Shown here: positions 1 through 64,000 of the stretch, in pieces
How positions within the stretch are numbered: position 1 is the first letter of the stretch
Layout of the letters: each line of letters begins with the position of its first letter
Assembly (NCBI GenBank): GCA_964612595.1
Contig: CAZTFB010000002.1
Coordinates: 188,933-252,932 of the forward strand
From: an uncultured Gammaproteobacteria bacterium
Lineage (GTDB): Bacteria > Patescibacteriota > Microgenomatia > UBA1406 > HO2-37-13b
Reading direction: 5' to 3'
DNA length: 64,000 nt
Notes under the pieces: model-generated
Database searches by the model: none
Told to the model about the DNA's origin: nothing
The model's input: the letters and a program-made list of their open reading frames with translations, nothing else
Position numbers and translations under genes: made by a program

Positions 1-1587
1 AAAATAGATCTTGTCTATATAGACCCACCATTTGCGAGTGGGGCAAACTACGCAAAAAAGATTTACATAAGAAAGAATCCAAAACTTGTGGAAACGCTCG
101 AGAAAGCTAAGGCAAAACTAAAAGCTGAGGCAGGTGAAGAAATTGATAATAAGGATTTGCAGACTCTTGAAGAGACAATGTACGGTGACATATGGCAAAA
201 GGAGGACTATTTGAACTGGATGTATGAAAGGCTGTTGGCTATTAAGGAAGTAATGAGCGATACAGCAAGTATTTATGTGCATTTAGATTGGCATATAGGT
301 CATTATGTAAAGGTGCTGATGGATGAAGTGTTTGGAGAGGAGAATTATGTTAATGAGATATCTTGGTGTTATGCAGGAGGAGCAGTTCCAAAAAAAGCCT
401 ATCCACGCAAACATGATGTTTTGTTTTTCTACGTAAAGTCGTCAAGTAAATCAAATTCAGCAAATATATTTAATCCTCCAATGAAGAGTTACTCGAAGAC
501 TGGCTCTGGCAGAAGGAGCGATGGCACGAAGTATGATTTAGATGCAGAAACTCCACAGAATGATTGGTGGACAGATATTCCTCAAGAAAACACACAATCG
601 GTTAATGATACAGATTATGCGACTCAGAAGCCCGAGGCACTTCTTGATCGTATCATCAATGCAAGTTCAAACAAAAACATGCTTATAGCTGACTTTTTCG
701 GTGGCTCTGGTGTTACAGCAAAGGTTGCCAACGATCTCGGTAGAAGATTTATAACCGCTGATGTTGGTATCAACGCAATTCAAACTACTCGAGATAGACT
801 TGTTGAGGCAGGGGCTTCTTTTGATATACTCAAGATCAAGGATGGTATTGACCTATTCCGTAATCCTGCTCAGACAATGGCAAAACTTCCAACTATTATT
901 CCGAGCCTCTCAACGACTCATGAATATGGTGAATTTTGGTTTGGTGCAATCACAGACTCTGGGTCGGTATGTCCATGCTGGGTACCGAACTTACTCAATA
1001 AGCATGAAGCCATCGTTAACTCGGCATTATTCAGCAAGATTCTGGATGAAACTGCGAAGCTCGAGGGGGTTAATAAGGTTGTTATATGCACAGTTGATAA
1101 AGTTGACGATGCTGAGATCGATAAAATGATCAAAGATCATGATCTGCGAGACACTGATGGAAACCATATTCTATTCGTATTTAAGGATCTAAAAGAGTTG
1201 ATTGACTTGTTGATCTATCCAGACATAGTTGAATATTCGGTCAACAAAAAAGAGGATAAATATGAGGTTGAGTTTACTCGATTTGTTTCGGATGCTCTTA
1301 TACGGAAAATAGATGAATTTAACGCAAAGAGAAAGGCAGATCAAGCAAAAATCGAGATAAGCGAAAAGGGGCTAGAGTTAATAGAGTATGTAAGCATAAA
1401 CTGCACGAATGCTAAAGGAACGTGGAAATCTGATCAGGAGATAAAGATTGACAAGAAAGGCTATGTTATAGAGAACGGTGAGAAAACTAAACGATTTTGG
1501 GATGGCAAGGTGTTTGTGGATAAGAAGCCGTTGCGAATTAAAGTTAGAAGTATTGCAGGTGATGAAACGGTACTTTCAATATCATGA
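1..1587 (+). CDS. DNA methyltransferase, beta-class amino-MTase (N6-adenine likely); 5' end outside window
   Basis: Frame 1 is open from nt 1. Nt 22-33 encode DPPF (motif IV), followed later by [12 protein letters not shown] (motif I, FxGxG), the IV->I order of beta-class MTases. There is a ~230-aa C-terminal extension without a recognised motif. The TGA stop overlaps the next ATG (ATGA). Confidence 0.85.
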
Positions 1588-2099
1588 GCATCAATCCGAT
1601 TGACTACCACACAGATCAATCCGAGATCATCGAAAAGACCCTCGATGCTTTCGGAATCAGAGCTCGTGTGTCTGAAATAAATGATGAAGGAGACATGTAT
1701 CGTTACGGTCTTGAAATTGTCATGGGAACTCGCATTGATGATATACTTGCCCTTGATAAAGACTTGTCGCTTGCCCTAGCAACAGTAAAGCCAGTCAAGA
1801 TCATCGGTCAAGAGCCAGGCAGGTCTCTGATTACCATAATTGTTCCAAAAACAAAAAACTCTCCAAAGACAGCAGATAAGCAGTCGTATAAAATCATTCA
1901 TAAACAGGAGGTCATAACGAAATATGTAACCTCTGATCTACTTGAACAATTTCGAAGAATCATTTCGGCTCTATTTGTCTTCCTTGCTAATGGGCTCATA
2001 AAGATTGCGAATAAGGTGGATAGTGAGCAGGAAGTTGTATGGGAAGAGTATGAAAATGAATCGGATAGCAAAAGTACCACCAAAAAAGCTCGTTCCTGA
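1584..2099 (+). CDS. FtsK-alpha-like domain protein without motor ATPase
   Basis: [74 protein letters not shown] follows the pattern of the FtsK/SpoIIIE alpha domain (..FGI.A.V....GP.vtryE....G.k...i..L..DLA.al......i.apiPGks.igiEvPN). No Walker A motif follows. A hydrophobic C-terminal segment is present. Confidence 0.5.
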
Positions 2100-2256
2100 A
2101 GACATTTTGAAACAGTCGGAGTTCTTTGAGATCCTAATAGAGATTGATAGAAAGGATAAAACAACTAGAGGATACAGACGAAAACGAACTCACTATACAG
2201 ACAAGGAATAGCGACAGGGCCTCAGAAAAGCCTTCTAATGTGTTGTATAATGTTGT

Positions 2257-2278
2257 ACTTGTCAATTACTTGACAAGT
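2257..2278. promoter_or_regulatory. Palindromic operator candidate in front of the Panacea-module
   Basis: Perfect 9-bp arms ACTTGTCAA (2257-2265) / TTGACAAGT (2270-2278) with spacer TTAC. It lies between a TATAAT (2246-2251) and a TATATA (2285-2290) that sits 5 nt before the ATG at 2296. Confidence 0.45.
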
Positions 2279-2295
2279 AACTACTATATATACAT

Positions 2296-2796
2296 ATGAC
2301 CAACTTCATCTTAAACACAGAAAAATACGAGGCGACCATATTGTATGTGCTCAGCAAAATGGGCAAAGTCGAAGGTATGAAAAAGCTATACAAGCTCTTG
2401 TACTATATTGATTTTGACAATTTTGAGCTGAGAGAAAAACCTATTACTGGTGATATATACAAAAAGTTGCCCATGGGTCCAGTTCCGACATATTTCAATG
2501 CCATAATAGCAAACATGGACTCTGTATCTATAAAGAAGGAGAAAAAGTTCTCACACCACCAAAACGATACGACAATATACACGCTTAAAGGAAAGGTGTC
2601 AGACGATGCCTTTGACGTACTTGATAAAAAGGAGATAAAAATGATAGATAGGGTAATCAAGAAGTATGGTCAATACACGGGAGCTGTGCTTGAAAATCTA
2701 ACTCATAAAGAAGCCCCATATAATGCGGTTGGACCGAATGAGGTCATTCCATATGAATATGCGTATTATAGAGACACGCAAGACCTAAATGAATAA
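2296..2796 (+). CDS. Panacea (DUF4065/SocA-like) domain protein, putative antitoxin
   Basis: N-terminal KLYKLLYYIDFDNFELREKPITGDIYKKLPMGPVP matches the hallmark of the DUF4065/SocA/GepA family. It overlaps the next ORF by 8 nt. Confidence 0.7.
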   Translation: MTNFILNTEKYEATILYVLSKMGKVEGMKKLYKLLYYIDFDNFELREKPITGDIYKKLPMGPVPTYFNAIIANMDSVSIKKEKKFSHHQNDTTIYTLKGKVSDDAFDVLDKKEIKMIDRVIKKYGQYTGAVLENLTHKEAPYNAVGPNEVIPYEYAYYRDTQDLNE

Positions 2797-3199
2797 GAAA
2801 TTCGATGAGGTAATTTATTACCACTATCCCGTTTTTGAACAAGAGCTCCAAGAATTTATTGATAAACATACATCCTCTGACTATACTGCGGAACGAGTTT
2901 TACAAGAAACAGAGAATTTGCTGACCCGACATTTTTGTAAGGAGTTGGTCTTTACGAACAACAACTGCGGATTAGCACCCAATACGGGAGCATATAATAT
3001 CTACTTTTTTAAGAGTCTGGTCATTGCTAACAGCAATATTGGAAAAAAACAACAGCCTAAGAGCTATTTCCTAATGTTAGATCACAAGATCGGCTTTCTA
3101 TGCTTTGGATCCCACATTGAGAACTATAAAGATGAAAAGCTACGCAAGGAGGCCATTAAGCGTGCTAAGGAGCTACTACCGATCTTGGGACAGTTATGA
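2789..3199 (+). CDS. Putative cognate toxin of the Panacea protein (family unassigned)
   Basis: 136-aa ORF translationally coupled to the Panacea gene. The C-terminal KSYFLMLDHKIGFLCFGSHIENYKD loosely resembles the RelE/ParE beta-strand-plus-GxH ending. No firm motif. Confidence 0.4.
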   Translation: MNKKFDEVIYYHYPVFEQELQEFIDKHTSSDYTAERVLQETENLLTRHFCKELVFTNNNCGLAPNTGAYNIYFFKSLVIANSNIGKKQQPKSYFLMLDHKIGFLCFGSHIENYKDEKLRKEAIKRAKELLPILGQL

Positions 3200-3375
3200 C
3201 CGAAATGACACATTGGCTAACTATCCCACTCAGGAAAAAGGTCAGAACACAATTTGAGTGTTGTTATGGGAGGATGCTTTCAGACCAAGAGGTAGAAGAT
3301 ATTGCTGAAAATCTTACTGGATATATGGAAACAATCTTGAAGTTTAAGGCACGCACGACTAAGCGTAAAAGTTAG
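3196..3375 (+). CDS. 59-aa small protein, third coupled gene of the module
   Basis: ATG at 3196 overlaps the TGA of the upstream ORF (ATGA). Open to TAG at 3373-3375. Basic C-terminus KARTTKRKS. It falls below the 60-aa ORF-track cutoff. Confidence 0.3.
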   Translation: MTEMTHWLTIPLRKKVRTQFECCYGRMLSDQEVEDIAENLTGYMETILKFKARTTKRKS

Positions 3376-3485
3376 TATAATAAGTTCTAATGTTGTCCAA
3401 TTCCCCCAGCAAATATATCATAAGGCATCAAATAATATCTTCGTTTCTAACTCCACTTGACTACTACTACTATTACTACTAAGAT

Positions 3486-3875
3486 ATGTTTATGTCTGAA
3501 GATAACGAAACTCAATTAGCTGAAGCAGAAAGCAATCTAGAAGCTCCTGAGAAGACATTTCGAGTAGAAGTCCTTCGCATGACTGATGAGCCAAGTGATG
3601 GAACAATCTCAGGTAATCGTCACGAGAGTGTTCCATTTGAGATAACAGAATCATTGCTTGATGAACTTCGTGCCATTATAGACGAGATGAATGTTCGACC
3701 TTTTGGATGGGATGCAGAAGGTGGGCCAACTGCACAGGATCTTGTTGACACTATCCAATACAATCTTAACCATGAGCCCGTGGAAAATTTGGGTTTGTCT
3801 GATAAAAGTGTTGCTTTCATTGAAAATAGTGGACTATTTGAAACATTCACAAAAAAACAAGACAATTTAGAATAG
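3486..3875 (+). CDS. Acidic hypothetical protein
   Basis: 129-aa ORF with no overlapping competitor of similar quality. The start may be the second ATG at 3492. Confidence 0.45.
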   Translation: MFMSEDNETQLAEAESNLEAPEKTFRVEVLRMTDEPSDGTISGNRHESVPFEITESLLDELRAIIDEMNVRPFGWDAEGGPTAQDLVDTIQYNLNHEPVENLGLSDKSVAFIENSGLFETFTKKQDNLE

Positions 3876-3947
3876 GTGTTCACCCGCATAAAATAACTTC
3901 CAACTTCATCCCCGAGCCCCAGCATTTCTTCAGGACTCCTTCGGCCA

Positions 3948-3956
3948 TGATACAAT
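3948..3956 (+). promoter_or_regulatory. Extended -10 (TGaTACAAT) 6 nt upstream of ATG 3963
   Basis: TG at 3948-3949 and TACAAT at 3951-3956, followed by a 6-nt gap and the ATG. Confidence 0.45.
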
Positions 3957-3962
3957 GTATGC

Positions 3963-4328
3963 ATGAATAGGCAATTACTAATAGATGCTTTTGGATGGGG
4001 ATTTCTTCTTTGGTTAATCGGTTATGCGCTTGGAATAATGCTTTTTACTTTTGTTCCTCTTTCACTAATTGGTTGGATAATTATGCCAATCGGGACAGTT
4101 ATAACCTGGTGGGTATTGGTTAATAAAATAAAAGCAGACACATTTAATTATTATGTTAAGTTGGCTGTGGTATGGCTGGTAATGGCAATGGTTTGTGATT
4201 ATCTCTTCTTGGTAAAAGCATTCAAACCATCAGACGGCTATTACAAACTTGACGTTTACCTCTACTATTTTTTAATTTTCCTTTTACCAATTATCGTGGG
4301 ATGGAGAAGAAAGAAGGAATCGAAATAA
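3963..4328 (+). CDS. Small integral membrane protein (3-4 TM helices)
   Basis: Hydrophobic segments FGWGFLLWLIGYALGIMLFTF, LIGWIIMPIGTVITWWVLV, LAVVWLVMAMVCDYLFL and YLYYFLIFLLPIIVGW. Confidence 0.6.
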   Translation: MNRQLLIDAFGWGFLLWLIGYALGIMLFTFVPLSLIGWIIMPIGTVITWWVLVNKIKADTFNYYVKLAVVWLVMAMVCDYLFLVKAFKPSDGYYKLDVYLYYFLIFLLPIIVGWRRKKESK

Positions 4329-4329
4329 T

Positions 4330-5025
4330 ATGAATATGTTCAGGACAACAAAAGCAAATACCGTTGAAGAGTATCTTTCCATGGTTCCTGATGACAGAAA
4401 AGATGCAATATTATATTTACACACTTTCATCCAAAAAACAGTGCCCGCATTAAAACCGTACTTTGCAACCAATATGCTTGGGTAAGGTAAATTCAAGTAT
4501 ACTAACTATAAGAAAGAAACTATTGACTGGCCAATTATTGCCCTTGCCAACCAAAAACAATATATAAGTCTTTATGTTTGCTCAATACAAGATGGTGAGT
4601 ATGTTGCAGAAAAATACAAAAAAGCACTCGGTAAAGTAAGTGTCGGAAGAAGCTGTATCCGGTTCAATAAGCTCAAAGAGCTGAATTTTGAAGTTTTGAA
4701 GTGGGTATTAAAAGAAGCAGCAACAAATCCCGGTTGGCAATTAAAAAATAAACTAATTAATGCGAATTTACATATGAATGATTTTTCAAAACCTAAAAGG
4801 AAACGATATCTAATACCAGAATATGTTAAGCTGGCACTTGTAAAAGAAAGCGTTTTGAATTTATATCAATCGCGTCCTGCCTATCAGCAAAATGATTACA
4901 TTGGGTGGATAGAAAGAGCAAAAAGACCTGAAACACAATCAAGGCGATTAAGCCAGATGTTAAGTGAATTGAAGGCCGGAAATTTATACATGAACACGAG
5001 ATGGAACGGTTCAAGCACGAGATAA
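4330..5025 (+). pseudogene. DUF1801 (YdhG-like) + YdeI/OmpD-associated-like fusion gene interrupted by one in-frame TAA
   Basis: One reading frame runs 4330-5025 with a single stop, TAA at 4483-4485. After it, 70 sense codons follow before the first possible start (TTG 4696). The context NMLG*GKFKYTNY..WPIIALANQKQYISLYV matches the DUF1801 pattern, where I recall an aromatic residue at the stop position. Confidence 0.6.
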
Positions 5026-5125
5026 ATTAAAATAGAAGTTGCGAACTTTGTCTGCGGTTGACAGCAAAGGCATCTAGCTTCAATCAACTACCTTAAACTC
5101 TACCTCTCCAGGCTTGGATTCTGGC

Positions 5126-5134
5126 TGGTATAAT
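5126..5134 (+). promoter_or_regulatory. Extended -10 (TGgTATAAT) 6 nt upstream of ATG 5141
   Basis: TATAAT at 5129-5134, gap attatt, ATG at 5141. Confidence 0.5.
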
Positions 5135-5140
5135 ATTATT

Positions 5141-5779
5141 ATGTCAAAAAAATCGTCTCCTAAGGTACATTTCATTAAAAAAAAGGAAACTATTATCTTT
5201 GCATTGATTATTTTCTTGATTGTTATCGTCGCAGCAATACCCGCGTATTTTGCGATTTGGAGTTTTAAAAATAATTATAACGAAAAGATTATTGATCGTG
5301 AATTTCATAAAGATATTAGTCAATATCCAAATGTTAAAACAACAAAATTTACGTTGCGGGATGGAGGTAGTATGGTAACTTTAGATATCCCAGAAAAAGG
5401 TCAAGTTAGCTTTTGGTATGGGGTTGACCGCGTACCACGAATTCAATCAATAGGAAGATACAATACTTCGTTTACATGCTTTAATGTCGACAAAAACGGA
5501 AAAAAGGTCAGTTACGCATATGATACTTCTTTGTGGTTGGATGCGACATCTCCATACGCAAAGTGGTTTACTTTTAAAGTAAACACTATTGGCGATTTAA
5601 TTAATCGTTATAGTGATATTGAAACAGTTCTCAATACATTTCCAAAAAATCCAGAGCTTGTTGATTTCAATGATTCCTGGGGAGAAAGACAAATAGTTGA
5701 ACGCTCAAACCCAAATTTTCTGTTAAAACCTAACAATGGACAAGAATCACCGGTATGTGATTTGTATATTAATAATTAA
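5141..5779 (+). CDS. Membrane-anchored hypothetical protein
   Basis: MSKKSSPKVHFIKKKE is followed by the TM helix TIIFALIIFLIVIVAAIPAYFAIW. The start was moved from TTG 5114 to ATG 5141 because of the -10 box. Confidence 0.55.
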   Translation: MSKKSSPKVHFIKKKETIIFALIIFLIVIVAAIPAYFAIWSFKNNYNEKIIDREFHKDISQYPNVKTTKFTLRDGGSMVTLDIPEKGQVSFWYGVDRVPRIQSIGRYNTSFTCFNVDKNGKKVSYAYDTSLWLDATSPYAKWFTFKVNTIGDLINRYSDIETVLNTFPKNPELVDFNDSWGERQIVERSNPNFLLKPNNGQESPVCDLYINN

Positions 5780-6103
5780 ATTCAATTATAGATTGGTATG
5801 TAAAATTGCTTCTGAGAAGTTTGCCAAAAAGTTCGAACAACGTATATGTCGGTCAGCAATGTCAAATGCATTAATACCAGAATTTTTCGTAACAGACTAT
5901 AAAAAAATCTAGATTTCTATACAAACACCCTAGGTTTAAGTCGACTCGACCATCCTGAGAATATGTTGCCATATTCTTGCAACATCCCTCTTCGACAGCA
6001 GGGTTTCATTGTATGAGGAAGTAGAAGAAGCTTGGTATAGAAAAGGTGATAAAGAAATCGGTCACAGAGCGATTTTTCCCAAAATCTAGGATCAAGAGGG
6101 CCT

Positions 6104-6137
6104 GCTACCGACAGGTTGCTCTGAAGCTGTCGGTAGC
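6104..6137 (-). terminator. 11-bp perfect stem-loop just downstream of the two-component operon
   Basis: GCTACCGACAG (6104-6114) / CTGTCGGTAGC (6127-6137) with a 12-nt loop, 9 nt after the stop at 6147. No clear U-tract on the minus strand. Confidence 0.35.
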
Positions 6138-6146
6138 ATGACATCA

Positions 6147-6644
6147 TCAATGCATTTCCATACGCATTCTCATCTTTTGTCCCTTTCCGAATCCAAATAG
6201 ATACGAAGGGTCAATGTCATTTTTTTCTGCCCACATCTCAAGCTCCTCACGTCGCTTTTGAATTTTTGCGCGGCGCTCTTGGGGAGAGAGATTTTTTAGC
6301 TCCTCAAAATTTGCCTCTCTCTGGTTAAATAGCTCATTATGTTTTGCGATCAAAAGCTTCTTTTGAGCCTCTGTAAGCTTTCCGTCCTTAACCGCCTGAG
6401 AAAGCATATCTTCATAGCGAGCGCTCATTTCGCTATGGCGTTCTTTATGGATTTCGTCGAAAGCCTTTTGCACTTTATCTTCACTTACACCGAGTTTCTT
6501 AGACAAAGTCGACACAATAGTTTCTTTTTCAAGTCCGTAGAAACCGGCATTTACATTGTTGACGCTGACCGCAATCACTCCTAAAAGTGCAAAGCTTGTA
6601 ATAACGTATACTACTTTTTTATTTACTTTCTTCATATTGCTCAC
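6147..6644 (-). CDS. Secreted LTXXQ-motif protein (CpxP/Spy/ZraP-like) with Met/His-rich tail
   Basis: Signal-like N-terminus KKVVYVITSFALLGVIAVSVNNVNA, an LTEAQ motif, LSPQERRAKI, and the C-terminus KMRMRMEMH. SD GGGAGGTGA lies upstream. It is the last gene of the RR-HK operon. Confidence 0.5.
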   Translation of the reverse strand: MSNMKKVNKKVVYVITSFALLGVIAVSVNNVNAGFYGLEKETIVSTLSKKLGVSEDKVQKAFDEIHKERHSEMSARYEDMLSQAVKDGKLTEAQKKLLIAKHNELFNQREANFEELKNLSPQERRAKIQKRREELEMWAEKNDIDPSYLFGFGKGQKMRMRMEMH

Positions 6645-6694
6645 CTCCCTTCGTAATAATAATCAAAGTATATGAAGCATGTCTGAAAAATAGC

Positions 6695-7705
6695 TTAAGA
6701 AAGAGGTTGTTTTTTAGGAATACGGACAGTAAATGTTGTTCCAGTATTGAGACTACTTTCAACAGAAATTGACCCGTTGTGTTTTTTGACAATATGTTGT
6801 GCAATCGAAAGACCGAGTCCATATCCCGAGGATCCTTTGTGCGTGCGAGCTGTATCGGCGCGGTAGAATCTATCGAAAATATAGGGAAGGTCTTCTTTTG
6901 CAATTCCTACGCCCTGGTCGCGAATACTAATGAGCACTTCGGTTCGCTTTGTGGCGAGTGAAACACGTATCGTGCTTTTTTCTGGAGAGTATTTTATTGC
7001 ATTCTCAAAAAGCACCATAAAAAGGTTTGTTATCTCGTCGGTAATAATCGCCGCATAGACGTTTTTACCAGCAATATTTATTGCTATTTTTTTCTTTTGT
7101 GCGAGTGGTGTAATTTTTTTTCTTGCATTTTTCAGTATTGCTAGTAGTGATGTATTTTCAAACACGTGATGTGCGAGCGGCTTTTGTGACTGAGCGAGTT
7201 GGAGCAAGGCGCTGGTAAGCTCTTGTAGTCTATCAACTTCATCAATACTTTCGCGAATAATACGATCAGCTTCTTTAAGCGATTTCTTTTTACTTCTTGC
7301 AAAAACCTCAAAGGCAGTTTTTAGAGAGGTGAGAGGAGTTTTTAACTCATGCGATGCGTCGGAGATAAATCTGCTTTGCTCTAATACCATAGCATGTATG
7401 GGAGCAAGTGTTTTTCCTGATAAAAGCCATGCGATCATGCCAGAAAGTACAAAAATAATGCCATTAAGATAAAACAAGTTAATAATGAGATTATTCTTTG
7501 CTTCATCAATAAAACTCAGCTCGAGTATAAGCGGCGCCATTTTCTGCGACTCGAGCTGACGATATATGCGCGTTTTTTGACGAACTTCAATAAGACGAAG
7601 CTCGCGAAGCTGAAGTTGGTAGATGGTCACGGAAAAAATAAGACTTAAGGTCATAATCATAACGACATACCAAAGCGTTAGTTTTATGCGTGCTTTATGG
7701 AACAT
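6695..7705 (-). CDS. Sensor histidine kinase
   Basis: Two N-terminal TM helices, H-box SDASHELKTPLTSL, and the HATPase_c G-boxes IRDQGVGI and GYGLGLSIAQHIVKKHNGSISVES. Confidence 0.9.
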   Translation of the reverse strand: MFHKARIKLTLWYVVMIMTLSLIFSVTIYQLQLRELRLIEVRQKTRIYRQLESQKMAPLILELSFIDEAKNNLIINLFYLNGIIFVLSGMIAWLLSGKTLAPIHAMVLEQSRFISDASHELKTPLTSLKTAFEVFARSKKKSLKEADRIIRESIDEVDRLQELTSALLQLAQSQKPLAHHVFENTSLLAILKNARKKITPLAQKKKIAINIAGKNVYAAIITDEITNLFMVLFENAIKYSPEKSTIRVSLATKRTEVLISIRDQGVGIAKEDLPYIFDRFYRADTARTHKGSSGYGLGLSIAQHIVKKHNGSISVESSLNTGTTFTVRIPKKQPLS

Positions 7706-7707
7706 AA

Positions 7708-8367
7708 TTATTTTGTTGTTATTTTGTACCCAAACCCACGTATTGTTTTAATAAGACGCTCACCAATTTTTTGCCGGATGTTTCTAATATTCACCTCCAC
7801 AGTATTCGGCAAAACATCTGCATCGAAATTCCATACATGATCAATGATTTCTTGTTTCGATACAATCTTTCCAGGATTTCTCATGAGATACTCAAGGATG
7901 GAGTATTCCTTTTTCGATAAGTTAACGAGTGCATCTCTTTTTTTGACCATCTGACTGTATGTATTAACTTCAACATCGTGAGCTACGAGTGTTGTGCGCT
8001 TTATCTCGCGCGGTCTGCGTAACAGTGCTCGTATGCGTGCTAGTAATTCATCGAAAGCAAATGGTTTCACCAAATAATCATCTGCTCCGATATTTAGGCC
8101 ATCGACTTTATCATAGATTTGTGTTTTGGCGGTAAGCATAAGTATGGGTGTTGTTATATTATTTTTTCGTAGATCCTTACATATCTGCATACCGTCCATT
8201 CCTGGAAGCATTCTGTCTAAGAGAATAAGATCGTAGTTTTCTGTTGATGCCATGTCATAGCCAGCAAGACCATCGTAGGCGACGTCAACAGCGTAGCTTT
8301 CTTGCTCTAATCCCTTTTTAATGGTATCTGCGATACGGGTTTCATCTTCAATGCATAATATACGCAT
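7708..8367 (-). CDS. OmpR-family response regulator
   Basis: MRILCIEDE..., LILLDRMLPGMDG and MLTAK form the receiver domain, and a winged-helix C-terminus ends ..IKTIRGFGYKI. The start was trimmed to ATG 8367, which has TATAAT 6 nt upstream. Confidence 0.9.
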   Translation of the reverse strand: MRILCIEDETRIADTIKKGLEQESYAVDVAYDGLAGYDMASTENYDLILLDRMLPGMDGMQICKDLRKNNITTPILMLTAKTQIYDKVDGLNIGADDYLVKPFAFDELLARIRALLRRPREIKRTTLVAHDVEVNTYSQMVKKRDALVNLSKKEYSILEYLMRNPGKIVSKQEIIDHVWNFDADVLPNTVEVNIRNIRQKIGERLIKTIRGFGYKITTK

Positions 8368-8373
8368 ACACAT

Positions 8374-8379
8374 ATTATA
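8374..8379 (-). promoter_or_regulatory. -10 box TATAAT 6 nt upstream of response-regulator ATG
   Basis: The minus strand reads TATAAT-atgtgt-ATG. Confidence 0.45.
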
Positions 8380-8427
8380 CGTCTGTAGCTGAAATCTAGC
8401 TGAATTGTATGCGAGCATGTTCATTTT

Positions 8428-8436
8428 TGATATAAT
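8428..8436 (+). promoter_or_regulatory. Extended -10 (TGaTATAAT) 8 nt upstream of ATG 8445
   Basis: TG at 8428-8429 and TATAAT at 8431-8436. Confidence 0.45.
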
Positions 8437-8444
8437 ACCCACAT

Positions 8445-8756
8445 ATGAAGGAATACAGAGAAGCTCATATAAGCGCGAAGGACGAAGATCAAGCAAATTT
8501 AATTCTCAATACGCTACTTGAGAAAAAACTTGTGACCGGTGGATTACTTTTTATTGCTCCTGCTCGATTTTTGTGGAAAGAAAAGCTCGTCGACCTTCAA
8601 TATTTTAATATCACCGCCTTTACTATGGAAAAAAATCAGAAAGCGATTATCGAAACCGTAAAAAAAATCACCAACGAAGAACTCCCTACCATTTGGTTTA
8701 CAGAGATTGATGGAAGCGATGAGCTACTTGCATGGATCGATGACATGTTACAATGA
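8445..8756 (+). CDS. cutA: CutA-like divalent-cation tolerance protein
   Basis: Size (103 aa) and the pattern ..KLVTGG....PARFLWKEKL....YFNITAFT......II..VK......LPTIWFTEIDGSDELLAWI parallel CutA1 (..kLaAC....p..S.Y.WkG.i.........KT......l...i...HpYe.PEi..l.i..g...Yl.Wi). Confidence 0.55.
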   Translation: MKEYREAHISAKDEDQANLILNTLLEKKLVTGGLLFIAPARFLWKEKLVDLQYFNITAFTMEKNQKAIIETVKKITNEELPTIWFTEIDGSDELLAWIDDMLQ

Positions 8757-8759
8757 ACT

Positions 8760-10049
8760 ATGACCTGGAACGGTATCTATGTTGTCACCGACCCCACATG
8801 GGGAGATAACGGAAAAGGGAAAATCGTTGATCTTCTTTCTGACCGCGCCGAGATGTCTATACGCTACAATGGCGGTCCAAACGCTGGCCACACTGTTCGC
8901 AACGAACATGGCGAGTTTAAATTTCACCTCATGCCTTCTGCAATATTTAATCCGAATGCCCTTTGTGTTCTCGCCGATGCCGTAGTAATCGACCCGAAAA
9001 CGTTAGCTGAAGAGATTCTTGCCATTCGCACAGCAGGGGTCGGTATATCAGAGAAAAATCTTATGATAAGTCGGTCTGCGCATATGATTATGCCATGGCA
9101 CAGAGATAGAGATAACTTAAGAGAAACAGTGCGCGGCACGGGAAAGATTGGTACAACAGGTCGAGGTATAGGGCCAACGTATGCTGATCGTACAGAGCGT
9201 GTTGGATTACAGATGAAAGATTTGCTAGCTGGTGATTTTGAAAAGCGCTTGGAAAAAGAAATGGCATGGCAAGAAAAATTAGTAGCGCTGATGCGGGGAG
9301 ATGAATTTCGTTATGATCGTAAAGAAGTGATGGAAGAGTTGATGGCAGCTCGCGAAGTGCTAGCGCCATTAATAAATGATGTGCTGCCAGCGATTGGCGA
9401 ATATTTTTCGAAAGGAAAAAGAATTCTTGGAGAAGCAGGTCAAGGGGCACTTCTTGATCTTGATCGAGGAACGTATCCATATGTGACGTCGAGCCATCCA
9501 GGTGTTGTGGGGTTTTCGCTCACGACCGGCATTCCACCAAAGGCAGTAGATATGGTTATAGGGGTTACAAAAGCGTATACAACGCGTGTGGGCGAAGGTC
9601 CATTGCCGACAGAGTTGCTTGATGAAGATGGTGAACGAATACGAACAGTTGGTCATGAATTTGGGACAACAACAGGTCGTCCGCGTCGCTGTGGATGGTT
9701 AGATATTCCTGCATTGCGCTATGGATCGCAAGTTGCTGGAGCTGATGCATTAGCGCTTACAAAAATAGATATTTATGATGATTTTGACGAGATAAAAATA
9801 TGTGTAGGTTATGAGATTGATGGAAAGAAATATGAAAGTATTCCAAGTGTCGACATCGACTTCTTAAAGAATGCAAAGGCTGTGTATGAAACAGTGCAAG
9901 GTTGGAAATCGCCGACTTCGGACATTCGCGCACTACAAGATATGCCAAAAGAAGCACGTGAGTATATCAAGAGGGTTGAAAAGCTTGTGGGAAAACCAAT
10001 CTCCATTGTCTCCGTAGGTCCTGCGAGAGAAGAAACGATGTATTGTTGA
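8760..10049 (+). CDS. purA: Adenylosuccinate synthetase
   Basis: GDNGKGKIVD (P-loop), GGPNAGHT, TTGRGIGPTYADR and GTTTGRPRRCGW. Confidence 0.95.
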   Translation: MTWNGIYVVTDPTWGDNGKGKIVDLLSDRAEMSIRYNGGPNAGHTVRNEHGEFKFHLMPSAIFNPNALCVLADAVVIDPKTLAEEILAIRTAGVGISEKNLMISRSAHMIMPWHRDRDNLRETVRGTGKIGTTGRGIGPTYADRTERVGLQMKDLLAGDFEKRLEKEMAWQEKLVALMRGDEFRYDRKEVMEELMAAREVLAPLINDVLPAIGEYFSKGKRILGEAGQGALLDLDRGTYPYVTSSHPGVVGFSLTTGIPPKAVDMVIGVTKAYTTRVGEGPLPTELLDEDGERIRTVGHEFGTTTGRPRRCGWLDIPALRYGSQVAGADALALTKIDIYDDFDEIKICVGYEIDGKKYESIPSVDIDFLKNAKAVYETVQGWKSPTSDIRALQDMPKEAREYIKRVEKLVGKPISIVSVGPAREETMYC

Positions 10050-10055
10050 GATGTG

Positions 10056-10070
10056 AGAAACGGCAATTGA
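10056..10070. repeat. Left arm of 15-bp perfect inverted repeat
   Basis: AGAAACGGCAATTGA is the exact reverse complement of 10947-10961. Confidence 0.9.
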
Positions 10071-10242
10071 CCTTTCTGTTCCTAACATCCACTTCGGCAG
10101 CCAGCCGCTGGTCGATGTGATTCCGACCAGCGGCTGAGCTGCCTTGAAGCAGTACGGGGGGTCAGCCATTAAGCTGAACTACCCACCATACTCAGGGCAT
10201 ATGCCCTTCTTGTTGTTGAGGCTTTTTATTTAGTTGTGTTGG

Positions 10243-10710
10243 TTAGGCCCGGCTGGACTCCCCGAAGCGCGCCGTCCCCACGACGACGTACCCCGTAAGG
10301 AGCGCTTGGGACAGACGGTGGCCGGAGCCGCCGCTGGTGATCTCCATGAGCCGGAACTCGCGCATCGGCGCCATCGTCCCGAAGTGGCTGAACCGACCGG
10401 CAGGCCGTGGCGCGAACTGATGACCGTCCCTCTTGGTCGCCACATGACCGCCGGTGGTGCTGACGTTGATCCCGTTCGTGCAGATCTGACCGTGACGCCC
10501 CGTGGCGTGGAGATGGCCAGAACCCTCATCGAACCCGTAGGCGATCTGCATATGCCCGTCGTCACCGCCGGACTGCTGCATGATCGCCACATGGCCGGAG
10601 TTGTCGTTCGCGCCCGCGACCTGGTGGTCCCTGGAAGCGACGACACCGAAGACCATGATCGCCACGAACGCGATCACCAGAATCCATCGAGGGATTCGGA
10701 TCTCGTACAA
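10243..10710 (-). CDS. TM-anchored His/Gly-rich protein with high-GC codon usage (very weak Cu/Zn-SOD-like pattern)
   Basis: This is the only frame in the island with strong G/C at third codon positions. The TTG start is preceded by AAAGAGGTG. N-terminal TM helix IPRWILVIAFVAIMVFGVVAS. GHLHATGRHGQIC...TTGGH...LTGYVVVG loosely recalls the SodC motifs GFH.H..G.C / GGH / l.G.a.ViH, but metal ligands are missing. Confidence 0.55.
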   Translation of the reverse strand: MYEIRIPRWILVIAFVAIMVFGVVASRDHQVAGANDNSGHVAIMQQSGGDDGHMQIAYGFDEGSGHLHATGRHGQICTNGINVSTTGGHVATKRDGHQFAPRPAGRFSHFGTMAPMREFRLMEITSGGSGHRLSQALLTGYVVVGTARFGESSRA

Positions 10711-10946
10711 GGGTTACACCTCTTTCGTTCGATCGTGAGTCGAGTGGATTCCTCCCCGCCAGCTGCGGGGAGGGACATGCGGTCGGGTGGACACTGTCTA
10801 AGGCGGATCTCGAATCAAGCTTGCCTCCTTTCAAGGCTCATGTAGGGGGTTGACGCCAAGGTAGCGATTGGACGTTAGGGCAATAAAGACAAGCTTTGCT
10901 TACCTCTACAACCCTAACGTCCAGTAAAAATGTTGGTTTCTAATAA

Positions 10947-10961
10947 TCAATTGCCGTTTCT
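10947..10961. repeat. Right arm of 15-bp perfect inverted repeat
   Basis: TCAATTGCCGTTTCT is the exact reverse complement of 10056-10070. Confidence 0.9.
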
Positions 10962-11074
10962 GTCAAAGTACAAAATGTTTTTGCTGGTCGGACACGGCTA
11001 TTGTGTACGCCCTCAAAATTACTATCGGTAGTATAGGTCAGATTCTAAATCTTGTCAAATCAATAAATAGCAAC

Positions 11075-11083
11075 TGTTATAAT
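11075..11083 (+). promoter_or_regulatory. Extended -10 (TGtTATAAT) 6 nt upstream of ATG 11090
   Basis: TATAAT at 11078-11083, gap catgtc, ATG at 11090. Confidence 0.5.
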
Positions 11084-11089
11084 CATGTC

Positions 11090-11497
11090 ATGATCATTTA
11101 CCTTGCATGGATTCAGTCTATTGTTGCAACACTCGGAAGTCTCTATTTTAGCGAAGTCATGAAATTTCCACCTTGTGTTCTTTGTTGGTATCAAAGAATT
11201 TTTATGTATCCCCTCGTTTTCATTCTAGCCGTCGGCATGGTCCGTAAAGATAAAAAGATTCACACATATGTTTTGCCTTTAAGCCTCACAGGCCTATCTA
11301 TCGCGATATATCACAATTTACTTTATTATCAAATTCTTCCAGAAAGCGTTGCGCCTTGTGTTGCAGGAGTTTCATGCACAACAAAGTTTATACAATGGTT
11401 TGGCTTTGTAACAATCCCTCTACTTTCACTCATTGCATTTTCTGTAATTACTATCTGTATGTTGCTACATCTTCATCGATCAAAAAAACATTCATGA
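11090..11497 (+). CDS. DsbB/BdbC-family disulfide bond formation protein
   Basis: SLYFSEVMKFPPCVLCWYQRIFMYP carries the CxxC in periplasmic loop 1, there are four TM helices, and a second Cys pair is APCVAGVSC. The start was trimmed from GTG 11003. Confidence 0.75.
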   Translation: MIIYLAWIQSIVATLGSLYFSEVMKFPPCVLCWYQRIFMYPLVFILAVGMVRKDKKIHTYVLPLSLTGLSIAIYHNLLYYQILPESVAPCVAGVSCTTKFIQWFGFVTIPLLSLIAFSVITICMLLHLHRSKKHS

Positions 11498-11823
11498 GAA
11501 TTTGGGATCTTCCGCCATCACAGCTCTGTCGTAAGCATCTTTTAGGTGAACATAGAGAATTGCATGCACTTTATACCGTTATTACACAACAAAAAAAGGG
11601 CTATTCACAGCATCCCGAGACAAAACGCTGGGTTGGAAAGCTTAAAGCACTTTATAATCGCCACGATGACCTCGTAAAAGAAATGATGCAACGCGGATAT
11701 AGACACAACAGTCCACTAGAAGATAGTCCTATGTCCGACAGCGAACTACAAGATGTTTTTATCAATACAATTGAGGAACAAAAAGCGCTCTTAAACAATA
11801 AAAACTGCGATTGTCGCTTCTAG
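11494..11823 (+). CDS. Pyrimidine-dimer DNA glycosylase (T4 endonuclease V/DenV-like family)
   Basis: MRIWDLPPSQLCRKHLLGEHRELHAL is the typical N-terminus of the family. ATGA overlap with the dsbB-like gene. Confidence 0.7.
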   Translation: MRIWDLPPSQLCRKHLLGEHRELHALYTVITQQKKGYSQHPETKRWVGKLKALYNRHDDLVKEMMQRGYRHNSPLEDSPMSDSELQDVFINTIEEQKALLNNKNCDCRF

Positions 11824-11834
11824 CAAGCATGAGG

Positions 11835-11840
11835 TATAGT
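11835..11840 (+). promoter_or_regulatory. -10 box TATAGT 6 nt upstream of ATG 11847
   Basis: TATAGT-taaagc-ATG. Confidence 0.4.
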
Positions 11841-11846
11841 TAAAGC

Positions 11847-12785
11847 ATGGTACTGCATGCACTTTGGTATTTTGCACTTTTTGGCATCTTGTTACTCGGC
11901 GCAGATATAGCAATACGATCGGTTGAGAAAATATCTCGTTCCCTCCGTATCTCTTCTTTTGCAGTTTCATTTCTTATTCTAGGAGCCTTTACCTCTGTAG
12001 CAGAGTTTTCAGTAGGCATAAATGCAGTGATTGAAAATGATCCAGAAATTTATGTCGGTAATTTAATAGGAGCGTCCATAGTTTTGTTTATGCTGCTCAT
12101 CCCACTTCTCGCGATTATTGGCCACAAACTAGAAATCACCAAGGAGTTCCAAGGAAGCAACTTGGTTCATTCACTTTTTGTCATTGCAGCACCTGTGCTG
12201 TTGACGCTTAATGGACACGTAGGAAGACTTGACGGCATTATTGCACTTACGACCTATGTGCTACTTGCTTTTTCAATCCAAACAAAGAGGGGATTTGTGG
12301 CCACCCTCTTTGATCCGATACAAAAACGATCGCCCATTCGTAGAGAATTATTGCGCATTGTTATTGGAGTTATTATGATTTTTATAGCGAGTCATTACAT
12401 TGTTGTTGAAACAAACTACTTTGCAGAGTTACTTTCAGTTTCGCCCTTTATTATTAGCCTTATTATTATTTCACTGGGCACAAACATTCCCGAACTCTCA
12501 TTTGTTTTGCGCTCACTCTTTAAGAAAAACAATCAAGTCGCGCTCGGTGATTATATTGGATCTGCTGCTTTTAACACGTTTTTATTCGGCGTTTTAACAT
12601 TGGTCAATAATCAGCCGGTATTTTTAATAAAAACCTATCATGCAAGTCTTTTATTCTTAGTGATAAGTTTGATTTTGTTCTATTTCTTTGCAAAGTCACG
12701 CCAGTCTATATCAAGAGTGGAGGGTATTGTATTGCTCGTATTGTACGTTTTGTTTCTTTCTTCTGAGATTTTTCTCACTTCCTGA
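11847..12785 (+). CDS. Ca2+/Na+ antiporter (CaCA/YrbG family)
   Basis: About 10 TM helices with two alpha-repeat signatures, GNLIGASIV and ALGDYIGSAAFNTF. Confidence 0.75.
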   Translation: MVLHALWYFALFGILLLGADIAIRSVEKISRSLRISSFAVSFLILGAFTSVAEFSVGINAVIENDPEIYVGNLIGASIVLFMLLIPLLAIIGHKLEITKEFQGSNLVHSLFVIAAPVLLTLNGHVGRLDGIIALTTYVLLAFSIQTKRGFVATLFDPIQKRSPIRRELLRIVIGVIMIFIASHYIVVETNYFAELLSVSPFIISLIIISLGTNIPELSFVLRSLFKKNNQVALGDYIGSAAFNTFLFGVLTLVNNQPVFLIKTYHASLLFLVISLILFYFFAKSRQSISRVEGIVLLVLYVLFLSSEIFLTS

Positions 12786-12816
12786 TATAATATAGACTTC
12801 TCACCTAGAGATTACT

Positions 12817-14646
12817 ATGAAATCAATACGAAACATTGCTATTATTGCTCACGTTGACCATGGGAAAACCACATTGGTCGACGCGCTATTGAAACAAACA
12901 AAAACCTTTCGAGACAATCAAAAGGAAATGTTCCAGGACCTTATTATGGATTCGGGTGACCTGGAACGTGAGAAGGGGATTACTATTCTTTCAAAGAACA
13001 CCTCGATTTTCTACGAAGACACAAAAATAAATATTATCGATACCCCTGGTCATGCTGATTTTGGCGGTGAGGTTGAACGTGTATTAAACATGGCTTCTGG
13101 AGCAATTCTGCTTGTTGATGCCGCTGAAGGCCCACTTCCCCAGACGCGTTTTGTCTTAAAAAAAGCACTTGAGAATAAACTGAAAATTATTCTTGTTATT
13201 AATAAAATCGATAAGAAAGATGCGCGACCTCTTGCTGTGCATGCTGAAGTTGAAAATCTGTTCTTGGAGCTCGCACATGATGAGAGCGCCCTCGACTTTA
13301 CGACACTTTTTGCAGTCGGGCGCGATGGGAAAGCATTTTATGAGCTTCCAGAGGATTATTCAAAAACCGAAGGTGCAACTTTAAAACCGCTTTTCGATAC
13401 TATCATTAAAGAAATTGAGGATGTATCAAAACCTGTTGATGAACCCTTCCAAATGCTGATTTCTACACTAGATCAGGATGCATATGTCGGAAAGCTTTGT
13501 GTGGGTAAGGTAACGCGCGGCACATGCTCAGTAAATCAGATGATTGCGCTTGTTTCTGAGGATGGATTGCAGGGTACTTACAAAGTTACAAAACTTTTTA
13601 CTTCAACAGGTCTCCAAAGAGAAATGGTGGAGACGGTTACAGCGGGTGATATCGTTGCGATTGCTGGTATTCCTGAGTTGACCATCGGCCAGACTATCAC
13701 AGATCCAACCCATCCAGAAGCGCTTCCAACAATTTCTGTTGAAGAACCAACGCTAAAAATTACTTTGGGACCAAACACCTCACCTTTTGCAGGAAAAGAA
13801 GGTGAATTTACGACAAGTCGCCAAATTAAGGAGCGACTTATGAAGGAAAAAGAGGTTAATCTTGGACTCCATATTGAACCAGATACACAATCAGTTAATT
13901 TTGTTATTTCTGGGCGCGGTGAATTACATCTTTCTGTATTGATTGAGACGATGCGTCGTGAAGGATTTGAGATGCAGGTTTCCCGTCCTGAAGTGCTCTA
14001 CAAAGAGATTGAAGGAAGAATGCATGAGCCGTTTGAAGAGGTGACGATTGACGTGCATCCAGACTACGTGGGTGCAGTAAATGAAGAAATGGGAAAGCGC
14101 CGCGCTGTTATGCAAAGTATGCATAATGAAATGACGGGCACGTCGCGATTGGTTTTTAAGATTGCTTCAGCAAACCTTCTTGGTATTCGTAGCACATTAA
14201 TGACAAAGACGCGTGGAACGGCTGTTATGTCGAGTTACTTTTTAGGCTATGAGCCTAAGCAAGGTGGTGGCTTAGAAAGTCTTCGTGGTGGTGCGATGAT
14301 TGCGACACAGACAGCAGTATCAACGACATATGGTATATTAAATGTTCAGTCACGAGGTAATCTATTTATTGCCCCAGCAGTGCAAGTGTATGAAGGTATG
14401 GTTGTCGGTGTGAGTTCACGCCAGGATGATATGGAAGTTAATGTATGTAAAGTAAAGAATTTAACAAATAACAGGTCGTCTGGAGAGGGTGTTACAGATA
14501 GTCTCACACCGCATACGATCATGACGCTTGAGGAGTGCCTCGATTTCTTAGGAGACGACGAATTGCTCGAGGTAACCCCAAAATCGCTGCGCATTCGTAA
14601 GAAACTCCTAAAAGAGGCGCAGCGCCGCGTTGCAGGAAGAAAGTAA
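12817..14646 (+). CDS. typA: Translational GTPase TypA/BipA
   Basis: IRNIAIIAHVDHGKTTLVD, DTPGHADFGGEVER, NKIDK, and TypA-type C-terminal domains. Confidence 0.95.
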   Translation: MKSIRNIAIIAHVDHGKTTLVDALLKQTKTFRDNQKEMFQDLIMDSGDLEREKGITILSKNTSIFYEDTKINIIDTPGHADFGGEVERVLNMASGAILLVDAAEGPLPQTRFVLKKALENKLKIILVINKIDKKDARPLAVHAEVENLFLELAHDESALDFTTLFAVGRDGKAFYELPEDYSKTEGATLKPLFDTIIKEIEDVSKPVDEPFQMLISTLDQDAYVGKLCVGKVTRGTCSVNQMIALVSEDGLQGTYKVTKLFTSTGLQREMVETVTAGDIVAIAGIPELTIGQTITDPTHPEALPTISVEEPTLKITLGPNTSPFAGKEGEFTTSRQIKERLMKEKEVNLGLHIEPDTQSVNFVISGRGELHLSVLIETMRREGFEMQVSRPEVLYKEIEGRMHEPFEEVTIDVHPDYVGAVNEEMGKRRAVMQSMHNEMTGTSRLVFKIASANLLGIRSTLMTKTRGTAVMSSYFLGYEPKQGGGLESLRGGAMIATQTAVSTTYGILNVQSRGNLFIAPAVQVYEGMVVGVSSRQDDMEVNVCKVKNLTNNRSSGEGVTDSLTPHTIMTLEECLDFLGDDELLEVTPKSLRIRKKLLKEAQRRVAGRK

Positions 14647-14648
14647 GA

Positions 14649-14654
14649 TATAAT
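14649..14654 (+). promoter_or_regulatory. -10 box TATAAT 6 nt upstream of ATG 14661
   Basis: TATAAT-gttcaa-ATG. Confidence 0.5.
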
Positions 14655-14660
14655 GTTCAA

Positions 14661-15137
14661 ATGAATGATGAAGACTACATGAGGGTAGTTCTGCAAGATG
14701 CATATAATGCTAAGAAAATTGGCAATCTGCCAAGTGCTTCAATTCTAGTAAAGAACCATGAGATTATTTCTCGAGGAACAAGTTGTGTAGCTGTTGATTT
14801 TGATCCATCAGCACACGGTGATATGGTTTGTATTCGTAAAGCTTGCGCTCAACTTCAGTCACTAGATCTCTCAAAATGTGCACTCTATTCGATTATTGAA
14901 CCATGTGCTATGTGTCTCACCTGTGCAGCGTGGGCATCGATGTCTAAAGTTGTTTTTGGAGCATATAAAGAAGATATTCTAGAAAACTCATATCTTGTTA
15001 AAGGATATCATGCAGTAGATTTTGGCAGAAACCTTTCAACTTATGACGGAAACAGAATAAATATTGTTGGAGGTGTTTTGCGAGATGAATGTACGGCTAT
15101 CATGTCGAACGTAATAAACTGGCAGATCAAACAATAG
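14661..15137 (+). CDS. CMP/dCMP-type zinc deaminase family protein (TadA/guanine-deaminase-like) with HGD instead of HAE
   Basis: The zinc motif EPCAMCLTCAAWA (PCxxC) is present, but the upstream motif reads SAHGDMVCI where the family normally has H(A/C)E. Confidence 0.7.
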   Translation: MNDEDYMRVVLQDAYNAKKIGNLPSASILVKNHEIISRGTSCVAVDFDPSAHGDMVCIRKACAQLQSLDLSKCALYSIIEPCAMCLTCAAWASMSKVVFGAYKEDILENSYLVKGYHAVDFGRNLSTYDGNRINIVGGVLRDECTAIMSNVINWQIKQ

Positions 15138-15170
15138 GGCACGATCCTCGACAGGTTGCGGTCTTCTTAC

Positions 15171-15201
15171 AAAAAACCACAGACAAAAGCCTGTGGTTTT
15201 A
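15171..15201. terminator. Bidirectional rho-independent terminator
   Basis: AAAACCACAG (15173-15182) / CTGTGGTTTT (15191-15200) with an 8-nt loop. A-run on the left and T-run on the right, between convergent genes. Confidence 0.65.
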
Positions 15202-15224
15202 TGCTACGGCATGCATAGAGAATT

Positions 15225-15422
15225 TTATTTCTTTTTCTTTGCTGTTGTTTTTTTCTTAGCTACGACCTTCTTCTTGGCGATGGTCTTCTTTACTGCTTTC
15301 TTTACCGTTTTCTTGACTGCTGCTTTTTTTGGCGCGGCCTTCTTAACGACGGTCTTCTTTACAGTCTTTTTCTTAGCTACAACCTTCTTCTTGGCGACTG
15401 TTTTCTTCTTTGCTGCTGGCAT
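15225..15422 (-). CDS. Lys/Ala-rich histone H1-like nucleoid protein
   Basis: 65 aa made of KKxV/AKK repeats (MPAAKKKTVAKKKVVAKKKTVKK...). Strong SD AAGGAGG upstream. The Phe-rich plus-strand ORF is its antisense shadow. Confidence 0.7.
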   Translation of the reverse strand: MPAAKKKTVAKKKVVAKKKTVKKTVVKKAAPKKAAVKKTVKKAVKKTIAKKKVVAKKKTTAKKKK

Positions 15423-15501
15423 GTGTGTTTCCCCTCCTTTCTATGGAAAAACTTAATGGCTACTTAATTAAGAATAGAAGGATTTTATAGAAATTACAAT
15501 A

Positions 15502-16707
15502 TTAGATTTTGATCAGTAGTCCCGCGAGGACGGTGCCAACACCTACAAGGGCGAAGATAAATGCAATGGTCATAGAGTTTCGCGAAAGTCCTGTCTGAGG
15601 GAGTGTTGGTTGTGAGGTAACAAGTGCTTTGGTGGGAAGCGGTGTAGATGTCGCATTAACTATGATTATGTCTGTTGGTGCCGGTGCACTCACACTTATT
15701 GGTGTTGGTGTAGCAGTTGGCGGATTATAGGTACATGCGTTTGATTGACGTGCTGAGCTTGCACCACACTCTTCATTTACTGCCTCAACATAACATGAAT
15801 AGCTGTGTCCTGCAATAGCTGTAAACTGAGCTATGGTGCCAACAATCTTTTTGTTTGGATTGTACCCTTGGATAGGTAATCCTGTGGTGTCATCACGTAT
15901 AGTGACAAGATAATAATCGCTTCCTGTCGACGCATTCCATGTGCATTGTGCACTTGAGGTGGTACATGCAAGTGCGATGTTTGAAACTGCGCTTGGAATT
16001 GGACAGGCTGTTGGTGTAGGTAGTGGCGTTGATGTTGCGGTTGGTTTAGATGTTGGCGTTGCCGTCGCTGAAGGAGCAGGTGTATTTGTTGGTTGCCCAG
16101 GTCGAATTGTTGGTGTTAATGTAGGCGTCAAAGTAAGTGTAGGTATTGCCGTTGGCGTTGGAGATGCGCTAGGAGTTGGTGTTCCTGAAGGGAAACATGC
16201 CTCGCCTTCTGGATTTTCACATAGTTTTCTTCCATCAGGATAATATATACATTGCAGTCCTGGTGCACAGCGAGGTACGATCTCGTCTTCTTCGCAAGGC
16301 TCGCATTGACCGGGTAGTATTGGTGTCGGAGACGGTGTGCCAGATGGAGGAATTTGACATATAATGGGTTGCTCGCTGCGTTTCTTACACGACAAATCGT
16401 TTGTGCTCGCAACTTCGCAATAAACTGGAACAGGAAGTGTACGAGGATCAAGATTGTCAAAAGATACAGATGTCCCACTTGTGACAGTTTTCTCTACAAC
16501 AGTATTTCCAGAACTATCAACAAGTCGGACGGTATAACTTCCTTCTGTATCCCAGTTGCACGTAATCTGTTTTAACTGTACCGGAACTTCTTCTGCCTCG
16601 TTTTTTGTTGTTTGGCGTTCACGGACAAAAATAATACCAATTACAAGCATAATAATCAGAAACACTAGTCCGGCAAAAAGGCTTAATTTTTTATTTTGTT
16701 CGTTCAT
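15502..16707 (-). CDS. Cys-rich PT-linker surface protein with LPQTG sorting signal
   Basis: N-terminal TM/signal anchor, two Cys-framed beta-type domains, and PT-rich linkers. The C-terminus is LPQTG (15589-15603) plus the hydrophobic helix MTIAFIFALVGVGTVLAGLLIKI. Confidence 0.75.
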   Translation of the reverse strand: MNEQNKKLSLFAGLVFLIIMLVIGIIFVRERQTTKNEAEEVPVQLKQITCNWDTEGSYTVRLVDSSGNTVVEKTVTSGTSVSFDNLDPRTLPVPVYCEVASTNDLSCKKRSEQPIICQIPPSGTPSPTPILPGQCEPCEEDEIVPRCAPGLQCIYYPDGRKLCENPEGEACFPSGTPTPSASPTPTAIPTLTLTPTLTPTIRPGQPTNTPAPSATATPTSKPTATSTPLPTPTACPIPSAVSNIALACTTSSAQCTWNASTGSDYYLVTIRDDTTGLPIQGYNPNKKIVGTIAQFTAIAGHSYSCYVEAVNEECGASSARQSNACTYNPPTATPTPISVSAPAPTDIIIVNATSTPLPTKALVTSQPTLPQTGLSRNSMTIAFIFALVGVGTVLAGLLIKI

Positions 16708-16708
16708 A

Positions 16709-18100
16709 TTACTGAGTTGGTTGATCAATACAAACACCTGTCACAGGCGGTAAAACGCACGCTGGTGGATTGCCTCCACCACCACCGCCCCCACCATCTC
16801 CACCACCACCTGTGCAAGCAACACGAACCCGCTTTGTACAGGAATATGTTAGAGCTCCGATGGTACATTTCATTGTTATGTCGTAAGATCCCCCGTTTTC
16901 GTAGGTATTCCTATGTTCTTCATCACCAACACCTATAACGTCGGTCGTACCTTCAAAATCTTCATCGTAATCGATATTGCCGGGCCCGCTGGAGTGGGTT
17001 TCAAACTTTGCTGATACGTTAGGTTTGAAACACTGAGGGACGGGATCAAAGTAACATTTTGGCCTGTTTGGATCATTGAGATCGCCTGGATAGTTACCGG
17101 TTGGGTCACCTAGACATCCATCTAGGTTTGCAGGATCTTCCGGTGGAGCTGGAACATTGGGTTTTTCAATAATTTCCGGCGCCTTACATGTTGTCGCGCA
17201 ACAAATTACTTCCTTTTCTTTATCAGGACAAAAAAGAGGTTCATCATCAGGATCCGTAGGGTCATCCTTAAACTTTATGGTTGCCTCATAACATCGACAT
17301 CCGTTTCCATTTGCTTCATGCAGTCTAAATAGTGCACCTGTTTCACTTGATGCTTCTTCACATTTAATTGATGTTCCATATCGTCCCTCTTGGTCGCCAG
17401 GGGTAGGAGCTATGGTTGGTCCAGTGCAGTTGGCATTTCCATATGCACTAAATTCAACTTTTTCTACATCATCACATCCAGCAGCATCTTTTTCACAGGC
17501 ATCGGGAGTCCACTTAATTTTTAGCCGCCCAATTTTTAGATCGGTCTCATTTATATTCGGTGGTGTAAGTGTTGGGAGTGGTCGTCCCGGATCTGTGTAA
17601 TCAAGTGAGATATCAACTTTCGAGCAATCTTTGCATTGACCCCCAATTCCGGTATCTCCAGGTGTAGGTGATGGTGTATTGGTCGGAGGACCTGGTGGAT
17701 CGTCATCTGGTCCACATGATATAACGTCTTCACCTTCATCACTAGCTTCTATTGAGCCACATGAATTTGTTACTTTTGTTGTAACGCTCACATGGCATTT
17801 GTAAGTTCCAGAATGTGCAATGACCACTTCTTCGGAAATCGTCGTTGATGGCTCTGAGGGGTTCATTGAACCGGCGGCAGTAACAACACCTCCTGCATTA
17901 TTGGTGACGGTTACCACGTATGTAAATGGTGTAGAGCTCTCTACGGTAAACTTACATACAACGGTTTTTTCTTCACCAACTGGACAGCTGTGTGCTGCTT
18001 GATTGCGAATATCTATACGATCTTGTAGGAGCGTAATTCCTGCAAAAATACCTCCCACAAGACCAATCAATAGTAAGACTGTCAAAAAAATCTTTTTCAT
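16709..18100 (-). CDS. Cys-rich secreted/anchored protein (about 30 Cys, poly-Gly near C-terminus)
   Basis: N-terminal anchor KKIFLTVLLLIGLVGGIFAGITLL, one copy of the Cys-framed domain (17714-17986), and many CxxC/CC pairs. Start chosen at ATG 18100 (AGGAA SD-like upstream). Confidence 0.65.
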   Translation of the reverse strand: MKKIFLTVLLLIGLVGGIFAGITLLQDRIDIRNQAAHSCPVGEEKTVVCKFTVESSTPFTYVVTVTNNAGGVVTAAGSMNPSEPSTTISEEVVIAHSGTYKCHVSVTTKVTNSCGSIEASDEGEDVISCGPDDDPPGPPTNTPSPTPGDTGIGGQCKDCSKVDISLDYTDPGRPLPTLTPPNINETDLKIGRLKIKWTPDACEKDAAGCDDVEKVEFSAYGNANCTGPTIAPTPGDQEGRYGTSIKCEEASSETGALFRLHEANGNGCRCYEATIKFKDDPTDPDDEPLFCPDKEKEVICCATTCKAPEIIEKPNVPAPPEDPANLDGCLGDPTGNYPGDLNDPNRPKCYFDPVPQCFKPNVSAKFETHSSGPGNIDYDEDFEGTTDVIGVGDEEHRNTYENGGSYDITMKCTIGALTYSCTKRVRVACTGGGGDGGGGGGGGNPPACVLPPVTGVCIDQPTQ

Positions 18101-18140
18101 ATCGTATTCCTGTAAGATATTTCTATCGATATTCATATTA

Positions 18141-18671
18141 TTATGGTGTTGGTGTCGGTCCTCCGCATCCATCTGGACATAAAATTTCTACATTTGTTAC
18201 TTTGATAGTAGGAGTCCCGGGTAAAGGACAATCATTAGTTGGAGGGGTCGGTGTGACTACGGGACAACAAACAATTCCTGGTTTTACATACTTCCCATCA
18301 CCGTCGAGGGTTGAATTGTTTGGCTTTACCCATGAGCCAACAGGGCACTCAAGTTCTGGTTTTTCAAGCGTACCGTCTGGACAACTTGGTGGCGGAATGG
18401 GCGTGTTAATAACAGTGTTCTTGCAACATACCTTGACAGTTGTGTTGTCGCCACCTATACCCGAGCTTTCTATTATGCTAATAATCTGCTTACCTGTTCC
18501 TGAGCAACTTACTTGATCAGTAACAAAGCCTCCATCGTTTTGACATTGAAGAAGGGCGTCTGTCTGGGCCTTTGTGCCGGCCTGCTGGGGCTCTCTGACG
18601 GTTAAAATTGAGATAAAAAGAAGTATGACAAGTACGACTATTCCCGAAATAATAACTGGTTTATTTTTCAT
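18141..18671 (-). CDS. Cys-rich membrane-anchored small surface protein
   Basis: N-terminal anchor PVIISGIVVLVILLFISILTV, the motifs VCCKN and IVCCPV, and PT-rich stretches. Confidence 0.6.
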   Translation of the reverse strand: MKNKPVIISGIVVLVILLFISILTVREPQQAGTKAQTDALLQCQNDGGFVTDQVSCSGTGKQIISIIESSGIGGDNTTVKVCCKNTVINTPIPPPSCPDGTLEKPELECPVGSWVKPNNSTLDGDGKYVKPGIVCCPVVTPTPPTNDCPLPGTPTIKVTNVEILCPDGCGGPTPTP

Positions 18672-18741
18672 AATAAAACTGAAGAGACAGCGGTCTCTGT
18701 TACATCTTAATATGTTGTGCTGTCAAGTGCAAGTTGAGTTA

Positions 18742-19506
18742 TTAGAGAAGCAGACCAAATGTAATTACAACAAACCCTGCAAGAATAATTACCAGCATGG
18801 AAACGGATGGAAGTCCGCCTGATGTTGGAAGCGTAGGATTGTTTGCTATGGACTTTGGCTTAGTAGTAGGTTGATTTTGTTGTGTTGGTTGTGGTGTGTT
18901 TGTTACATTAACTATCACAATATCGGTTGGGGTAGGTGTTTTTGAAGGAGTGACGTTTGGAGGTAGTGTTGGACTTGGTGTTGGGCTTAATGTCGGCGAA
19001 ATAGTACCCGTCGGCGTTGTAGAAGGCGTAATGCTCAAAGCAATGGTTATAGAAGGAGTAGGGCTTTCGATGAGAGTTGGTTGTGGTGACGAAGTGCAGG
19101 CGATCGATTTTTCGTCTGAAACTATGCCACATTCATTTGTTGCAGCCACTATACATGTATAGGTCTTGCCAGCATCTGGTGTATGTGTAACGATAATTTT
19201 GTCTGTCCCTGAGCTAGCTGGTATATCACCTTCTTTGACCAAAGTACCCTGATTATCTCTGATTGTGTAATGATAGGTAACACCAGGTTCTCGATTCCAT
19301 CGGCATATAAAGCCATTCACGGGACAACTCGGTCCAGTAAGGGAGGTGCCTTCACCTTCATCAGCTCTCTTTGCTGGATTCTGAACTTGATTTACCAAAA
19401 AGTAACCGATGACCATTGCAATCAATACAAAACCCAACAATACCAAAATTAGTCCTGTTTTTTTATTTAAACCTGTACTGGATTCTATTGTGTGCGCTGC
19501 TTTCAT
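18742..19506 (-). CDS. Cys-rich PT-linker surface protein with LPTSG sorting signal
   Basis: Anchor GLILVLLGFVLIAMVIGYFLV and a Cys-framed domain (19096-19326). LPTSG (18817-18831) is followed by the hydrophobic tail SVSMLVIILAGFVVITFGLLL. ATGA overlap with the upstream gene. Confidence 0.75.
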   Translation of the reverse strand: MKAAHTIESSTGLNKKTGLILVLLGFVLIAMVIGYFLVNQVQNPAKRADEGEGTSLTGPSCPVNGFICRWNREPGVTYHYTIRDNQGTLVKEGDIPASSGTDKIIVTHTPDAGKTYTCIVAATNECGIVSDEKSIACTSSPQPTLIESPTPSITIALSITPSTTPTGTISPTLSPTPSPTLPPNVTPSKTPTPTDIVIVNVTNTPQPTQQNQPTTKPKSIANNPTLPTSGGLPSVSMLVIILAGFVVITFGLLL

Positions 19507-20255
19507 TGTGTTGATGCCTCTCCATCGCATTGGAGACACTCGACTTCTATATTGAGTGTTGGCTTTGTACATGCTGGAACCGTTGGCAATGGTTTATCTG
19601 TAGTAGATGGTTGTGGCGTAGTTTTAATTTTAGGTTTACAACAATACTGATTGGTTGCAGGACATTGTCCAATTGGTGTTGTTGAACTTGGAGGAGTTTC
19701 GCATTCGTTAAGTGGGAGACATTGATTTGGTGTTGCACAAATAGGTTTTGGCTCAATCGAAGGTGCTGTAGTCGGTTGTGAGGAGCATGAGACCCACTGG
19801 TTTCCTTGGTATCGGACAAAGCGAAGACCATCGTCGAAGCGACATTCCCAACAAGTTACATCGCTACATGGGTTGCCTTTAGGCTTACACTCACCTTCAG
19901 CAGGTGCCGAACATCCACTGCCGGTCATCCCTGTCCATGGACAACAGCCTGTCGTGCAGACCATGCCAATTTGATCAAGTCGAGCCTTGTATTTCTGCCA
20001 ATCTAAACAAGCTAGTTCTTGTATTCCTGCATCATCTGAAAATATACTTACCTCATCGGATGAGGTGGTGGTAGGTGTGGCGGTCGGCGTTTGAAGAGGT
20101 TTTTGTGTTGGAACGGACATGACATTAAGGTAATAAAAAACACCCAATATGATTGCCAAGACAACAAGGACACCAATGACTATTATCGGCAGTTTGCTCT
20201 TTGCCGCAGTTATGTCTTGGGGTAGAGGTGTGTAATGCAAAGAATCATCATCCAT
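19503..20255 (-). CDS. Cys-rich membrane-anchored surface protein
   Basis: Anchor LPIIVIGVLVVLAIILGVFYYL, about 26 Cys including the TGCCPW, YCCKPK and ECLQC motifs, and PT linkers. Confidence 0.6.
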   Translation of the reverse strand: MDDDSLHYTPLPQDITAAKSKLPIIVIGVLVVLAIILGVFYYLNVMSVPTQKPLQTPTATPTTTSSDEVSIFSDDAGIQELACLDWQKYKARLDQIGMVCTTGCCPWTGMTGSGCSAPAEGECKPKGNPCSDVTCWECRFDDGLRFVRYQGNQWVSCSSQPTTAPSIEPKPICATPNQCLPLNECETPPSSTTPIGQCPATNQYCCKPKIKTTPQPSTTDKPLPTVPACTKPTLNIEVECLQCDGEASTQ

Positions 20256-20273
20256 AGATTTAGATTATTTATA

Positions 20274-21161
20274 CTATGTTCTCCTTTGTTTTGCTATAAG
20301 CGTCATGAGATTAGCAGAGAGTATTGTTGTTGTGAAGGGTTCGGCAACAAATCGAACCAATACTGTTGCATAAAGAAAAAGCGCAAGCCCTGCAAACATA
20401 CCAACAACAACCTGATGTGTTGGTGTAATGGGGGATGTCTTCGGTTCTGGGATCATAACGAGTGCGAGAAAAGCAACAGAATTAAAAAATGATTGAGATA
20501 CCACTCGAATTGTTTCGTCTGGTTGGTGAGTTATAAATATGTTGTATACAAAGAAACAAAAAATATACGTTAGAAAAAACGTTACTGCATAATTAAATTT
20601 TCTAAATGCTTGAGCAAAATACAGGCATCCAAGCAATAGGCCCACTGCAACAAGAATGTTGACAACGGGAATATTCGATAAGAGCTGTTGTTGCATATCT
20701 GCTCCCCACCACGATATAAGTAATGAATCAGGAACGAGCTTTAGGGCAAGGAGGAATTTTGAGAGATACAGAGCAAAAAAAAGCCCAAAAGCTGCTGGAT
20801 TAAAAATTGGAAGGTTTGATTTCTTGAAAAAGTATTTTCCTACAAATATGCCTATGAAGACAAACATAAACAGTAGGGGTGCATTAGATGGATGGACAAG
20901 AAGGTATACGAGTATAGTGCTGATCAGAATATTAAACGGATTTACGGTTTGAAATTTTAAGATATAACGAGAAATATAATAAAAGGTAAAGCCTAACCCA
21001 CCGCAGAGGAAAACATTAAACAACATGTTCGTTTTTTCTCCATTGTTTTTAGTACCAAGATAAATATCGAGTGTTGAAATGATGGAAAAGACTGATAGAA
21101 AGAGTAAAAATCGAAAAAGCGGATTTCTGAAATTTATGAATTTTTTTATCTCCGACAACAT
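20274..21161 (-). CDS. NQR2/RnfD/RnfE-family polytopic membrane protein
   Basis: MIPEPKTSPITPTHQVVVGMFAGL matches the family signature (F.atDP.TSP.t..G...yG...G), and PIFNPAAFGLFF matches the NPA(l/a) segment. About 8 TM helices. Only 18 nt separate it from the downstream Cys-rich genes. Confidence 0.55.
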   Translation of the reverse strand: MLSEIKKFINFRNPLFRFLLFLSVFSIISTLDIYLGTKNNGEKTNMLFNVFLCGGLGFTFYYISRYILKFQTVNPFNILISTILVYLLVHPSNAPLLFMFVFIGIFVGKYFFKKSNLPIFNPAAFGLFFALYLSKFLLALKLVPDSLLISWWGADMQQQLLSNIPVVNILVAVGLLLGCLYFAQAFRKFNYAVTFFLTYIFCFFVYNIFITHQPDETIRVVSQSFFNSVAFLALVMIPEPKTSPITPTHQVVVGMFAGLALFLYATVLVRFVAEPFTTTILSANLMTLIAKQRRT

Positions 21162-21210
21162 ATAGTTTTTATGTATAATGTCTTAACGTTACAATTTTAA
21201 CGTATTTATT

Positions 21211-21684
21211 ATGAATGGTAAAAATCTCGCAATGGGTCTCGTTGTTGTTGCGATTATTGGTGTTGCTGTTTTTGCACTTGGGAGCAAGCCAGCTGAAAAA
21301 GCCCAAACACCAGAGCCTACACAGGCCCAACAAGAAATTGTTACAGACACAGCGAAGCCATCTGGAGCAATGATGGAAAAAGGCAGCTACAAAGACGGGG
21401 TTTACAAGGCAGTTGGTAACTATACATCACCTGCACAAGAAGAAACTATTGAAATTAGTTTAACACTGAAAGACGGGCTCATAACAGACGCCGCGTTTAC
21501 TGGAAAAGCGGTCAATGAAGTATCTAAGAAAATGCAAGGAAAATTTTCAGAGGGTTTTGAAGAAGAAGTTGTTGGTAAATCTATTGATGAAATTAATCTA
21601 ACCGTCGTAAATGGTTCATCGCTTACGCCAAAAGGATTTATGGATGCTCTTGGGAAAGTGAAGCTTGAAGCACAACAATCATAA
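21211..21684 (+). CDS. Extracytosolic FMN-binding-domain protein (FMN_bind-like)
   Basis: Signal anchor LAMGLVVVAIIGVAVFALG. YKDGVYKAVGNYTSP...ISLTLKDGLITDAAF...VVNGSSLTPKGFMDAL parallels the FMN_bind pattern (YkDGtY.g...g......v.vtv.dgkI..i.......vSGAT.Ts.a...Av). NGSS (21610-21621) sits at the SGAT flavinylation site. Confidence 0.6.
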   Translation: MNGKNLAMGLVVVAIIGVAVFALGSKPAEKAQTPEPTQAQQEIVTDTAKPSGAMMEKGSYKDGVYKAVGNYTSPAQEETIEISLTLKDGLITDAAFTGKAVNEVSKKMQGKFSEGFEEEVVGKSIDEINLTVVNGSSLTPKGFMDALGKVKLEAQQS

Positions 21685-21685
21685 G

Positions 21686-22558
21686 ATGAGTTTTCAAGAA
21701 TGTACGTTTACCTCAATGGGAACGTCGTGGCGTATTACAATATGGGACGATATTCCTGAGACAACATTCCTAGCACTCGAGCAAACGATTCGTGCGTATT
21801 GTTCAATTTTTGATCATACGTATTCTCGATTTATTGAGAATTCTTTTATTGTGCAACTCTCCGAGAAGATAGGAGTCCAAGAGGTTCCTCCAGAATTTAT
21901 TGACATACTTCGTATGTATGAAAAGCTTTTTGTGCTGTCTTATGGAGCATTTACCCCACTTGTTGGTGATGCTCTGAGCGATTTGGGGTATGATGCGACA
22001 TATTCGCTACAGCCAAAAAAAACAATACGTCGCGTACCTGATCTATTAAAAACTGTACAGATTATTGATGGGCGCCATATCGAGCTTAAAGAGAAGTCGA
22101 CCATCGATATTGGGGCTATTGGAAAAGGATTTACTGTAGATGCTGTATCAGCCATTATTGAGCAGAAAGGACTTTTGTCCTACCTCGTAGATGGAAGTGG
22201 CGATATTCGCTACAAAGGCTCTAAGAACATCAAAGTTGGGCTTGAGCATCCTAAAGATGCTTCTAAAATAATTGGCTCCATAGATTTCTCTACGGGTGCA
22301 ATGTGTAGCTCTGCAACGAACAGAAGGTCTTGGCAAGGCATGCATCATATTATTAACCCACGTACCTTAACGTCAACAAATGAGATACTTGCTTGTTGGG
22401 TTATGGCTGAGTCAGCTGCACTTGCAGATGGATTATCTACGGCACTTTTTCTTTCACCCCCCGAACAGTTTGAAAAAGATTTCACATTCGAATACCTTAT
22501 TTTAAATAGTGAGATGAAAGTAAAAAGATCAGCAGGATTTCATGCTGAGTTATATTAA
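21686..22558 (+). CDS. apbE: FAD:protein FMN transferase (ApbE family)
   Basis: MGTSWRITIWD, DIGAIGKGFTVDAV, LVDGSGDIRYKG, SSATNRRSW..HHIINPRT and ALADGLSTALF. Confidence 0.85.
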   Translation: MSFQECTFTSMGTSWRITIWDDIPETTFLALEQTIRAYCSIFDHTYSRFIENSFIVQLSEKIGVQEVPPEFIDILRMYEKLFVLSYGAFTPLVGDALSDLGYDATYSLQPKKTIRRVPDLLKTVQIIDGRHIELKEKSTIDIGAIGKGFTVDAVSAIIEQKGLLSYLVDGSGDIRYKGSKNIKVGLEHPKDASKIIGSIDFSTGAMCSSATNRRSWQGMHHIINPRTLTSTNEILACWVMAESAALADGLSTALFLSPPEQFEKDFTFEYLILNSEMKVKRSAGFHAELY

Positions 22559-22564
22559 ACTTAG

Positions 22565-22570
22565 TATACT
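22565..22570 (+). promoter_or_regulatory. -10 box TATACT 6 nt upstream of ATG 22577
   Basis: TATACT-tttgtt-ATG. Confidence 0.4.
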
Positions 22571-22576
22571 TTTGTT

Positions 22577-23119
22577 ATGAGACATTGGCTATTAGTAAGT
22601 GTATTTTTATTAGTCTGTAGTGCGATTGTCTACTATGTATTCTATGGAAGGCTTCATAATAAAATTGAACCACGACTTAACATCAGATATCAAGAATCTC
22701 CCACAAAGCAGCCCTTACAAGTCGTAGGCGATAGTGTTCCAGTGCCGACTCTAGGAACAAATACTGGTGGTAGTTGTAATGATCTACCCGAGAGACAGGA
22801 CGTACATGCCATGTATGTAAAAAGTCTTGCAAAGGACTGCGGCGCACTTAACGACAATGAAATGGTAATGGATGAGGCGCAAACAAAAGATATTTTTCAT
22901 TGTATGCAAAATGATCTTGATCGTAAAGGAGTATGTGGCAATAGTAAGGCCTTTTTAACTCTTCAGGGTTTTGAAGGAATAATAGAAGTATTTGTTGAGA
23001 GTAAAAATTGTAAAGTTAGTGTAAAACAATGGTCAACCACTTCACCGCAATGTGGATATAGCGAAGAAGTATGTGATACTTTTTCAGATAGGTTTCCATT
23101 TCAAATATGCAGTACGTAA
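22577..23119 (+). CDS. Secreted Cys-containing hypothetical protein
   Basis: N-terminal hydrophobic helix WLLVSVFLLVCSAIVYYVF and 9 Cys in the mature part. Confidence 0.5.
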   Translation: MRHWLLVSVFLLVCSAIVYYVFYGRLHNKIEPRLNIRYQESPTKQPLQVVGDSVPVPTLGTNTGGSCNDLPERQDVHAMYVKSLAKDCGALNDNEMVMDEAQTKDIFHCMQNDLDRKGVCGNSKAFLTLQGFEGIIEVFVESKNCKVSVKQWSTTSPQCGYSEEVCDTFSDRFPFQICST

Positions 23120-23946
23120 AAATTATTCTTGCTCAAATAGGTGCATATTTTGTGACGATCGTTTTGATCGAGAGGGTATTTCTTGGGCCTGTTCCAACAG
23201 TACGCGCAGAATTTATATACGAAGTGCAATCATTACCCCAAACTGCACGCACTTATATTGCAGAGACGCCAGCAAAAATTTCATCATTTATTGCACGACT
23301 TAAAGAACGCAAAGAGCTCGCATCAAAAACGCCACCTCCATGGGTGTTTGAACCGGTGCCTGGCGAAGTTATTCCTACACAATCAGGTCGCTACGCGGGG
23401 CCAACTAGGTCACCAAAAGAATCGCCTCACGATCCACAACAACCAACCAGTCAACCACAAGATCCACGACCAACAGACCAACAGAGAAAGCCAGATCAAC
23501 CACGTGAGGTTTTGCCTACGCGAGCGCCACAACCAACAAGGCCGCCGGCACAGCCCACATCAGTTCCAGCGAGTCCTTCAACACTAGAACAACAAATGTT
23601 GGCTTTGATTAATCAGCGACGCAAAGCCGCTGGGCTCCAAGAAATGTCTCTGGATGGCCATTTAACAACTGCAGCTCGCGACCATAGTTCGTATATGTCT
23701 GGAGGTCGGGGCCGTTGTGGCCATGTTGGTGCAGGAGGGTCATCTCCATTTGATAGAGCAAAAACAGCTGGCTACAACGGCCAGGTTATTGGTGAGACTG
23801 TTGCATGTAGTTATACGTCAGCTCAAGCTGCTGTTGATGGATGGTGGTCAAGCCCGCCGCATAAGGCAATTCTTATGAGCCAGAACGGACGACAAATTGG
23901 TCTTGGATGGTCAAATAATTATCAAACAGCGCTTGTTGCACGCTAA
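23107..23946 (+). CDS. CAP/SCP/PR-1 (YkwD-like) domain protein with Pro/Gln-rich linker
   Basis: N-terminal TM helix. C-terminal LALINQRRKAAGLQEMSLDGHLTTAARDHSSYM...DGWWSSPPHKAILMS...IGLGW is typical of the CAP domain. Confidence 0.75.
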   Translation: MQYVKIILAQIGAYFVTIVLIERVFLGPVPTVRAEFIYEVQSLPQTARTYIAETPAKISSFIARLKERKELASKTPPPWVFEPVPGEVIPTQSGRYAGPTRSPKESPHDPQQPTSQPQDPRPTDQQRKPDQPREVLPTRAPQPTRPPAQPTSVPASPSTLEQQMLALINQRRKAAGLQEMSLDGHLTTAARDHSSYMSGGRGRCGHVGAGGSSPFDRAKTAGYNGQVIGETVACSYTSAQAAVDGWWSSPPHKAILMSQNGRQIGLGWSNNYQTALVAR

Positions 23947-23979
23947 TATGTACTTATTATTTATACATTTAGGATTATT

Positions 23980-25830
23980 ATGCAAAATATAGATAACTTA
24001 ACAGCCTTAACCAGAAGATTACGCATTCATATTCTTGAATCAACTACAAAGGCAGGATCAGGCCATCTTACCTCATCATTATCAGCTGTCGAACTCATGA
24101 CGGTATTAATGTTTGGTGGCTATTTTAGATCTTTCATTGATAATCCAAAACATCCCAACAATGATCGTCTTATTTTTTCGAAAGGCCACGCTTCACCACT
24201 ACTATATAGTCTGTGGGCTGTTGCAGGAGCATTTCCTGCAGAAGAGCTGCTCACTCTGAGAGAATTTGGTAGTCGACTAGAGGGTCATCCTACTATGGCA
24301 TTTCCTTATACAGAAGCGCCCACAGGCTCTCTGGGTCAAGGTCTTTCTGTAGGCCTTGGTATGGCGCTAAATGCACAATATCTTGACAAGTTGCCTTACA
24401 AGACATTCGTACTGCTGGGTGATAGTGAGCTTGCAGAAGGTTCAAATTGGGAGGCAATGGCAATTGCAGCGTATTACAAACTACGTAATCTCATTGGCAT
24501 TGTGGATGTAAATAGACTTGGCCAACGCGGCGAGACCATGCAAGGCCATGACGTAGAGAATCTTCGCTTGAAAGTTGAAGCTTTCGGATGGGCAACAAGT
24601 GTTATCGATGGTCACGATTTGCATCAAATCGATGAAGCATATAAAAAAGCACAACAAGCAACGAAACCGTATATGATCATTGCCAAAACATTGAAAGGGA
24701 AAGGTTTTACGATGGTTGAAGATAAAGATGGGTGGCATGGAAAAGCTGTGAGCAAAGAAGAAAGTATGTTAATTAAGAAGGAGTTTGGGGAAGTTGATAT
24801 GACTGTTATCGGAAAGTTAGTCCAACCAGAGCAATTGACTCCACACACAGATATGGTATCGCGCACTATCGAAATGGATGACTCATACAGTGCGCCGCTT
24901 TCAACTCGAAAAGCATATGGTCATGCGCTTGTTGAAATGTTTCCTGCACACCCAGAGATGGTGGTTCTCGATGCTGAAACAAGTAACTCGACATATGCTG
25001 ACGCTTTTATGAAAGCACATCCTGACAGATCCTTCGAGATGTTTATCGCGGAACAAAATATGGTTGGTGTCGCACTCGGTTTATCACTTCGAGGAAAGAT
25101 GCCGTTCATTTCAACGTTTGCAGCGTTTTTGTCGCGCGCCTTTGATCAGTTACGCGTAGCGCAGTATGCCGGCGCGCACATAAATGTTGCAGGATCGCAT
25201 TGTGGTGTTTCGATTGGAGAGGATGGTATGACCCAGATGGGGCTTGAGGATATAGCGATGTTTCGATCATTCTTAAATAGCACAGTGCTTTATCCAGCAG
25301 ATCATGTTTCTGCTGAAAAATTAACGAATGGAATGGTCCGCACGCAAGGTATTACCTACATTCGTACAACACGTGGGAACACAGAAACATTGTATGATCC
25401 AAAGGACACATTCCCCATTGGGGGAAGTAAAGTATTGCGTCATTCTACGAATGACAAAGTGACCATTGTGGCTGCTGGAATTACCCTTTATGAAGCCCTA
25501 CAAGCTTATGAGGATCTACTTGGCGAAGATATCATTGTTCGCATTATTGATCTCTATAGCATTAAACCCCTCGATACAGAGACGCTGCATAAAGCTGCTA
25601 AAGAAACGGGGGCAATAATAACGGTTGAAGATCACTATGAGGCTGGAGGTATGGGAGAGGCTGTTGCGACAGCCCTTTCAGGTACGGGGACGCCTGTACA
25701 TACGCTAGCTGTGCGAAAAATGCCGCGCAGCGGGAAGCCCAATGAACTGTTAGAATATGAAGACATTTCTGCAACGGCCATCATTACAAAAGTTAAAGAA
25801 ATAGTTCATGGACGAAAAACTTTTCATTGA
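23980..25830 (+). CDS. tkt: Transketolase
   Basis: GSGHLTSSLSAVELM, SKGHASPLLYS, LEGHPT, GSLGQGLSVGLGMAL and LLGDSELAEGSNWEA (ThDP motif), followed by Pyr and C-terminal domains. Confidence 0.9.
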   Translation: MQNIDNLTALTRRLRIHILESTTKAGSGHLTSSLSAVELMTVLMFGGYFRSFIDNPKHPNNDRLIFSKGHASPLLYSLWAVAGAFPAEELLTLREFGSRLEGHPTMAFPYTEAPTGSLGQGLSVGLGMALNAQYLDKLPYKTFVLLGDSELAEGSNWEAMAIAAYYKLRNLIGIVDVNRLGQRGETMQGHDVENLRLKVEAFGWATSVIDGHDLHQIDEAYKKAQQATKPYMIIAKTLKGKGFTMVEDKDGWHGKAVSKEESMLIKKEFGEVDMTVIGKLVQPEQLTPHTDMVSRTIEMDDSYSAPLSTRKAYGHALVEMFPAHPEMVVLDAETSNSTYADAFMKAHPDRSFEMFIAEQNMVGVALGLSLRGKMPFISTFAAFLSRAFDQLRVAQYAGAHINVAGSHCGVSIGEDGMTQMGLEDIAMFRSFLNSTVLYPADHVSAEKLTNGMVRTQGITYIRTTRGNTETLYDPKDTFPIGGSKVLRHSTNDKVTIVAAGITLYEALQAYEDLLGEDIIVRIIDLYSIKPLDTETLHKAAKETGAIITVEDHYEAGGMGEAVATALSGTGTPVHTLAVRKMPRSGKPNELLEYEDISATAIITKVKEIVHGRKTFH

Positions 25831-26500
25831 TCACAAACACAAAGGGAAAACTCTATTAAAGAATGTGACATTTTTCGGTTATGCTGAGTCGCATTCAGAC
25901 GACGCAGAGTATATAGGCGCATATCAATCGGCTCAGCTTGTTGCAAAAAGCGGTCGCACTGTAATCAATGGTGGTGGACCGGGCGTTATGTACGCGGCCT
26001 CAAAAGGCGCTAAAGATGCTGGTGGGCGCGTCGAAGTGGTCTACTATGTGCCAACTAATGCAACTCACTTTGAAGGACGTCACGAACCAACAATTCAATT
26101 CGCTGATGCAGAGTTTCAAGAAGCAAATTATATTGAAAGAACGCGTCGCCTTATAGAAATGGGCGACGCGTATGTTGTCTTCAATGGAGGGACAGGTACC
26201 GTGTCAGAGTTTGCTATGGCATGGTGTATTGCCCGCCTTTACTTCGGCCATCATAAACCTCTTATTTTCTACGGTGCTTTTTGGAAAAATATTCTCGACG
26301 CATTTTGGAACAATATGCGGGTACGTGAGGAGGAATATCGCGTTTTTAAATATGCAGTGACGCCAGAACAAGTCGTGCAGCATCTTAACGACTACGAGAA
26401 TTTGTTCAATAATCACAAAGACCATAAGGTCGACAAAGATTGTGTTGGCGCGGAATGTGATCTGTTTCTGGAACACCAAGAACATAAGGGGAAAGTTTGA
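25808..26500 (+). CDS. LOG-family (TIGR00730) nucleotide-binding protein
   Basis: INGGGPGVMYAASKGA and VVFNGGTGTVSEF (PGGxGTxxE). The start overlaps the tkt end by 23 nt. Confidence 0.75.
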   Translation: MDEKLFIDHKHKGKTLLKNVTFFGYAESHSDDAEYIGAYQSAQLVAKSGRTVINGGGPGVMYAASKGAKDAGGRVEVVYYVPTNATHFEGRHEPTIQFADAEFQEANYIERTRRLIEMGDAYVVFNGGTGTVSEFAMAWCIARLYFGHHKPLIFYGAFWKNILDAFWNNMRVREEEYRVFKYAVTPEQVVQHLNDYENLFNNHKDHKVDKDCVGAECDLFLEHQEHKGKV

Positions 26501-26517
26501 CATTTTTCGAAATTATG

Positions 26518-26523
26518 TATAAT
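26518..26523 (+). promoter_or_regulatory. -10 box TATAAT 6 nt upstream of ATG 26530
   Basis: TATAAT-gattat-ATG. Confidence 0.4.
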
Positions 26524-26529
26524 GATTAT

Positions 26530-27045
26530 ATGAAAGTTGCAAAATTCGTATCAGTCTCATTATTCGCATTTCTTGCCGTAACAATAGTGTTGCCTGCTCA
26601 TGCACGACTTGGGAATGATAAGGCAGAAACCGCAAGAAAGGCAGCAAAAGCAAATTTATGTGAAAATATCGAAGAAAGAATTAATCAAAAAATAATCCTT
26701 TTTGACAATACTCATAAAATGCATATTCGTCAGTATGAATTGATGAAAAAAAAGATTAGTAAAACTATTCTAGAAAAAGACGCTGACGGAAAAAACGTTG
26801 ACGCTCTGCGATCTCATCTTGCAATCCTCAATACAAAAATTGATAAGTTTTCAACAGATCGACTTGCCTATCTTGAAGCATTAAAAGAAATTCGAAACTA
26901 TCCGTGTGGTGATTCTGACGGAGCATTTAAAGAAGCTGTGCAAGCAGCACAAGCAAAACATGCGATTGTTATCGCAGATGCAAAAGATATTAGAAGTTAC
27001 TATATGACAACGATACGAGCAGATCTAAGAGCTCTTAAGGACTAA
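26530..27045 (+). CDS. Secreted coiled-coil hypothetical protein
   Basis: Signal peptide MKVAKFVSVSLFAFLAVTIVLPAHA, followed by a charged helical sequence. Confidence 0.5.
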   Translation: MKVAKFVSVSLFAFLAVTIVLPAHARLGNDKAETARKAAKANLCENIEERINQKIILFDNTHKMHIRQYELMKKKISKTILEKDADGKNVDALRSHLAILNTKIDKFSTDRLAYLEALKEIRNYPCGDSDGAFKEAVQAAQAKHAIVIADAKDIRSYYMTTIRADLRALKD

Positions 27046-27046
27046 A

Positions 27047-27343
27047 ATGGCAAAGAAAAAAGGAGTCAAAAACAATAAAAGTACCAGCTCATATTGGCTT
27101 GTACCCGCTGTTCTTACGGTGATTGTAGGATGCTTACTCATGTGGTACTGGTGGAAAGTCGACATGAAGAAGGTCGAGTTAGAAGAACAAAATATCGTCA
27201 TCCCAAGCAGCGCTCCCATTGACGAAGTAACAGATGATGTAGAGAAAAAGGATACTACAACTAGTGAAGAAATTGATGCGATGTTCAAAAAACTTGACTC
27301 TTCAAGTTCGTCTACTGAAGATCTATCTGATTTAACCGAATAA
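27047..27343 (+). CDS. Small membrane-anchored acidic protein
   Basis: Basic N-terminus, TM helix WLVPAVLTVIVGCLLMWYWW, and an acidic Ser-rich tail. Confidence 0.45.
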   Translation: MAKKKGVKNNKSTSSYWLVPAVLTVIVGCLLMWYWWKVDMKKVELEEQNIVIPSSAPIDEVTDDVEKKDTTTSEEIDAMFKKLDSSSSSTEDLSDLTE

Positions 27344-27368
27344 GGTATAATATTGTCCTAATGAGCCT

Positions 27369-27439
27369 TGCGGGATAGATTAATGGTAGATCGCCTGTCT
27401 CTGAAACAGGTAGTCTTGGTTCGAATCCAAGTCCCGCAG
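27369..27439 (+). tRNA. tRNA-Gln (anticodon CUG)
   Basis: Cloverleaf by hand: acceptor TGCGGGA/TCCCGCA (U1-A72), D-arm GATT-AATGGTA-GATC, anticodon arm CCTGT-CTCTGAA-ACAGG, and T-arm CTTGG-TTCGAAT-CCAAG. Discriminator is G. No encoded CCA. Confidence 0.9.
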
Positions 27440-27455
27440 CCCGCTCTCTTATAAT

Positions 27456-27854
27456 ATGAACACAACATATTCCTGGTATCAGCAATTGATAAAACCTTCG
27501 TGGGCACCACCCTCATATTTGTTTGGTCCCGTATGGTCAGTACTCTATCTGCTTATAGCTGTATCTTTTGGCACTGTTTTCCTGATGGTATTTCGAAAAC
27601 AGATACCATTCATTGTTATTGTGCCATTCGTCCTGAACCTTTTTTTTAATATTATTTTTACCCCAATTCAGTTTGGATTAAAAAATAATCTCCTCGCTAG
27701 CATTGATATTTTGCTCGTTCTTTTTACCATTGTGTGGGCTATGATAGCGATCTATCCTCATGCACGATGGATTACATTTATTCAGATTCCATATCTACTT
27801 TGGGTATCATTTGCTTCTATTCTTCAAATTACTATTACATGGTTAAACAAATAA
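27456..27854 (+). CDS. tspO: TspO/MBR tryptophan-rich sensory protein family
   Basis: WYQQLIKPSWAPPSYLFGPVWSVLYLLIAVS is the family hallmark. At 132 aa it is somewhat short. Confidence 0.75.
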   Translation: MNTTYSWYQQLIKPSWAPPSYLFGPVWSVLYLLIAVSFGTVFLMVFRKQIPFIVIVPFVLNLFFNIIFTPIQFGLKNNLLASIDILLVLFTIVWAMIAIYPHARWITFIQIPYLLWVSFASILQITITWLNK

Positions 27855-27864
27855 TTGGCTCTCC

Positions 27865-28473
27865 ATGAAGCAACAAATTTTAGTTTTACACGGTGGAGAT
27901 GCGTACGACACATATGATGAATATCTACAAAGTCTCCGTGCAAATAACATTACTTTGGAAAAGATTCGCTCAAAGGGATGGAAAGCACATCTTCAAGAAG
28001 AGCTTGGCGAACATTTTGATGTTATCTTTCCGAAGATGCCAAACGCCCAAAACGCCCGCTATCTTGAATGGAAACTGTGGTTCGATACAATCGCCCCTTT
28101 ACTAGATGATGATCTGATTATAATTGGTCATTCACTAGGAGGTATTTTTATCATTAAATATCTCTCTGAAAATGAATTCCCAAAAAAAGTAAAAGCTGTC
28201 CTATTGGTTGGCACTCCATACAATACACCTACAAGACATCCTCTTGTCGATTTTGTGATAACCACTCCTCTAAAATCTTTTATTGCACAAGCTGGAAAAA
28301 TTATTATCTACCACAGTAGAGACGATGCTGTCGTTCCTTTTAACAATGCGAAGCACTTTCACAAAGAAATGCCTGATGCAGTGCTTCGCATATTCAAGGA
28401 TAAGGGTCATTTTAATCTCGAATTTTTTCCAGAGATTGTCAAAGAGATAAAAAGTATTTGCGGTGTGAAATGA
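27865..28473 (+). CDS. Alpha/beta serine hydrolase (YdeN/RBBP9-like)
   Basis: ILVLHGG, the nucleophile elbow GHSLGG, and a late D and H (SRDDAVVP, KGHFN). Confidence 0.6.
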   Translation: MKQQILVLHGGDAYDTYDEYLQSLRANNITLEKIRSKGWKAHLQEELGEHFDVIFPKMPNAQNARYLEWKLWFDTIAPLLDDDLIIIGHSLGGIFIIKYLSENEFPKKVKAVLLVGTPYNTPTRHPLVDFVITTPLKSFIAQAGKIIIYHSRDDAVVPFNNAKHFHKEMPDAVLRIFKDKGHFNLEFFPEIVKEIKSICGVK

Positions 28474-28620
28474 GAATAACAAAGGGCACAGACACAATGT
28501 TATTTTAGACTATATCTCGAAGCACTGATACACCAATGCAAAATGTTGCTATACTTAAACTGATCATGCAAGAAAGAAAAAAGTCGCACGATTAGTCATT
28601 ATTAATTAACAAACATTCAT

Positions 28621-29061
28621 ATGTCCAAAGTGAGTATCTACTTAAACTTTATGGGAAAGACCGAGGAGGCTTTCAATTTCTATAAAACTGTATTTAACAC
28701 AGATTTTAGTGTGCCTATTACGCGCATGAGCGATGCTCCTGTTCAACCTGGTCAACCAGAGTTGCTGGAGAATGAGAAGAATATGGTTATGCATGTCGCG
28801 CTTCCAATAGTTGGTGGAATCGAAATTATGGGAACAGATATGCTTGCTTCTATGGGGCATAAGCTTGAGATTGGAAATAATATGAGTATAAATCTAGAAA
28901 TCGATGCAAAAGATGAAACCGATCGCATTTTTGGGCTTTTATCGGATGGCGGTACGGACATTATGCCAATGGCCAACATGTTCTGGGGCGCCTACTTTGG
29001 CACATGTCGGGACAAATACGGCATCAGTTGGATGTTTAATTGTGCAACGAAGACAGAATAA
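28621..29061 (+). CDS. VOC-superfamily PhnB-like protein
   Basis: IYLNFMGKTEEAFNFYKTVF...MFWGAYFGTCRDKYGISWMFN resembles the PhnB/3-demethylubiquinone-9 3-methyltransferase-domain family. Confidence 0.6.
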   Translation: MSKVSIYLNFMGKTEEAFNFYKTVFNTDFSVPITRMSDAPVQPGQPELLENEKNMVMHVALPIVGGIEIMGTDMLASMGHKLEIGNNMSINLEIDAKDETDRIFGLLSDGGTDIMPMANMFWGAYFGTCRDKYGISWMFNCATKTE

Positions 29062-30588
29062 CTAAAGAATGTCATTCATCTTAAGAGATTTACCTGTGCA
29101 TGGAGTTTTTACCGTATATATGCCGACAAATTCTTCACCCTCCGGTTTATTAAACCGCGTAACTTCCACCAAATATTTTTCCAGTCCTGCCAACTGTGGT
29201 CCTCGACTGATGAAGTAAAATTCAGAAGGAAATGTGATGCAATCAATCTGTGCAAGATCTGTGTTAATAAGACTACGATCAAAATAACCAGGTTTTATTT
29301 CATTATGATTATGAAAATAGCTGATGATGGCATTTTCTGGATTTCCCGAATCAACACGAACGCCAACAATAAGAGGTTTCTTTTTATCCTTGAGAAAATT
29401 GACTGTCTCCATTACGCCATACCCCGATGTCCAACTCGTTACATATTCGCTCTTACCAGAAAATGTCGTTACTCGATCCATAAAGGAAAAATAGGAGAGC
29501 GGTGAAAAAATTTGTATAAGTGTTATGATCGCTACTGAAGTACCAGCAAGAAAAACTAATATGCGGCCAATAAGATTTTTATCTTGAGTATATGAATAAA
29601 ATACATACGCAGAGAAAATTGTTAAGAGTGGTAGGAAGGATACAGTGTATCGCGGTGACGGCGATTTGCTGAGGATAGCATATAGGAATAGCGAACTAAG
29701 AAAATATAAAAGGATGATTTTTCTGTACCACAGTTTCTCCTTGTAATGCAAAGCGACCCCATATACTGATGAGAGAAAAATCAATGGTGTCAAATGCCAA
29801 AAGGAAATTTCAAGAATGCTTTTCGTGTTACGAAACCAATGAAGTAGTGGAAACCCCAGAAGTTCGCTTATGGAAAATGAGAATCGATTGTTCATAGAAA
29901 GCGTTCCCCAAAATTGTTGCTGAAAAAAAAGTGGTATAAGCAACATACATCCTATGATAAAAGATGATGTCATGTCCAAAATGAATGAACGGTTCTTAAT
30001 ATGTTTTCGCATGGAGGAAAACATCAGCATCATTACAGTCAGAAGTACAATTGAAATGGCGAAAATCGCGGTTGTAGATTTAATAAAAAACCCTAATCCA
30101 AAGAGCGTTCCAAGAGCAACCATCATTTTTACTGAATGTTTCTCAAGTAGTGAAAGAAATGTATAGCAACTCCAGACCATAGTCATTGACATAGAACTTT
30201 CCATAAGAGCTTGTCTGTCAAAGAACGAAAAAATTGGCGTCAGAATATAGGTAAGGGATGCAAAAAAAGCAATGCGTTCGTTGTAATATTTTCTACCGAT
30301 ATGAAATATTCCCAGCAACGTTATAAATCCAGCAAAAACTGAAACGAGACGTCCAGCTAATACTGGATTGTCAAAAAACTGCTGCGCAAACCCAAATATC
30401 CACATTAAAAATGGTTGTTTTCCGTCAAACAGAGAATAGTAAAGCGAATCCGGCGTGTGCAATGAACGCCATCCCCAATCAAGGTAAATTGCCTCGTCAT
30501 TAAATATTGGAATGATCGTCAAGTTGAAAAGCCGCGCTAGGAAATAGAAGAGAATCAAGAGGAAGAGTGTGCGATGTTTCTTAAACAT
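29062..30588 (-). CDS. GT39/ArnT-like (PMT_2) membrane glycosyltransferase
   Basis: About 12 TM helices, with the FNDEAIYLDWGW motif in the first loop (DE.xY) typical of GT-C enzymes. Confidence 0.7.
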   Translation of the reverse strand: MFKKHRTLFLLILFYFLARLFNLTIIPIFNDEAIYLDWGWRSLHTPDSLYYSLFDGKQPFLMWIFGFAQQFFDNPVLAGRLVSVFAGFITLLGIFHIGRKYYNERIAFFASLTYILTPIFSFFDRQALMESSMSMTMVWSCYTFLSLLEKHSVKMMVALGTLFGLGFFIKSTTAIFAISIVLLTVMMLMFSSMRKHIKNRSFILDMTSSFIIGCMLLIPLFFQQQFWGTLSMNNRFSFSISELLGFPLLHWFRNTKSILEISFWHLTPLIFLSSVYGVALHYKEKLWYRKIILLYFLSSLFLYAILSKSPSPRYTVSFLPLLTIFSAYVFYSYTQDKNLIGRILVFLAGTSVAIITLIQIFSPLSYFSFMDRVTTFSGKSEYVTSWTSGYGVMETVNFLKDKKKPLIVGVRVDSGNPENAIISYFHNHNEIKPGYFDRSLINTDLAQIDCITFPSEFYFISRGPQLAGLEKYLVEVTRFNKPEGEEFVGIYTVKTPCTGKSLKMNDIL

Positions 30589-30879
30589 GTGTTGATATTT
30601 TAATTAATATGGGTTCATTTTTCTATACTTCGAGAATGGAGTATATTTCGTGTTGGATTGTGGGAATACGAAAGAAGGGTCGGATGGTTCAATATATTTT
30701 TCAACGGGCTCTCCATCAGCCCCTTGACGGTGACAGCCATGCCGGCGTATGCGTGCCTTAATGGCACCCGATTGAATGGTTTCACGAGCTTACTTCCTTT
30801 TGTCTAGGTGCGGATTCGGACGAAGCCTCTAGTATATCAAACTATAGGTTATTATTCCAGCTGAGCGATGGTATTCCGG

Positions 30880-30885
30880 TATAAT
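30880..30885 (+). promoter_or_regulatory. -10 box TATAAT 6 nt upstream of queA ATG
   Basis: TATAAT-accagt-ATG(30892). Confidence 0.5.
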
Positions 30886-30891
30886 ACCAGT

Positions 30892-31947
30892 ATGAAAATC
30901 TCAGATTTTAACTATACATTGCCGCCGTCTCACATTGCTCACCAACCCGTTTTTCCACGCGATACATCTAAGCTAATGATTATTAATCGCTCATCGCAAA
31001 CAATCACACATAAATCATTTAAAGACCTTCCTGACTTGCTCGATAGCAATACACTGCTCGTGCTTAACGATACGCGCGTCTATCCTGCACGTATTTTTGG
31101 AAGAAAGCCAACTGGAGGGAAAGTGGAGTTGTTGCTTGTTAAAAAGCTCGGAGATAATAGGTGGGAAGCTATGTCAAAACCTGGACTAGCTGCGGGAACA
31201 GAACTGAGTATTGGTGCGTGCAAAATAAAAGTGCTCGAGAAAAAAGATCGCACCATTATTATTCAGCCAGATATGGATGAAGAAGCATTTATCAATTCAT
31301 TGGAAGAAGTTGGGTCAGTTCCAATTCCACCATATATTCATACATCTCTAAATCCAACAGAGTTAAAGCAAAAATATCAGACTGTGTATGCAAAAGAATC
31401 GGGTTCGTCTGCAGCACCTACTGCTGGACTGCATTTTACTGAAGATATTTTTAGGAGACTTAAAGATAAAGGAATAGAAATTGTAACGATAACTCTTCAT
31501 GTTGGCATGGGAACGTTTGCACCTGTCTATGAAAAAAATCTTTCTGAAGGGAAACTGCACGCGGAGTTTTATGAGATTTCTCAAGCAGAAGCAGATACTA
31601 TCAATAAAGCTAAGAAAAATGGAAAGAAAATCATCGCTGTCGGAACGACATCAATGCGCGCATTAGAATCTGCGACGGATAAAGAAGGGGTAGTTCATCC
31701 ACAATACGGAGAGACATCAATTTTTATTACGCCAGGATATTTGTTTCGGATAGTCGACGGACTTATGACAAACTTCCATCTTCCACAATCATCACTCCTC
31801 ATGTTAGTATCTGCCTTCAGTAGTTATCCCAATACTAACGAAGCATTCACACAGTTTGCGGAGAATCTTATGGGGAAAGCCTATCACGAAGCAATTAAAA
31901 ACAACTATAGATTTTTCTCTTTTGGTGATTCTAGTCTTATAATCTAG
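30892..31947 (+). CDS. queA: S-adenosylmethionine:tRNA ribosyltransferase-isomerase
   Basis: MKISDFNYTLPPSHIAHQP, SSAAPTAGLHFT, VGTTSMRALES and MTNFHLPQSSLLMLV. Confidence 0.95.
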   Translation: MKISDFNYTLPPSHIAHQPVFPRDTSKLMIINRSSQTITHKSFKDLPDLLDSNTLLVLNDTRVYPARIFGRKPTGGKVELLLVKKLGDNRWEAMSKPGLAAGTELSIGACKIKVLEKKDRTIIIQPDMDEEAFINSLEEVGSVPIPPYIHTSLNPTELKQKYQTVYAKESGSSAAPTAGLHFTEDIFRRLKDKGIEIVTITLHVGMGTFAPVYEKNLSEGKLHAEFYEISQAEADTINKAKKNGKKIIAVGTTSMRALESATDKEGVVHPQYGETSIFITPGYLFRIVDGLMTNFHLPQSSLLMLVSAFSSYPNTNEAFTQFAENLMGKAYHEAIKNNYRFFSFGDSSLII

Positions 31948-31948
31948 G

Positions 31949-31954
31949 TATAAT
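31949..31954 (+). promoter_or_regulatory. -10 box TATAAT 6 nt upstream of ATG 31961
   Basis: TATAAT-caaaga-ATG. Confidence 0.5.
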
Positions 31955-31960
31955 CAAAGA

Positions 31961-33346
31961 ATGTTGCTTGCAGGGATTAAGAAACAGTGGCATTGGATAG
32001 TACTTGCGATACTTATATTCATATACATTGCAACACTCTCTCGACTTTCAATACTCCGCCATAATGCATTTGCTTCTGGCTTAGATCTTGGGAATATGGA
32101 TCAAACGGTTTGGAACACCCTACAAGGAAGACCGTTTTCATTAACGTATGAAGGCTCAAATCAGCTTCGTTTTGCTGCGCATTCGGATCTATTTCTATTA
32201 CTTCTATCGCCTTTCTATCTTATTTGGAGTAGTCCACATATGTTGAATATAATCGAATCAATATATATAGGACTTGGTGCAATTCCTGTATTTCTCATCG
32301 CGCGCAAAATTTTATCGGATAAAAAACTTGCGCTTTTATTTTCACTTCTTTATTTATTGAGTCCTGTTGTCGAATGGATCGATGTGTTTGATTATCATGC
32401 AGTATCGTTTGCAGTTCCCGCACTTTTATCTGCATTTTATTGTGTACTTGTAAAAAAATGGCGCTGGTATGCGATTTTTATTGGGCTTGCACTTATTACT
32501 AAGGAACACATCGGTTTGCAAGTTGCGGTTATGGGCATTATTGTCGCTACCGTTTTTAAAGAAAAAAAGATTGGCGGACTCACTTTTCTTCTCGGTTTTC
32601 TATGGTCCGCCATTATGATCTTTATAGTCCTCCCACAATTTAGCCCAACTGGCGAACATTGGGCATTAGCGTGGTATGACTTTGGCGCGAATATGCTACA
32701 TCGATTTTTCTTTGATCCTGAAATTCGTGCATACTACATTCTGCTTCTCAAATCATTTGGTTTTCTTCCGTGGCTCGGTTTACCATGGCTTATTTTGACA
32801 GCCCCAGATCTTGCCATAAATGTACTAAGTTCCCACGCCGAAATGCACTCTATTAAATATCATTACACGAGCGGCCTTGTTCCGGGACTTATGATCGCAT
32901 CTATCTACGGTCTTTGGTATCTAAGAAAAACTCTGAAAAATCCTCTCGTCCCGTACGTTGTTATGCTGGGTGCGCTTTTTATTGTTCTGCGTGTTAATTA
33001 TCATCACAGTCCATTGCCTACTACTGAATCATGCTGGTGTCAAAGTTATGAAGTGTCAGAGGATGATATTGCATTTGAAAAAGTTCTTCAGAAGATTCCT
33101 AAATCTGCATCAGTAACATCCTCGACAGAACTGCATGCGCATGTCACACATAGAGAGTTTGCCTATATGTTGCCGCATGCTACTCAATCTGCAGATTTTA
33201 TTGCGCTTATTGATCAACATCGTGTTATAGATAACTATGGTCCAAAGGAATATGAGCAGGATTTGATTAAAAAACTTCATGAAGAAAAACAGTATGATCT
33301 CGTAGAACACATCGGCCATTTTTATCTTTTTAAAAAGTTGGAATGA
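31961..33346 (+). CDS. DUF2079-family polytopic membrane protein
   Basis: GLDLGNMDQTVWNTLQGRPF near the N-terminus and about 10 TM helices. Confidence 0.65.
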   Translation: MLLAGIKKQWHWIVLAILIFIYIATLSRLSILRHNAFASGLDLGNMDQTVWNTLQGRPFSLTYEGSNQLRFAAHSDLFLLLLSPFYLIWSSPHMLNIIESIYIGLGAIPVFLIARKILSDKKLALLFSLLYLLSPVVEWIDVFDYHAVSFAVPALLSAFYCVLVKKWRWYAIFIGLALITKEHIGLQVAVMGIIVATVFKEKKIGGLTFLLGFLWSAIMIFIVLPQFSPTGEHWALAWYDFGANMLHRFFFDPEIRAYYILLLKSFGFLPWLGLPWLILTAPDLAINVLSSHAEMHSIKYHYTSGLVPGLMIASIYGLWYLRKTLKNPLVPYVVMLGALFIVLRVNYHHSPLPTTESCWCQSYEVSEDDIAFEKVLQKIPKSASVTSSTELHAHVTHREFAYMLPHATQSADFIALIDQHRVIDNYGPKEYEQDLIKKLHEEKQYDLVEHIGHFYLFKKLE

Positions 33347-33371
33347 AGTAACTTCCACCATCGTTTATATT

Positions 33372-33441
33372 CCCTATGCATTTTAGACCCATTTCGGGTC
33401 ATGTATAGGGTCAATTTTTGCAAGGCCTGGTATACTGATGT
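33372..33441 (+). repeat. Copy A of a conserved intergenic element (promoter plus stem-loop)
   Basis: It shares CCCTAT(G/A)CATTTT(A/T)GACCC, TTTCGGGTCA, GGGTCAATTTT, CAAG(G)CC and GTATACT..TATGGA with 39203-39290. Confidence 0.6.
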
Positions 33442-33579
33442 ATGGAAACAAAAGATACTGCAGGGGTATCGCTTATGTCATATGGCCTTTTATTGCAAGC
33501 GATACCAGTGGTCATAGTTAACGCGATTATCACTGTTCTCAGTCTTTATATTGTCTTCATGAAAATCCGCACCAAATAA
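33442..33579 (+). CDS. 45-aa single-TM peptide
   Basis: METKDTAGVSLMSYGLLLQAIPVVIVNAIITVLSLYIVFMKIRTK. The ATG is 5 nt after TATACT (33431-33436). The DUF1653 gene follows 4 nt later. Confidence 0.4.
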   Translation: METKDTAGVSLMSYGLLLQAIPVVIVNAIITVLSLYIVFMKIRTK

Positions 33580-33583
33580 CACT

Positions 33584-33799
33584 ATGCAAACTGGCATTTA
33601 TCAGCACTTCAAAGGAATGAAATACAAGGTACTTGGACTTGTGAAGCACTCTGAAACACTTGAAGATCTGGTCCTCTACGAAGCGCTTTACGACAATAAA
33701 CTTGGCAAGCTTTGGGTCAGGCCAAAAGATATGTTTTTTGAAGAAGTTGAAGTAGAAGGAAGAAAGGTGCCGAGATTTACGTTTCTTTCACATGCATAA
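33584..33799 (+). CDS. DUF1653 protein
   Basis: YQHFKGMKYKVLGLVKHSETLEDLVLYEALY...LWVRPKDMFFE. Confidence 0.7.
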   Translation: MQTGIYQHFKGMKYKVLGLVKHSETLEDLVLYEALYDNKLGKLWVRPKDMFFEEVEVEGRKVPRFTFLSHA

Positions 33800-34112
33800 C
33801 GAAGAACCCTTTGATCATAAAACCAGAGCCAAAGTTTGGAAATATTCAGGAAAGGGCGCATGGTATTTTGTGTCACTCACAAAGGATCTCGGAGATACTA
33901 TGAAGGCTGAATATGGCAGAAAAAGAGGATGGGGTTCGGTTCCTGTAACAGTGCGAGTTGGTACGAGTACGTGGGCTACCTCAATCTTCCCGGACACAAA
34001 AACCGACACATATTTATTGCCGCTAAAAGCTGATATCCGCAAAAAACAAAATATTCATGAGGATGATATGATTGAAGTGGAGTGTAGAGTTCGAGGAAGA
34101 AAAATTGTATGA
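33792..34112 (+). CDS. DUF1905 protein
   Basis: GAWYFVSLTKDLGDTMK...GWGSVPVTVRVGTSTWATSIFP...YLLPLKADIRK. Confidence 0.7.
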   Translation: MHNEEPFDHKTRAKVWKYSGKGAWYFVSLTKDLGDTMKAEYGRKRGWGSVPVTVRVGTSTWATSIFPDTKTDTYLLPLKADIRKKQNIHEDDMIEVECRVRGRKIV

Positions 34113-34672
34113 AAAGTATGACTCAGCGAAAAATTATTATCGAGATAACCGATGCAGATTTTAACTCTTCATTTGTTCAAAAAACTTCATTCGATGATTA
34201 TGTATTACGTAAAGCTGCGCGAGGAGTTCTTATAAAAGATGGGAACATTGCGCTTATGCATGTGACGAATAAGAACTACTATAAACTTCCTGGCGGTGGA
34301 TTAGAAGAAAACGAAAGTATTGAAGAAGGATTTAAACGGGAGATTTTAGAGGAAACAGGATACAAGTGCGAGTTGATGTCCATAGATGGAGCATGTCCTG
34401 TGGCGATTGAGTATCTTGATAAATTAAAGATATTCCACATATCATATGTCTTGTTTGCAAAAACAGTTGGTGAGCCAGTGGAAATTGCACATACAGATGA
34501 TGAAATATCAGACGGGTTTGTTTTAGAATGGGTATCTCTTAGTGAGGTGCTAACGATTATGGACAACAATAGTGGCGATGATGACTATCAGATAAAGTTT
34601 ATTCAGAAGCGCGATCGAGCGATTGTAAATTACTTTATCTCCGAAGGCCTCATAGCAACGACTTCTTTGTAA
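34109..34672 (+). CDS. NUDIX hydrolase
   Basis: Nudix box GGGLEENESIEEGFKREILEETGY (Gx5Ex7REUxEExGU). Confidence 0.85.
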   Translation: MKSMTQRKIIIEITDADFNSSFVQKTSFDDYVLRKAARGVLIKDGNIALMHVTNKNYYKLPGGGLEENESIEEGFKREILEETGYKCELMSIDGACPVAIEYLDKLKIFHISYVLFAKTVGEPVEIAHTDDEISDGFVLEWVSLSEVLTIMDNNSGDDDYQIKFIQKRDRAIVNYFISEGLIATTSL

Positions 34673-35052
34673 GTCTTGAAATCTTTATCAATCGTTATGA
34701 TTGGACGTATGCCATTGTAAGAACATACAGCCAGATGTAACAGGTCTCTACTATCCGACTCAGGATACTTTTCGGCAAAATAAAGATATTTTTCTATAAC
34801 ATACGTATCGACGTCAAGAAGATCAGCATTTTGCTCAAAGATAAGTTATGCAACTTTTAAACCTAATGAATGTTGATTGTTTCTCTGAAAAACAGGAATG
34901 ACTTCCTGTAGAGTCTCAACAGAAGTCGTGATAGAGATATCGCCTTTTATTGCGAGGTCTAAGAATTTTTTACATTCATCAAAGTAAGGTGATTCCTTTT
35001 GAGTTCTATAAATGAAAACGTTGGTGTCTACATAGTAAAGTGCATATTTCAT
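34630..35052 (-). pseudogene. vapC: PIN-domain VapC toxin interrupted by one in-frame TAA
   Basis: 68 codons (YVDTNVFIY..., ETLQEV) are followed by TAA at 34846-34848. The same frame then continues for 71 codons through SRDLLHLAV and ITIDKDF (the remaining PIN acidic residues) to TAA at 34630-34632. Confidence 0.65.
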
Positions 35053-35309
35053 ATATCTCGGTCTTTACTTTCAGCAAGAATCGTTTTGAGTGTTTTAAGA
35101 TCCATTACATCCATATATATATCATCCCATTCCTTTATTAAATCTTTCTTACTTTTTGCGCTTTCTTCTTTATTGAGATGTAATGTGAATCGTGCCCCGG
35201 TATCAGACTGAATAATAGTCGCAGAGTATCCATGTTGACCGACATCTCGGAGGAGTTGGAAAAAGTTTTTTCGAGCAGTAGTGGCGTTCATTACGATATT
35301 TTTCTTCAT
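35049..35309 (-). CDS. Phd/YefM-type antitoxin
   Basis: MNATTARKNFFQLLRDV is typical of the family. The stop overlaps the vapC ATG (ATGA). Start uncertain (35309 or 35291). Confidence 0.6.
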   Translation of the reverse strand: MKKNIVMNATTARKNFFQLLRDVGQHGYSATIIQSDTGARFTLHLNKEESAKSKKDLIKEWDDIYMDVMDLKTLKTILAESKDRDI

Positions 35310-35365
35310 ATGTACGGGAGTGTACATCAGTATAGAACCACTGTCAAGACACGGTCTTGTGAGCC

Positions 35366-35374
35366 TGGTATAAT
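35366..35374 (+). promoter_or_regulatory. Extended -10 (TGgTATAAT) 6 nt upstream of ATG 35381
   Basis: TATAAT at 35369-35374, gap gcccat, then ATG. Confidence 0.5.
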
Positions 35375-35380
35375 GCCCAT

Positions 35381-36424
35381 ATGTCGAAGACAATTCATAA
35401 AGAAGACATTGCTACTTTCAGAAAGTTTGATTTGAAACGTGGTGCTGAGATTTATCGAGAACTTCGCGAAGAAGTAGTCTGCGCTGGCTTGCTTGATCGT
35501 TCATACGGGTTTTACGCAGTCCATGTGAGTTATACCTACCTCGGTTTCTTTTTTTCGCTTGTCGCCATCTATTACAGCAATAATCCATTCGTCGTCGCAA
35601 TACTTTCAGTCATGTTTGCCGTATTTTCTGTGCAGATTTCAGGGTTGATTCACGATGCTGCACATAGAGCCATTTTTAAATCCCCAAAATTAAACGATAT
35701 GTTTGGTCATTTTCTGGCAGCCACTGTTGCCACAGGTTACGGTAATTGGCGTGTAGGTCATGATAGACACCATGCAAAACCAAATCAAGATGGCTTTGAT
35801 CCAGATATCGAGGTTCCTTTTAGTTTTACTCCTGAACGCTTTAAAAACAGTAAGGGATTAGGTCGTATTATTGGAAAATATCAAGCCTACGTATATTATC
35901 CTCTTGGTACGTTGACATCGATATCTGTGCGCTTCAAAAGAATGGTGTACTTCCAAGAAAACTGGAGCAAAAAAATATGGGGAGAAGTTGCGCTTTTTGT
36001 CGTATCGGTTTTCCTCCATTTTGCGGTACCCATCTTCTTCTTTGGATTTGAAAAAGGTCTTGGTTTTCTCGCGATTGTTACATTAGTCGAAGGTTTTTAT
36101 CTTTTTAATATATTCGCTCCCAATCATAAAGGGATGCCTGAGATTGGTAACGATGTGGAGCTCTCATTCTTTGAACAACAGGTAGTTACATCACGAAATG
36201 TTGCCTCGAGTAGCTTAATCGATTACGTCTATTTGGGATTAAATTTCCAGATCGAACATCATCTTTTTCCAAACGCTCCGAGAAACAATTTAAAGAAAAT
36301 CGTCCCGTATGTTAAAAAAATATGTAATAAATATGGTCTTGAGCATACTGAGAGTGGCGCAATTGATTCGGCAAAGACATTGTTTAATGAGATGCGTGAA
36401 GTTTCGAAAAGCTACGCTGTATAA
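35381..36424 (+). CDS. Membrane fatty-acid desaturase family protein
   Basis: Three His boxes, HDAAH, HDRHH and QIEHHLFP, with TM helices between them. Confidence 0.85.
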   Translation: MSKTIHKEDIATFRKFDLKRGAEIYRELREEVVCAGLLDRSYGFYAVHVSYTYLGFFFSLVAIYYSNNPFVVAILSVMFAVFSVQISGLIHDAAHRAIFKSPKLNDMFGHFLAATVATGYGNWRVGHDRHHAKPNQDGFDPDIEVPFSFTPERFKNSKGLGRIIGKYQAYVYYPLGTLTSISVRFKRMVYFQENWSKKIWGEVALFVVSVFLHFAVPIFFFGFEKGLGFLAIVTLVEGFYLFNIFAPNHKGMPEIGNDVELSFFEQQVVTSRNVASSSLIDYVYLGLNFQIEHHLFPNAPRNNLKKIVPYVKKICNKYGLEHTESGAIDSAKTLFNEMREVSKSYAV

Positions 36425-36571
36425 ATTACGGATTTCTTCGTGAAGGTTGTCTGATCGCTGTATATACTTTTTTGCCAGTAGAAAACCCTTTCATCTTCTG
36501 ATGTTTACCAGGAATTGATTCCCTCATAAATGTATGAATTGGATTGTATTTGTCCTTTGCCATGTATGTAT

Positions 36572-36577
36572 TATAAT
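36572..36577 (+). promoter_or_regulatory. -10 box TATAAT 7 nt upstream of ATG 36585
   Basis: TATAAT-acattgt-ATG. This supports the plus-strand reading of this locus. Confidence 0.4.
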
Positions 36578-36584
36578 ACATTGT

Positions 36585-36860
36585 ATGGATAGAAGAAAAA
36601 TAGAAAACATTACCGCTTCTTTGGCGACGCTTTTGCTCTTTTTCATGACCTTTATAGGTATCCTTCTCATGGGTGACCTCTTCTTTAACTGGGATATCTT
36701 CTCACCTGAAGTAGAAAAACTTATTGGATTTGCTATGGCTTCTTGTAGTGTCATAATCTTCTCATCAGTCTTAGTCAATGTAATGCTAAATATAAGTATT
36801 GTTGCCATAAATTCGGACGATTTCTTAGAGATATATGAGAGAAACCAACGCAAAAAATAA
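36585..36860 (+). CDS. Small 2-TM membrane protein
   Basis: MDRRKIENITASLATLLLFFMTFIGILLMG... It overlaps the next plus-strand ORF. The mirror minus-strand ORF was rejected. Confidence 0.4.
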   Translation: MDRRKIENITASLATLLLFFMTFIGILLMGDLFFNWDIFSPEVEKLIGFAMASCSVIIFSSVLVNVMLNISIVAINSDDFLEIYERNQRKK

Positions 36861-37386
36861 ACAGCTGAACTTCAAAGGCATTTTTTCGACTATTTTCCTT
36901 CTCGCTACTTTTATTCTCTTCGCAACAATCATATTGGACGGTCTAAACAAACATAGGGCATCAAATTTGTATAAGGAATATGCCGCAGAGTCACAAGCAT
37001 ATATGGAAAAAAATAGGAGTGGATTGACACAAATTTTTTTGGATATGCAGAATACAAATTGTGCATTTTCACCTTGCGGGACATTCGATCAAGATGAGTT
37101 GATGAATTTAATAAGTCACGACTTGAAAGACTTTAGTTCGACAGCGTTTGTTGCAATAAACAAAAACGGGGAAATGATGTTTATGCGACTTTCTGGAGAG
37201 CGAGAATTGCTTTATGCTGGCGATCTTTATACGTCGAAACTGAAAGAGCTACTGCGTGGAACTGTGTCACAACTTCCATGGGATGATTATACGTACTTCT
37301 TTGAAGGCAAAGAGGTGGTTGTGCCCTTTAAAAATGCTGACGGAAAAATTATGGGACTTTTAATGAGAGCTGCGGTTGCCAAATAA
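36835..37386 (+). CDS. Membrane-anchored hypothetical protein
   Basis: N-terminal TM helix IFSTIFLLATFILFATIILDG followed by a soluble domain. Confidence 0.5.
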   Translation: MRETNAKNKQLNFKGIFSTIFLLATFILFATIILDGLNKHRASNLYKEYAAESQAYMEKNRSGLTQIFLDMQNTNCAFSPCGTFDQDELMNLISHDLKDFSSTAFVAINKNGEMMFMRLSGERELLYAGDLYTSKLKELLRGTVSQLPWDDYTYFFEGKEVVVPFKNADGKIMGLLMRAAVAK

Positions 37387-37403
37387 TCTCCCAATCCTTA
37401 TAC

Positions 37404-37431
37404 GCAAAAAGCCCCAACATACGTCGGGGCT
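37404..37431 (-). terminator. Rho-independent terminator of the RRM gene
   Basis: The minus strand reads GCCCCGAC-GTAT-GTTGGGGC followed by TTTTTGCG, 23 nt after the stop. Confidence 0.7.
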
Positions 37432-37453
37432 TAAAGCATATTTTTAATGAGAA

Positions 37454-37816
37454 TTACTCACCAAAACCTCGGTCATTGTCCATGGAGTTACCCATATCGC
37501 CTCCGAAGTCGCGATTTCTATCGCGATCATCGCGATTTCCACCACCTCCGAAACGATTTTCACGAGGTTGTTGAGGTCGAGCATCACTTACGGTGATGGT
37601 TCTTCCATCAAACTCTTGTCCATTGTATTGATCTTTAGCTTGTTGTGCCTCTTCTTCAGTTGACATTTCAACGAAACCAAAGCCTTTGGATTTTCCTGTG
37701 TATTTATCGGTTATGACTGTTGCAGAAACGACGGTACCAATTTGTGCAAAATGATCTCTCAATGCATCCTCGGTTGTGTTCCATGAGAGTCCTCCGACGA
37801 ATAATTTACTTGCCAT
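37454..37816 (-). CDS. RRM-type RNA-binding protein with Gly/Arg/Asp-rich tail
   Basis: RNP-2 LFVGGL and RNP-1 [17 protein letters not shown] upstream. Confidence 0.9.
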
Positions 37817-38228
37817 TAATCTTTCACCTCGCTTTCTGAAAAACGTGTATACACCTGTAGATCAATGCGTTATTCATTTTTGGGGAATATGATTGTCTTT
37901 AAAACAGAAGTACATATTAACACGTATGAATATATTATATCTTGGATGTTGGCAGTGTCAAGGGAAGAGATGAAATGATAAAGGGCTTTGAGGTTGTCAG
38001 GACAAGTTATATAGGATATAACTGATACGTGAGATTTAGAAACCAGTCTTTTTGCAAGGCTGTATTTTTTTATCCCACAGCTCTTTTTATTTTAGGTCAG
38101 TGCAAACATGGTTATTAAGTGACCGTATATGAGGCACCTATTTTGAGATTTATCGCTTAATAGGTGTTTCTTAGGCGGTCACTTTCTATCCGATGTTCAA
38201 TCACAGAGAGGTACGACAGACAATGAAT

Positions 38229-38357
38229 TCACAAGCCGACCCTCGGGTCTTGGTACCCGGACAGAACCCCAAGTTGGATCGCGCGTTCGACTTGGGCGAG
38301 TTCCTTTGGTGACAGGCGCTTCGGCGCCCGATGTTCCTCGAGGTCCTTCTTGCTCAT
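38229..38357 (-). CDS. Possible 42-aa ORF at the left edge of island 2
   Basis: MSKKDLEEHRAPKRLSPKELAQVERAIQLGVLSGYQDPRVGL with moderately G/C-biased third positions. No SD, so it may be a gene remnant. Confidence 0.25.
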   Translation of the reverse strand: MSKKDLEEHRAPKRLSPKELAQVERAIQLGVLSGYQDPRVGL

Positions 38358-38408
38358 GACAACTTTGCTTCGGCGGTTCGTCGTGGTTGGGCAGGAGGAC
38401 TCGAGCCG

Positions 38409-39092
38409 GTGGACAAGTCCTGTGCACCGTGGATCGCTCGCCTCAAGGGCTTCGAGGCCGTGGTGCGGGCACCCGACGACAGGATGACCGTCGGCCCAAC
38501 CGACGACATCCAAGGCTCGGGCTACAAGGGCTGGGTTCGCTATCACGAGATGGCGTTTGCTGGCTCGGCTCAGTCCGAGAGCGAAGATCTCCTCGCGGCA
38601 CTATTGATGAGCCTGCCGCAGACTCACCTGCAGCCTACTCTGCATCATGTCGGTTTCGCCTACGCCACTCTCGACGAGATGGTGGCTGCGGTCGAAGCCA
38701 ATGAGGCCGAGACGGGCCATCGAGCCACGTGGCCAGGCGCGTCGGATCTCATCCGTGCGTACACCTGGCGATCAAAGCCAGACCACATCAACGATGGCTA
38801 CTGGGTCGAGCGCATCTTCCGGCCGTCGGCGGATGGTACTTCGGAGGCGAGTGCGCATGTGGATCTGGTATCGAGCGATCCGCATGGCGTTCTGAACTTC
38901 GTAGCCGAGCATCTGGGCGACGAGCCGCAGATCTTCAATCCCGGCTGGGAGAACGGTCCGCTCGGCTATGTCTTCGTGATGGGACGCGACATGCCCGTCG
39001 GCGTTATGACGCGCGGGCACTGGTGGAACATTCCGATGGTTCCGCGCCCCGGCAACCTCCAGGAGGTCGTAGAAGCGATCCTCGACAGTTAG
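38409..39092 (+). CDS. High-GC-codon-usage protein, possibly VOC/glyoxalase-like
   Basis: G/C-rich third positions throughout. GTG start 9 nt after GGAGGA (38394-38399). LHHVGFAYATLDEMVAAV resembles the first beta-alpha unit of VOC proteins (weak). Confidence 0.55.
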   Translation: MDKSCAPWIARLKGFEAVVRAPDDRMTVGPTDDIQGSGYKGWVRYHEMAFAGSAQSESEDLLAALLMSLPQTHLQPTLHHVGFAYATLDEMVAAVEANEAETGHRATWPGASDLIRAYTWRSKPDHINDGYWVERIFRPSADGTSEASAHVDLVSSDPHGVLNFVAEHLGDEPQIFNPGWENGPLGYVFVMGRDMPVGVMTRGHWWNIPMVPRPGNLQEVVEAILDS

Positions 39093-39147
39093 TCGGCATC
39101 TGGACGACACTTCTTATAGACCTCCTCTGTGACCGCACTGACCTGGG

Positions 39148-39177
39148 GGAGGCGCCGCGCTACAACGCGGCGCCTCC
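39148..39177 (+). terminator. GC-rich perfect 12-bp hairpin terminator of the island-2 gene
   Basis: GGAGGCGCCGCG (39148-39159), loop ctacaa, CGCGGCGCCTCC (39166-39177), then TTCT. Confidence 0.6.
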
Positions 39178-39202
39178 TTCTAGTCATACTTCTATATTAA
39201 AC

Positions 39203-39290
39203 CCCTATACATTTTTGACCCTATATATGGTCCGTTTCGGGTCAATTTTAGACACGACCTTTTCAAGCCACGGGCTTGTATACTATCAGT
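39203..39290 (+). repeat. Copy B of the conserved intergenic element
   Basis: See 33372-33441. It directly abuts the right edge of island 2. Confidence 0.6.
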
Positions 39291-39416
39291 ATGGAGATAT
39301 TTGGGAAGACGTACGATATTGAAAAAATTCTCGTCATACTCATCGCAGTACCGTTCGCACTCGTCGCATTAGTATACGCTGTATTGTTTGTAATTTTTTC
39401 CTTTTTTTCATTATGA
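39291..39416 (+). CDS. 41-aa single-TM peptide
   Basis: MEIFGKTYDIEKILVILIAVPFALVALVYAVLFVIFSFFSL. The ATG is 6 nt after TATACT (39279-39284). The stop overlaps the msrB ATG (ATGA). Confidence 0.4.
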   Translation: MEIFGKTYDIEKILVILIAVPFALVALVYAVLFVIFSFFSL

Positions 39417-39808
39417 ATGACGATGATATCAAACAAAAATTAACACCAGAAGAATATCGAGTTCTTCGCGAGAAAGGCACAGAAGCACCTTTTTCTGGAG
39501 AGCTCATTCGCGAAAAACGCGAGGGTATGTATACGTGCAAGGTTTGTGGTACCGAGCTATTTTCTTCTGCGACCAAGTTTGATTCTGGCTCGGGTTGGCC
39601 AAGTTTTACCGATCCTGCAGATTTGGAGCACGTCACATTAATTGAAGATCGAAGTCACGGAATGATCCGCACAGAGGTACAATGTAAGAATTGCGGATCG
39701 CATTTAGGGCACGTTTTTCCAGATGGGCCTGGTGAAAACCAAGCACGATATTGTATAAATTCAGTGTGCTTAAACTTTATTCCAACGACAGATGAAAACA
39801 AGCATTAA
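39413..39808 (+). CDS. msrB: Peptide-methionine (R)-S-oxide reductase
   Basis: CKVCGTELF, SGSGWPSF, CKNCGSHLGHVFPDGP and RYCINS. Confidence 0.95.
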   Translation: MNDDDIKQKLTPEEYRVLREKGTEAPFSGELIREKREGMYTCKVCGTELFSSATKFDSGSGWPSFTDPADLEHVTLIEDRSHGMIRTEVQCKNCGSHLGHVFPDGPGENQARYCINSVCLNFIPTTDENKH

Positions 39809-41057
39809 GGGTGAAATAAATAGGCTTCTACATAGTTTAAGTTTTGATCAGGCGCATCGGATAGAGGTTTTTTCTGCTCTTGAACCCTCCATGCAGGCAA
39901 CACTCATTCGCAGACTCTCAAAACATATTGTTAAAGATATTCTCACACAAAGCGAGGACGAAGTATTGCTTGGATTAATTGCACAGCTTGATGCAAATGA
40001 AGCGACAGATTTACTTCAATTAGTCTCACGTCAAAAACAAAGAAGAATTATCGAAAAGCTTAGTGAGGAACTAAGAGATACTGTTGGTGAGCTACTTCAG
40101 TTTGACCCGCAAACAGCTGCCGGACTTATGAACCTCGATTATATCCTCGTAGAGAAAAATGAGACTATTGCAGAAACATCGAAAAAATTCCGTATCCATG
40201 AAAAAAGAACGGGTCGCTCGCCGGCGATTATTATGTTGGATGAACACGGGAAAGTGGCCGGATTTGTGCCTGGTCATCAACTTGGTTTTGGACTAAAAGC
40301 AGAGAAAATTGAAAAGTATGTAAAACGACTACCGACTATTCGCTATTCAGCTAGCCACGAGGAGGTCGTACAGCTTTTCAGAAATCATCCTCACTCAAAA
40401 GTTGCTGTATTGAATGACTTTGGAAGTGTGCTCGGCATTATTTACTCTGATGATATTTTGCGACTTATGCAAGAAGAGGAGTCCTCATCACTCTACGATT
40501 TTGCAGGTATAAGCGAGGAAGAAAGTATTATGGATACCGGACTTACTAAAGTAAAGTTGCGTTACAAATGGCTAATTATTAACTTAGCAACAGCATTTCT
40601 TGCATCGTACACGGTTGGACTTTTCGAAGGAACAATTTCCCAGTTCGTGCTGCTCGCCGTTTATATGCCGATTGTTGCGGGTATGGGAGGAAATGCAGCA
40701 ACACAAACATTGGCTGTTGTGGTGCGGGGTATTTCTTTAAAGCAAATCGATCTCTCAACCGCATTGCCGACGCTAAAAAATGAGCTTATTTCAGGAGGGC
40801 TCAATGGACTTATCAATGGTGTTATTGTTGCAGCAATTGTCATCATCTTGAATAGGGATGTGAAAATTGCACTTATACTAGCGCTTGCTATGATTGTGAA
40901 TCTGCTTGTTGCGGCGTTCTTTGGGACGTTAGTTCCCCTTATTATGAAGCGACTTGGTAAGGATCCAGCAACGTCTGCGACGATTTTTATTACGACCGCG
41001 ACTGACGTACTCGGATTTTTGGTTTTCTTAGGATTGGCGACAGTATTATTAACGTAA
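39792..41057 (+). CDS. mgtE: Magnesium transporter MgtE
   Basis: MgtE N-domain, two CBS-like segments, and the C-terminal TM domain with PIVAGMGGNAATQT and ATSATIFITTATDVLGF. Confidence 0.9.
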   Translation: MKTSIKGEINRLLHSLSFDQAHRIEVFSALEPSMQATLIRRLSKHIVKDILTQSEDEVLLGLIAQLDANEATDLLQLVSRQKQRRIIEKLSEELRDTVGELLQFDPQTAAGLMNLDYILVEKNETIAETSKKFRIHEKRTGRSPAIIMLDEHGKVAGFVPGHQLGFGLKAEKIEKYVKRLPTIRYSASHEEVVQLFRNHPHSKVAVLNDFGSVLGIIYSDDILRLMQEEESSSLYDFAGISEEESIMDTGLTKVKLRYKWLIINLATAFLASYTVGLFEGTISQFVLLAVYMPIVAGMGGNAATQTLAVVVRGISLKQIDLSTALPTLKNELISGGLNGLINGVIVAAIVIILNRDVKIALILALAMIVNLLVAAFFGTLVPLIMKRLGKDPATSATIFITTATDVLGFLVFLGLATVLLT

Positions 41058-41498
41058 TGCATCAAAATCTCTGAGGATTTCTTCTGCATGTTGATCAGGA
41101 GTAACTTTTGGATATTCTTTAACGATGTCTCCCTCGGGATTTATGAGATAACTTTTTCGTAAAATACCACTGAATGTTTTACCCATAAATTTCTTCTCAC
41201 CCCACGCGCCGTATGCTTCAATAGTTTCATGCGTAGGATCGCTTAAAAGCGTAAAAGAAAGATTATATTTCTTGGCAAATTTTTTATGTGATGCTACTGA
41301 ATCTTTTGAGATGCCAAAGACGTGTATACCGCGTTTCGCGAATTCGTTCGACATGTCGCGAAACGCACACGCTTCTTTTGTACACCCAGGAGTATCATCT
41401 TTCGGATAAAAATAAACAAGAAGCCACATTCCAGCATTCTCTCTAAGAGAATGGAGCTTGTTGTCTTGGTCTAAAAGTTCAAAATTAGGAGCTTTCAT
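41049..41498 (-). CDS. bcp: Thioredoxin-dependent peroxiredoxin (Bcp)
   Basis: VYFYPKDDTPGCTKEACAFRD. The start was trimmed to ATG 41498 (MKAPNFELLDQ), which has TATAAT 6 nt upstream. Confidence 0.9.
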   Translation of the reverse strand: MKAPNFELLDQDNKLHSLRENAGMWLLVYFYPKDDTPGCTKEACAFRDMSNEFAKRGIHVFGISKDSVASHKKFAKKYNLSFTLLSDPTHETIEAYGAWGEKKFMGKTFSGILRKSYLINPEGDIVKEYPKVTPDQHAEEILRDFDALR

Positions 41499-41504
41499 TT
41501 GATT

Positions 41505-41514
41505 ATTATATAAT
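41505..41514. promoter_or_regulatory. Palindromic ATTATATAAT serving as -10 on both strands
   Basis: On the minus strand TATAAT (41510->41505) lies 6 nt from the bcp ATG. On the plus strand TATAAT (41509-41514) lies 11 nt from the sigma-factor ATG 41526. Confidence 0.45.
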
Positions 41515-41525
41515 AGTCCAAATGT

Positions 41526-42107
41526 ATGGGCGTATCTGAATCTAAAATGCTGAAAGCATTGCTTAGTCGCGATGAAAAAATATTTCGCTCCTTCTATGAA
41601 CAAACCCGCGAGCCGCTTCTACATTATCTCCAAAAATACTTGGATAGAGCGGATGCGGAGGAGGTTTTGCACGACACATACATATCGTTTATTGAAGGAC
41701 TTCGCAACTTTAGAGGCCAATCATCGTTAAAAACATATTTATATTCCATTGGGAAACGTAAAGCCATCGACAAACTCCGTCGACAGAAAGTTAAAAAAAT
41801 ATTGTTTTCATATCTCCCCGATAATTTTGTTGATTCACTTGCTAAAGTTTTTCTTAAAGATGATGTGGATAAAAAATTCCTGGCCTATCGTATCGAAAGG
41901 ATCTTTAACAAACTACCGCATGATTATGCCCTCATATTGAGACTAAAGTACAATGAAGGTTATAGCGTACTGGACATTGCTAAAAAAACCAATGTCTCGT
42001 TTAAAACTGCAGAAAGTTTACTCTACAGGGCGCGTAGAGCATTTATAAAAGCATATAACACAAATGAAAGACAAACTATATATACAATTGAGGAAGCATT
42101 ACGATGA
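41526..42107 (+). CDS. ECF-type RNA polymerase sigma-70 factor
   Basis: Region 2 is AEEVLHDTYISFIEGLRNFRGQSSLKTYLYSIGKRKAIDKLRR. Region 4 HTH is YSVLDIAKKTNVSFKTAESLLYRARRAF. Confidence 0.85.
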   Translation: MGVSESKMLKALLSRDEKIFRSFYEQTREPLLHYLQKYLDRADAEEVLHDTYISFIEGLRNFRGQSSLKTYLYSIGKRKAIDKLRRQKVKKILFSYLPDNFVDSLAKVFLKDDVDKKFLAYRIERIFNKLPHDYALILRLKYNEGYSVLDIAKKTNVSFKTAESLLYRARRAFIKAYNTNERQTIYTIEEALR

Positions 42108-42300
42108 TGCGTTGGCTATTGAACCCACACATTTCAATAACCCATATGCAACACGGTTCTATAAGTTTATTGGTCAATACATTAAACATTCTCCGCTTCG
42201 TATTGTAATTCCTGTATCGCTTCTCGTTACCATTTTTTTGTATGGCCTCTTTGGATTTCTTGTTATTCGTCTCGTTTCTCTCTTTCAACACGGATTTTAG
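42064..42300 (+). CDS. Putative single-pass anti-sigma factor
   Basis: It overlaps the sigma gene by 44 nt. A cytoplasmic N-terminus is followed by one TM helix, RIVIPVSLLVTIFLYGLFGFLVI. Confidence 0.45.
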   Translation: MKDKLYIQLRKHYDDALAIEPTHFNNPYATRFYKFIGQYIKHSPLRIVIPVSLLVTIFLYGLFGFLVIRLVSLFQHGF

Positions 42301-42302
42301 CT

Positions 42303-42935
42303 ATGGAACATCTATTTGCAAGCACACTAGCTTCGATAATACTGCTTTTCCGAAATATATTTCGCGTGATTAATGATCCATATAAAGCTATGAGAGAGAT
42401 TTCAAAAGAATGGGATCCTTTGCAAAATCTATTTCTACTTACAGCGTGTTGTGCATACTTTCTATATGCGGCGAGTATACGATATAAATCCGTTAATCCA
42501 ATTGTGATAACACCTTCTGCAGTGTCATCATCATTGGGCTTTCTTATGACGTATATTCTCTCGGTCGGGTTTCTATTCATTATGGGACGCATCATGGGTA
42601 ATGATGAAAAGGATTCCCTGAAAAAACTGAGCATGCTCTCAGCATATTCAGTCCTCCCAACATTAACGTGGTTTTATTTGACTTCAACATTTTTCGTTCT
42701 TGTACCTCCTCCACGTTATGAAACTCCACTCGGAATTCTTTTTAGTATTTTTTTCATTATGTACTCGCTCACATTGCTTAATTTGCGCATTATGATGCTC
42801 TATATGACGATTCGCTTCTCATTGCGTACAACTTTTCTCAACACGGTAAAGATTATGGCCTCGTACTTATCGGTGCTACTTCCATATTCATTATTACTTT
42901 ATAAAATTGGCCTTTTTAGAGTTCCTTTTATATAG
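42303..42935 (+). CDS. Polytopic membrane protein (Yip1-like topology)
   Basis: Five predicted TM helices. No diagnostic motif. Confidence 0.45.
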   Translation: MEHLFASTLASIILLFRNIFRVINDPYKAMREISKEWDPLQNLFLLTACCAYFLYAASIRYKSVNPIVITPSAVSSSLGFLMTYILSVGFLFIMGRIMGNDEKDSLKKLSMLSAYSVLPTLTWFYLTSTFFVLVPPPRYETPLGILFSIFFIMYSLTLLNLRIMMLYMTIRFSLRTTFLNTVKIMASYLSVLLPYSLLLYKIGLFRVPFI

Positions 42936-42938
42936 CCT

Positions 42939-43670
42939 ATGCCAAGTCATTACAAAGCGCCGGTTGGTGCTATTATTTCAGGTGAACAGGGCATGCTGTA
43001 TGGTAAGCCGGTTCTTGGGTCCGCACTGAATGTGTCTGTTGAGGCAACAAACTTGCAGGACCTGGTCCTGTCAGGATCGTGTCGTTACGCTGAGCAAGTA
43101 AAAAAAGCTGTAGAATCACACACCAGAAAAAAAATTAGTGAAGACCACAACTTCGACATACGCACCATACTCCCTGCCAATATATCTCCGGATTTTGATG
43201 GTGTTATTGCCGCAGAGATCGTTGCAACAACAGCACTCATATATGAAATTGCTATGAAAAAACAGGCCTCTCAGGAAGTAATTAGTAATATCGCATTTCA
43301 AGCACATAAAAAAATCTTTCCACAGGCGTCTGGCTTCTATACCTCCCTGTCCTCCTTTGGAGGTCTTATTTACTTTCGTAAAGAATTTGAATTCTTAAAG
43401 GGAATCTATAAATTGCCCTACAAAATACCCGAAAATATTGCCAAGGAGCTCCGTATCGATCTTTCTGTTAAAGAAGATGTGTATAATATGAACCCTAAGA
43501 AGGCAGATATGATATTGATGGAGCAAGAAAAACGCACAAAAAGAGCAGTCGTCGCCATTGTGAAAGAAGATGCGAAGCTATTTTTTGATCAGTTTGAGCC
43601 AATGAATAAGGATCATTACCCATTCAGCCAGTCGTTCGACGGCGTTGTAATAAACAATGGCAGGTATTAA
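42939..43670 (+). CDS. Degenerate GHMP-kinase-like (mevalonate-kinase-like) protein
   Basis: The N-terminus APVGAIISGEQGMLYGKPVLGSAL parallels APGKiIlfGEHaVVyGkpAia.ai. The phosphate-binding PxGSGLGSSAA position reads SPDFDGVIAAE. Only 243 aa. Confidence 0.4.
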   Translation: MPSHYKAPVGAIISGEQGMLYGKPVLGSALNVSVEATNLQDLVLSGSCRYAEQVKKAVESHTRKKISEDHNFDIRTILPANISPDFDGVIAAEIVATTALIYEIAMKKQASQEVISNIAFQAHKKIFPQASGFYTSLSSFGGLIYFRKEFEFLKGIYKLPYKIPENIAKELRIDLSVKEDVYNMNPKKADMILMEQEKRTKRAVVAIVKEDAKLFFDQFEPMNKDHYPFSQSFDGVVINNGRY

Positions 43671-44298
43671 TGTTGAAGCCGGACTTAATCCAAACGTAGA
43701 ATCCCATATAAAAAAACAGGGAGTTATTGCTGTGATCTTACGTCCATCTGAGAAAGACGATGATACATATGGGTTTTATCTTGTTGAACACTATGGTTAT
43801 CAGCTTGATGAGGAGGGCACAACAAAAACAGTGCGTCCGGGTTTGGGTCTGATGAGCGAGACTTTTAAACCTGGTGAAGACTCAGACGATATTAAGACAG
43901 TTCTTACACGCGGCGTTCTAGAAGAAATGTGTGGCTATGACCCAGATCTTATGGATGATGAAGTTTTTAAAGAACACATGCAGCGTTGGCGACAGGGCTT
44001 AGACGCTGCCTTAAGACCAATCGGGTCATTTGTACATGATTTCAACTATCAAAATCCTGAGGTATATCTCACCGAACCCAATACAAGAGGTTATGTGCAC
44101 GTCTTTGTTGATGATGCTTCTATGATGTACATTGGTCCAATCGGACAAGCTGAGGCTGCTGCAACAATTCAAATAGGAAAAAGGGTGTTGACCGATCCCA
44201 CACTTGAATTTAGAGACGGCTACAATACAAAGCTATTATTAGGCTCACCTGAATTACAGGATATTCTTGAAGCACATTCTATAACAATCGAAGAATGA
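43657..44298 (+). CDS. Divergent Nudix-like protein
   Basis: GLGLMSE..(insertion)..RGVLEEMCGY approximates the Nudix box with an 8-10 aa insertion. It overlaps the upstream gene by 14 nt. Confidence 0.35.
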   Translation: MAGINVEAGLNPNVESHIKKQGVIAVILRPSEKDDDTYGFYLVEHYGYQLDEEGTTKTVRPGLGLMSETFKPGEDSDDIKTVLTRGVLEEMCGYDPDLMDDEVFKEHMQRWRQGLDAALRPIGSFVHDFNYQNPEVYLTEPNTRGYVHVFVDDASMMYIGPIGQAEAAATIQIGKRVLTDPTLEFRDGYNTKLLLGSPELQDILEAHSITIEE

Positions 44299-44347
44299 TT
44301 AAAGGAAATAATACGACTAATATAATATTGAATTTTCTGTAATTTTT

Positions 44348-45154
44348 ATGGCCAAACGACTTGTCTGTCTTAAACTTGGAGGAAGCCTTATAACTGACAA
44401 AGCAAAGCCAATGGAGGCAAAGATGGACGTTATTACAACACTTGCAGGACAAATTGCCTCTGCACTCAAAAAGGATCCTGACCTTCAACTCATCGTGGGT
44501 AATGGCTCCGGATCTTTTGGACATTATGCCGTTATAACGCATCACATGCAAAACGGTTTAGATGCTCCAGAAAAAAACATAGGATATGCACAAGTGCAGA
44601 GGGCTGCTTCGATACTTAATCGGTGTATAGTCGATGCGCTTATCGAAGCTGGGGTTCCTGCTGTATCATTTCAAGCATCGAGTGCAATTGTCGGTCACAA
44701 CGGTAAAATAGTTGATTTTCCACTTGATGTTATTGAGGCAGCGTTTTCGCACAACATAGTTCCAGTTATGTATGGCGATATTCTTCTAGATACCAAAAAG
44801 GGCTCCATGATAGCTTCCACAGAACTATTATTATCTGCTACAGCGGTTGCACTCACAAAAAATGGTTACAAAGTTCATAAGGTCATACATAACGGTGTAA
44901 CACAGGGAGTTCTTGACGCACAAAAGAATATTATTCCACTTATAACACGCAATAATCTTGAGGACATAAAAAAACTAATCTATGCAACAGACGGATTTGA
45001 TGTGACTGGTGGCATGTTGCACAAAATTGAGGAATCACTTATTTTAGCTGACGAAGGTATTCCATCAATGATAATTAATGGAGTTTCAGAGAAAGATCTT
45101 CTTACAAAAGCACTGCTCGACGAGCCTGTAAAAGGCACCAAAATATCTACTTAA
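44348..45154 (+). CDS. Isopentenyl phosphate kinase (amino-acid-kinase fold)
   Basis: VCLKLGGSLITDK and IVGNGSGSFGH, with size and C-terminal DVTGGM consistent with IPK. Confidence 0.7.
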   Translation: MAKRLVCLKLGGSLITDKAKPMEAKMDVITTLAGQIASALKKDPDLQLIVGNGSGSFGHYAVITHHMQNGLDAPEKNIGYAQVQRAASILNRCIVDALIEAGVPAVSFQASSAIVGHNGKIVDFPLDVIEAAFSHNIVPVMYGDILLDTKKGSMIASTELLLSATAVALTKNGYKVHKVIHNGVTQGVLDAQKNIIPLITRNNLEDIKKLIYATDGFDVTGGMLHKIEESLILADEGIPSMIINGVSEKDLLTKALLDEPVKGTKIST

Positions 45155-45235
45155 AGATTAATTAAACGCTATTGTTGGACGTGGGCTTTTCTAGTACTTT
45201 TGTAGGAATATTAGATCGACTGGTTGCATTGAGCC

Positions 45236-45622
45236 TCATGGGCCTGGAGCTGTACCTCCTGAACCACTATTGATCGAAGGAAGGTCAAAGCGAATACCAC
45301 CGTTCTCAAATCTTATCGTACCAAGGACATTAGAAGCAATGAATACCCAAATAACAAGAGCGGCGACCATTATTATTATGCCGATGATAGCATTGACGAT
45401 TTTTGCTTGAGCAGCGGCAAGCTTTTGTTCGTCGCCGCCAGAGGTTACCCAATCAAGACCACCCCAGATGAGTTGCACAGCCATAATAAAACCCGCAACC
45501 ACAAAGACAAAATTTATAGCAAATGCGATACCACGTGAAATTGTATCGGGGACAGTCCCAGAGTTGAGTCCGGCTGGTCCGGGTGCTTTAATCGGATCGC
45601 CAAAAACGTCGTTAATGTTCAT
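45236..45622 (-). CDS. TrbC/VirB2-type T4SS-pilin-like small membrane protein
   Basis: Two TM helices flank the loop WGGLDWVTSGGDEQKLAAAQAKI. This topology is typical of VirB2-like pilins annotated in Patescibacteria. Confidence 0.5.
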   Translation of the reverse strand: MNINDVFGDPIKAPGPAGLNSGTVPDTISRGIAFAINFVFVVAGFIMAVQLIWGGLDWVTSGGDEQKLAAAQAKIVNAIIGIIIMVAALVIWVFIASNVLGTIRFENGGIRFDLPSINSGSGGTAPGP

Positions 45623-45933
45623 AATAAAAATGGAATTTCAAAAATGGTCGTAATAATGCGCACTAGGAAAAAGCTTATAAATATTATAGTAATACCTAAA
45701 CTTGCATAAAGAAAGGCGTTCTTTCCTGTTTCAAGCTTGTGTTCATCGCCACCTGCAGTGAGAAATAGAAATGATCCACGAATAAGAACTGCGAGCGCAA
45801 TCAATGATATGACAACAAATAGAAAAGGAATTATCAGCCCGAGCATCGTATTTATGTTACTAAAGCGGGCAGGAGCAAAATTCTCTGGATTAATAAAAGG
45901 CGTGGGATTCATCCTAGTATGAGTGTAGTACAT
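45619..45933 (-). CDS. TrbC/VirB2-type T4SS-pilin-like small membrane protein (paralog)
   Basis: Two TM helices with the loop FLTAGGDEHKLETGKNA. ATGA-type overlap with the downstream paralog. Confidence 0.5.
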   Translation of the reverse strand: MYYTHTRMNPTPFINPENFAPARFSNINTMLGLIIPFLFVVISLIALAVLIRGSFLFLTAGGDEHKLETGKNAFLYASLGITIIFISFFLVRIITTIFEIPFLL

Positions 45934-45961
45934 TTTGCGTGTATAATCTAGTCATACATTT

Positions 45962-46657
45962 ATGGAAGATCGAATCCCAAAACACGTAGGTATAATAATG
46001 GACGGCAATCGTAGATGGGCGAAATCGCAAGGAAAAAATATTATTGAGGGACATAGCGCCGGAGCTGAAAACAGTCTTGAAATCATTCGGCACTTATATA
46101 AAAGAGGAGTTCATACGGTTACTATTTGGGTGTTTTCAACAGAAAATTGGAATAGAGAAAAAGTACAAGTACAAGCTCTTATGATGCTCTTTCAACAGCT
46201 TGCGGATCCGTACTTTAAAGAGGCAATAGCACAACATGCTCGTATCACACACATTGGAAGAAGAGATCGCATTCCTAAAGCTCTTAAGGAGAAAATTGAG
46301 CAATACGAAAGAGATTCAGTACATTTTTCAGAACATGGACTAAATGTTGCGCTGGATTACGGGGGTCGAGATGAAATAATTAGGGCAATCCAGCGGGTGC
46401 TAAATGCTGGTTTGAAACCAGATGAATTGACAGAGGAGAAATTTAATGATTTTTTAGATACCAAAGGTTTGCCATATCAACAGCCTGACATAATAATACG
46501 CACGGGTGGCGAACATAGAATGTCCGGATTTCTTATATGGCAGGCGGCGTATGCTGAATATTTCTTCCCCGAAAAATTCTTACCTGCAGTGACAACAGAC
46601 GACCTAGATGCTATACTCGATGAGTACAAGAATCGCGAAAGGCGATTTGGTAGATAA
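45962..46657 (+). CDS. uppS: Undecaprenyl (isoprenyl) diphosphate synthase
   Basis: HVGIIMDGNRRWA, FSTENWNR, IRTGGEHRMSGFLIWQAAYAE. Confidence 0.9.
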   Translation: MEDRIPKHVGIIMDGNRRWAKSQGKNIIEGHSAGAENSLEIIRHLYKRGVHTVTIWVFSTENWNREKVQVQALMMLFQQLADPYFKEAIAQHARITHIGRRDRIPKALKEKIEQYERDSVHFSEHGLNVALDYGGRDEIIRAIQRVLNAGLKPDELTEEKFNDFLDTKGLPYQQPDIIIRTGGEHRMSGFLIWQAAYAEYFFPEKFLPAVTTDDLDAILDEYKNRERRFGR

Positions 46658-46672
46658 CTAACATTTCGCACT

Positions 46673-47713
46673 ATGTACGACCCACGCTACACCATTACAA
46701 ACAGTCTCTTAAGAAACATTGGTATTATCGAGGCTGCGCGCGAAGTTATTGCTGATGCGCCATTGCTCCCACTTTGGGAAAAAAGATTTCGCGATGATGC
46801 GGTGATCCGTACCGCTCATCATGGCACACATATTGAAGGAAATAGGTTAAATCTTTCTGAAGCCCAAGATGTATTGTTGGGGAAAGATGTTGTCGGTAGA
46901 GGAAGAGATGTGCAGGAAGTAATTAACTACAGACGGACCTTACAGGTGATTGAAGAAGAAGCAAAAAGGGATTTACAACGTATTACAGAAGGGACAATAA
47001 AAAAACTGCATAAATCAGTAGTCGAAGGAATTTTAGCCCCCGAACAAGTAGGAGAATACAGAATTAAACAGGTCGTTATTAAAAACAGTGAGACTGGCGA
47101 AATTACGTTCCGCCCTCCCTCACCAGTCGAGGTGCCATTCCTCATGCGTGAGTTTTTATATTGGTTGAACAAAAGTGATACTGATATTCATCCCATTCTT
47201 AAGGCAGGCATAGCGCATCATGAACTTGTTCGCATACATCCCTTTATTGATGGTAATGGGCGTGTTTCGCGTGCCTTGTCGACACTTGTTTTATTTTTAG
47301 AAAAATACGACATTCGCCAGTTTTTCTCATTAGAAGAATACTACGATAAAGATGCCATCACCTATTACGAACATCTTCAGAAAGCAAATCAGGGCGATCT
47401 AACTGAATGGCTTGATTATTTTGTACTTGGTGTTGCTATAGAGTTTGAGCGCATAAAAAAGAAAATTCTCAAATTATCAAAAGATACCTATCTAAAAGAA
47501 AAATTAGGTGGTAAACAAGTCTTTCTTTCTGAACGACAGACAAAAATTATTGAGTATATTCAAAGTATTGGATACCTCCAAAATCAAATGTTTGGTGATG
47601 TGGTCGACGATGTATCTGAGGATACGGTCCTGCGAGATATTACTGATCTTATCGAAAAAGGCATTGTTAAAAAAGTAGGTAAAACGAAAGCATCACGATA
47701 CGTAATGGTATAA
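46673..47713 (+). CDS. Fic-family protein with C-terminal wHTH
   Basis: The Fic motif HPFIDGNGRVSR, and a C-terminal DNA-binding-like segment DTVLRDITDLIEKGIVKKVGKTKASRY. Confidence 0.9.
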   Translation: MYDPRYTITNSLLRNIGIIEAAREVIADAPLLPLWEKRFRDDAVIRTAHHGTHIEGNRLNLSEAQDVLLGKDVVGRGRDVQEVINYRRTLQVIEEEAKRDLQRITEGTIKKLHKSVVEGILAPEQVGEYRIKQVVIKNSETGEITFRPPSPVEVPFLMREFLYWLNKSDTDIHPILKAGIAHHELVRIHPFIDGNGRVSRALSTLVLFLEKYDIRQFFSLEEYYDKDAITYYEHLQKANQGDLTEWLDYFVLGVAIEFERIKKKILKLSKDTYLKEKLGGKQVFLSERQTKIIEYIQSIGYLQNQMFGDVVDDVSEDTVLRDITDLIEKGIVKKVGKTKASRYVMV

Positions 47714-47715
47714 CT

Positions 47716-49443
47716 ATGACATTTAAAAAACTTGCAGAGTTCTTCTATAAGATCGAGAATACGGCTTCACGGAATGAAATGACCGAAATTCTTGCTGGAC
47801 TTTTCAACATAATTGATGTGAATGAGTTTGATAAAGTACTCTATCTACTGCAAGGAAGACTTGCTCCCCAATATATAAAGATTGATTTTGGCTTAGGAGA
47901 AAAAATGGTGATACGGGCAGCAGCTGATGCATTACAGCTTGATAAAAAGCTTTTTCATAAGAAGTATCAGGAAGAGGGTGATGCCGGTCGCGCTGTAGAG
48001 TATTTCAAAAAAACGATTGTCAGCATGCATGAGCGCGACCTAACTATCACAGAGGTTTTTGATAAATTAGAAGAGCTTGCAACATCAGGTGGAAGTGGAT
48101 CACAAGAACGAAAACTTTCAATTTTAGCTGAATTGATCCAGACCCTTGATGGGCTTTCTACACGTTACGTTGTGCGTATTCCGACAAACACGTTGCGCCT
48201 TGGATTTTCTGACATGACAATTCTGGATGCCTTCTCGTGGATGTTAAAAGGAGATAAGAGTCTCCGGCCGGCAATAGAAGCAGCGTATCTTGTTCGGCCG
48301 GATCTCGGACATATTGGTGTGACACTTAAGAAAAACGGCGAAAAGGGTGTATCACACATTACTCCTACAGTGTTTACCCCTATTTTAATGATGCGCGCGC
48401 AGCGCGTCGGAGTAGTCGACGACATATTTGACAAAATTAAAGATGGTGTCATCGAGCCAAAATATGATGGTTTCCGTCTCCAAATCCATAAAAAAGGTAA
48501 AAAAGTAGTGCTGTATTCAAGAGGGCTTGAAGATGTTACGTATATGTATCCCGATATTGTTGCTGGCGTCCAGAATGAAATAACGGCACATGAAGCGATT
48601 ATCGAAGGTGAAGCTATAGGATTTGATCCGTATTCAGGAAGTTTTTTACCTTTCCAAGAAACCGTTCAACGCAAAAGAAAATATAACATCGATGAAAAAG
48701 CGCTCGAAATCCCTCTAAAAATGTTTGTTTTCGAGCTCCTCCATTGCGATGGAGACTCATTATTAAAAGAGCCGCTACATGAGCGTTTAAAAAAGCTTCG
48801 ATCAATTACAAAACTTACAGGTGACATTTTTAAAGATACGCTTCTTCTTTCGCAGCAGGATTTACTTAAAGACAAAGAACACCTCGAGTTAACTTTTGAT
48901 GATGCATTGTCGCGAGGACTAGAAGGAATCATGATAAAAAAAGGTGATGGGTTTTATCAGCCAGGTGCACGTGGCTTCAACTGGATAAAATACAAGCGAA
49001 GCCAATCGACCAAAATTGACGATACCATCGATTGTATTGTGATGGGTTACGATAAAGGTAAAGGGAAAAGAACAGAGTTCGGGATTGGAGCTTTTCTAGT
49101 GGGTGTTTATGATAAGGATAAAGATATGTTTGAAACCGTTGCGAAAATTGGTACTGGCCTTTCGGATGATGAATGGCGAGAATTGTATAGACGGTGCAAC
49201 AACATTGATATTGAGCATAAACCTGCACTATATGACGTTAATTCAATGATGGATGTTGATGTGTGGGTCCAGCCAGAAATTGTCGTAGAGATCAAAGCAG
49301 ACGAAATTACACGATCCCCAGTACATTCTGCTGGCTATGCGCTCCGATTTCCACGCCTTTCAAAATTTAGAGATGATAAAAAGCCTGAAGATGCGACGCA
49401 ACTAAGTGAGATCCTTGATTTGTATGCTTCACAAAGAAAATGA
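47716..49443 (+). CDS. ATP-dependent DNA ligase (Lig1/archaeal type)
   Basis: Motif I EPKYDGFRLQIH (KxDG), EGIMIK, and an OB-fold C-terminus with LRFPRLSKFRDDK. Confidence 0.9.
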   Translation: MTFKKLAEFFYKIENTASRNEMTEILAGLFNIIDVNEFDKVLYLLQGRLAPQYIKIDFGLGEKMVIRAAADALQLDKKLFHKKYQEEGDAGRAVEYFKKTIVSMHERDLTITEVFDKLEELATSGGSGSQERKLSILAELIQTLDGLSTRYVVRIPTNTLRLGFSDMTILDAFSWMLKGDKSLRPAIEAAYLVRPDLGHIGVTLKKNGEKGVSHITPTVFTPILMMRAQRVGVVDDIFDKIKDGVIEPKYDGFRLQIHKKGKKVVLYSRGLEDVTYMYPDIVAGVQNEITAHEAIIEGEAIGFDPYSGSFLPFQETVQRKRKYNIDEKALEIPLKMFVFELLHCDGDSLLKEPLHERLKKLRSITKLTGDIFKDTLLLSQQDLLKDKEHLELTFDDALSRGLEGIMIKKGDGFYQPGARGFNWIKYKRSQSTKIDDTIDCIVMGYDKGKGKRTEFGIGAFLVGVYDKDKDMFETVAKIGTGLSDDEWRELYRRCNNIDIEHKPALYDVNSMMDVDVWVQPEIVVEIKADEITRSPVHSAGYALRFPRLSKFRDDKKPEDATQLSEILDLYASQRK

Positions 49444-49460
49444 TGAGATTCAGCACGCAA

Positions 49461-50210
49461 TTAATTGCGTGTATGTTCAGATCGATAGTTTGTACCGCCA
49501 TCCATTGAGTAGTTTACGCCCCGAAGAAATCTTTTTTTAAACAGGGCAAATGATATCAAATGCCATGAGTTCTGTAATAAAGTACGAACTAATCCATCTC
49601 GCTTAAATCGTCGCAACGACATGGTAAATGAAATATCATCAAGGTATTCATAGCGCGCACCGGCTTTTGCGTTGTTATACACAAAAATGTAATCTTCAAG
49701 TATCTCGACATCAGTATCAAATCTATATTGCAGCGATGATGTCCGGATTGCAATACATCCTCCATGTTGGACGGAGACCCCAATTTTACGCCATATTTTG
49801 AACAAGACATCTATGAGATTGAAAATGATTTTGAAGCGAAGTCCCCACTTTTTTTGAATGGTTGCCTTAAATATTGCTATATCAAAGGCATTAGTGAGTG
49901 TTGCTGCATGAAAATTTTCTATAAAGTTGGGTGGTAGCCTATTATCAGCATCAACAAACACCATCCAATCGCCTTTAGCAGTCCGTATTCCTTCATTTCT
50001 CTGATAAGCTGCTCCTCGTTTTTTCGCTATGATTAAGCGAAGTGGTAAGCGTTTTTGAAATGTCTTTGCATACTTAATGGTTTTGTCCTCTGAAGATCCA
50101 TCGACGAGAATAACCTCGAAAGGTTTCTTTGTGTTTTGATGAACAAGAGAATCTAGAAGACGCGGTAAGAACTTCTCCTCATTATAGCTTGGTATAATTA
50201 TGGAAATCAT
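49461..50210 (-). CDS. Family 2 glycosyltransferase
   Basis: ISIIIPSYNEEKFLPRLLDSL and VFVDADN (DxD). Confidence 0.8.
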   Translation of the reverse strand: MISIIIPSYNEEKFLPRLLDSLVHQNTKKPFEVILVDGSSEDKTIKYAKTFQKRLPLRLIIAKKRGAAYQRNEGIRTAKGDWMVFVDADNRLPPNFIENFHAATLTNAFDIAIFKATIQKKWGLRFKIIFNLIDVLFKIWRKIGVSVQHGGCIAIRTSSLQYRFDTDVEILEDYIFVYNNAKAGARYEYLDDISFTMSLRRFKRDGLVRTLLQNSWHLISFALFKKRFLRGVNYSMDGGTNYRSEHTRN

Positions 50211-50215
50211 AATAT

Positions 50216-51139
50216 ATGCGCCCTCACAGCAATTATAACAATTTTGTATCTGTTGTCATTATTAGCTATGACCCGACAGCGATAACACTACAAAAAACGC
50301 TCAATGTTCTTTTGCGACAATCATACACACATTTCGAAATTATTGTCGTCGATTCGGGTGTTGAGAAGCATTCTACGTCTGTAATGCAAAAAGCACTTGC
50401 AGGGTCATCAATCCCTCATCTTGCCTTGGAAATGAAACAAAAAAAAGATGAACGGTTTAATTACGCTCACGCCTACAATGTAGGTATCCGAAAAGCAAAA
50501 GGTGACATTGTAGTACGCTTAAGTGGTGATGCGGTTCCTGTTGGAAAGCACTGGCTTACACATTGCGTTACACTATTACAGAACGATCATGTTGGCATCA
50601 TATCAGGCTCCGATATCGTCAAGAACCAACTAAGTCTTGATACGTACCTTTTATCTGCAATATATGATCGAGCACGTTTTATAGCAATACAAACAACCAA
50701 AAGAAAAGTACTAAAGAAAATGCCTCTTACAAACGGACCATGCATGATTTTTTGGCGTTCAATTTGGAAAAAACATAAATTTAATGAAGAGTGGCTCTGG
50801 GGAGAAGAATTTGAATTTACTACCTGGGCAATGAGAAAGGGCTATTATCTTATATACGACCCAAAGATTAGAATTCTCCATTCTCATAGGCTCGCAACGA
50901 CGAAAGCTCTCCAGAGAATTGGTGCGGACCTGTTGTTTATTTTCAAAACAAACAAAATTTTTCAGGAACAAATTCTTTTGCTCATTCAGGAACAATTAAA
51001 GACCACAATAGAGGTGCCTTTTGCTCAAATAGAAAAGGGGCGACAATATTATATTAAGAATGGCTCATCAAAAATAGTTCAGTCATACGTGAGGAGACTC
51101 TCGAGCCTTAAGAGGATGATCGATCAGATACTATCTTAG
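50216..51139 (+). CDS. Family 2 glycosyltransferase
   Basis: VSVVIISYD...LLRQSY..FEIIVVDSG and RLSGDAV. Confidence 0.7.
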   Translation: MRPHSNYNNFVSVVIISYDPTAITLQKTLNVLLRQSYTHFEIIVVDSGVEKHSTSVMQKALAGSSIPHLALEMKQKKDERFNYAHAYNVGIRKAKGDIVVRLSGDAVPVGKHWLTHCVTLLQNDHVGIISGSDIVKNQLSLDTYLLSAIYDRARFIAIQTTKRKVLKKMPLTNGPCMIFWRSIWKKHKFNEEWLWGEEFEFTTWAMRKGYYLIYDPKIRILHSHRLATTKALQRIGADLLFIFKTNKIFQEQILLLIQEQLKTTIEVPFAQIEKGRQYYIKNGSSKIVQSYVRRLSSLKRMIDQILS

Positions 51140-51623
51140 TTCGCACGGTGCGAATAAAACGTTTGATGAATCTACCCTGTCTTCTCCAAAACGAAGGGAA
51201 GTAAATAATATTGAGAAAAATAAGTGTAATAACCAATATAACATCGTATGTAATACGCGCCCAGTACACATCTTCTAAGAAAAACCACAGTGCAAACTCA
51301 TCAAACGTAAGTGCGAGCCCAACGCCATAAAGGATGGCCGTCATTCGGTGAATGTGAGGTCGTAAATCATAAAGCGCAATAAAGCCTGAGATAGCGAGTA
51401 TCACGATACCAAAATTAAGATGATGAACATGAATGCCTTTAAAGCGAATAGCTTCTATGAATAATGGGTGTGCTAGAAAATCTTTCTGAGTTAAATACAC
51501 GTAAGATCGAGCAACAACGAATGTCGTAAGAAATGAAATAAAAACTATAAATGGAACTTCCTCAAGCTTTGAAACAAAAAATCTCTTGAAAAATGCGTTT
51601 AGCTTGCTCGTGAAGATGTTCAT
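51108..51623 (-). CDS. 4-TM membrane protein
   Basis: The hydrophobic profile only. Convergent 32-nt overlap with the GT2 gene. Confidence 0.5.
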   Translation of the reverse strand: MNIFTSKLNAFFKRFFVSKLEEVPFIVFISFLTTFVVARSYVYLTQKDFLAHPLFIEAIRFKGIHVHHLNFGIVILAISGFIALYDLRPHIHRMTAILYGVGLALTFDEFALWFFLEDVYWARITYDVILVITLIFLNIIYFPSFWRRQGRFIKRFIRTVRTKIVSDRSSS

Positions 51624-51741
51624 AGAGTATGTATTGTACTATTTACAGTTAAAAGCGTAAATAAGTAGCTCACTAAGTTATCCACATTTTTTATCGAATT
51701 TATTAATGGCCTTGCGACAATACAAAGCAAGCATAGATTAA

Positions 51742-51757
51742 TATAGGACGTCCTATA
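51742..51757. promoter_or_regulatory. 16-bp perfect palindrome TATAGGACGTCCTATA
   Basis: Self-complementary, 25 nt upstream of a consensus -35 box. Operator candidate. Confidence 0.35.
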
Positions 51758-51781
51758 ACTACACTTAATTAACTATGGGAC

Positions 51782-51810
51782 TTGACAAAGCGGTATAGCT
51801 TGTTTAGACT
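51782..51810 (+). promoter_or_regulatory. Canonical sigma-70-type promoter (TTGACA-17-TAGACT)
   Basis: TTGACA at 51782-51787, a 17-nt spacer, and TAGACT at 51805-51810. ATG 51823 lies 12 nt downstream. Confidence 0.5.
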
Positions 51811-51822
51811 AAAACTTGAAGT

Positions 51823-51969
51823 ATGAAAAAAGTACATATAGCGCTACAAACACGTATTGGAGAAGCACTTAATAGAGATAGAAACAAGCTTCTTGCGTTT
51901 TCTAGGGGTCAGTTTGATGCAATAAGAAAGAAGAACTTACGCATGCCAATTGAACTATATCATTTATAG
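51823..51969 (+). CDS. 48-aa basic small protein
   Basis: MKKVHIALQTRIGEALNRDRNKLLAFSRGQFDAIRKKNLRMPIELYHL. It lies directly downstream of the promoter and falls below the ORF-track cutoff. Confidence 0.3.
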   Translation: MKKVHIALQTRIGEALNRDRNKLLAFSRGQFDAIRKKNLRMPIELYHL

Positions 51970-52080
51970 GGTTTGGGGCTCTGGGATAAAAAAAGAGCAT
52001 CACTACCGTTCGGTTAAGGTTCGACGAGTAGTAATGCCCTATATGGGTCTCCGAGGATCGGAGTTACTTAACACATTATC

Positions 52081-52110
52081 AGAAAATAAATCACCTGTCA
52101 AGGGTGATTT
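52081..52110 (-). terminator. Terminator hairpin overlapping the stop codon of the YYY gene
   Basis: The minus strand reads AAATCACC-CTTGACA-GGTGATTT followed by ATTTTCT. The stop TGA lies in the 3' arm. Confidence 0.55.
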
Positions 52111-54232
52111 TATATACGCGGGATGAGCCGGATATAGAAGTAAAAATAGGTTGTCCCAGAGCCCCAAACTTCTGTTCTTGTAGTTGTGGATATTTCTCTC
52201 GCTCATTAGGTCCCACCACCACATATTCAACTCCATATTTCTTGAGTAATACCGCTGTAGCGGCTTTATCGTTGCTCTGGTACATGTTCTGAATATCCGG
52301 AATAATACTACCGACCACGTCAGATGATCCTCTCCATAGCCATTCATGCACCCACCAACCAGCTACAGTAGGTAAACCCGTATATGAAGAGATCACATTA
52401 AAATCAGTATAGGAATCACCCTGGGCTTCAAGAATGGTTGGTTGTCCTTTGACTGATGTGTTAAAAAATTCAACTATCTCAGCGTTCTCAGGAAATGTTG
52501 CAGAAAGCCATTGTGTGCCATCTAGTGAGGTTGTAGGCTTGTTTCCGTAATAAGACTGTATCGCAAATGAAGGATATATTGCTACGAGGAGAAACAGTGG
52601 TATTGCAAGTACAAAATACACAATCCCGAGCGGTTTTTTTGTCTCATTTATCGTATCTTTAAACGAAATGAATGTGTAGGCTGATGCAAGCCCCATCATC
52701 ATAAATGCTTGATAGCCAAGCTTAAACATAGTGTTTGCGCGAAAATGAGCGGGATAAATGTCTTTTGCGTATGCAAATTCGGGTATGGCAATGAGCAAAG
52801 TGCCATAGGCAAAGAGCATAAGAATAAAATAGTCGGTGGCTTGGAGTGATTTTTTTATGGATGGATAGAGCCTCAAAACAAAGAAAATAAAATTGAACCA
52901 GAAGAAACCCCAGAGTGTTACGAGCATCCACCAGGGAGAAACCTGACAATTTCCGGATTCAAATAAAAATGGTCCAAAAGTTTTCATTTCGACAAGGAAT
53001 GCAGGCGCACAGTTAATGCCAATACCTGTCGCAAATGGTTCAAAATGCAAAGTGAACGGTAAGCTAAAAACAACGAATGATCCTACGAGAAGCGCCATAT
53101 ACAATAAAAAATCTTTCGAGAGTTTATATACAACAAAAAATAAAATTGAGGCCAATATGAGATAAATGGGCGCGTCGAAAGCGTTAGTCATGTAATGTAC
53201 GGCAATCATAAATCCGAAAAGTAATGCGTATACCCAATCGGGTATTTTCTCTTTTTTGTTTGTGCTGCCTTCGAAAAATAACCAAAGTAATAATAGGGTT
53301 AGTAACACAAATGGGATATCATAAACGTGGCCGTGTAAGTCGGCCACTACATATGAATAGAGTGGGAATTCATGAATGGTAAATGGTATAAAGCGCGTGG
53401 CGTTTGGATACCAATAATTTACCGATAATTTTTCAAATGCTGCAGATGGATTTTTCAGATCTTGGAGTGTGTATTTTGGCTTCAGTTCCCAAAGTGCAAC
53501 GGGTTTATCATTAGGATAACCTTCGGTAAGGGAATAAGTAGTATGAAGATTCCCTCCCAGATTAATTAAGAACATTGCAAGGACCGCAGTAAGAAAAGCG
53601 AGTTTGACGTTTTTTTTGAAGCCGACATAAGCTACGTTCAAGCCAAGAGAAAAACTCTGTGTTATCCCGAGCGCAAAAATAGTTGCTAATATGAGGTTGT
53701 AGGTAATATGTGAGGGAATATTGGATAGTTTAGTAAGAACGGCACCAGTTATATGTCCAAAGTAATAATAATTAATTGATTTTCCTGCTAACCATATATC
53801 TTTCGGTGGAAAGTATTCGCCTCTCAGCGCAGAGTTGGTAAAGCCAAAATCCATAAATTTCTCTAAGCCTCGAACTGACGGTTCTTGTCCGCGTACGTAT
53901 GCCCATATAAAAAGTGCAACGAGGAAGAGAAGTTCCTCAAAAACCCACATTTTCGTAATTTTGAAGTCTTTTTTTGTTTTGTTGAATATGAAAAGATTAA
54001 AGACACCTGCAACAGCACAAATACCAAAAAGCGTTAAAGATGTGAAAGGGGCAATTTTTATTGTGCCAAGAACAAATGTTGTGTAGGTGATGAGTAGGAT
54101 GCCGATAATTTTTGAGAATGCATAGCCTTGGTCATATAATCTACCAAAAAGTAAACGGGTTGTTGGAAGAAAGATGATACCGATTATGCTTATTACGACA
54201 TACCACCACAACGTAAATACTTGCCATTCCAT
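52091..54232 (-). CDS. DUF2298 / chlor_Arch_YYY-domain polytopic membrane protein
   Basis: More than 15 TM helices, the INYYYFGH (YYY) motif, and a large C-terminal extracytoplasmic domain. Confidence 0.75.
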   Translation of the reverse strand: MEWQVFTLWWYVVISIIGIIFLPTTRLLFGRLYDQGYAFSKIIGILLITYTTFVLGTIKIAPFTSLTLFGICAVAGVFNLFIFNKTKKDFKITKMWVFEELLFLVALFIWAYVRGQEPSVRGLEKFMDFGFTNSALRGEYFPPKDIWLAGKSINYYYFGHITGAVLTKLSNIPSHITYNLILATIFALGITQSFSLGLNVAYVGFKKNVKLAFLTAVLAMFLINLGGNLHTTYSLTEGYPNDKPVALWELKPKYTLQDLKNPSAAFEKLSVNYWYPNATRFIPFTIHEFPLYSYVVADLHGHVYDIPFVLLTLLLLWLFFEGSTNKKEKIPDWVYALLFGFMIAVHYMTNAFDAPIYLILASILFFVVYKLSKDFLLYMALLVGSFVVFSLPFTLHFEPFATGIGINCAPAFLVEMKTFGPFLFESGNCQVSPWWMLVTLWGFFWFNFIFFVLRLYPSIKKSLQATDYFILMLFAYGTLLIAIPEFAYAKDIYPAHFRANTMFKLGYQAFMMMGLASAYTFISFKDTINETKKPLGIVYFVLAIPLFLLVAIYPSFAIQSYYGNKPTTSLDGTQWLSATFPENAEIVEFFNTSVKGQPTILEAQGDSYTDFNVISSYTGLPTVAGWWVHEWLWRGSSDVVGSIIPDIQNMYQSNDKAATAVLLKKYGVEYVVVGPNEREKYPQLQEQKFGALGQPIFTSISGSSRVYKITLDR

Positions 54233-54275
54233 CCTGTTAAGATATCGCTTTTAGATTGAATTTGCAAGCTACATT

Positions 54276-54284
54276 TGCTATAGT
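54276..54284 (+). promoter_or_regulatory. Extended -10 (TGcTATAGT) 7 nt upstream of valS ATG
   Basis: TATAGT at 54279-54284, gap tgccggt, ATG at 54292. Confidence 0.45.
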
Positions 54285-54291
54285 TGCCGGT

Positions 54292-56409
54292 ATGCAGAAG
54301 ACGTTTACGCCGTCAGAATGGGAAGAAAAATTATACGCTCAATGGGAACGCGAAGGCACATTGACTGCAAAAAGTGACACAAAAAAGGAACCTTTCTCAA
54401 TAATTCTCCCTCCTCCTAATGCAAATGCCGATTTGCATGTTGGTCATGCAATGTATGTGTACGAGGATATTATGATTCGCTACCACAAACTCATGGGCAA
54501 GGAAGTTTTATGGCTTCCTGGCGCTGATCATGCAGGTTTTGAGACACAGTTTGTGTACGAAAAGCACCTTGCGAAGCAAGATAAAAGTCGCTTTGACTTC
54601 CCCCGCGACGTACTCTATAAAAACATTTGGGATTTTGTCATGCAAAACCGCGAAACAATGGAGAATCAGCTGAGAAAATTGGGTTTCGCGCTCGATTGGG
54701 AAAAGAAAAAGTTTACTCTTGATGCTGATATTGTCGAAATTGTGTACAAAACTTTTGAGCGAATGTTTAATGAGGGACTCGTTTATAGGGGGCACAGATT
54801 AGTTAATTACTGCTGGAAAGATGGCACCTCGTTTTCAGATTTGGAGGTAGCCGATAAGGAAATTCCCGACACAACCCCAATTGAAGCCGAAGGAGGTTTA
54901 TTTTACATAGATTATGAACTTGAAGGTGGTGGCGTTATTACTGTCGCAACGACGCGACCAGAGACTATGTTTGGTGATGCGGCAATTATGGTCCACCCTA
55001 CAGATACGAGATATGTGGACCATATTGGAAAAAAAGCCTACATTCCAGTTATTCGGAAGCCAATTCCTATTATTGCGGATGAATATGTAGATAAGAAGTT
55101 TGGGACTGGCGCTGTGAAAGTGACACCTCTACATGACTTTAATGACTATGAGGTGGCAAAGCGTCATGGCTTAGAAGGTATTCAGGTCATTGGGTTTGAT
55201 GGAAAAATCATGAATACGGGAACCTCGTACGACGGTTTACGTGTTTTAAAAGCAAGAATAGAGCTTCAAAATGAGCTAAATCTACGAGTCGAGAAGCACG
55301 CAAAAGTGCTTAAAGTGTGTTACAAATGTGGGAAAACATTAGAGCCACTACCAAAAGAACAATGGTTTATTAAGGTGCGTCCACTTGCAGAGAAAGCGAT
55401 GGAAGCTGTTGAGAATGGTGAAATTGAAGTTCACCCAAAACGCTTTAAGAAGGTGCTTGTTGACTGGCTTGATGGATTTCATGATTGGAATATTTCGAGG
55501 CAGATTGTATGGGGTATTCGTATTCCTGCCTATCAGTGTGGGAAAGACCACTCAGAGAATGGCTGGTTTGTTTCATTGGAGCAACCGAAGAAGTGTCAAA
55601 AATGTGGGAATGATTGTGGGTTTATCCAAGATGAGGATACTTTTGACACATGGTTTTCGTCATCTCAGTGGCCCTTTGCTACGTTGATCGCACAAAAAGA
55701 TAAGGGGTTATATGATACTTTTTATCCAACTACTGTCATGGAGACAGGATATGATATTCTCCCCCCTTGGGTAGCGCGTATGATTATGGTCGGTATCTTT
55801 ACAACTGGTAAAGTACCGTTCAAGCACATATATCTTCATGGCATGGTGCGGGATAAAAAGGGTCTCAAGATGAGCAAGAGCAAAGGTAACGTCGTGAATC
55901 CGCTCGTCATGGTTGATAAATTTGGGGCGGATGCGCTACGTGCTACGCTTGTGTTCCAAACAACACCAGGCGGTGATGTGAGTTTTGCTGAAGACAAAAT
56001 TATCGGTATGCGTAATTTTGCGAATAAAATCTGGAATATTGGAAGACTCATAAAAATGAATGAAGAGGAAGATAAGAAAGACAGTAGTGAACCCTCACAA
56101 GACGCGATAAAAGCTTTGGATGAGCTTAAAAAGGCCCATGAAGCTCTCGAAAAATCAGTTCATAAGAATATGAAGAACTTTGAATTTGCCCGTGCGTTTG
56201 ACGACATGTATGAGTTTGTCTGGCATCAGTTTGCCGACATATATATTGAGCGGTTGAAAGAAGAGGTCCGATCTGGTAATATAAAGGTTCTTGGGGAGAT
56301 GAAAAACGTCTTTTCTACCGACCTCAAGCTTCTCCATCCTTACATGCCGTTTGTAACTGAAGCGGTATGGAAAGAACTATATGGCGAAGAAGCATCAGTT
56401 TTTGATTAA
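54292..56409 (+). CDS. valS: Valyl-tRNA synthetase (short form lacking the C-terminal coiled coil)
   Basis: [14 protein letters not shown] (HIGH), [14 protein letters not shown] and KMSKSKGN. About 705 aa from ATG 54292. Confidence 0.85.
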
Positions 56410-56414
56410 CCAAC

Positions 56415-56552
56415 ATGCCAAAACGAACATATCAACCTAAAAAACTTAAGCGCCTGCGCAAGCATGGGTTTTTAACAAAAAATAGTACCGCAGATGGCAG
56501 AGCGACACTCAAAAGACGACGTCTAAAAGGTCGAGCCTCTATTGCGCTTTAA
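56415..56552 (+). CDS. rpmH: 50S ribosomal protein L34
   Basis: [45 protein letters not shown] matches the L34 pattern (MKRTfQPs...R...HGFr.Rm.t..Gr.vl..RR.KGR..L). It falls below the ORF-track cutoff. Confidence 0.9.
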
Positions 56553-56558
56553 TAATAT

Positions 56559-57368
56559 ATGGGTATTGGGGCTTTATATAATCTACTCCTCGTTAATCCA
56601 ACGATCAACTTTCTGTTGTTGTTTATTTTTATATTTTCAACGTGGCATATTCCCGGAGCTTTCGGATGGGCAATCATTGCACTTACCATAACTATTCGAT
56701 TACTGCTTAATCCTCTTTTTGCAAAGCAAATGAAAACAGCACGAGATATTGAAATGCTTCGCCCAAAGCTTGCAGAACTCACTGAAAAATATAAGAATGA
56801 CAAACAACGCCTTCAGCAAGAACAAATGAAGCTCTATAAGGACCAGGGCATAAATCCTGCATCTGGCTGTCTTACCGCATTAATCCAAATGCCAGTATTC
56901 ATCGCACTTTACCACGTCTTACAACTTTTCTTGACGACCGATGTGTCAAAAATTCTTCAAGAGGTAAATGCAGTTGCGTACACCGATCTTATTAGAATAA
57001 CCACCATCGATCCTTGGTTTTTTGGATTTAACCTGGCAGCAAGCCCTTCACAGTTTCAAAAATTAGGATGGTACTACCTGATTATCCCTGTTGTGACAGC
57101 ATTTCTTCAGTATAAGCAGCTCAGTATTCAGTCACCATCACCTAAGAAGAAGGTTGTGGTAGAAACGAAAAAACTATCAAAAGGAAAAGATAAAGAAGTA
57201 AAGAAAGATGATGCTGACGATATGCAAGCTGCTATGGCGAAACAGATGAAGTTTATGTTCCCGCTTATGATTGGTTACTTCTCCTTTGTCTTCCCAATAG
57301 GGCTTGCCTTATATTGGAACATTTTCTCATTGTTTAGTATTCTTACAAGTAAAAAATCATCAACATGA
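56559..57368 (+). CDS. yidC: Membrane protein insertase YidC/Oxa1 family
   Basis: LLNPLFAKQMKTARDIEMLRPKLAELTEKYKNDKQRLQQEQMKLYKDQGINPASGCL..LIQMPVFIALY. Confidence 0.9.
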   Translation: MGIGALYNLLLVNPTINFLLLFIFIFSTWHIPGAFGWAIIALTITIRLLLNPLFAKQMKTARDIEMLRPKLAELTEKYKNDKQRLQQEQMKLYKDQGINPASGCLTALIQMPVFIALYHVLQLFLTTDVSKILQEVNAVAYTDLIRITTIDPWFFGFNLAASPSQFQKLGWYYLIIPVVTAFLQYKQLSIQSPSPKKKVVVETKKLSKGKDKEVKKDDADDMQAAMAKQMKFMFPLMIGYFSFVFPIGLALYWNIFSLFSILTSKKSST

Positions 57369-57823
57369 ACCATACAGAGGAGATCGTACAACTAACCAAA
57401 GAACTTATTGAGCAACTTGGTTTTAAAGCTGAGGTCGAAATAAAGCTCGAAGATGGCATGTATTATGTACATCTTCGTACAGAAGATGATGCGTCTCTTT
57501 TGATCGGCAAGCATTCACGTATGCTTGCATCGCTTCAGAGAGTGCTCTCTGCAATGTTGTTTCAGAAACTTGGCGAGAAGGTAGATGTCCTTTTGGATGT
57601 GAACGATTATCGAGAGGCTCAAAAGGAGCGCCTCATCGGTATTGCAAACAACGTCGCGCAACGTGTTATAGACGAACAAAGAGACGCGCGACTTGCCTCA
57701 TTTTCTGCATACGAGCGACGTATTATCCATGAGCATATCGCCGAAAACTATCAGTCGCTCGAATCTCATTCAGAGGGTGAAGGTGTCGATCGCAATTTGG
57801 TCATTGCAATAAAAAAATCCTAA
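57365..57823 (+). CDS. jag: Jag/KhpB-like RNA-binding protein (KH + R3H)
   Basis: R3H segment SFSAYERRIIHEHIAEN, located downstream of yidC. ATGA overlap. Confidence 0.8.
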   Translation: MNHTEEIVQLTKELIEQLGFKAEVEIKLEDGMYYVHLRTEDDASLLIGKHSRMLASLQRVLSAMLFQKLGEKVDVLLDVNDYREAQKERLIGIANNVAQRVIDEQRDARLASFSAYERRIIHEHIAENYQSLESHSEGEGVDRNLVIAIKKS

Positions 57824-57894
57824 GTTCCTCCTAATCCTTGAATTGGGGTTGGCAAATCCCTATACTCTATTCCATACCTTTTATGCGTTGTATG

Positions 57895-57903
57895 TGGTAT
57901 AAT
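57895..57903 (+). promoter_or_regulatory. Extended -10 (TGgTATAAT) upstream of the 57924 ORF / giant gene
   Basis: TG at 57895-57896 and TATAAT at 57898-57903, 20 nt before ATG 57924. Confidence 0.45.
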
Positions 57904-57923
57904 ACTATAAGTCGTAATTAACG

Positions 57924-58166
57924 ATGAAGGCTACACAATATCAGTATCAGAATGTACTGTTTATCATATTAGCCTTAGGCGCGGTCTTTTTACTGGCTCC
58001 ATTTCTCCTCGCATTCGACTCTCTTTTCTATATGATAGTTCGACCGTCTTGTCTCCAGTGTGGCGCATTATCAAGCTTTTTAAAATCTCAATCACTAACT
58101 GCTGCAATGCTTTCATCATTGAACATTTATTCATTTAAACAAATCGCTCATGACAAACGGACCTGA
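57924..58166 (+). CDS. 80-aa membrane protein preceding the giant gene
   Basis: TM helix VLFIILALGAVFLLAPFLLAF. Its end overlaps the ATG of the 1328-aa gene by 17 nt. Confidence 0.35.
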   Translation: MKATQYQYQNVLFIILALGAVFLLAPFLLAFDSLFYMIVRPSCLQCGALSSFLKSQSLTAAMLSSLNIYSFKQIAHDKRT

Positions 58167-61100
58167 ACAAGGGAGAAATCAAGAATCGCCACTACAGCGA
58201 AAGATTCGAGAAACACGTGAAAATATTAAGAAAGTTCTGGGTGGGATTGACAGTGACACAGCAAGAAGCGAAGAAGATAAAAAAAAGAGTAAGGAAGAAA
58301 TCCTTAAGACTTCGCGTGAAGAACTAAATAGACATCTTGAAAAGCACGAGAACGTACCTGATGATCGCCGTGATCCAGATAAGGCAGCGGAGGACGTGAT
58401 GACACATGTGGCTGAGCTAGCCGAACTAGTGGAACAAAAAGTTGTACCGCACCTTCCTGAAATTGCAGGCGCAGTCGTTACGGCACTTGCTACAAAAAAA
58501 TTCTCTCCGAGAAAGGCACTACTGATTGGAAAAATTGTGAGCGAGATTATTGGCTCAGAACAATTTAAAGCGACCACTGAAGCAGGATCTGAGGCAGTAA
58601 AAAAGAAGCTGCGCGATCTTGCTGACAGCCTGCGAGGTGGAGGACAAGATGATATTGCTGAAGTTGTTGCAGAACAATTAGGTCCCCCAGAGCCGCCAAA
58701 ACCACCAGAAAATCCTCCTAATCAACCTGGTATGCCTGAGTATGGCGAAGATCCTGGTGACGATCATGAGCCAATAGAGAAGTATCTAAATAGTCACTAT
58801 CGAAGAATTAAATCCACTCGAGATCCTACCACGGGCAAAATTATAGAAGGTAATGCTGATTGGCTTGATATTGAAGAGCGCAAGGCAAATGGGGGTGGGT
58901 ATATGGGTATGACTGCTGAACATCAGAAAAGTTTACTTGGTGTCGCGATTGTTAATCAGATTGATTTGACGCGTTCACAACGGGTTGTTATACGTGCATT
59001 TGATGGCGGCGATGAATTCAAGGCTTATTTTATGGCGACGAAAGAGATGCTTACCGAGAAAATGAGAGCTTCAGGAAAGCTTCAGCCGACAGAGACTGCA
59101 GATATAAATCAAGTTTATAAAGAAATGAGCGGTCATGTTAAGGAGCTAGTCCGTGAGCTGCTTTCATCACTAAGTGGAACTGTTGATCAAGCGAATGCAA
59201 AGGAATCTCGTTATATCGCCCTTCTCGTTGATCGTATATCTCGTAATATTCGTACAGAAATAACGGGTGATGTTGATATGGATGTACCTGGATCAATTAA
59301 GCTCGAAGGAACTGATGCATTCTTGCCCGCAGAAGGTCAAACAAATTCGAATCGTGATCTTGCCGAAGATGATTGGGGCAACCTTGTTGGTGGCATGGGT
59401 GAGTATCTCGTGCCTCGTAATGTTCAAGTCTCTATGAGCGAGGCACTTGTTGACGATCTTGCGGCTACACTTACAAAACTTCAAAAAATAACTGTTGGAT
59501 TTCACAATGCCAGAACAAACGCATATTCCCTTGGAAGTCATGAAGAATTAGGGCAGCAGTTAAAGAAAGATGGTGTTAAACCCGCGGATATTGTATGGGC
59601 CTTCAAAAAAGAAGAAGATATAAATCTAGCGTATAATTTACTTATTCAGAGTCTTCAGCAACTTAAATCACAAACTGCACGCACAATAACCGAACGTTAC
59701 GGTTCGATGTCAAAAGTGAGAGGTTTTACTGAGGCTGAATATCGAGCATGGATACAATTACTTTCGCTTGATGATGGCTATCGAAAAGCTGAGATTGCTT
59801 ACAAGTTAGCAAAAGAAGCTGGTGATAAAGCAAAAGAAAAGCTGTACAAAAAGGGTATAGACAGTATTATGCGTCAAAAGGAACGTGCTATAAAAATGGC
59901 AAGTGGTATTGCATGGGGTCATAGTAGAGAGGCTTGGGGAGTGCTTCTGGATGCAAAATTACTTACGAAACGTGAGGGAAAGGGGACAGAAGATGACCCG
60001 TACACGATTGGGCAACACTATGGTGGTTCCCAGTCAACCGGTATTGAAAAAATGCTTGCCGAACTACATCCAGCAACGAGTGATGATCGTTGGGGAAGAG
60101 ATAAGGTTGCTCCAATATGGATGCTCTACCAACCACGTGACCTTGAGGCGGCAGAGACGGGTTGGAAGCGTGATGAGGTGTTTACACATACCCGACTTTA
60201 CGATCTTTATGATCAACATCAAAAAGCGTTCTATTCAGGCCGCTCTGATGATCTTGCTGACTTTGATGATCAGTATGTCACACTGCATGAGTTTGCAAAT
60301 GTGACTTCACTCCATATGCTGCGTAGAGAAGGATGGCGACTTCGACAATACGAACATTATCTTAATCAATACGCTAAAGATGCTGAAGCAGAGGGTCTCA
60401 AAGGGATGGACAAACATGAATATATGATGAAGCGACTTATGATAAGGGGCGGGCCAAGACTGGTCAAAATGTATATCGATAAAAAGGTAGGCGACATGTT
60501 GGAGGTGGACAATGGTGCTGACAAAAGCATGGCAAGACGACTTAAGAAAGGTAAGAAGGCTGAAGATGGTGAAAAAAAGATTGGCAAGGAATTTTCATGG
60601 CAAAAGAAGGCTCTTGAAGAAGCGCGCAAAGCAAAACAGTATGGACTTGAAAGATATTATGCAAAATATATTTTTGATGACCTATCTAAACGCTTTGCGA
60701 CAAGTTTAATTGCGTTTGAACAACCTCGCTATATGCCAATGAATGAGAAAACTCTATATACAACACTCAACTCATTCATTGAAACTCAACCTTTCTTAAA
60801 GGATCTCCCTCCTGGAGTAATACAAACAGAGGTATACCCTATTTATATTGATGCTATTCATACAATTGAACGACATAAATGGGAAGGAATTACGAAAGAT
60901 AAAAGTGGCTCTAAGAAGGATCAGATCGCTCGACAAATCGCAGATCCAAAAGACATATCATCAGCAGATTTTAATGATCCAAACATTAAAGCGAAGTTAA
61001 AAACACATTTTAAGCTTAATAATGAACGTATGGGTGAGATCACAGATAAAATGTATTCTTTAACAAATGCAAAAACAGATGCTGAAATGGATCAAGCTTT

Positions 61101-62136
61101 TGAAGAATACTATGGCTCACTGATGAAATTCCATGAAAAGTTGCTTGAAGAGCGTGATAAAGATCGCTACAACAGAGTAGGTGGTAGGAATAAAAAGAGA
61201 GAATCGTTATCAAAACGGTATGCGCACATGTTGGCTATTAAACAAGGTGGTATAGATCAAGCCCTTGGTGGTTCCTACTTCGATTTTTCGCTTGAGATTC
61301 AACAAGGTGGTGTTGATGCGATTAATCGATTAAGTGGAGATGTTGTCAAATCTGCCAAAATGACCGAGGCCTGGGAAGAGCTTGCAGGTGATGGTGGAGC
61401 TATTGAAAAATTTGCTATGAGCGGGGCAAGCACAGAGGATGAAATAAAAAGTGGCGCAAAGGCAATCGGCGAGGCAATAGCTAAAATTTCTCAATACCCC
61501 TATTCTTTCAGCCCTGAACAAGGTAATGAATATAAAATACGACACGAAATTTTTTGGGCACGTGCATTTGAAAAACCTCGAGTATTTAGGGGGCTTTTAG
61601 GCCCGCTCCACGAAGTAAACTGGAAAAGCGGAGGAGGTGGTCAGTCGAGTCTGATTGCCGAGTATTATCAGAAGGTTTTTGGACGAACGAATGTGACTGC
61701 TCTAGATGCAGATCAACTTCGTACGATGCTCGATGAATTTGAACATGTGCTTAAGGTACCGCCACGAAGATTTGAGGTAGATGAGTATGAGAGTGTTTCA
61801 GACATGAATGTTGTTCGAAGAGGTATTCGAAGAGTTGAGGATTTTACCCGTCATGTCCCATTGGTGGGGCCATTGATTCGTGGAACGCTGCGCTCATTGA
61901 CAAGCCCTCTTACGGAAGCCCATGTAAAAGAATACAGAATTCAACACTACAACCAAGATCTCGCACTTCGAGAGATGGGCGCACGCAACAGAGATGTCTT
62001 TAGAGAGAAACTACTTTCATGGGATTCTCTTGCGCTTTTAGCATCAATCTTTTTGGGTTATGCAAAAAAAGCAGACGATGTCAAAGGCCTTGGTGGAGGC
62101 GGCGGTGGAGGTGGTGGCAGCAAGGGTCATCACTAG
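58150..62136 (+). CDS. 1328-aa orphan protein (charged, helical; poly-Gly C-terminus)
   Basis: Uninterrupted 3987-nt ORF. I saw no Walker A, HExxH or other catalytic motif. PEPPKPPENPPNQP linker near aa 180, hydrophobic LLSWDSLALLASIFLGY near the C-terminus, and it ends in GLGGGGGGGGGSKGHH. Confidence 0.8.
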   Translation: MTNGPEQGRNQESPLQRKIRETRENIKKVLGGIDSDTARSEEDKKKSKEEILKTSREELNRHLEKHENVPDDRRDPDKAAEDVMTHVAELAELVEQKVVPHLPEIAGAVVTALATKKFSPRKALLIGKIVSEIIGSEQFKATTEAGSEAVKKKLRDLADSLRGGGQDDIAEVVAEQLGPPEPPKPPENPPNQPGMPEYGEDPGDDHEPIEKYLNSHYRRIKSTRDPTTGKIIEGNADWLDIEERKANGGGYMGMTAEHQKSLLGVAIVNQIDLTRSQRVVIRAFDGGDEFKAYFMATKEMLTEKMRASGKLQPTETADINQVYKEMSGHVKELVRELLSSLSGTVDQANAKESRYIALLVDRISRNIRTEITGDVDMDVPGSIKLEGTDAFLPAEGQTNSNRDLAEDDWGNLVGGMGEYLVPRNVQVSMSEALVDDLAATLTKLQKITVGFHNARTNAYSLGSHEELGQQLKKDGVKPADIVWAFKKEEDINLAYNLLIQSLQQLKSQTARTITERYGSMSKVRGFTEAEYRAWIQLLSLDDGYRKAEIAYKLAKEAGDKAKEKLYKKGIDSIMRQKERAIKMASGIAWGHSREAWGVLLDAKLLTKREGKGTEDDPYTIGQHYGGSQSTGIEKMLAELHPATSDDRWGRDKVAPIWMLYQPRDLEAAETGWKRDEVFTHTRLYDLYDQHQKAFYSGRSDDLADFDDQYVTLHEFANVTSLHMLRREGWRLRQYEHYLNQYAKDAEAEGLKGMDKHEYMMKRLMIRGGPRLVKMYIDKKVGDMLEVDNGADKSMARRLKKGKKAEDGEKKIGKEFSWQKKALEEARKAKQYGLERYYAKYIFDDLSKRFATSLIAFEQPRYMPMNEKTLYTTLNSFIETQPFLKDLPPGVIQTEVYPIYIDAIHTIERHKWEGITKDKSGSKKDQIARQIADPKDISSADFNDPNIKAKLKTHFKLNNERMGEITDKMYSLTNAKTDAEMDQAFEEYYGSLMKFHEKLLEERDKDRYNRVGGRNKKRESLSKRYAHMLAIKQGGIDQALGGSYFDFSLEIQQGGVDAINRLSGDVVKSAKMTEAWEELAGDGGAIEKFAMSGASTEDEIKSGAKAIGEAIAKISQYPYSFSPEQGNEYKIRHEIFWARAFEKPRVFRGLLGPLHEVNWKSGGGGQSSLIAEYYQKVFGRTNVTALDADQLRTMLDEFEHVLKVPPRRFEVDEYESVSDMNVVRRGIRRVEDFTRHVPLVGPLIRGTLRSLTSPLTEAHVKEYRIQHYNQDLALREMGARNRDVFREKLLSWDSLALLASIFLGYAKKADDVKGLGGGGGGGGGSKGHH

Positions 62137-62147
62137 GCGTCTATTTT

Positions 62148-62156
62148 TGGTATAGT
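62148..62156 (+). promoter_or_regulatory. Extended -10 (TGgTATAGT) 6 nt upstream of ATG 62163
   Basis: TATAGT at 62151-62156, gap agtggt, then ATG. Confidence 0.45.
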
Positions 62157-62162
62157 AGTGGT

Positions 62163-62978
62163 ATGATGCGAAAAGGCATACTACTGGTCTTGTTACTATT
62201 TGTATTCTTTACCTTACCCGACAGAACCTTTGCATTTGGTATTGATGTAAATATAAACAGAACAATACCAGGGGTAAATTGTGGGGTACCTAATCTTCAG
62301 AGTAACCCAGACGCAGCAAAATGCTGTTACTATAAACCCATTGAGTCTATATCTAAAGTGCCATGGATTATAGAAAAGATGGGGGGTATTGGTCTCCTTC
62401 CATTACTGCCAAATCCATTCAAGGCCTGGAATAATGCACGCGAATCAGTATTAAGAACACAAGATAAGTATGCCTCAATGAAACCCTGTTGGGCAGGAAT
62501 TCCAACACCACTCAGCATTCCTGCGTCAGATCCGTCATGTCGATGTGAGATTCCCCCTGAAAACGTTAGATCCAGCATAGTAACGCTTTGCCGAGAGAGA
62601 TTTGATCCTGCCAAGAGAGGCGAAGGTGTTACTTTGTCATCAGCAGAACTTGCTCGTTTGGACCGTGAAATGAATCAATGCATCGCGTGTGCTGAAGATA
62701 ATGGGTACTATAGTGCCATAGGTTGCTTCAAATTTAGCGTAACCGACTTTATTACGCGATGGGTTTTTGGCTTTGGTGTAAGTCTTGCAGGACTTCTTGC
62801 ATTAGCATGTATTATTGTCGGTGCCTTGAAAGTTCAACTTTCACAAGGACAAGCTGAAACTGTACAGCAATCGAGAGAAATGATTGTCTCGTGCCTACTT
62901 GGCCTCATTCTTATTATCTTCTCAGTATTCTTGCTTAACTTTGTAGGTATTACGATACTGCCAGGATTATTCTTTTAA
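62163..62978 (+). CDS. Cys-rich secreted protein with C-terminal T4SS-pilin-like two-TM module
   Basis: Signal peptide MMRKGILLVLLLFVFFTLPDRTFA and 14 Cys (KCCYYKP, SCRCE, QCIACAE). The C-terminal helix-loop-helix is VSLAGLLALACIIVGALKVQLSQGQAETVQQSREMIVSCLLGLILIIFSVFLL. Start trimmed from 62019. Confidence 0.6.
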   Translation: MMRKGILLVLLLFVFFTLPDRTFAFGIDVNINRTIPGVNCGVPNLQSNPDAAKCCYYKPIESISKVPWIIEKMGGIGLLPLLPNPFKAWNNARESVLRTQDKYASMKPCWAGIPTPLSIPASDPSCRCEIPPENVRSSIVTLCRERFDPAKRGEGVTLSSAELARLDREMNQCIACAEDNGYYSAIGCFKFSVTDFITRWVFGFGVSLAGLLALACIIVGALKVQLSQGQAETVQQSREMIVSCLLGLILIIFSVFLLNFVGITILPGLFF

Positions 62979-62982
62979 TGAG

Positions 62983-63993
62983 TTAGTGTGAAGAAGGCGG
63001 GGGTGCAAAGAGTGCGCCTAGTTTTCCCTTAATACCTTTCTTTCCCCATACATTTTTAGCTGTATGTAATCCAGATCGGGCTTTCCATGCTGCCGATAGT
63101 GGTTCCGTTGTGCCCTTGAAGAAAATACTTCCGAACGATGGAAGTGTCATTCCTGGTGGTGTAAATTTGTCTTTAAAGGTTTTGATAAATTCTGGCATAA
63201 GGAACAGTATGCCGAATCCTACAATGATGCCAAGATTATCGGGGTTGACGGAAGTAATAAAAGGCAACGAAAGGAGCTGTCCGTTTGAAATAGCGTTTCT
63301 AAATGCCCCACTAAGAAGAAGGATTGCTATCATGAGGGGGAACGTCATAAGCTCGATAAATATTGTCTGTATCCACGGCACAAACACATTTGTACCAGGC
63401 ATCGCTTCCATAATAAGCATTAAAGGAGCGAGCATGACGTAGAATAGTATCTTAATATATGCCCTGAATGCCATCAGGAGCAGTTGCAGTATGACGTAAC
63501 CTGCAGTTGCAAGTATGATAATGCCCAGCACGATTATTGGTAATGCGCCTGCTATCTTAAAAATAGGTTCAATTAAAAACAACATTACTATTGCAACAAT
63601 CAAAAGTCCGATACCAGGTGCACTGCCAGACGTTGAAAGATCTAAGAGAAATCTTCCTATGTTCCAGTAGAGCATACTCGTGAGTACAGAGGCACTTAAA
63701 AGCATAAGTATACTGCGGATTGCCTCACCAAACATGCCGAGCAATGCATGCGGAAGGTCATATACAAGACTCCACATAGATTTTAGTAGACCAGTAAAGG
63801 TACCTTCAAAATTACCAATGCCAAGATTGATAAGATCATAGGGAGCTGGGCTCACATATCTGTCGAGTAGTGCTGAGAGAGACAATGTTGGGCTTATTAG
63901 CGGTCCAAATACAACAATTATTAATCCTGTTATGATATACATAAAATCGACCAGAAAGCCAGCTATGGCGAAGGAAAAGTTGATGAGTATCAT
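62983..63993 (-). CDS. Polytopic membrane protein, VirB6/TrbL-like (5' end may lie outside window)
   Basis: About 7 TM helices, with ILFYVMLAPLMLIMEAMPGTNVFVPWIQ resembling the central VirB6/TrbL region. No stop between 63993 and the window end. Confidence 0.4.
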   Translation of the reverse strand: MILINFSFAIAGFLVDFMYIITGLIIVVFGPLISPTLSLSALLDRYVSPAPYDLINLGIGNFEGTFTGLLKSMWSLVYDLPHALLGMFGEAIRSILMLLSASVLTSMLYWNIGRFLLDLSTSGSAPGIGLLIVAIVMLFLIEPIFKIAGALPIIVLGIIILATAGYVILQLLLMAFRAYIKILFYVMLAPLMLIMEAMPGTNVFVPWIQTIFIELMTFPLMIAILLLSGAFRNAISNGQLLSLPFITSVNPDNLGIIVGFGILFLMPEFIKTFKDKFTPPGMTLPSFGSIFFKGTTEPLSAAWKARSGLHTAKNVWGKKGIKGKLGALFAPPPSSH

Positions 63994-64000
63994 AGCAATA

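Follow-up and report, generated by a model that had tools for sequence, protein, structure and literature searches.

Leaderless initiation is already well known in other bacteria (Actinobacteria, Deinococcus), and experiments in E. coli, mycobacteria, and Deinococcus have demonstrated direct ribosome binding to a 5'-terminal AUG. Actinobacterial leaderless genomes are GC-rich, and GTG is also found at their leaderless starts. The Pribnow box of known leaderless genomes lies 6-8 nt from the start, and in Actinobacteria (Mycobacterium tuberculosis, M. smegmatis, Streptomyces, Corynebacterium), which belong to GeneMarkS-2 group C, TANNNT occupies this position before unit-first genes (PMC6028130). 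Such units lack a Shine-Dalgarno (SD) site, have a weak or absent -35 element, and make up a quarter to half of all units (PMC6028130; see also PMC3898074 and PMC4633059). Nearly all code-11 genomes in group C are GC-rich; for group C Mycoplasma/Mollicutes, 30-60% of units are predicted to be leaderless (MetaGeneMark-2 preprint). In Deinococcus deserti (Deinococcus-Thermus), where the -10 box abuts the ATG, dRNA-seq showed 167 of 262 genes, a majority of the transcripts mapped, to be leaderless (quoted in PMC6028130). Among CPR bacteria, SR1, Campbellbacteria, Wolfebacteria, and Peribacter have few SD-paired genes, as judged from 16S/mRNA pairing energies, and some lineages have lost CCUCC (PMC10783764). 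Our literature search found no report of leaderless gene starts for CPR, and no single-nucleotide-resolution 5' ends or ribosome data for any CPR bacterium; for Nanosynbacter, RNA-seq coverage served to infer transcription start sites (PMC12641261).

The DNA analyzed here (the window) is a 64,000-nt stretch with ~75 genes and 41% GC (59% A+T) from a Woesebacteria-like member of the Microgenomates (CPR/Patescibacteria); TGA acts as a stop in the ORFs used, so this genome uses code 11. A leaderless layout is seen in ~20 of the 75 genes (about a quarter), or ~40% of unit-first genes. The window thus resembles Actinobacteria and group C in box position, lack of SD, poor -35, and proportion of units. 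Unlike Actinobacteria, it has low GC, leaderless starts that are ATG only, and a box that is a full TATAAT, often with TGn; and whereas the remaining genes of group C use SD sites, most remaining genes here do not. Deinococcus deserti shares the abutting -10 box, but its starts are experimental, its genome is GC-rich, and its phylum is different, while here the starts are read from geometry. Mycoplasma/Mollicutes share low GC and reduced genomes, but theirs use code 4 and are Firmicutes-derived. Archaeal leaderless mRNAs (Haloferax, Sulfolobus; group D) likewise start at or a few nt from the AUG, with internal genes using other signals, but have a TATA box ~26 nt upstream and a different polymerase and initiation factors (PMC6028130). 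The SD-scarce CPR belong to the same radiation; that study infers independence from SD pairing and shows no promoter-abutted start codons, whereas the window has promoter-abutted ATGs (PMC10783764). What is new is the lineage, the low GC content, and a possible CPR-wide extent.

An earlier note on this DNA had listed 18 TATAAT-like hexamers lying 5-8 nt, mostly 6, before an ATG. All 18 are in place, with a gap of 6 nt at 14 sites, 7 at two, 5 at one, and 8 at one; the hexamers are TATAAT (11), TATAGT (3), TATACT (3), and TACAAT (1). The ORFs opened by these ATGs span 91-705 aa in sixteen cases; the other two are small (45 and 41 aa), and both are kept in relatives along with the promoter. Two more sites of the same kind, absent from that list, precede purA (ATG 8760) and a DUF2298 gene (ATG 54232, minus strand), and both are kept in relatives. 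The 20 sites are as follows, the gap being the number of nucleotides between hexamer and ATG.

3951..3965, plus strand: TGa-TACAAT, gap 6, ATG 3963; 121-aa membrane-like protein with no Pfam family
5129..5143, plus strand: TGg-TATAAT, gap 6, ATG 5141, 212 aa; the ORF-track start, TTG 5114, falls within the promoter
8365..8379, minus strand: TATAAT, gap 6, ATG 8367; OmpR-type response regulator, receiver domain from residue 3; kept in L049
8431..8447, plus strand: TGa-TATAAT, gap 8, ATG 8445 (CutA1), divergent from the 8367 gene with 77 nt separating the start codons; in L048 the gap is 6; L049 lacks a box at gap 5-8 and has its nearest, TACAAT, at ~11 nt
8749..8762, plus strand: TGt-TACAAT, gap 5, ATG 8760 (purA, added site); promoter inside the 3' end of cutA
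11078..11092, plus strand: TGt-TATAAT, gap 6, ATG 11090 (DsbB); ORF-track start GTG 11003; layout absent in L048 and L049
11835..11849, plus strand: TATAGT, gap 6, ATG 11847, Na/Ca exchanger family; here and at 31961, a GGT belonging to the aGG-TATAAT context resembles a weak partial SD
14649..14663, plus strand: TATAAT, gap 6, ATG 14661, cytidine/dCMP deaminase family; box directly 3' of the typA TAA; in relatives, TACAAT at gap 6 (L048) and TATACT at gap 7 (L049)
22565..22579, plus strand: TATACT, gap 6, ATG 22577, 180 aa; terminator-like hairpin (22529-22548) just upstream
26518..26532, plus strand: TATAAT, gap 6, ATG 26530, 171 aa, signal-peptide-like N-terminus; TTGACA 15 nt upstream of the box; gap 7 in L046
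30880..30894, plus strand: TATAAT, gap 6, ATG 30892 (queA; homologues 351 aa); ORF-track start ATG 30868; L046 and L047 share TATAAT and gap 6 but have diverged flanks
31949..31963, plus strand: TATAAT, gap 6, ATG 31961, DUF2079 membrane protein, 13 nt past queA; kept in L046
33431..33444, plus strand: TGg-TATACT, gap 5, ATG 33442; remnant (45 aa) of a PQ-loop protein that is 87 aa long in L046 and L047, both of which have the same promoter, 5-nt gap, and start
35369..35383, plus strand: TGg-TATAAT, gap 6, ATG 35381, fatty-acid desaturase
36572..36587, plus strand: TATAAT, gap 7, ATG 36585, 91 aa, membrane; kept in L047
39279..39293, plus strand: TATACT, gap 6, ATG 39291, 41-aa hydrophobic ORF with an ATGA overlap with the msrB start (39413); 93% aa identity in L046, with TATAAT at gap 6
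41496..41510, minus strand: TATAAT, gap 6, ATG 41498 (bcp/AhpC-TSA); the box overlaps an opposite-strand TATAAT (41509-41514) serving an ECF sigma gene at 41526
54230..54244, minus strand: TATCTT (a weaker hexamer), gap 6, ATG 54232 (DUF2298, added site); -35 TTGCAA at 54262-54267, 17-nt spacer
54256..54294, plus strand: -35 TTGAAT (54256-54261), 17-nt spacer, TGc-TATAGT (54279-54284), gap 7, ATG 54292 (valS); ORF-track start TTG 54256
62151..62165, plus strand: TGg-TATAGT, gap 6, ATG 62163, 271 aa (265-272 aa in relatives); ORF-track start ATG 62019

The pairing of box and ATG is real and far above chance. A start-agnostic scan of the window sought TAnnnT hexamers with at most one mismatch (n = 582), followed by an ATG that opens at least 80 codons and lies within 50 codons of an in-frame stop upstream; against a background of mean matches per gap at gaps 9-30 (1.27), a gap of 6 nt was matched 11 times (Poisson p = 1e-7). 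No gap spike was seen for GTG or TTG candidate starts in the window, the spike being limited to ATG. The enrichment of 6-nt spacing over AT-rich background, for which the earlier note had proposed a genome-wide scan, is present in the window and also holds against control loci: AT-richer Clostridia/Bacilli loci have gap 6 in 4/729 matches as compared with 11/152 in the window (Fisher p = 2e-6), and a mixed metagenome sample of 958 kb has 19/2374. Among 75 genes, chance predicts ~2.5 sites at gaps 5-8, and ~20 are observed; ~2-3 of these ~20 are expected by chance. The spike is also found in relatives (Poisson p = 1e-13) and in Saccharibacteria, Peribacteria, and Parcubacteria loci, and is absent from the AT-richer Clostridia controls in the same scan.

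Several features support the reading of these hexamers as putative sigma-70 -10 boxes. TGn, claimed to precede several boxes, does so at 8 of 18 sites against a background of 7% (p = 1.6e-5). Aligned on the hexamer, the 20 sites have T, G, and G at positions -3, -2, and -1 in 13, 14, and 11 cases, respectively, and T1, A2, and T6 of the hexamer are invariant. Relative to the ATG, a pyrimidine at -1 and a purine at +1 occur in 15/18 (p = 0.002), the -1 pyrimidine count being 16/20 once the two added sites are included. Of the 43 TGnTAnnnT motifs in the window, 14 precede a gene start by no more than 40 nt in sense orientation (~1 expected); all eight exact TGnTATAAT motifs lie at most 25 nt upstream of one, four of them at gaps 6-8. 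The motif-free majority consensus upstream of the 45 genes that abut no upstream neighbor is ttgTATaAT at -15 to -7, with T at -1; no comparable consensus emerged from the 25 genes abutting or overlapping an upstream neighbor, and the -10 motif was not found before them. The window sites show no -35 enrichment and a two-hexamer promoter scan was at chance (55 vs. 51.9 +/- 8), so promoter identity is carried by the -10/TGn part alone.

Sigma-70 transcription starts ~7 nt past the -10 box (PMC12641261), so that at a gap of 6 nt universal promoter geometry would place the start on the ATG's A, preceded by the -1 pyrimidine. That this A is the +1 nucleotide, as the earlier note held, is supported by the spacing, TGn, the -1 pyrimidine, the ATG-only spike, and conservation. 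We consider it likely that these sites are sigma-70-type promoters of a Microgenomates (CPR) bacterium, placed so that the transcript begins at the start-codon A; "leaderless" is here inferred from geometry. Judging by the sequence statistics, RNA polymerase would recognize a near-consensus -10, often extended (TGnTATAAT), with little or no -35. A transcript starting at the ATG would therefore lack a 5' UTR and an SD and, by analogy, the ribosome with initiator tRNA may bind its 5'-terminal AUG directly. Low 5' structure has been reported as an aid to leaderless translation in other bacteria; here, the 5' coding ends of leaderless-type genes show no reduction in structure relative to other genes.

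No SD is present at the leaderless-type sites, as claimed. The companion statement, that (presumably) highly expressed or internal genes use strong SD sites, stands in part: the three SD sites are in place, but internal genes mostly lack one. SD sites are rare overall in the window, and most internal genes abut or overlap the preceding gene without an SD; these downstream genes therefore probably rely on translational coupling, as their layout suggests. Only a handful of genes, probably highly expressed, have a leader and a strong SD; the strong GGAGGTGA sites indicate that the anti-SD is presumably intact. SD sites and leadered promoters are given below.

37814..37961, minus strand: RRM protein gene; TTGACA-16-TATAAT (37961-37934), leader ~110 nt, SD GAGGTGA (37824-37830), ATG 37816
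6633..6649, minus strand: SD GGGAGGTGA (6641-6649), 5 nt, ATG 6635; secreted protein of 162 aa carrying a single LTEAQ motif, no match in a Pfam search
15420..15439, minus strand: SD AAGGAGG (15433-15439), 10 nt, ATG 15422; 65-aa Lys/Ala-rich histone-H1-like protein
12786..12819, plus strand: typA; TGa-TATAAT 25 nt upstream of ATG 12817, a leadered promoter lacking an SD
45942..45964, plus strand: prenyltransferase; short-leader promoter TGTATAAT 14 nt before ATG 45962; kept in L038-L041
50193..50237: exact TGnTATAAT pair pointing apart, 50193-50198 (plus) 17 nt from ATG 50216 and 50237-50232 (minus) 21 nt from ATG 50210; each promoter lies within the other gene's first codons
57898..57926, plus strand: TGg-TATAAT 20 nt upstream of ATG 57924, a leadered promoter lacking an SD; kept in L038-L041

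The genes had been described as operon-first. Divergent or well-separated units are headed by 14-15 sites; six sites lie 3-29 nt past a co-directional gene, so that "operon-first" must mean the first gene of its own transcription unit. At these six, read-through transcripts with an internal ATG are likely. The promoters might be real while most protein comes from read-through or upstream transcripts, leaderless mRNA being a minor, secondary output of internal promoters in a compact genome. In L047, additionally, the DUF2079 gene is without a promoter of its own, having lost it, and is coupled to queA through an ATGA overlap, showing that both modes are interchangeable. We consider this account unlikely: the 14-15 sites have no upstream co-directional transcript, the terminator-like hairpin (22529-22548) precedes at least one internal site, and box and spacing are under purifying selection. 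An A2/T6 hexamer at gap 5-8 is found at 27 of 30 orthologous starts, compared with 11% of random ATGs (p = 4e-23). In diverged pairs, the hexamer (identity 0.90) and the TGn zone (0.75) are better preserved than the upstream sequence (0.44) or the gap (0.45). The desaturase (tGG-TATAAT with a 6-nt gap in three genomes), cutA, and purA retain box and gap even where the upstream sequence is unrelated.

The rarity of SD sites in this genome, the SD-scarce classification of other CPR lineages (PMC10783764), and the AT-richness of the motif and its nearness to the start could instead point to an A/U-rich non-SD ribosome-binding or enhancer element (e.g., an S1 site) in a longer 5' UTR, as in the Bacteroidota of GeneMarkS-2 group B. 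We regard this as very unlikely. The group B motif precedes first and internal genes alike (PMC6028130), whereas the motif here is absent from 25/25 abutting genes. The exact TATAAT consensus, upstream TGn, and -1 pyrimidine are contacts of RNA polymerase and not of the ribosome; TGnTATAAT also stands at a distance of 14-25 nt from the starts of other genes, on their upstream side, and the box is found 95 nt upstream of the RRM ATG with a perfect -35. The spike, moreover, appears only with ATG.

For ~8 genes the start was picked among alternatives with the motif in view; most have independent support, which the choices at 5141 and 26530 lack. At 3963, 5141, and 22577 the protein belongs to no Pfam family that could anchor its N-terminus, and true starts further downstream would leave the box-adjacent ATG unused and the promoters with ordinary short leaders. 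We give this little credence. The expectation that the pattern corrects over-extended ORFs is borne out by Pfam domains beginning at residues 2-14 of short proteins, with N-terminal support for the response regulator, QueA, deaminase, Bcp, DsbB, ValS, and PurA. ValS and QueA homologues have equal lengths and align from residue 1 at 100% coverage, and relatives' gene calls place starts at the same codons. The ATG is kept at the aligned position in 30 of 33 orthologue alignments reaching the N-terminus; the three exceptions include no fewer than two in which 33442 was mis-registered and the ATG is actually kept.

Chance pairing of hexamer and ATG, for which the 59% A+T and the 582 TAnnnT hexamers of the window might speak, is refuted by the Poisson tests (p = 1e-7 in the window, 1e-13 in relatives), the lack of a Clostridia spike, and orthologue conservation (p = 4e-23). 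The valS/DUF2298 pair, with two back-to-back promoters in a 59-nt spacer, is kept out to Microgenomates OLB22, where the gap has shortened from 7 to 6 nt at valS and lengthened from 6 to 7 nt at DUF2298.

All 18 pairs of a TATAAT-like hexamer and a downstream ATG described in the earlier note are present in the window where it placed them, confirming the observation of the box/ATG pattern. The hexamer is TATAAT at 11 sites, TATAGT and TATACT at three each, and TACAAT at one; the gap between box and ATG is 6 nt at 14 sites, 7 nt at two, and 5 nt and 8 nt at one each. Sixteen of these ATGs open reading frames of 91–705 aa, and the remaining two open small ORFs of 45 and 41 aa. The arrangement at these leaderless-type sites is illustrated by one element:

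35369–35383: desaturase element, an example of the TGGTATAAT-N6-ATG layout

The earlier note had proposed that the distribution of −10-to-ATG distances be compared with background, and on the window this comparison returns a peak at gap 6 that is lacking in Clostridia and Bacilli. The scan assumed no gene starts: hexamers of the form TAnnnT with at most one mismatch to TATAAT were located, and ATGs opening a long ORF were counted at each distance. For ORFs of at least 100 codons, 13 ATGs fall at gap 6, compared with about two per gap at other distances; no GTG or TTG start of such an ORF occurs at gap 6 in the window. When ATGs are limited to those within 50 codons of the upstream in-frame stop, 11 fall at gap 6, compared with an average of 1.27 per gap over gaps 9–30 (Poisson p = 1e-7). 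The Clostridia/Bacilli control (347 kb of AT-richer DNA) has gap 6 in 4 of 729 candidates, with no pattern beyond the 3-nt periodicity of coding DNA (Fisher p = 2e-6 vs. the window). These contigs derive from a search of genome contigs with QueA, which recovered distant homologs only (at most 49% identity) and no close relatives; its loci became the Clostridia and other-CPR controls. A mixed metagenome sample (958 kb; gap 6 in 19 of 2374) served solely as a broad negative control, as the scan that produced it, made with an alignment of CPR TypA, used patterns that were too general and returned mostly non-CPR loci at 45–58% identity. Approximately 2.5 chance cases are expected at gaps 5–8 among the 75 curated genes of the window, compared with about 20 observed; two or three of these roughly 20 sites may be chance occurrences.

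Several lines of evidence indicate that these ATGs are the true starts. Pfam domains begin at residues 2–14 from the ATG in the response regulator, QueA, the deaminase, Bcp, DsbB, ValS, and PurA; nearly all ValS homologs are 690–760 aa and nearly all QueA homologs 346–373 aa long, with query coverage of 98–100%; and independent gene calls in relatives agree on the same starts. For about eight genes the start was selected with the motif in view, though most of these have independent support. The same Pfam N-termini, homolog lengths, and calls in relatives bear out the earlier claim that the pattern corrects over-extended ORFs (5114, 8496, 11003, 26497, 30868, 41603, 54256, and 62019), and these eight cases illustrate that, in such genomes, starts are set too far upstream or otherwise misplaced by gene callers and ORF tracks. 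For the response regulator, the automated choice of ATG 8424 (TATTAT, gap 7) was rejected in favor of 8367, because the receiver domain begins at residue 3 of the shorter protein and the 8367-type site is kept in a related locus (L049).

The hexamers are accompanied by several features specific to RNA polymerase rather than to the ribosome. The extended −10 element TGn, with TG one base 5′ of the hexamer, directly precedes the box at 8 of the 18 sites, against a frequency of 7.2% for such hexamers across the window (p = 1.6e-5). When 20 sites (the 18 together with purA and DUF2298) are aligned on the hexamer, the three bases before it are T in 13/20, G in 14/20, and G in 11/20. Transcription starts prefer a pyrimidine at −1 and a purine at +1, and the base preceding the ATG is a pyrimidine at 15 of 18 sites (p = 0.002), fitting this preference. 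Approached from the motif, 14 of the 43 TGnTAnnnT occurrences in the window are sense-oriented and no more than 40 nt ahead of a gene start, compared with an expectation of about one. The eight exact TGnTATAAT motifs are without exception within 25 nt upstream of a start, four of them at gaps 6–8.

A majority consensus built without reference to any motif from 45 non-abutting genes reads ttgTATaAT at −15 to −7, with T at −1, and the same analysis of 25 abutting genes yields no comparable upstream consensus. This distribution bears on the alternative that the box is an AT-rich motif of the kind found in genomes with non-SD ribosome binding sites (GeneMarkS-2 group B, Bacteroidota type). Such a motif should precede first and internal genes alike, and none is found before the 25 abutting or overlapping genes, making this explanation very improbable. 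Reading the boxes as promoters, we find no enrichment of a −35 TTGACA at 16–18 nt spacing upstream of leaderless-type boxes; the best −35 match there has a mean of 3.28 mismatches, against 3.43 for background hexamers, and a two-hexamer promoter scan performed only at chance level. We therefore regard the −10/TGn part alone as driving these promoters, in keeping with extended −10 promoters, in which the −35 is dispensable or weak, and similar to mycobacteria, where promoters are also −10/TGn-driven.

The favored −10-to-start distance is 7 bp (PMC12641261), and a Pribnow box 6–8 nt from the start is the signature of bacterial leaderless genes (PMC6028130). With the hexamer at −12 to −7 and a 6-nt gap, +1 would fall on the A of the ATG; we infer a transcription start at the first base of the start codon from the approximately 7-nt distance (PMC12641261). 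Initiation at a 5′-terminal AUG, with no leader, is putative and only indirectly supported, by a spike exclusive to ATG and by homology-supported N-termini. Folding of the first 25, 35, or 50 nt indicated that leaderless-type mRNAs are no less structured than those of other genes. The leaderless reading, still putative, is supported by every sequence-based and comparative test.

Conservation was assessed in ten related Microgenomates loci (L038–L042 and L046–L050), in which orthologous proteins are 30–98% identical to those of the window and the orthologous start was located for each leaderless-type gene. An ATG with a hexamer retaining A2 and T6 at gap 5–8 is kept in 27 of 30 orthologous starts, compared with 11% of random ATGs from these loci (p = 4e-23). 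The 20 diverged pairs match the window best in the hexamer (identity 0.90, with positions 2 and 6 at 1.0 by the search criterion and position 1 not imposed), followed by the TGn zone (0.75); the values fall to 0.44 for sequence further upstream and 0.45 for the gap. The desaturase retains tGG-TATAAT-N6-ATG behind three unrelated upstream sequences, and in queA TATAAT-N6-ATG persists around three differing gap sequences. Across the three genomes, box and gap at the deaminase site are TATAAT/6, TACAAT/6, and TATACT/7. Two further conserved cases, purA (8760) and DUF2298 (54232), were absent from the earlier list. The latter is divergent from valS, with which it shares a 59-nt spacer where two promoters stand back to back (−35 elements TTGAAT and TTGCAA, each with a 17-nt spacer); in Microgenomates OLB22 this layout is kept with changed boxes, the gaps going from 7 to 6 and from 6 to 7. 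A hydrophobic 41-aa ORF (39291–39416), 93% conserved, heads the msrB-mgtE unit and overlaps msrB by ATGA; this small membrane protein would escape ORF tracks with a length cut-off. L040, a JGI metagenome contig, was left out of the statistics except for one early scan. Upstream of valS, its gene coordinates coincide with those of L039, an NCBI Woesebacteria MAG contig, and the intergenic sequences are identical, yet ValS is 76% identical to the window protein in L039 and 82% in L040; the two contigs may be strain variants or reflect a chimeric assembly.

Initiation mode does turn over between relatives. DsbB is leaderless-type in the window only, and DUF2079 has its own leaderless-type promoter in the window (31947–31961) and in L046, whereas in L047 (11053–11056) this promoter is lost and the gene ATGA-overlaps queA. 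The start at 33442, which tblastn mapping had suggested was not conserved, is not such a case: L046 and L047 share its TGn-TATACT box, 5-nt gap, and ATG, and the mapping reflected an internal deletion in the window gene. This PQ-loop (MtN3/SWEET-like) gene (33442–33579) encodes 45 aa in the window and 87 aa in L046 and L047. The window copy has two deletions, one of them in frame and flanked by a pair of short GAAA(A)C(A/G)AAAG repeats; the gene could be decaying or represent a half-size variant.

Within the window, 37 genes are divergent from, or at least 40 nt from, their upstream neighbor, and the leaderless layout occurs in 14 of these (15 with 54232). Among close co-directional genes it occurs in 6 of 36, all with spacers of 3–29 nt, which places the promoter inside the end of the preceding gene; none of the 75 curated genes that abuts or overlaps its neighbor has it. 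Other unit-first genes carry the same box 11–32 nt upstream, giving short leaders that mostly lack a Shine–Dalgarno (SD) site. As previously claimed, no SD lies within the 5–8 nt gaps of the listed sites; at 11847 and 31961, the GGT in aGG-TATAAT belongs to the promoter context. A recognizable SD is present at only about 7–9 of the 75 genes. The earlier note had contrasted these sites with strong SDs at presumably highly expressed or internal genes; this holds for the RRM protein, the secreted LTEAQ protein, and the Lys-rich histone-like protein, and is not general for internal genes, which mostly lack an SD and abut or overlap their neighbor. Such genes (e.g., 1584, 2789, 33792, 34109, 39413, 45622, and 57365) overlap or abut the preceding gene by −8 to +3 nt (ATGA and similar). 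Internal genes mostly look translationally coupled, and their arrangement and lack of SD imply widespread termination–reinitiation coupling. The genome thus appears to join a putative leaderless trait with SD scarcity.

The nearest named relatives of ValS, QueA, and TypA are Candidatus Woesebacteria and "Microgenomates" MAGs. ValS is 76% identical to that of Candidatus Woesebacteria bacterium GCA_018062135.1 and 67% to that of Microgenomates OLB22, and the OLB23 protein is 73% identical over 78% of the query; TypA is 91% identical to that of GCA_018062135.1. In the NCBI taxonomy the lineage is Patescibacteria group > Microgenomates group > Candidatus Woeseibacteriota. Identical QueA and TypA occur together on a 324-kb NCBI contig. 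These relationships assign the window (40.7% G+C) to a CPR bacterium, with the closest named homologs of its conserved proteins placing it in Microgenomates/Candidatus Woeseibacteriota.

The pattern extends beyond the window. Related Microgenomates loci show a spike at gap 6 (27 of 461 candidate ATGs, p = 1e-13), and in five non-Microgenomates CPR loci (Saccharibacteria, Peribacteria, and an unclassified Patescibacterium, obtained by the QueA search) gaps 6 and 7 account for 10 + 7 of 144 candidates, compared with 13 of 729 in Clostridia (p = 4e-7). A Parcubacteria locus has a TGn-TATAAT-type box 6 nt before the ATG in four or five of its 16 called genes. Exact TGnTATAAT motifs adjoin an ATG-initiated ORF at gap 5–8 in 16 of 53 CPR occurrences, compared with 1 of 75 Clostridia and 7 of 104 mixed-sample occurrences. 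These results point to the trait being CPR-wide, although the CPR sample is small, at approximately 370 kb in total and 90 kb outside Microgenomates. Whether promoter-abutted starts might be a general, possibly ancestral, trait of the whole CPR (Microgenomates, Saccharibacteria, Peregrinibacteria, and Parcubacteria) is a question we regard as evenly balanced. If so, and together with SD scarcity and a pared-down ribosome, leaderless plus coupled initiation would be the main expression mode of a very large, low-GC radiation, counter to the picture of leaderless-rich code-11 bacteria as GC-rich Actinobacteria and Deinococcus-Thermus.

Actinobacteria, Deinococcus-Thermus, some Mollicutes, and archaea are well-known users of leaderless initiation. 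In GeneMarkS-2, group C is the class with bacterial leaderless-gene architecture and consists mostly of Actinobacteria and Deinococcus-Thermus (PMC6028130). The architecture of the window matches this group, with a Pribnow-type TANNNT about 6–8 nt upstream of unit-first starts. However, the window genome is low-GC with code 11, its leaderless-type starts are ATG only, and its non-leaderless genes mostly lack an SD; the SD-type ribosome binding sites that group C genomes have at their remaining (internal or leadered) genes are recognizable at only a few genes here. According to the MetaGeneMark-2 preprint, nearly every code-11 group C genome is GC-rich and the exceptions with low GC are Mycoplasma, which use code 4; the window genome runs against this stated trend. 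Pairing energies between 16S and mRNA have led some CPR lineages to be described as SD-scarce (PMC10783764); in CPR ribosomes uL30 is missing, bL9 is frequently missing as well, and bS1 is short (PMC9297842); and CPR retain YchF, a factor linked to leaderless translation (PMC12641178). The sole CPR start-site set found, from Nanosynbacter, was inferred from RNA-seq coverage and is imprecise (PMC12641261). We found no description of leaderless genes in CPR/Patescibacteria or their subgroups in full-text searches of a literature set with few subscription journals, so that a prior mention is possible. The mechanism itself is known; what would be new is its putative occurrence in a CPR lineage and in a low-GC code-11 genome, with SD nearly absent at internal genes. 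CPR/Patescibacteria comprise a large share of bacterial diversity and are nearly all uncultured. Through this trait, initiation mode can be tested for a link with ribosome reduction (short bS1, missing proteins; PMC9297842), and TGnTATAAT followed by 6 nt and ATG would provide a ready-made minimal expression signal for emerging Patescibacteria genetics.

Several individual loci merit description. Two GC islands of 0.7–1.1 kb (window 10050–11000 and 38150–39250) reach 56–66% G+C, compared with about 40% for the genome. Islands occupy the same positions in relatives (L048 5288–6240, L049 7509–8572, and 15600–16200 in both L046 and L047), with conserved flanks and almost no nucleotide similarity between genomes, and their ORFs are open on both strands. 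The islands have no Pfam match, and an Rfam scan of the window returned tRNA-Gln alone, with no match in intergenic regions or islands. In the minus-strand island ORFs (window 10243–10710, L049 7683–8333), a common N-terminal membrane anchor leads into a variable domain; the most likely identity seems to be a rapidly evolving gene for a secreted protein, although this would not account for the base composition.

The RRM gene (37814–37961, minus strand) has a perfect TTGACA-16-TATAAT promoter, the only one in the scanned 20-kb stretch 22001–42000, and on this evidence the organism's polymerase evidently uses canonical signals. Its leader is about 110 nt, with the strong SD GAGGTGA, and the near identity of the last 50 nt of this leader to those in L046 and L047 suggests that the 5′ UTR is regulatory. 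A strong SD also precedes the histone H1-like gene (15225–15422, minus strand), whose 65-aa product is almost entirely Lys/Ala/Val/Thr repeats (AKKK, VKKT).

At 41496–41528, the start codons of bcp (minus strand) and an ECF sigma factor gene (plus strand) lie 27 nt apart, and their −10 boxes (41505–41510, minus; 41509–41514, plus) overlap on opposite strands in the palindromic TTATATAA. The spacer is a predicted bidirectional promoter, with bcp leaderless-type and the sigma factor having a predicted leader of about 4–5 nt. In the end of an apbE-like gene, a terminator-like hairpin (22529–22548) stands directly before the leaderless-type promoter of 22577, so that transcription termination and re-initiation would be packed into about 30 nt. 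At 50193–50237, two divergent glycosyltransferase genes have start codons 5 nt apart, and the exact TGnTATAAT promoter of each is contained within the first codons of the opposite gene; the two mRNAs would therefore overlap antisense at their 5′ ends.

Follow-up and report, generated by a model that had tools for sequence, protein, structure and literature searches.

A GC-rich block between purA and dsbB as a candidate native transcription unit of a Woesebacteria-like CPR lineage, with a six-codon uORF and a mosaic orphan gene

Pneumococcal pspA and neisserial opa and pilE are mosaic, recombining surface-protein loci, and Rhs cores are compositionally deviant. Of the RAPP-like arrest cores, the most robust is RGPP; RDPP is permissive in part, and even a minimal RxPP can stall ribosomes (PMC12992588, PMC10951233). 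RAPP-like upstream open reading frames (uORFs) have been found upstream of metal-homeostasis and DsbA/thioredoxin genes (PMC12992588, PMC10951233). Here we describe a GC-rich block, within a 64-kb window (the whole stretch of DNA that was analyzed, 64,000 nucleotides), that encodes a mosaic protein and a uORF with the R-x-P-P end common to RAPP-like arrest peptides (ApdA, ApdP, ApcA, SecM, and CruR). We put at about 0.5 the probability that the block is a native minus-strand transcription unit, specific to a Woesebacteria-like CPR lineage and not a recent insertion, that combines a panhandle mRNA, uORF stalling, and a hypervariable allele.

The block is flanked by purA and dsbB, as identified with Pfam, and is bounded by a perfect 15-nt inverted repeat, AGAAACGGCAATTGA (10056 to 10070) and TCAATTGCCGTTTCT (10947 to 10961). 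The two arms are the only copies of the repeat within the window, and chance alone would give approximately 0.0007 perfect inverted pairs of 15 nt in a 1.25-kb stretch. GC content per 100 nt is 0.59 to 0.70 at approximately 10100 to 10850 and 0.28 to 0.46 in the flanks. Overall, the block has a GC content of 0.62 to 0.70 compared with 0.41, and a GC content at third codon positions (GC3) of 0.83 compared with 0.35. An earlier reading made from the letters of this DNA (here, the sequence-only reading) had reported the perfect repeat, the GC jump, and a minus-strand ORF, all of which are present, and the GC3 values justify its description of the composition as foreign-looking. The same reading had pointed to a palindrome with a T-rich tail, which we also find: AGGGCATATGCCCT (10194 to 10207), returned by a terminator scan, is the likely terminator of purA because the T-rich tail follows on the plus strand. 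On the other side of the block, the dsbB start is most likely the ATG at 11090 rather than position 11003. cutA is also present at the locus, besides dsbB.

A homologous GC-rich block with an identical bounding repeat was found at the same locus in all eight related lineages (8/8), always next to purA and upstream of dsbB; in three loci (L003 to L005), purA and the block are separated by one small extra gene. Among the closest purA loci are those of a Candidatus Woesebacteria MAG and of a 938-kb chromosome (OZ246401.1), consistent with the CPR-type genome that had been suspected. The purA products of the relatives are 85 to 86% identical in amino acid sequence, with saturated synonymous sites, and no empty site was found, the block being present in all relatives with purA at an identity of at least 85%. 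The presence of the block and its identical repeat in every relative found argues against the recent acquisition considered by the sequence-only reading. That reading had also held that native DNA should appear in relatives as the same segment with the same composition but no repeats; the segment and its composition are indeed retained, and the repeats are retained as well.

The junctions of the block were reproduced by two independent Logan assemblies from different runs, one of which (L001) spans both junctions and has five nucleotide differences from the window. An abrupt change in composition and many overlapping ORFs in all frames of GC-rich DNA are what would be expected of an assembly or amplification chimera, or of a structured noncoding RNA with a spurious ORF, but we give these explanations almost no credence. 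The same junctions occur in independent assemblies and MAGs, which contradicts the chimera that had been proposed, and the block has a consistent one-frame GC3 signal, a conserved Shine-Dalgarno sequence and start codon, and a homologous protein family. Moreover, Rfam searches gave no match in the block, returning one tRNA elsewhere and sub-threshold noise when run at gathering thresholds over the whole window or in E-value mode over 9900 to 11150.

The sole frame of high GC3 (0.83) in the block is the minus-strand ORF at 10243 to 10710, which has a TTG start with the Shine-Dalgarno sequence AAAGAGGTG (10717 to 10725) six to seven nucleotides upstream. Its GC1 of 0.63 and GC2 of 0.49 are near those of purA (0.58 and 0.43, respectively). 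Exactly one high-GC3 frame, with a GC3 of 0.78 to 0.89, was present per instance (10/10 instances), and the main ORFs remain intact despite many indels. The frame, start codon, and Shine-Dalgarno sequence support the previous assignment of this ORF as a real gene. The product is a 155-amino-acid orphan with 15% Gly, 6.5% His, and a hydrophobic N-terminal helix, predicted to be a membrane helix or signal anchor, in agreement with the membrane anchor noted before. Members of the protein family are 155 to 230 amino acids long and 23 to 49% identical, with G..HRL invariant. The family comprises only 16 clusters among 5.8 billion proteins; nine had readable flanks, and all nine were in the same CPR locus or carried its leader, the remaining seven being short contigs. 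Profile searches of Pfam, NCBIfam, PHROGs, and PDB with the protein family returned nothing meaningful, and an AlphaFold2 model built from a 16-sequence alignment had a pLDDT of 36, which is uninformative on the fold. Thus, the Cu/Zn-SOD-like fold that had been put forward for checking found no backing.

The alleles of the orphan gene are mosaics. Protein P0009 consists of the N terminus of P0010 joined to the C terminus of P0003, and similar block swaps were seen in P0014, P0007, and P0017. Sliding identity alternates between 0.98 to 1.00 and 0.44 to 0.66, with flanks at 0.83 to 0.93, and the 3′ module is swapped between allele types as well. Between L004 and L005, 4-fold sites differ by 4% in the island ORF and by 32% in the adjacent purA. 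For some mosaic alleles known from a single contig, a strain-chimeric metagenome assembly could be the source. The coding part would represent a hypervariable allele; recombination in the conserved flanks may shuffle its blocks and carry them from one related genome to another. Judged from the sequences, the mosaicism is in keeping with diversifying selection on a surface or secreted protein, and a mosaic secreted protein would be a candidate host-, phage-, or competitor-facing molecule of an uncultured episymbiont lineage.

The GC3 of the island ranges from 0.78 to 0.90 among lineages, compared with 0.26 to 0.35 for native genes, and it holds at 0.81 to 0.90 while native 4-fold sites are saturated between genomes (p of 0.58 to 0.71). 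A second GC-rich orphan gene, at 38.2 to 39.2 kb, has the same layout and its own 5′-3′ repeat, which is conserved, shows one double change from A-U to U.G, and pairs in folds. Polarized changes at 4-fold sites of the second island, approximately 75% of which are GC, comprised 11 GC-to-AT and 8 AT-to-GC changes, a balance that indicates a stationary state near a GC3 of 0.7 rather than decay. High GC, concentrated at third codon positions, therefore looks like a maintained, stationary property of both unrelated genes. Compositional islands are usually read as recent horizontal transfer, but the two islands are old, lie in synteny, and seem to be in compositional equilibrium, and thus composition alone misleads in these genomes. 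A local force must hold GC3 at 0.7 to 0.9 in a genome of 41% GC. Selection on RNA structure is not the obvious cause, as the coding region alone was no more structured than shuffled controls (folding z of −1.18 in the sense orientation and 0.03 in the antisense orientation).

A GC3 of 0.83 against a background of 0.35 is typical of high-GC genomes, and the block might have been acquired from such a donor, for example an actinobacterial host, before the lineages split, with native regulatory flanks gained later and a composition that decays slowly or is renewed by further rounds of import. The block has GC-rich terminator hairpins that lack U-tracts, as this explanation would have it, and RGPP/RAPP uORFs are common in Actinomycetota (PMC12992588). 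We nevertheless consider ancient acquisition rather unlikely. No homologue was found in high-GC genomes among 5.8 billion and 1.84 billion proteins, and tblastn and blastn searches of phages and plasmids gave no match, such that the high-GC donor invoked by the sequence-only reading did not materialize. Moreover, GC3 remains at 0.8 to 0.9 between lineages saturated at native synonymous sites, and the balanced changes in the second island (11 versus 8) are stationary and not decaying. We conclude that no donor is found in the collections searched and that these data favor a native transcription unit.

Transcription of a native unit would start at P1, a predicted promoter on the minus strand at 11030 to 11058 in which TTGACA and TATACT are separated by a 17-nt spacer (11/12 match to consensus). 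The same arrangement is found at the equivalent position in seven other loci (L158, L035, L003, L004, L005, L037, and L034), with TATAAT as the −10 element in L003. We propose that this sigma-70-type promoter (11058 to 11030) would give rise to an mRNA of approximately 1 kb, beginning with an AT-rich leader that contains the 5′ repeat arm and a stabilizing 24-bp hairpin, continuing with the six-codon uORF, a GC hairpin, and the main ORF, and probably ending with 3′ hairpins and the 3′ repeat arm. The 5′ leader upstream of the repeat arm (10962 to 11022, minus strand) contains GAGGGCGTACACAAnAGCCGTGT, a block of conserved columns in an alignment of nine loci. An invariant 32-nt block, CTTTGACAGAAACGGCAATTGATTATTAGAAA (10937 to 10968, minus strand), includes the 5′ arm (10947 to 10961) and has one G-to-A difference in L003. 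The 5′ arm is probably transcribed because it lies downstream of P1. Another TTGACA adjoins the 5′ arm and was rejected as a promoter, as it has no acceptable −10 element and P1, a far better promoter that is conserved, lies approximately 70 nt upstream of the arm.

The leader also contains HP1, a 24-bp RNA hairpin in the 5′ untranslated region (UTR) at 10869 to 10923 on the minus strand that is defined by covariation. Alignment cells were paired in 97.6% of cases, compared with 40 to 51% when partners were slid; ten pairs showed compensatory double changes, and the covariation score was reached by none of 500 shuffles. Moreover, several G.U pairs are valid on the minus-strand RNA only. The motif pair at 10869 to 10880 and 10912 to 10923 had been described as a 12-bp stem; it does form a stem but is the base of the longer hairpin. 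A third copy of the motif (10081 to 10091) does not track HP1 in relatives, so the 11-bp duplication that had been taken to mark an insertion is not conserved.

Downstream of HP1 on the minus strand, a Shine-Dalgarno sequence, GGAGG (10824 to 10828), precedes a uORF of six codons (10798 to 10818; TTG ATT CGA GAT CCG CCT TAG) that encodes M-I-R-D-P-P-stop. The uORF is present in all loci covering the region (11/11) as M-[I/A]-R-[D/G/E]-P-P-stop; the core is RDPP in the window, RGPP in most relatives, and also REPP, and the uORF is lengthened to eight codons in one lineage. The codons found across loci include all four CGN arginine codons, CCT as well as CCC, and each of the three stops. The synonymous codons and the switches of stop codon indicate that the peptide, not the nucleotide sequence, is conserved. 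The uORF stop codon lies 87 nt upstream of the main start codon, and the two ORFs run in the same direction. Between the two ORFs lies HP2, a 9-bp GC hairpin (10751 to 10773, minus strand) found in the minimum-energy fold, the arms of which resemble CCUCC, and hence an anti-Shine-Dalgarno sequence, on the 5′ side and GGAGG on the 3′ side. HP2 appeared in the minimum-energy fold of all six lineages folded (6/6), their sequences differing. A weak hairpin holds the main Shine-Dalgarno sequence with the start codon in the four orthologues whose folded segment covers the region. A switch running from the uORF to the Shine-Dalgarno sequence was rejected, as folds of six orthologues gave no convincing common alternative pairing. 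We propose that ribosomes translating the uORF could stall on the RxPP core and that the stall would set the level of main ORF translation. If so, the six-codon M-I-R-G/D-P-P-stop ORF would be a minimal natural test of RxPP arrest without tunnel contacts and would extend RxPP-type motifs to Patescibacteria.

The 3′ UTR on the minus strand carries the hairpin of 6 and 13 bp that had been noticed before, GGCAGC-CAGCCGCTGGTCG...CGACCAGCGGCTG-GCTGCC (10096 to 10143), the sequence of which is kept in L003, L004, L005, and L037, together with an extra inserted hairpin in each. Alleles of the L158 type have a different, terminator-like hairpin in its place. The 3′ repeat arm follows, reading UCAAUUGCCGUUUCU on the mRNA (10056 to 10070, minus strand), and the minimum-energy and centroid folds of the full-length transcript, from the window as from L158, join it to the 5′ arm. 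The folding z score of the full transcript was −7.0, compared with +0.19 for a purA control, and two bases that extend the stem, A-U in L003 to L005 and G.U in the window, pair on the sense RNA only. The paired arms may close the whole message as a panhandle that would limit exonuclease access and/or keep the message inactive or processable. Because both arms are invariant, covariation lends the pairing no support, and because the terminator-like hairpin of L158-type alleles and a GATTTTT come immediately ahead of the 3′ arm, some transcripts may not extend to it. A separate 10-nt complementarity between the leader (10983 to 10992) and the 3′ hairpin (10122 to 10131) was discarded, as it is not conserved in relatives.

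The 5′ arm is identical in all 14 contigs, representing approximately eight lineages, and the 3′ arm shows no variation in any contig long enough to include it. The free variation of HP1 among these lineages suggests that the arms are under a sequence-specific constraint, which could reflect a protein site. The arms might then act at the DNA level, either as terminal inverted repeats of a nonautonomous MIC- or MITE-like element moved in trans or as paired recombinase or regulator sites for DNA looping or the exchange of cassettes. Invariance at every one of the 15 positions in both arms, next to an RNA hairpin that covaries, would fit such sites, as would the confinement of the motif to two copies in 64 kb and the fact that the segment between the arms, 3′ module included, is what is exchanged; homologous recombination in the conserved flanks, however, explains the exchange equally well. 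MICs and MITEs likewise have perfect terminal inverted repeats around one passenger gene and no transposase, but the block has no target-site duplication outside the arms (the outer flanks, ..GATGTG and, on the minus strand, ..CTTTGAC, occur in all loci and form no direct repeat) and is a single copy fixed in position and orientation in all relatives, which tells against the terminal-inverted-repeat element of the sequence-only reading. As that reading had noted, no recombinase is nearby: none was found within approximately 10 kb by Pfam among the ten larger window ORFs scanned (88 to 8496 and 11356 to 16737), a set that left out several ORFs of 110 to 170 amino acids at 2.8 to 4.3 kb (small for a recombinase), or in the precomputed Pfam annotations of the orthologous locus L158. 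No cognate transposase was found among the Pfam-scanned window ORFs. A 15-mer scan of viral contigs gave at least 120 single matches and no paired ones, and the matches are therefore attributed to chance. We consider DNA-level sites decidedly unlikely.

Perfect inverted repeats around a complete gene for a variable, surface-type protein could also form an invertible phase-variation switch, flipped by a recombinase encoded elsewhere, and the TTGACA just outside the 5′ arm would allow inversion to uncouple promoter elements. Such a switch is highly improbable, as all 14 contigs, from many samples, have the block in one orientation with no breaks at the arms, the Pfam-scanned window ORFs and annotated L158 genes include no invertase, and the strong P1 lies well outside the arms, where inversion would leave it unaffected.

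Returning to a native transcription unit, a broader proposal is that genes of one class, represented at least twice in 64 kb, persist in this CPR lineage as panhandle-closed mRNAs with an insulated base composition. Their GC3 of 0.7 to 0.9 would be actively maintained against the AT-biased mutation of the genome, either by biased gene conversion or by selection on the RNA, whether for stability, for rare-codon throttling, or for protection from AU-targeting RNases or toxins of the cell itself. In one of the genes, a six-codon uORF, which would be the shortest natural RxPP arrest ORF described so far, would act as the gate and control a hypervariable surface protein exchanged between species. 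We offer this proposal tentatively, as possible but doubtful.

Several described systems resemble parts of the proposed unit. Like RAPP-like uORFs, the uORF is upstream of, and codirectional with, a gene for a predicted exported protein; the dsbB and cutA genes at the locus are of the neighbor classes reported for RAPP-like uORFs (PMC12992588, PMC10951233); and Ile precedes Arg, as in ApdP (..CIRAPP) and SecM (GIRAGP). The RAPP-type arrest peptides known so far run to tens of residues and carry signals at the N terminus, whereas the six-codon uORF is without a signal or transmembrane segment, a tunnel-spanning N-terminal region, or a sensor domain, and, unlike in those peptides, its stop codon directly follows the second Pro.

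The hok/mok mRNA of a type I toxin-antitoxin system has a long-range stem between its 5′ and 3′ UTRs (the tac/fbi fold-back) that closes the full-length message, as predicted here, and shares with the block a leader ORF with its Shine-Dalgarno sequence in a small hairpin and a product with a hydrophobic N terminus (PMC9841398). The hok toxin is approximately 50 amino acids long, whereas the main protein here is 155 to 230 amino acids with a large, variable extracytoplasmic part; moreover, the uORF does not overlap the main ORF, the closing stem excludes the Shine-Dalgarno sequence, and no antisense RNA or plus-strand promoter was found (promoter scan, 9900 to 11200). In icaR of Staphylococcus aureus, a segment of the 3′ UTR can pair with the 5′ UTR of its own message by complementarity, a feature shared by the predicted UTRs here (PMC3868564). 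The arms of the first island are far from both Shine-Dalgarno sequences, unlike in icaR, but ACCUCCUCUGUG in the 3′ UTR of the second island pairs in the fold with the Shine-Dalgarno region, as in icaR (PMC3868564).

Relative to the pspA, opa, pilE, and Rhs loci, the block belongs to an orphan family, is accompanied by no silent donor cassettes that we could see, and has a far larger GC shift (GC3 from 0.35 to 0.83). Like those loci, it has conserved flanks, blocks of near identity alternating with unalignable ones, alleles common to several lineages, and a composition that is deviant over the long term.

The block between purA and dsbB is bounded by a perfect 15-nt inverted repeat (10056-10070 and 10947-10961) with no other copy in the window; by our estimate, about 0.0007 perfect 15-nt inverted pairs per 1.25 kb would be expected by chance. 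G+C content is 0.59-0.70 over approximately 10100-10850, compared with 0.28-0.46 outside. The minus-strand ORF at 10243-10710 has a GC3 of 0.83 with GC1 and GC2 similar to those of purA, and thus the anomaly lies at synonymous positions. The repeat, the G+C jump, the ORF, the hairpins, and the two neighboring genes are present as a sequence-only reading had described them. The dsbB start is probably ATG 11090, as in relatives (MIIYLAWIQ...); a longer ORF from GTG 11003 would overlap the conserved minus-strand promoter (window 11003-11090).

That reading had proposed either an assembly chimera or a recently acquired, possibly mobile, cassette from a high-GC donor. Chimerism was refuted, as the same protein is encoded on two Logan contigs assembled from separate sequencing runs. 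Contig L001 extends from within purA across the entire block to beyond the far arm with 5 nucleotides different from the window, and contig L002 covers the dsbB-side junction. Loci for comparison were gathered by a PurA scan of species-representative genomes, a search of metagenomes for the promoter-side block, and look-ups of protein family members. Three genomes emerged from the PurA scan at 85% identity, namely a 938-kb chromosome and two MAGs (one of them Candidatus Woesebacteria), before matches dropped to 56%; the metagenome search added four loci, and the look-ups added others. Recent acquisition did not hold, since in all three PurA-scan relatives a block of 1.1-1.2 kb and 0.6-0.73 G+C lies downstream of purA, and in each both 15-nt arms are the same as in the window. 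Nor does the locus resemble a mobile element: purA and dsbB flank the block in the same order and orientation in every contig with sufficient flank, and the arms are invariant and lack a target-site duplication across 14 contigs from about 8 lineages. Moreover, as first noticed, no recombinase or transposase was found within about 10 kb, either when ten of the larger window ORFs were scanned with Pfam or in the precomputed annotations of contig L158; the closest tRNA is 17 kb off.

Locus content differs among relatives, as in L003 to L005 purA and the block are separated by an additional gene for a 111-112-aa membrane protein (5287-5629), and in L158 cutA and purA are separated by one for a cytochrome b5 (10073-10450). 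An OmpR-type response regulator, its histidine kinase, and cutA adjoin purA in the window (6695-8756) and are kept in L158; they might regulate the His-rich protein or act together with it. The window start (88-2796) holds a DNA methylase, an FtsK-alpha fragment, and a SocA/Panacea antitoxin-like gene, which may mark a defence or mobile region.

A search of 5.8 billion proteins with the 155-aa protein encoded by the block gave one match at 98%, and a full HMMER search of 1.84 billion representatives gave three more credible relatives. A family profile recovered 16 clusters, in which no Pfam domains were found. Nine of the 16 members have readable flanks, and all nine lie in the same CPR locus or carry its leader, the remaining seven being short contigs. 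With homologues confined to this locus among members with readable flanks, and with no match in the phage and plasmid collections searched, the proposed high-GC donor was not found. The protein has an N-terminal helix or signal anchor followed by Ala-rich A-x-A-kind stretches, and AlphaFold gave no confident fold for it; the family conserves a [G/D]H.VA.I.Q.G motif and an invariant G..HRL close to the C terminus.

Alleles of the family are mosaic, with stretches of 100% identity alternating with unalignable ones. P0009 combines the P0010 N terminus with the P0003 C terminus, and P0014, P0007, and P0017 contain recombined blocks of P0005-type and P0015-type alleles; alleles from single metagenome contigs could be strain chimeras, but several mosaic alleles were found in more than one sample or MAG. 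Along the block, nucleotide identity switches between 0.98-1.00 and 0.44-0.66, with flanks at 0.83-0.93, and L004 and L005 differ at 4% of 4-fold sites in the island ORF versus 32% in the adjacent purA. The 4-fold contrast and the alternating identity indicate that allele blocks have been exchanged recently between diverged genomes. One allele (P0018, L037 at approximately 2600-3760) has a frameshifted C-terminal third in two sources, reflecting either a pseudogene or an assembly error common to both.

Island ORFs have a GC3 of 0.81-0.90 in every lineage, versus 0.26-0.35 for native genes, the 4-fold sites of which are saturated between these genomes (p 0.58-0.71). The coding region by itself shows no unusual structure (z -1.18). 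A second GC-rich block at 38225-39190 (G+C 0.61-0.63; plus-strand ORF 38331-39092, GC3 0.73) encodes an orphan protein unlike the first, represented by just 6 clusters and without a hit in Pfam. Four lineages share the synteny of this block (RRM gene, orphan, msrB, mgtE) and an equally high G+C content (GC3 0.72-0.78). When its 4-fold changes were polarised with two outgroups, 11 were GC-to-AT and 8 were AT-to-GC, with G or C occupying about 75% of the sites, which, within such small counts, implies a GC3 that may be near-stationary at about 0.7 rather than decaying towards 0.3. An in-frame TGA lies at 38310-38312, 29 codons past ATG 38223, where relatives have GGC (Gly), and therefore the window copy is N-terminally truncated or a pseudogene; recoding is unlikely because purA of the same genome uses TGA as a genuine stop. 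The AT-rich, nearly invariant leader of this gene (38100-38200) contains nested stems, GTGACCG/CGGTCAC and AGGCACCTATT/AATAGGTG, with a single compensatory change, T-A to C-G, in L164, and a terminator-like hairpin with a T-run lies just upstream (approximately 38036-38066). The leader had no Rfam match and thus may be an undescribed cis-regulatory RNA.

Alignment of orthologous blocks gave the anatomy of the first island's minus-strand transcript. A conserved promoter, P1 (TTGACA-17-TATACT/TATAAT, 11058-11030), precedes a leader with an invariant 32-nt block that includes the 5′ arm (10947-10961), followed by a 24-bp hairpin, HP1 (10869-10923), and a 6-codon uORF preceded by a GGAGG Shine-Dalgarno sequence. 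A GC hairpin, HP2 (10751-10773), forms in all six lineages folded though its sequence varies, and the main ORF (10243-10710) begins with TTG after a Shine-Dalgarno sequence and is followed by 3′ hairpins and then the 3′ arm (10056-10070). HP1 is supported by compensatory changes in ten pairs, by several G.U pairs valid on the minus strand only, and by pairing in 97.6% of cells versus 40-51% with partners slid. The 12-bp stem noted earlier is the base of HP1, and the third motif copy is not a duplication scar, as HP1's changes in relatives are not mirrored by it. In every lineage, a CCUCC-type (anti-SD-like) arm of HP2 pairs with a GGAGG-type arm despite unlike sequences, a hint that the arms compete with both Shine-Dalgarno sequences.

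The uORF encodes M-[I/A]-R-[D/G/E]-P-P-stop in all 11 loci covering it, with two additional N-terminal codons in one lineage. Arg is CGA, CGT, CGG, or CGC, the second Pro CCT or CCC, and the stop TAG, TGA, or TAA, and thus conservation is at the peptide level. The motif agrees with I-R-A-P-P of ApdP and I-R-A-G-P of SecM, but every known arrest-peptide member is much longer. Ribosome stalling is possible with a minimal RxPP motif, RGPP being the strongest RAPP-like arrest core and RDPP partly permissive, and RAPP-like uORFs are located before genes for metal homeostasis and DsbA/thioredoxin-type proteins (PMC12992588, PMC10951233).

We favor a role for the inverted repeat as an RNA closing stem (panhandle). 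The 5′ arm falls within the leader, given P1 upstream, and window-type alleles have no terminator ahead of the 3′ arm. When the full transcript is folded, the arms pair in the minimum-energy and the centroid structure for both the window and an L158-type allele, and the full transcript folds with a z of -7.0 against shuffles (purA, +0.19). Moreover, two stem-extending positions that are A-U in L003 to L005 are G.U in the window. A conserved 5′-3′ inverted pair of its own, AGGTCAGTGC (38094-38103) and GCACTGACCT (39135-39144), is also found in the second block, and L166/L167 show one double change in it from A-U to U.G. This repeat pairs in the full-length fold, as does an adjoining 3′ UTR stretch, ACCUCCUCUGUG, with the complementary Shine-Dalgarno region CACAGAGAGGU. 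However, a DNA-level site is a serious rival: the arms never vary while HP1 does, which suggests sequence-specific recognition, and L158-type alleles have a terminator-like hairpin and GATTTTT immediately before the 3′ arm. We conclude that the locus holds a conserved gene that is hypervariable, deviates in composition, and has a layered leader, a real finding of more interest than a simple island and on grounds other than those first proposed. Sequence, conservation, and literature together point to putative RxPP stalling at the uORF and a candidate panhandle, and such a closing stem would functionally resemble hok tac/fbi (PMC9841398) and the icaR UTR pairing (PMC3868564).

Follow-up and report, generated by a model that had tools for sequence, protein, structure and literature searches.

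A Woesebacteria gene cassette for cysteine-rich, probably surface-displayed proteins beside a flavinylation-associated RnfD-like gene

Introduction

In a 64,000-nucleotide stretch of DNA (the window) from an uncultured member of the Woesebacteria (Microgenomates, candidate phyla radiation, CPR), six closely packed minus-strand genes, called A to F here, raise the question of whether they form one system. A codes for an RnfD/NqrB-like membrane protein, and B–F for cysteine-rich proteins with Pro/Thr (PT) linkers. The initial annotation read them as a disulfide-stabilized surface assembly, possibly an attachment or pilus-like structure, that may be co-transcribed with a redox-type membrane protein. 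With moderate confidence we favor another answer: the genes belong to two adjoining modules, a flavinylation-associated membrane module and a surface cassette (B–F), and are not one system. That degree of confidence applies to the explanation as a whole, the two modules together with the display mechanism proposed below.

Results and Discussion

All six predicted open reading frames exist, and independent gene calling on identical Logan contigs bears them out (295, 250, 254, 176, 463/487 and 401 aa). Positions below are those of the window, on the minus strand unless stated otherwise. The spacing is as tight as had been claimed: 18 nt between A and B, −4 between B and C, 70 between C and D, 4 to 40 between D and E (depending on the start of E) and 1 between E and F. 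The B–C junction is an ATGA overlap and the E–F junction reads TAATATG. Promoter and terminator scans stayed at chance level; given the 18-nt gap, A may be co-transcribed with B–F in this genome. A small lysine-rich seventh gene (65 aa, 15225–15422) follows F on the same strand. Each of B–F has an N-terminal transmembrane (TM) segment, and the CC motifs YCCKPK, VCCKN, IVCCPV and VICCATTC were all found. The cysteine content of B–F is 2.0–7.6%, against a mean of 0.9% in the 64 other window ORFs; for proline plus threonine the values are 19–26% and 9.5%. Cysteine counts among B–F orthologs differ by even numbers only, as expected for disulfide-bonded proteins. TM segments, composition and even cysteine steps thus uphold the description of B–F as PT-linked proteins, unusually rich in cysteine, that are secreted or anchored.

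Gene A (20274–21161) encodes a polytopic membrane protein of 295 aa. Its RnfD-like assignment holds, albeit weakly, with 29.6 bits against PF03116 (cut-off 27.7). The family profile matches the RnfD structures 7zc6_D (E 0.005) and 8ahx_D (E 0.014), and an alignment of 15 sequences shows PIFNPAA, SWWGAD and EPKTSP to be invariant. A is a divergent, stand-alone member of the RnfD/NqrB-like proteins. An NqrF-like NAD-binding domain is missing from it, and so, apparently, is the flavinylation threonine (SWWGAD). Divergently transcribed from A are a membrane-anchored FMN_bind-like protein of 157 aa (21211–21684, plus strand) and the FAD:protein FMN transferase ApbE (21665–22558, plus strand; PF02424, E 9e-44). 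Neither Pfam nor PDB searches gave a match for the FMN_bind-like protein itself. It was assigned through adjacency and through its ortholog at locus L019 (48% identity), which scores 22.2 bits against PF04205 (cut-off 22). It carries NGSS where the flavinylation motif SGAT is expected, and it adjoins ApbE and A at every locus compared. These three genes make up the first module; CPR clusters with ApbE have been described as 'NQR/RNF-like' (PMC8238504). The ApbE operon also codes for a Cys-rich protein of 180 aa and a CAP-domain protein.

The two sortase-type signals of the initial annotation are both present, in C and F. C (18742–19506, 254 aa) consists of a TM/signal segment, one Fn3-like domain with five cysteines, a long PT linker, a TDIVIVNVT segment and LPTSG plus a hydrophobic helix, with no positively charged tail. 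F (15502–16707, 401 aa, 16 Cys) runs from a TM/signal segment through domain F1, a PT linker, a small six-Cys module, another PT linker, domain F3 and a TDIIIVNAT segment to LPQTG, a helix and KI. Coordinate arithmetic places the motifs at 18817–18831 (C) and 15589–15603 (F). LPQTG is invariant in all seven F orthologs, and those of C have LPTTG, LPVTG or LPVSG (LP[TV][ST]G). Neither C nor F reaches the cut-offs of the curated LPXTG models; F falls just below them (TIGR01167, 15.3 versus 15.9; PF00746, 13.6 versus 20).

No significant Pfam or NCBIfam match was obtained for any of the five cassette proteins, in keeping with the earlier statement that they could not be assigned to a named family. 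At the fold level this statement does not stand, as Fn3-like and PKD-like domains were recognized. A Cys-capped domain common to C, E and F is modeled as fibronectin type III (Fn3). Domain C1 (C residues 56–140; 19087–19341) aligned by hhalign with F3 (94% probability), E1 of protein E (92%) and F1 (69%); its best PDB profile match, over the full length, is a neuroglian FnIII domain at a sub-threshold E of 0.37. F1 (residues 41–118; 16354–16587) and F3 (residues 232–330; 15718–16014) were identified as Fn3-like by hhalign, AF2 and Foldseek. Their AF2 models have pLDDT values of 67–82 and 72–89, respectively. The top Foldseek matches of the F model are all FnIII (E 1e-5), with single FN3 domains at TMt 0.64–0.74 and rmsd 3.2–3.6.

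Gene E (16709–18136) codes for 475 aa with 25 Cys from its probable start. That start is probably 18136, upstream of the previously given 18100, because QEYDxKKI upstream of 18100 is conserved in orthologs; 18172 and 18100 are the other possible starts. The protein comprises a TM segment with an RNQAA motif, the Fn3-like domain E1 (17708–17998; 92% against C1), a central Cys-rich domain (FRLHxA..CRCY), a CC.xxC.PE motif, the PKD-like domain E3, a Gly-rich linker and a two-Cys tag. E3 with its flanks (residues 327–430 from the 18100 start; 16811–17122) was located by an E profile search, in which profile positions 377–448 match multi-PKD proteins; Pfam confirmed PKD repeats there. The AF2 model of E is poor (pLDDT 48) and all-beta, and its fold matches are low-confidence strings of Ig-like domains. 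Relatives are few: a search of 1.84 billion representatives gave only 26 at E ≤ 1e-3. The C-terminal tag (ACVLPPVTGVCIDQPTQ; 16712–16762) has counterparts of the same type in P0045–P0048.

B, D and the center of E have no recognized fold. B (19503–20255, 250 aa, 19 Cys) is built of a TM anchor, a PT linker, a Cys-rich body (16 Cys) and a three-Cys tag, and found no match in Pfam, NCBIfam or PDB-sequence searches. Five full-length Woesebacteria orthologs and one Roizmanbacteria homolog likewise have 19 Cys. At locus L010, B is 108 aa long; the body is lost, and only anchor, linker and tag are kept. D (18141–18671, 176 aa, 11 Cys), for which the PDB-sequence search gave no match, combines a TM anchor with a pair of small Cys-rich modules, both with CC at their end, and a three-Cys tag. 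D-like genes also come before E-like genes at the distant loci L020 and L022. The tag of B (ACTKPTLNIEVECLQCDGEASTQ; 19506–19574) aligned with 18 others from B, D and E-like proteins of at least seven loci, among them that of D (DCPLPGTPTIKVTNVEILCPDGCGGPTPTP; 18144–18233). The pattern, C-P-x-P-x(4-10)-[IV]x[IV]x-C-x(1-3)-C, forms the very C-terminal end of the protein, behind a PT or Gly linker, and is common to the otherwise non-homologous B, D and E. No match to it was found among the family models searched.

The reported lack of a sortase in the window was confirmed, the TLxTC motif being absent. No sortase emerged from an SrtA phmmer search or from a relaxed scan for the active-site motif, both of which covered the window and about 260 kb of related loci. 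Nearly all Microgenomates are reported to have a sortase, and MdbA-like/VKOR disulfide systems are present in CPR bacteria (PMC6744442). The DsbB/BdbC-type disulfide oxidoreductase gene (11090–11497, plus strand) was verified by NF002849 (151.9 bits, cut-off 124). It lies about 4 kb from the cassette and is syntenic in relatives; its product is a plausible oxidant supply for the cassette.

Does A belong with B–F? In a single six-gene unit, A with ApbE and the FMN_bind-like protein would supply electrons to, or draw them from, the extracytoplasmic thiol/disulfide reactions that the five Cys-rich proteins undergo, such as disulfide isomerization, reduction or maturation. The 18-nt A–B gap with no convincing terminator, the Cys-rich and CAP-domain proteins of the ApbE operon, and known flavinylated systems tied to DsbD or thioredoxin-like functions (PMC8238504) speak for it. 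So does gene order: in the Woesebacteria clade, at L010 and at Roizmanbacteria L018, A lies upstream of B–C and shares their strand, which could be due to function instead of inherited synteny. The cassette recurs in relatives. In the close ones synteny extends over the whole 20-kb region, so the gene order they share counts for little. Farther away the parts separate. The ApbE/FMN_bind-like/A trio is kept without B–F at L017 (A 42% identical) and L019 (A 30%); the genes that follow A there are unrelated ones. Tag-bearing variants of the cassette, made up of D-like, E-like and C/F-like genes, occur in the distant Microgenomates contigs L020 and L022, with no RnfD-like gene in the 6 kb upstream or in the downstream stretch of up to 4.4 kb (L020) or 0.6 kb (L022). 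Three or four unrelated genes stand between A and B at L010 (VTT, MJ0043_C and the helicase UvrD, ahead of the shortened B and C-D-E-F) and L018 (SBF, dockerin and MJ0043_C, ahead of a B–C pair with no D-E-F). Together with the missing NAD-binding domain and flavinylation threonine of A, this argues against the proposed functional coupling, and we regard a redox-coupled unit as unlikely.

How B–F work together can also be read in other ways. Two LPxTG-type proteins in one cluster, the invariant NPNKK with its two lysines in F3, and the dependence of actinobacterial pilins on disulfides made by MdbA/VKOR, systems that CPR bacteria have (PMC6744442), recall a Gram-positive SpaA/FimA-type pilus. 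In such a structure C and F would serve as the pilins, linked to one another by Thr-to-Lys bonds before wall attachment, and B, D and E would be accessory or tip proteins. Yet the [VIL]x[VIL]YPK pilin motif and the E-box are absent, a pilus-specific sortase is missing from the cluster, the window and the related flanks, the domains model as Fn3 rather than CnaA/CnaB, and three of the five proteins have no sorting signal; the pilus-like reading is thus very improbable. We attach a low probability, too, to the tag of B, D and E being a docking module onto wall-anchored C and F, by strand pairing and/or an intermolecular disulfide, which would give a multi-protein surface organelle by a logic analogous to sortase-anchored cohesin–dockerin scaffolds. 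The extreme C-terminal position of the tag in 19 proteins, its retention in the bodiless B of L010, odd cysteine counts in B, C, D and E of every ortholog (F is even) and the lone B–C pair of L018 (19 and 7 Cys) fit docking. The tag also aligns with the first strand of F3 (CPIPSAVSNIALAC), a strand that C1 lacks along with its cysteine, but this alignment is not significant (hhalign E 0.075). E-like paralogs at L022 have even counts, so the parity argument is not general, and the tags could be intramolecular hairpins or unrelated sorting signals. Less probable again is that B–F have no joint function and are fast-evolving secreted proteins, locally duplicated and shuffled and clustered through tandem paralogy alone. 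The domains common to C, E and F, four tandem E-like paralogs at L022, the very narrow spread (billions of proteins yielded 7 orthologs of F and 26 relatives of E) and the faster divergence of E orthologs (about 41% identity) than of A or F (about 70%) would suit such a history. Against it, the order D-like, E-like, Fn3/anchor protein is kept down to about 30% identity, the overlapping or near-abutting frames suggest translational coupling, and the non-homologous B, D and E have the conserved tag in common.

Conclusion

We therefore prefer the two-module explanation, in which B–F most likely form a cassette, restricted to Microgenomates, for five modular surface proteins that are exported and rich in disulfides. 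Their building blocks are the Fn3-like C1, E1, F1 and F3, the PKD-like E3, small Cys-rich modules and PT stalks. In the mechanism we propose, the N-terminal hydrophobic segment would direct Sec export of each protein, and oxidation of the cysteines would follow on the outer side of the membrane, the oxidant probably coming from the nearby BdbC/DsbB-type enzyme. A sortase encoded elsewhere would cleave C and F at LPxTG and attach them to peptidoglycan, from which their PT stalks would extend the Fn3-like domains outward. The N-terminal anchor would keep B, D and E in the membrane, or else the conserved C-terminal tag would tether them. The domain types suggest that display on the cell wall most likely serves adhesion. 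Rather than a new redox-coupled organelle, the cassette is most likely this lineage's own variant of surface display in the Gram-positive style; together its products would form an adhesive or structural surface layer on an ultrasmall, probably episymbiotic cell.

Gene cluster and base composition

Six minus-strand genes, called A to F here, were found at the positions given in the initial annotation and are supported by the gene calls on identical contigs in public data. A (20274–21161) encodes an RnfD/NqrB-like membrane protein, and B (19503–20255), C (18742–19506), D (18141–18671), E (16709–18136) and F (15502–16707) encode the putative surface proteins. With the start of E set at 18136, the intergenic gaps are 18 (A–B), −4 (B–C), 70 (C–D), 4 (D–E) and 1 nt (E–F); the ATGA overlap of B and C and the TAATATG junction of E and F were seen by direct reading. 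Promoter and terminator scans stayed at chance level. The unusual composition described for B–F is also borne out: they contain 2.0–7.6 % Cys and 19–26 % Pro+Thr, compared with means of 0.9 % and 9.5 % for the 64 other ORFs of the window. A Lys/Ala-rich ORF of 65 aa, which begins MPAAKKKTVAKKKVV and has no Pfam match, lies 79 nt 3′ of F (15225–15422, minus strand). Its product is similar to basic proteins of the histone H1/Hc1 type. A counterpart of 65–71 aa is called or present at the same place in the related loci L001, L007, L008/L009 and L012, and in L013 the equivalent is listed as a 71-aa ORF on the opposite strand.

The G+C content of the window is approximately 40 %, and we noted two GC-rich islands. 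Island 1 (10050–10850, between purA and dsbB/bdbC) has 58–67 % G+C against approximately 40 % for the genome. It keeps its position in relatives, with 57–62 % G+C there and 72–74 % nucleotide identity in parts; its ORFs show little conservation (42 % identity, 13 % gaps). Neither Pfam nor Rfam gave a match, the folding z-scores are −5.8 (minus strand) and −2.0 (plus strand), and the island may encode a large structured non-coding RNA or be of foreign origin. Island 2 (38200–39200, 58–66 % G+C) is unrelated to island 1 in sequence. It contains an ORF of 253 aa (38331–39092) with no Pfam match and has no Rfam match; the z-scores are −5.35 (plus) and −3.66 (minus), with a strong GC hairpin ending the plus strand near 39150–39185. 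Horizontal acquisition of a gene, or a structured RNA, could account for this island.

Gene order in related loci

When species-representative genomes were scanned with A, three loci of approximately 70 % identity were identified, one from Candidatus Woesebacteria, which is part of the Microgenomates group of the Patescibacteria/CPR, and one on a complete 938-kb chromosome. A more distant homolog of A comes from Candidatus Roizmanbacteria (locus L018), and a narrower alignment of E yielded only three metagenome loci, all close. Loci L007, L011–L013 and L023 have the gene order of the window: the genes for an FMN_bind-like protein and ApbE run in one direction, and A–B–C–D–E–F and the Lys-rich gene in the other. 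The synteny of the close relatives spans the entire 20-kb neighborhood from transketolase to BipA, and the A–F order shared there thus carries little weight.

The distant loci are more informative. In L010 (F 56 % identical), genes for VTT, MJ0043_C and UvrD-helicase proteins intervene between A and a shortened B, C (with LPVTG), D, E and F. In L018 (A 36 %), genes for SBF, dockerin-domain and MJ0043_C proteins come next after A, and homologs of B (19 Cys) and C (LPVSG) after these; no D–E–F and no ApbE adjoining A were found at this locus. A still has the divergent ApbE/FMN-like pair beside it in L017 (A 42 %) and L019 (A 30 %), and the genes downstream of A, for example a class A PBP, are unrelated to B–F. 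L020 (E-like, approximately 30 % identity) and L022 (E-like, approximately 27–30 % in the C-terminal half) encode D-like, E-like and Fn3-type proteins, and an RnfD-like gene was not found in the retrieved flanks of either cassette. These gene orders argue that ApbE and the FMN_bind-like protein are the stable partners of A and that B–F is a separable cassette. The six genes had been read as one unit coupling the surface proteins to a redox membrane protein. The A–F order is indeed kept in close relatives, but A and B–F are apart in the distant loci, and the comparative data give this coupling no support.

Two distant loci contain further secreted proteins. The dockerin-domain gene of L018 (9920–10480), between A and the B–C pair, encodes a small secreted protein with eight Cys and a type I dockerin domain (PF00404, E = 2e-8). 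In L020 (3420–5329 and 9172–10836), the D-like/E-like genes are preceded by two proteins with pseudopilin-like N-termini and followed by an S8 subtilisin-type peptidase and a secreted nuclease.

The flavin module

The assignment of ApbE (21665–22558, plus strand) is unambiguous, with a PF02424-type transferase match at E = 9e-44. A passes the NQR2_RnfD_RnfE model (PF03116) weakly, with 29.6 bits at a gathering threshold of 27.7. The profile of its family aligns at the two ends (the NPA and (D/E)PxTSP regions) to the RnfD structures 7zc6_D (E = 0.005) and 8ahx_D (E = 0.014). A and all 20 homologs found measure 215–334 aa and share invariant PIFNPAA, SWWGAD and EPKTSP motifs; a second domain, including the NqrF-like NAD-binding domain (PF00175), is absent from all of them. 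The usual FMN-threonine motif of RnfD is (S/T)GA(T/S). In the A family, the invariant SWWGAD, approximately 24 residues past NPAA, appears to replace this flavinylation site, an equivalence drawn from position in a segment that does not align to the RnfD structures. Genes for RnfA, B, C, E or NqrA, D, E, F were found in none of the loci that we looked at.

The FMN_bind-like protein of 157 aa (21211–21684, plus strand) has no direct Pfam or PDB match itself. Its ortholog in L019 (48 % identical) reaches 22.2 bits with FMN_bind, just at the gathering score of 22. FMN_bind proteins usually carry an SGAT-type site; at this position, the family has an invariant VVNGSSLTPKGF, with NGSS in place of SGAT. 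The adjacency of ApbE and an FMN_bind-type substrate to the RnfD-like gene is conserved among relatives. ApbE-linked "NQR/RNF-like" clusters have been described mainly from Actinobacteria and CPR, with a protein that joins an RnfD-like domain to an NqrF-like NAD-binding domain (Meheust et al. 2021, PMC8238504). The combination of ApbE, an FMN_bind-type protein and an NqrB/RnfD-like membrane protein is the same here. However, A is a stand-alone protein of 295 aa without the NqrF-like domain, and SWWGAD in A and NGSS in the FMN_bind protein stand where the usual sites would be. Judged from gene order, the RnfD-like gene belongs to the ApbE/FMN_bind module, and the missing NqrF-like domain makes this module a predicted variant of the NQR/RNF-like flavinylation systems. 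The reading of the locus as a redox-coupled surface organelle is corrected accordingly.

The ApbE operon continues (22577–23946, plus strand) with a membrane-anchored protein of 180 aa, which has nine Cys and no family match, and then with a CAP/SCP-domain protein whose linker is rich in Pro and Gln. Relatives also have the two beside ApbE.

Domains and folds of B–F

Searches of B–F against Pfam and NCBIfam gave nothing significant, and the earlier statement that none of them could be assigned to a named family stands at this level. It does not extend to fold and profile comparison, where F1 and F3 of F are Fn3-like and the C-terminal globular domain of E (E3) appears PKD-like. The Fn3-like domain of C (C1) matched F3, E1 and F1, the corresponding domains of F and E, in hhalign with probabilities of 94 %, 92 % and 69 %, respectively. 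AlphaFold2, run on six F orthologs, modeled F1 (pLDDT 67–82) and F3 (pLDDT 72–89) with usable confidence. The top Foldseek matches of the F model in the PDB were all fibronectin type III; tandems matched at E = 1e-5, and single FN3 domains gave TMt 0.64–0.74 with an rmsd of 3.2–3.6 Å. F1 and F3 as modeled thus fit the seven-strand FN3 β-sandwich, and C1 and E1 are tied to it by hhalign. The Pfam fn3 model matched none of C1, E1, F1 and F3 at E ≤ 0.1.

A word-indexed search for F homologs, capped at 8000 candidates, was possibly dominated by words from the PT linker, and a full HMMER search was therefore run with E instead. Among 1.84 billion representatives, the E profile identified just 26 proteins at E ≤ 1e-3. 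A few are E-like and measure 430–560 aa; the others are multi-repeat proteins, matched at profile positions 377–448 with E values of 1e-9 to 1e-4. Most of the latter are PKD-repeat proteins by Pfam, which is why we regard E3 as PKD-like; the Pfam PKD model did not match E itself. The AlphaFold2 model of E is poor (pLDDT 48, with low confidence in the E3 region), and the strings of Ig-like domains that it matches in fold give no more than an indication.

PDB profile searches with the FMN_bind-like protein, A (3-sequence profile), the Fn3-like domain, E3, B and D gave nothing significant. The best for the Fn3-like domain was a sub-threshold match to neuroglian FnIII (E = 0.37), and only the wider profile of A, which matched RnfD, was an exception. 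B, D, the 6-Cys module of F and the center of E had no sequence match in the PDB. A hevein-like identity was considered for the small Cys-rich module of D (D1), found no supporting model and was dropped.

Predicted sorting signals, cysteine tag and cysteine counts

The two sortase-type signals described were recovered: F carries LPQTG…KI, and C has LPTSG followed by a helix. The window contains no other LPxTG-like C-terminus. In C and F alike, the pentapeptide is no more than about 35 residues away from the C-terminus, and all seven F orthologs have LPQTG unchanged. The motif of C varies from LPTSG in the window to LPTTG, LPVTG or LPVSG in orthologs. In both proteins, a conserved TDI(V/I)(I/V)VN(V/A)T segment lies upstream of the motif and a hydrophobic helix follows it; F ends in …LLIKI with one Lys, and C in …FGLLL without charge in all orthologs. 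F falls short of the LPXTG model cut-offs (TIGR01167, 15.3 against 15.9; PF00746, 13.6 against 20), and C matches neither model. The window lacks a sortase, as had been noted: no TLxTC motif is present, and neither relaxed active-site motifs nor phmmer with S. aureus SrtA revealed one in the window or in approximately 260 kb of related loci. Sortase is reported to be near ubiquitous in Microgenomates (PMC6744442).

B, D and E have no sortase-type signal; in them, a linker rich in PT or Gly leads to a short Cys motif at the very C-terminus. The tag of B and D reads C-(P)-x-P-x(4-10)-[IV]x[IV]x-C-x(1-3)-C, and E has a two-Cys version. We found 19 examples of the three-Cys tag, in B, D, E-like and F1-like proteins from at least seven loci; none of the NCBIfam C-terminal sorting-domain models match it. 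The B protein of L010 has shrunk to 108 aa, with only the membrane anchor, the linker and the tag left, which argues that the tag is the selected part. We considered whether the tag is a detached first Fn3 strand. It aligns as expected to the first strand of F3, a strand that C1 lacks, but the alignment is not significant (hhalign E = 0.075) and the idea was not retained.

Another short motif, such as DIRNQAA or TKNEAEE, is common to B–F and lies approximately 10 (5–12) residues past the N-terminal hydrophobic helix (18010–18030 for E). Its variants are (D/T)(I/V)RN(R/Q)AA, TKNEAEE, GTKAQ and AKRADE; distant E-like proteins have it as RNRAA, and it is also seen at the N-termini of P0045–P0065. 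Secreted proteins of these CPR loci that are unrelated in other respects thus have this motif in common, and it may be a lineage-specific processing or recognition site.

The Cys counts of the orthologs are 19 for B (3 in the short form), 5 for C (7 in L018), 11 for D (7 in L012 and L023), 25 or 27 for E and 16 or 14 for F. Every change is even, as expected if Cys residues are gained and lost as disulfide pairs. The count is always odd in B, C, D and E and likewise in the four cassette proteins of L020 (13, 25, 7 and 17), a parity that hints at one unpaired or intermolecular Cys per protein. As a general rule, this fails for the four E-like paralogs of L022, which have even counts, and it is thus a lead only. 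The DsbB/BdbC oxidoreductase proposed as the disulfide source is secure (NF002849, 151.9 bits at a curated cut-off of 124), and its gene lies approximately 4 kb from the cassette.

Probable nature of the B–F cassette

The best-supported reading is a Gram-positive-style surface display in a CPR cell. B–F would be exported by Sec and would form disulfides outside the cytoplasm; C and F would be anchored by sortase on their PT stalks, and B, D and E would be retained by the N-terminal anchor or by the tag. Gram-positive LPXTG surface proteins, the MSCRAMM-type adhesins, have the same parts: an N-terminal export segment, Ig-like/Fn3-like β-sandwich domains, a Pro/Thr-rich wall-spanning stalk and, as in C and F, a C-terminal LPxTG with a hydrophobic helix. 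In contrast to these, the proteins here are very Cys-rich and presumably disulfide-bonded, C and F score below the LPXTG cut-offs with C lacking a charged tail, three non-LPXTG partners with a distinct C-terminal Cys tag are encoded alongside, and the host is a CPR bacterium with no sortase gene nearby. An attached life on other cells is presumed for the CPR/Patescibacteria. From this lifestyle and from the Fn3 and PKD types of domain, we propose that B–F have an adhesive or structural role.

A pilus-like structure had been suggested for the cassette. The actinobacterial pili FimA and SpaA, with their MdbA/VKOR machinery, are comparable in that exported LPXTG proteins need extracytoplasmic disulfides to fold, and CPR genomes carry sortase and MdbA-like/VKOR oxidoreductases, both oxidoreductase families being enriched in CPR (PMC6744442). 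However, regex searches for the pilin motif (..YPK..) and the E-box were negative, no class C or other pilus-specific sortase lies nearby, and the fold of F is FnIII rather than CnaA/CnaB; a sortase-polymerized pilus is disfavored for these reasons. A further arrangement would have the Cys tag as a new Microgenomates docking or sorting module, which attaches B, D and E, by disulfides or strand-wise, to the sortase-anchored C and F and so forms a CPR-specific multi-subunit wall-anchored surface organelle for host or substrate attachment, with a redox state that the flavin module might set. We consider this whole chain unlikely. It resembles the logic of cellulosomes, where cohesin–dockerin scaffolds are anchored by sortase: several proteins carry small C-terminal modules after PT linkers and are encoded beside wall-anchored β-sandwich proteins. 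The likeness is by analogy only; B–F showed no sequence or fold similarity to cohesin or dockerin, and the tag is approximately 20 residues long, Cys-based and not Ca-binding. Surface display of LPxTG-anchored C and F with their tagged partners remains our preferred description.

Elsewhere in the window, an ORF of 319 aa with 15 Cys (62019–62978, plus strand) weakly matches a T4SS pilin family (PF18895, E = 0.0026, under the cut-off). It adjoins an ORF of 1328 aa (58150–62136, plus strand) with no Pfam match, and the two may be part of a Patescibacteria-type T4SS locus.

Of the parts, LPxTG anchoring, Fn3 and PKD domains, PT stalks and the ApbE module are already known. The conserved multi-gene Microgenomates cassette with its extreme Cys content and shared C-terminal Cys tag appears to be new and so, separately, does the pairing of a stand-alone SWWGAD-type RnfD-like protein with ApbE and FMN_bind. 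In the papers that we searched, Patescibacteria and LPXTG occur together only in incidental mentions, with no description of sortase substrates in the group. To our knowledge, very little has been learned of CPR surface machinery besides type IV pili and a type IV secretion system. The locus offers candidate surface proteins for these bacteria: two conserved LPxTG-type proteins and three partners that share a C-terminal Cys tag without a match among the searched family models, in a cassette that recurs across Microgenomates. Should the tag turn out to act in docking or sorting, it would help to catalogue the surface proteomes of CPR bacteria and to design experiments on attachment.
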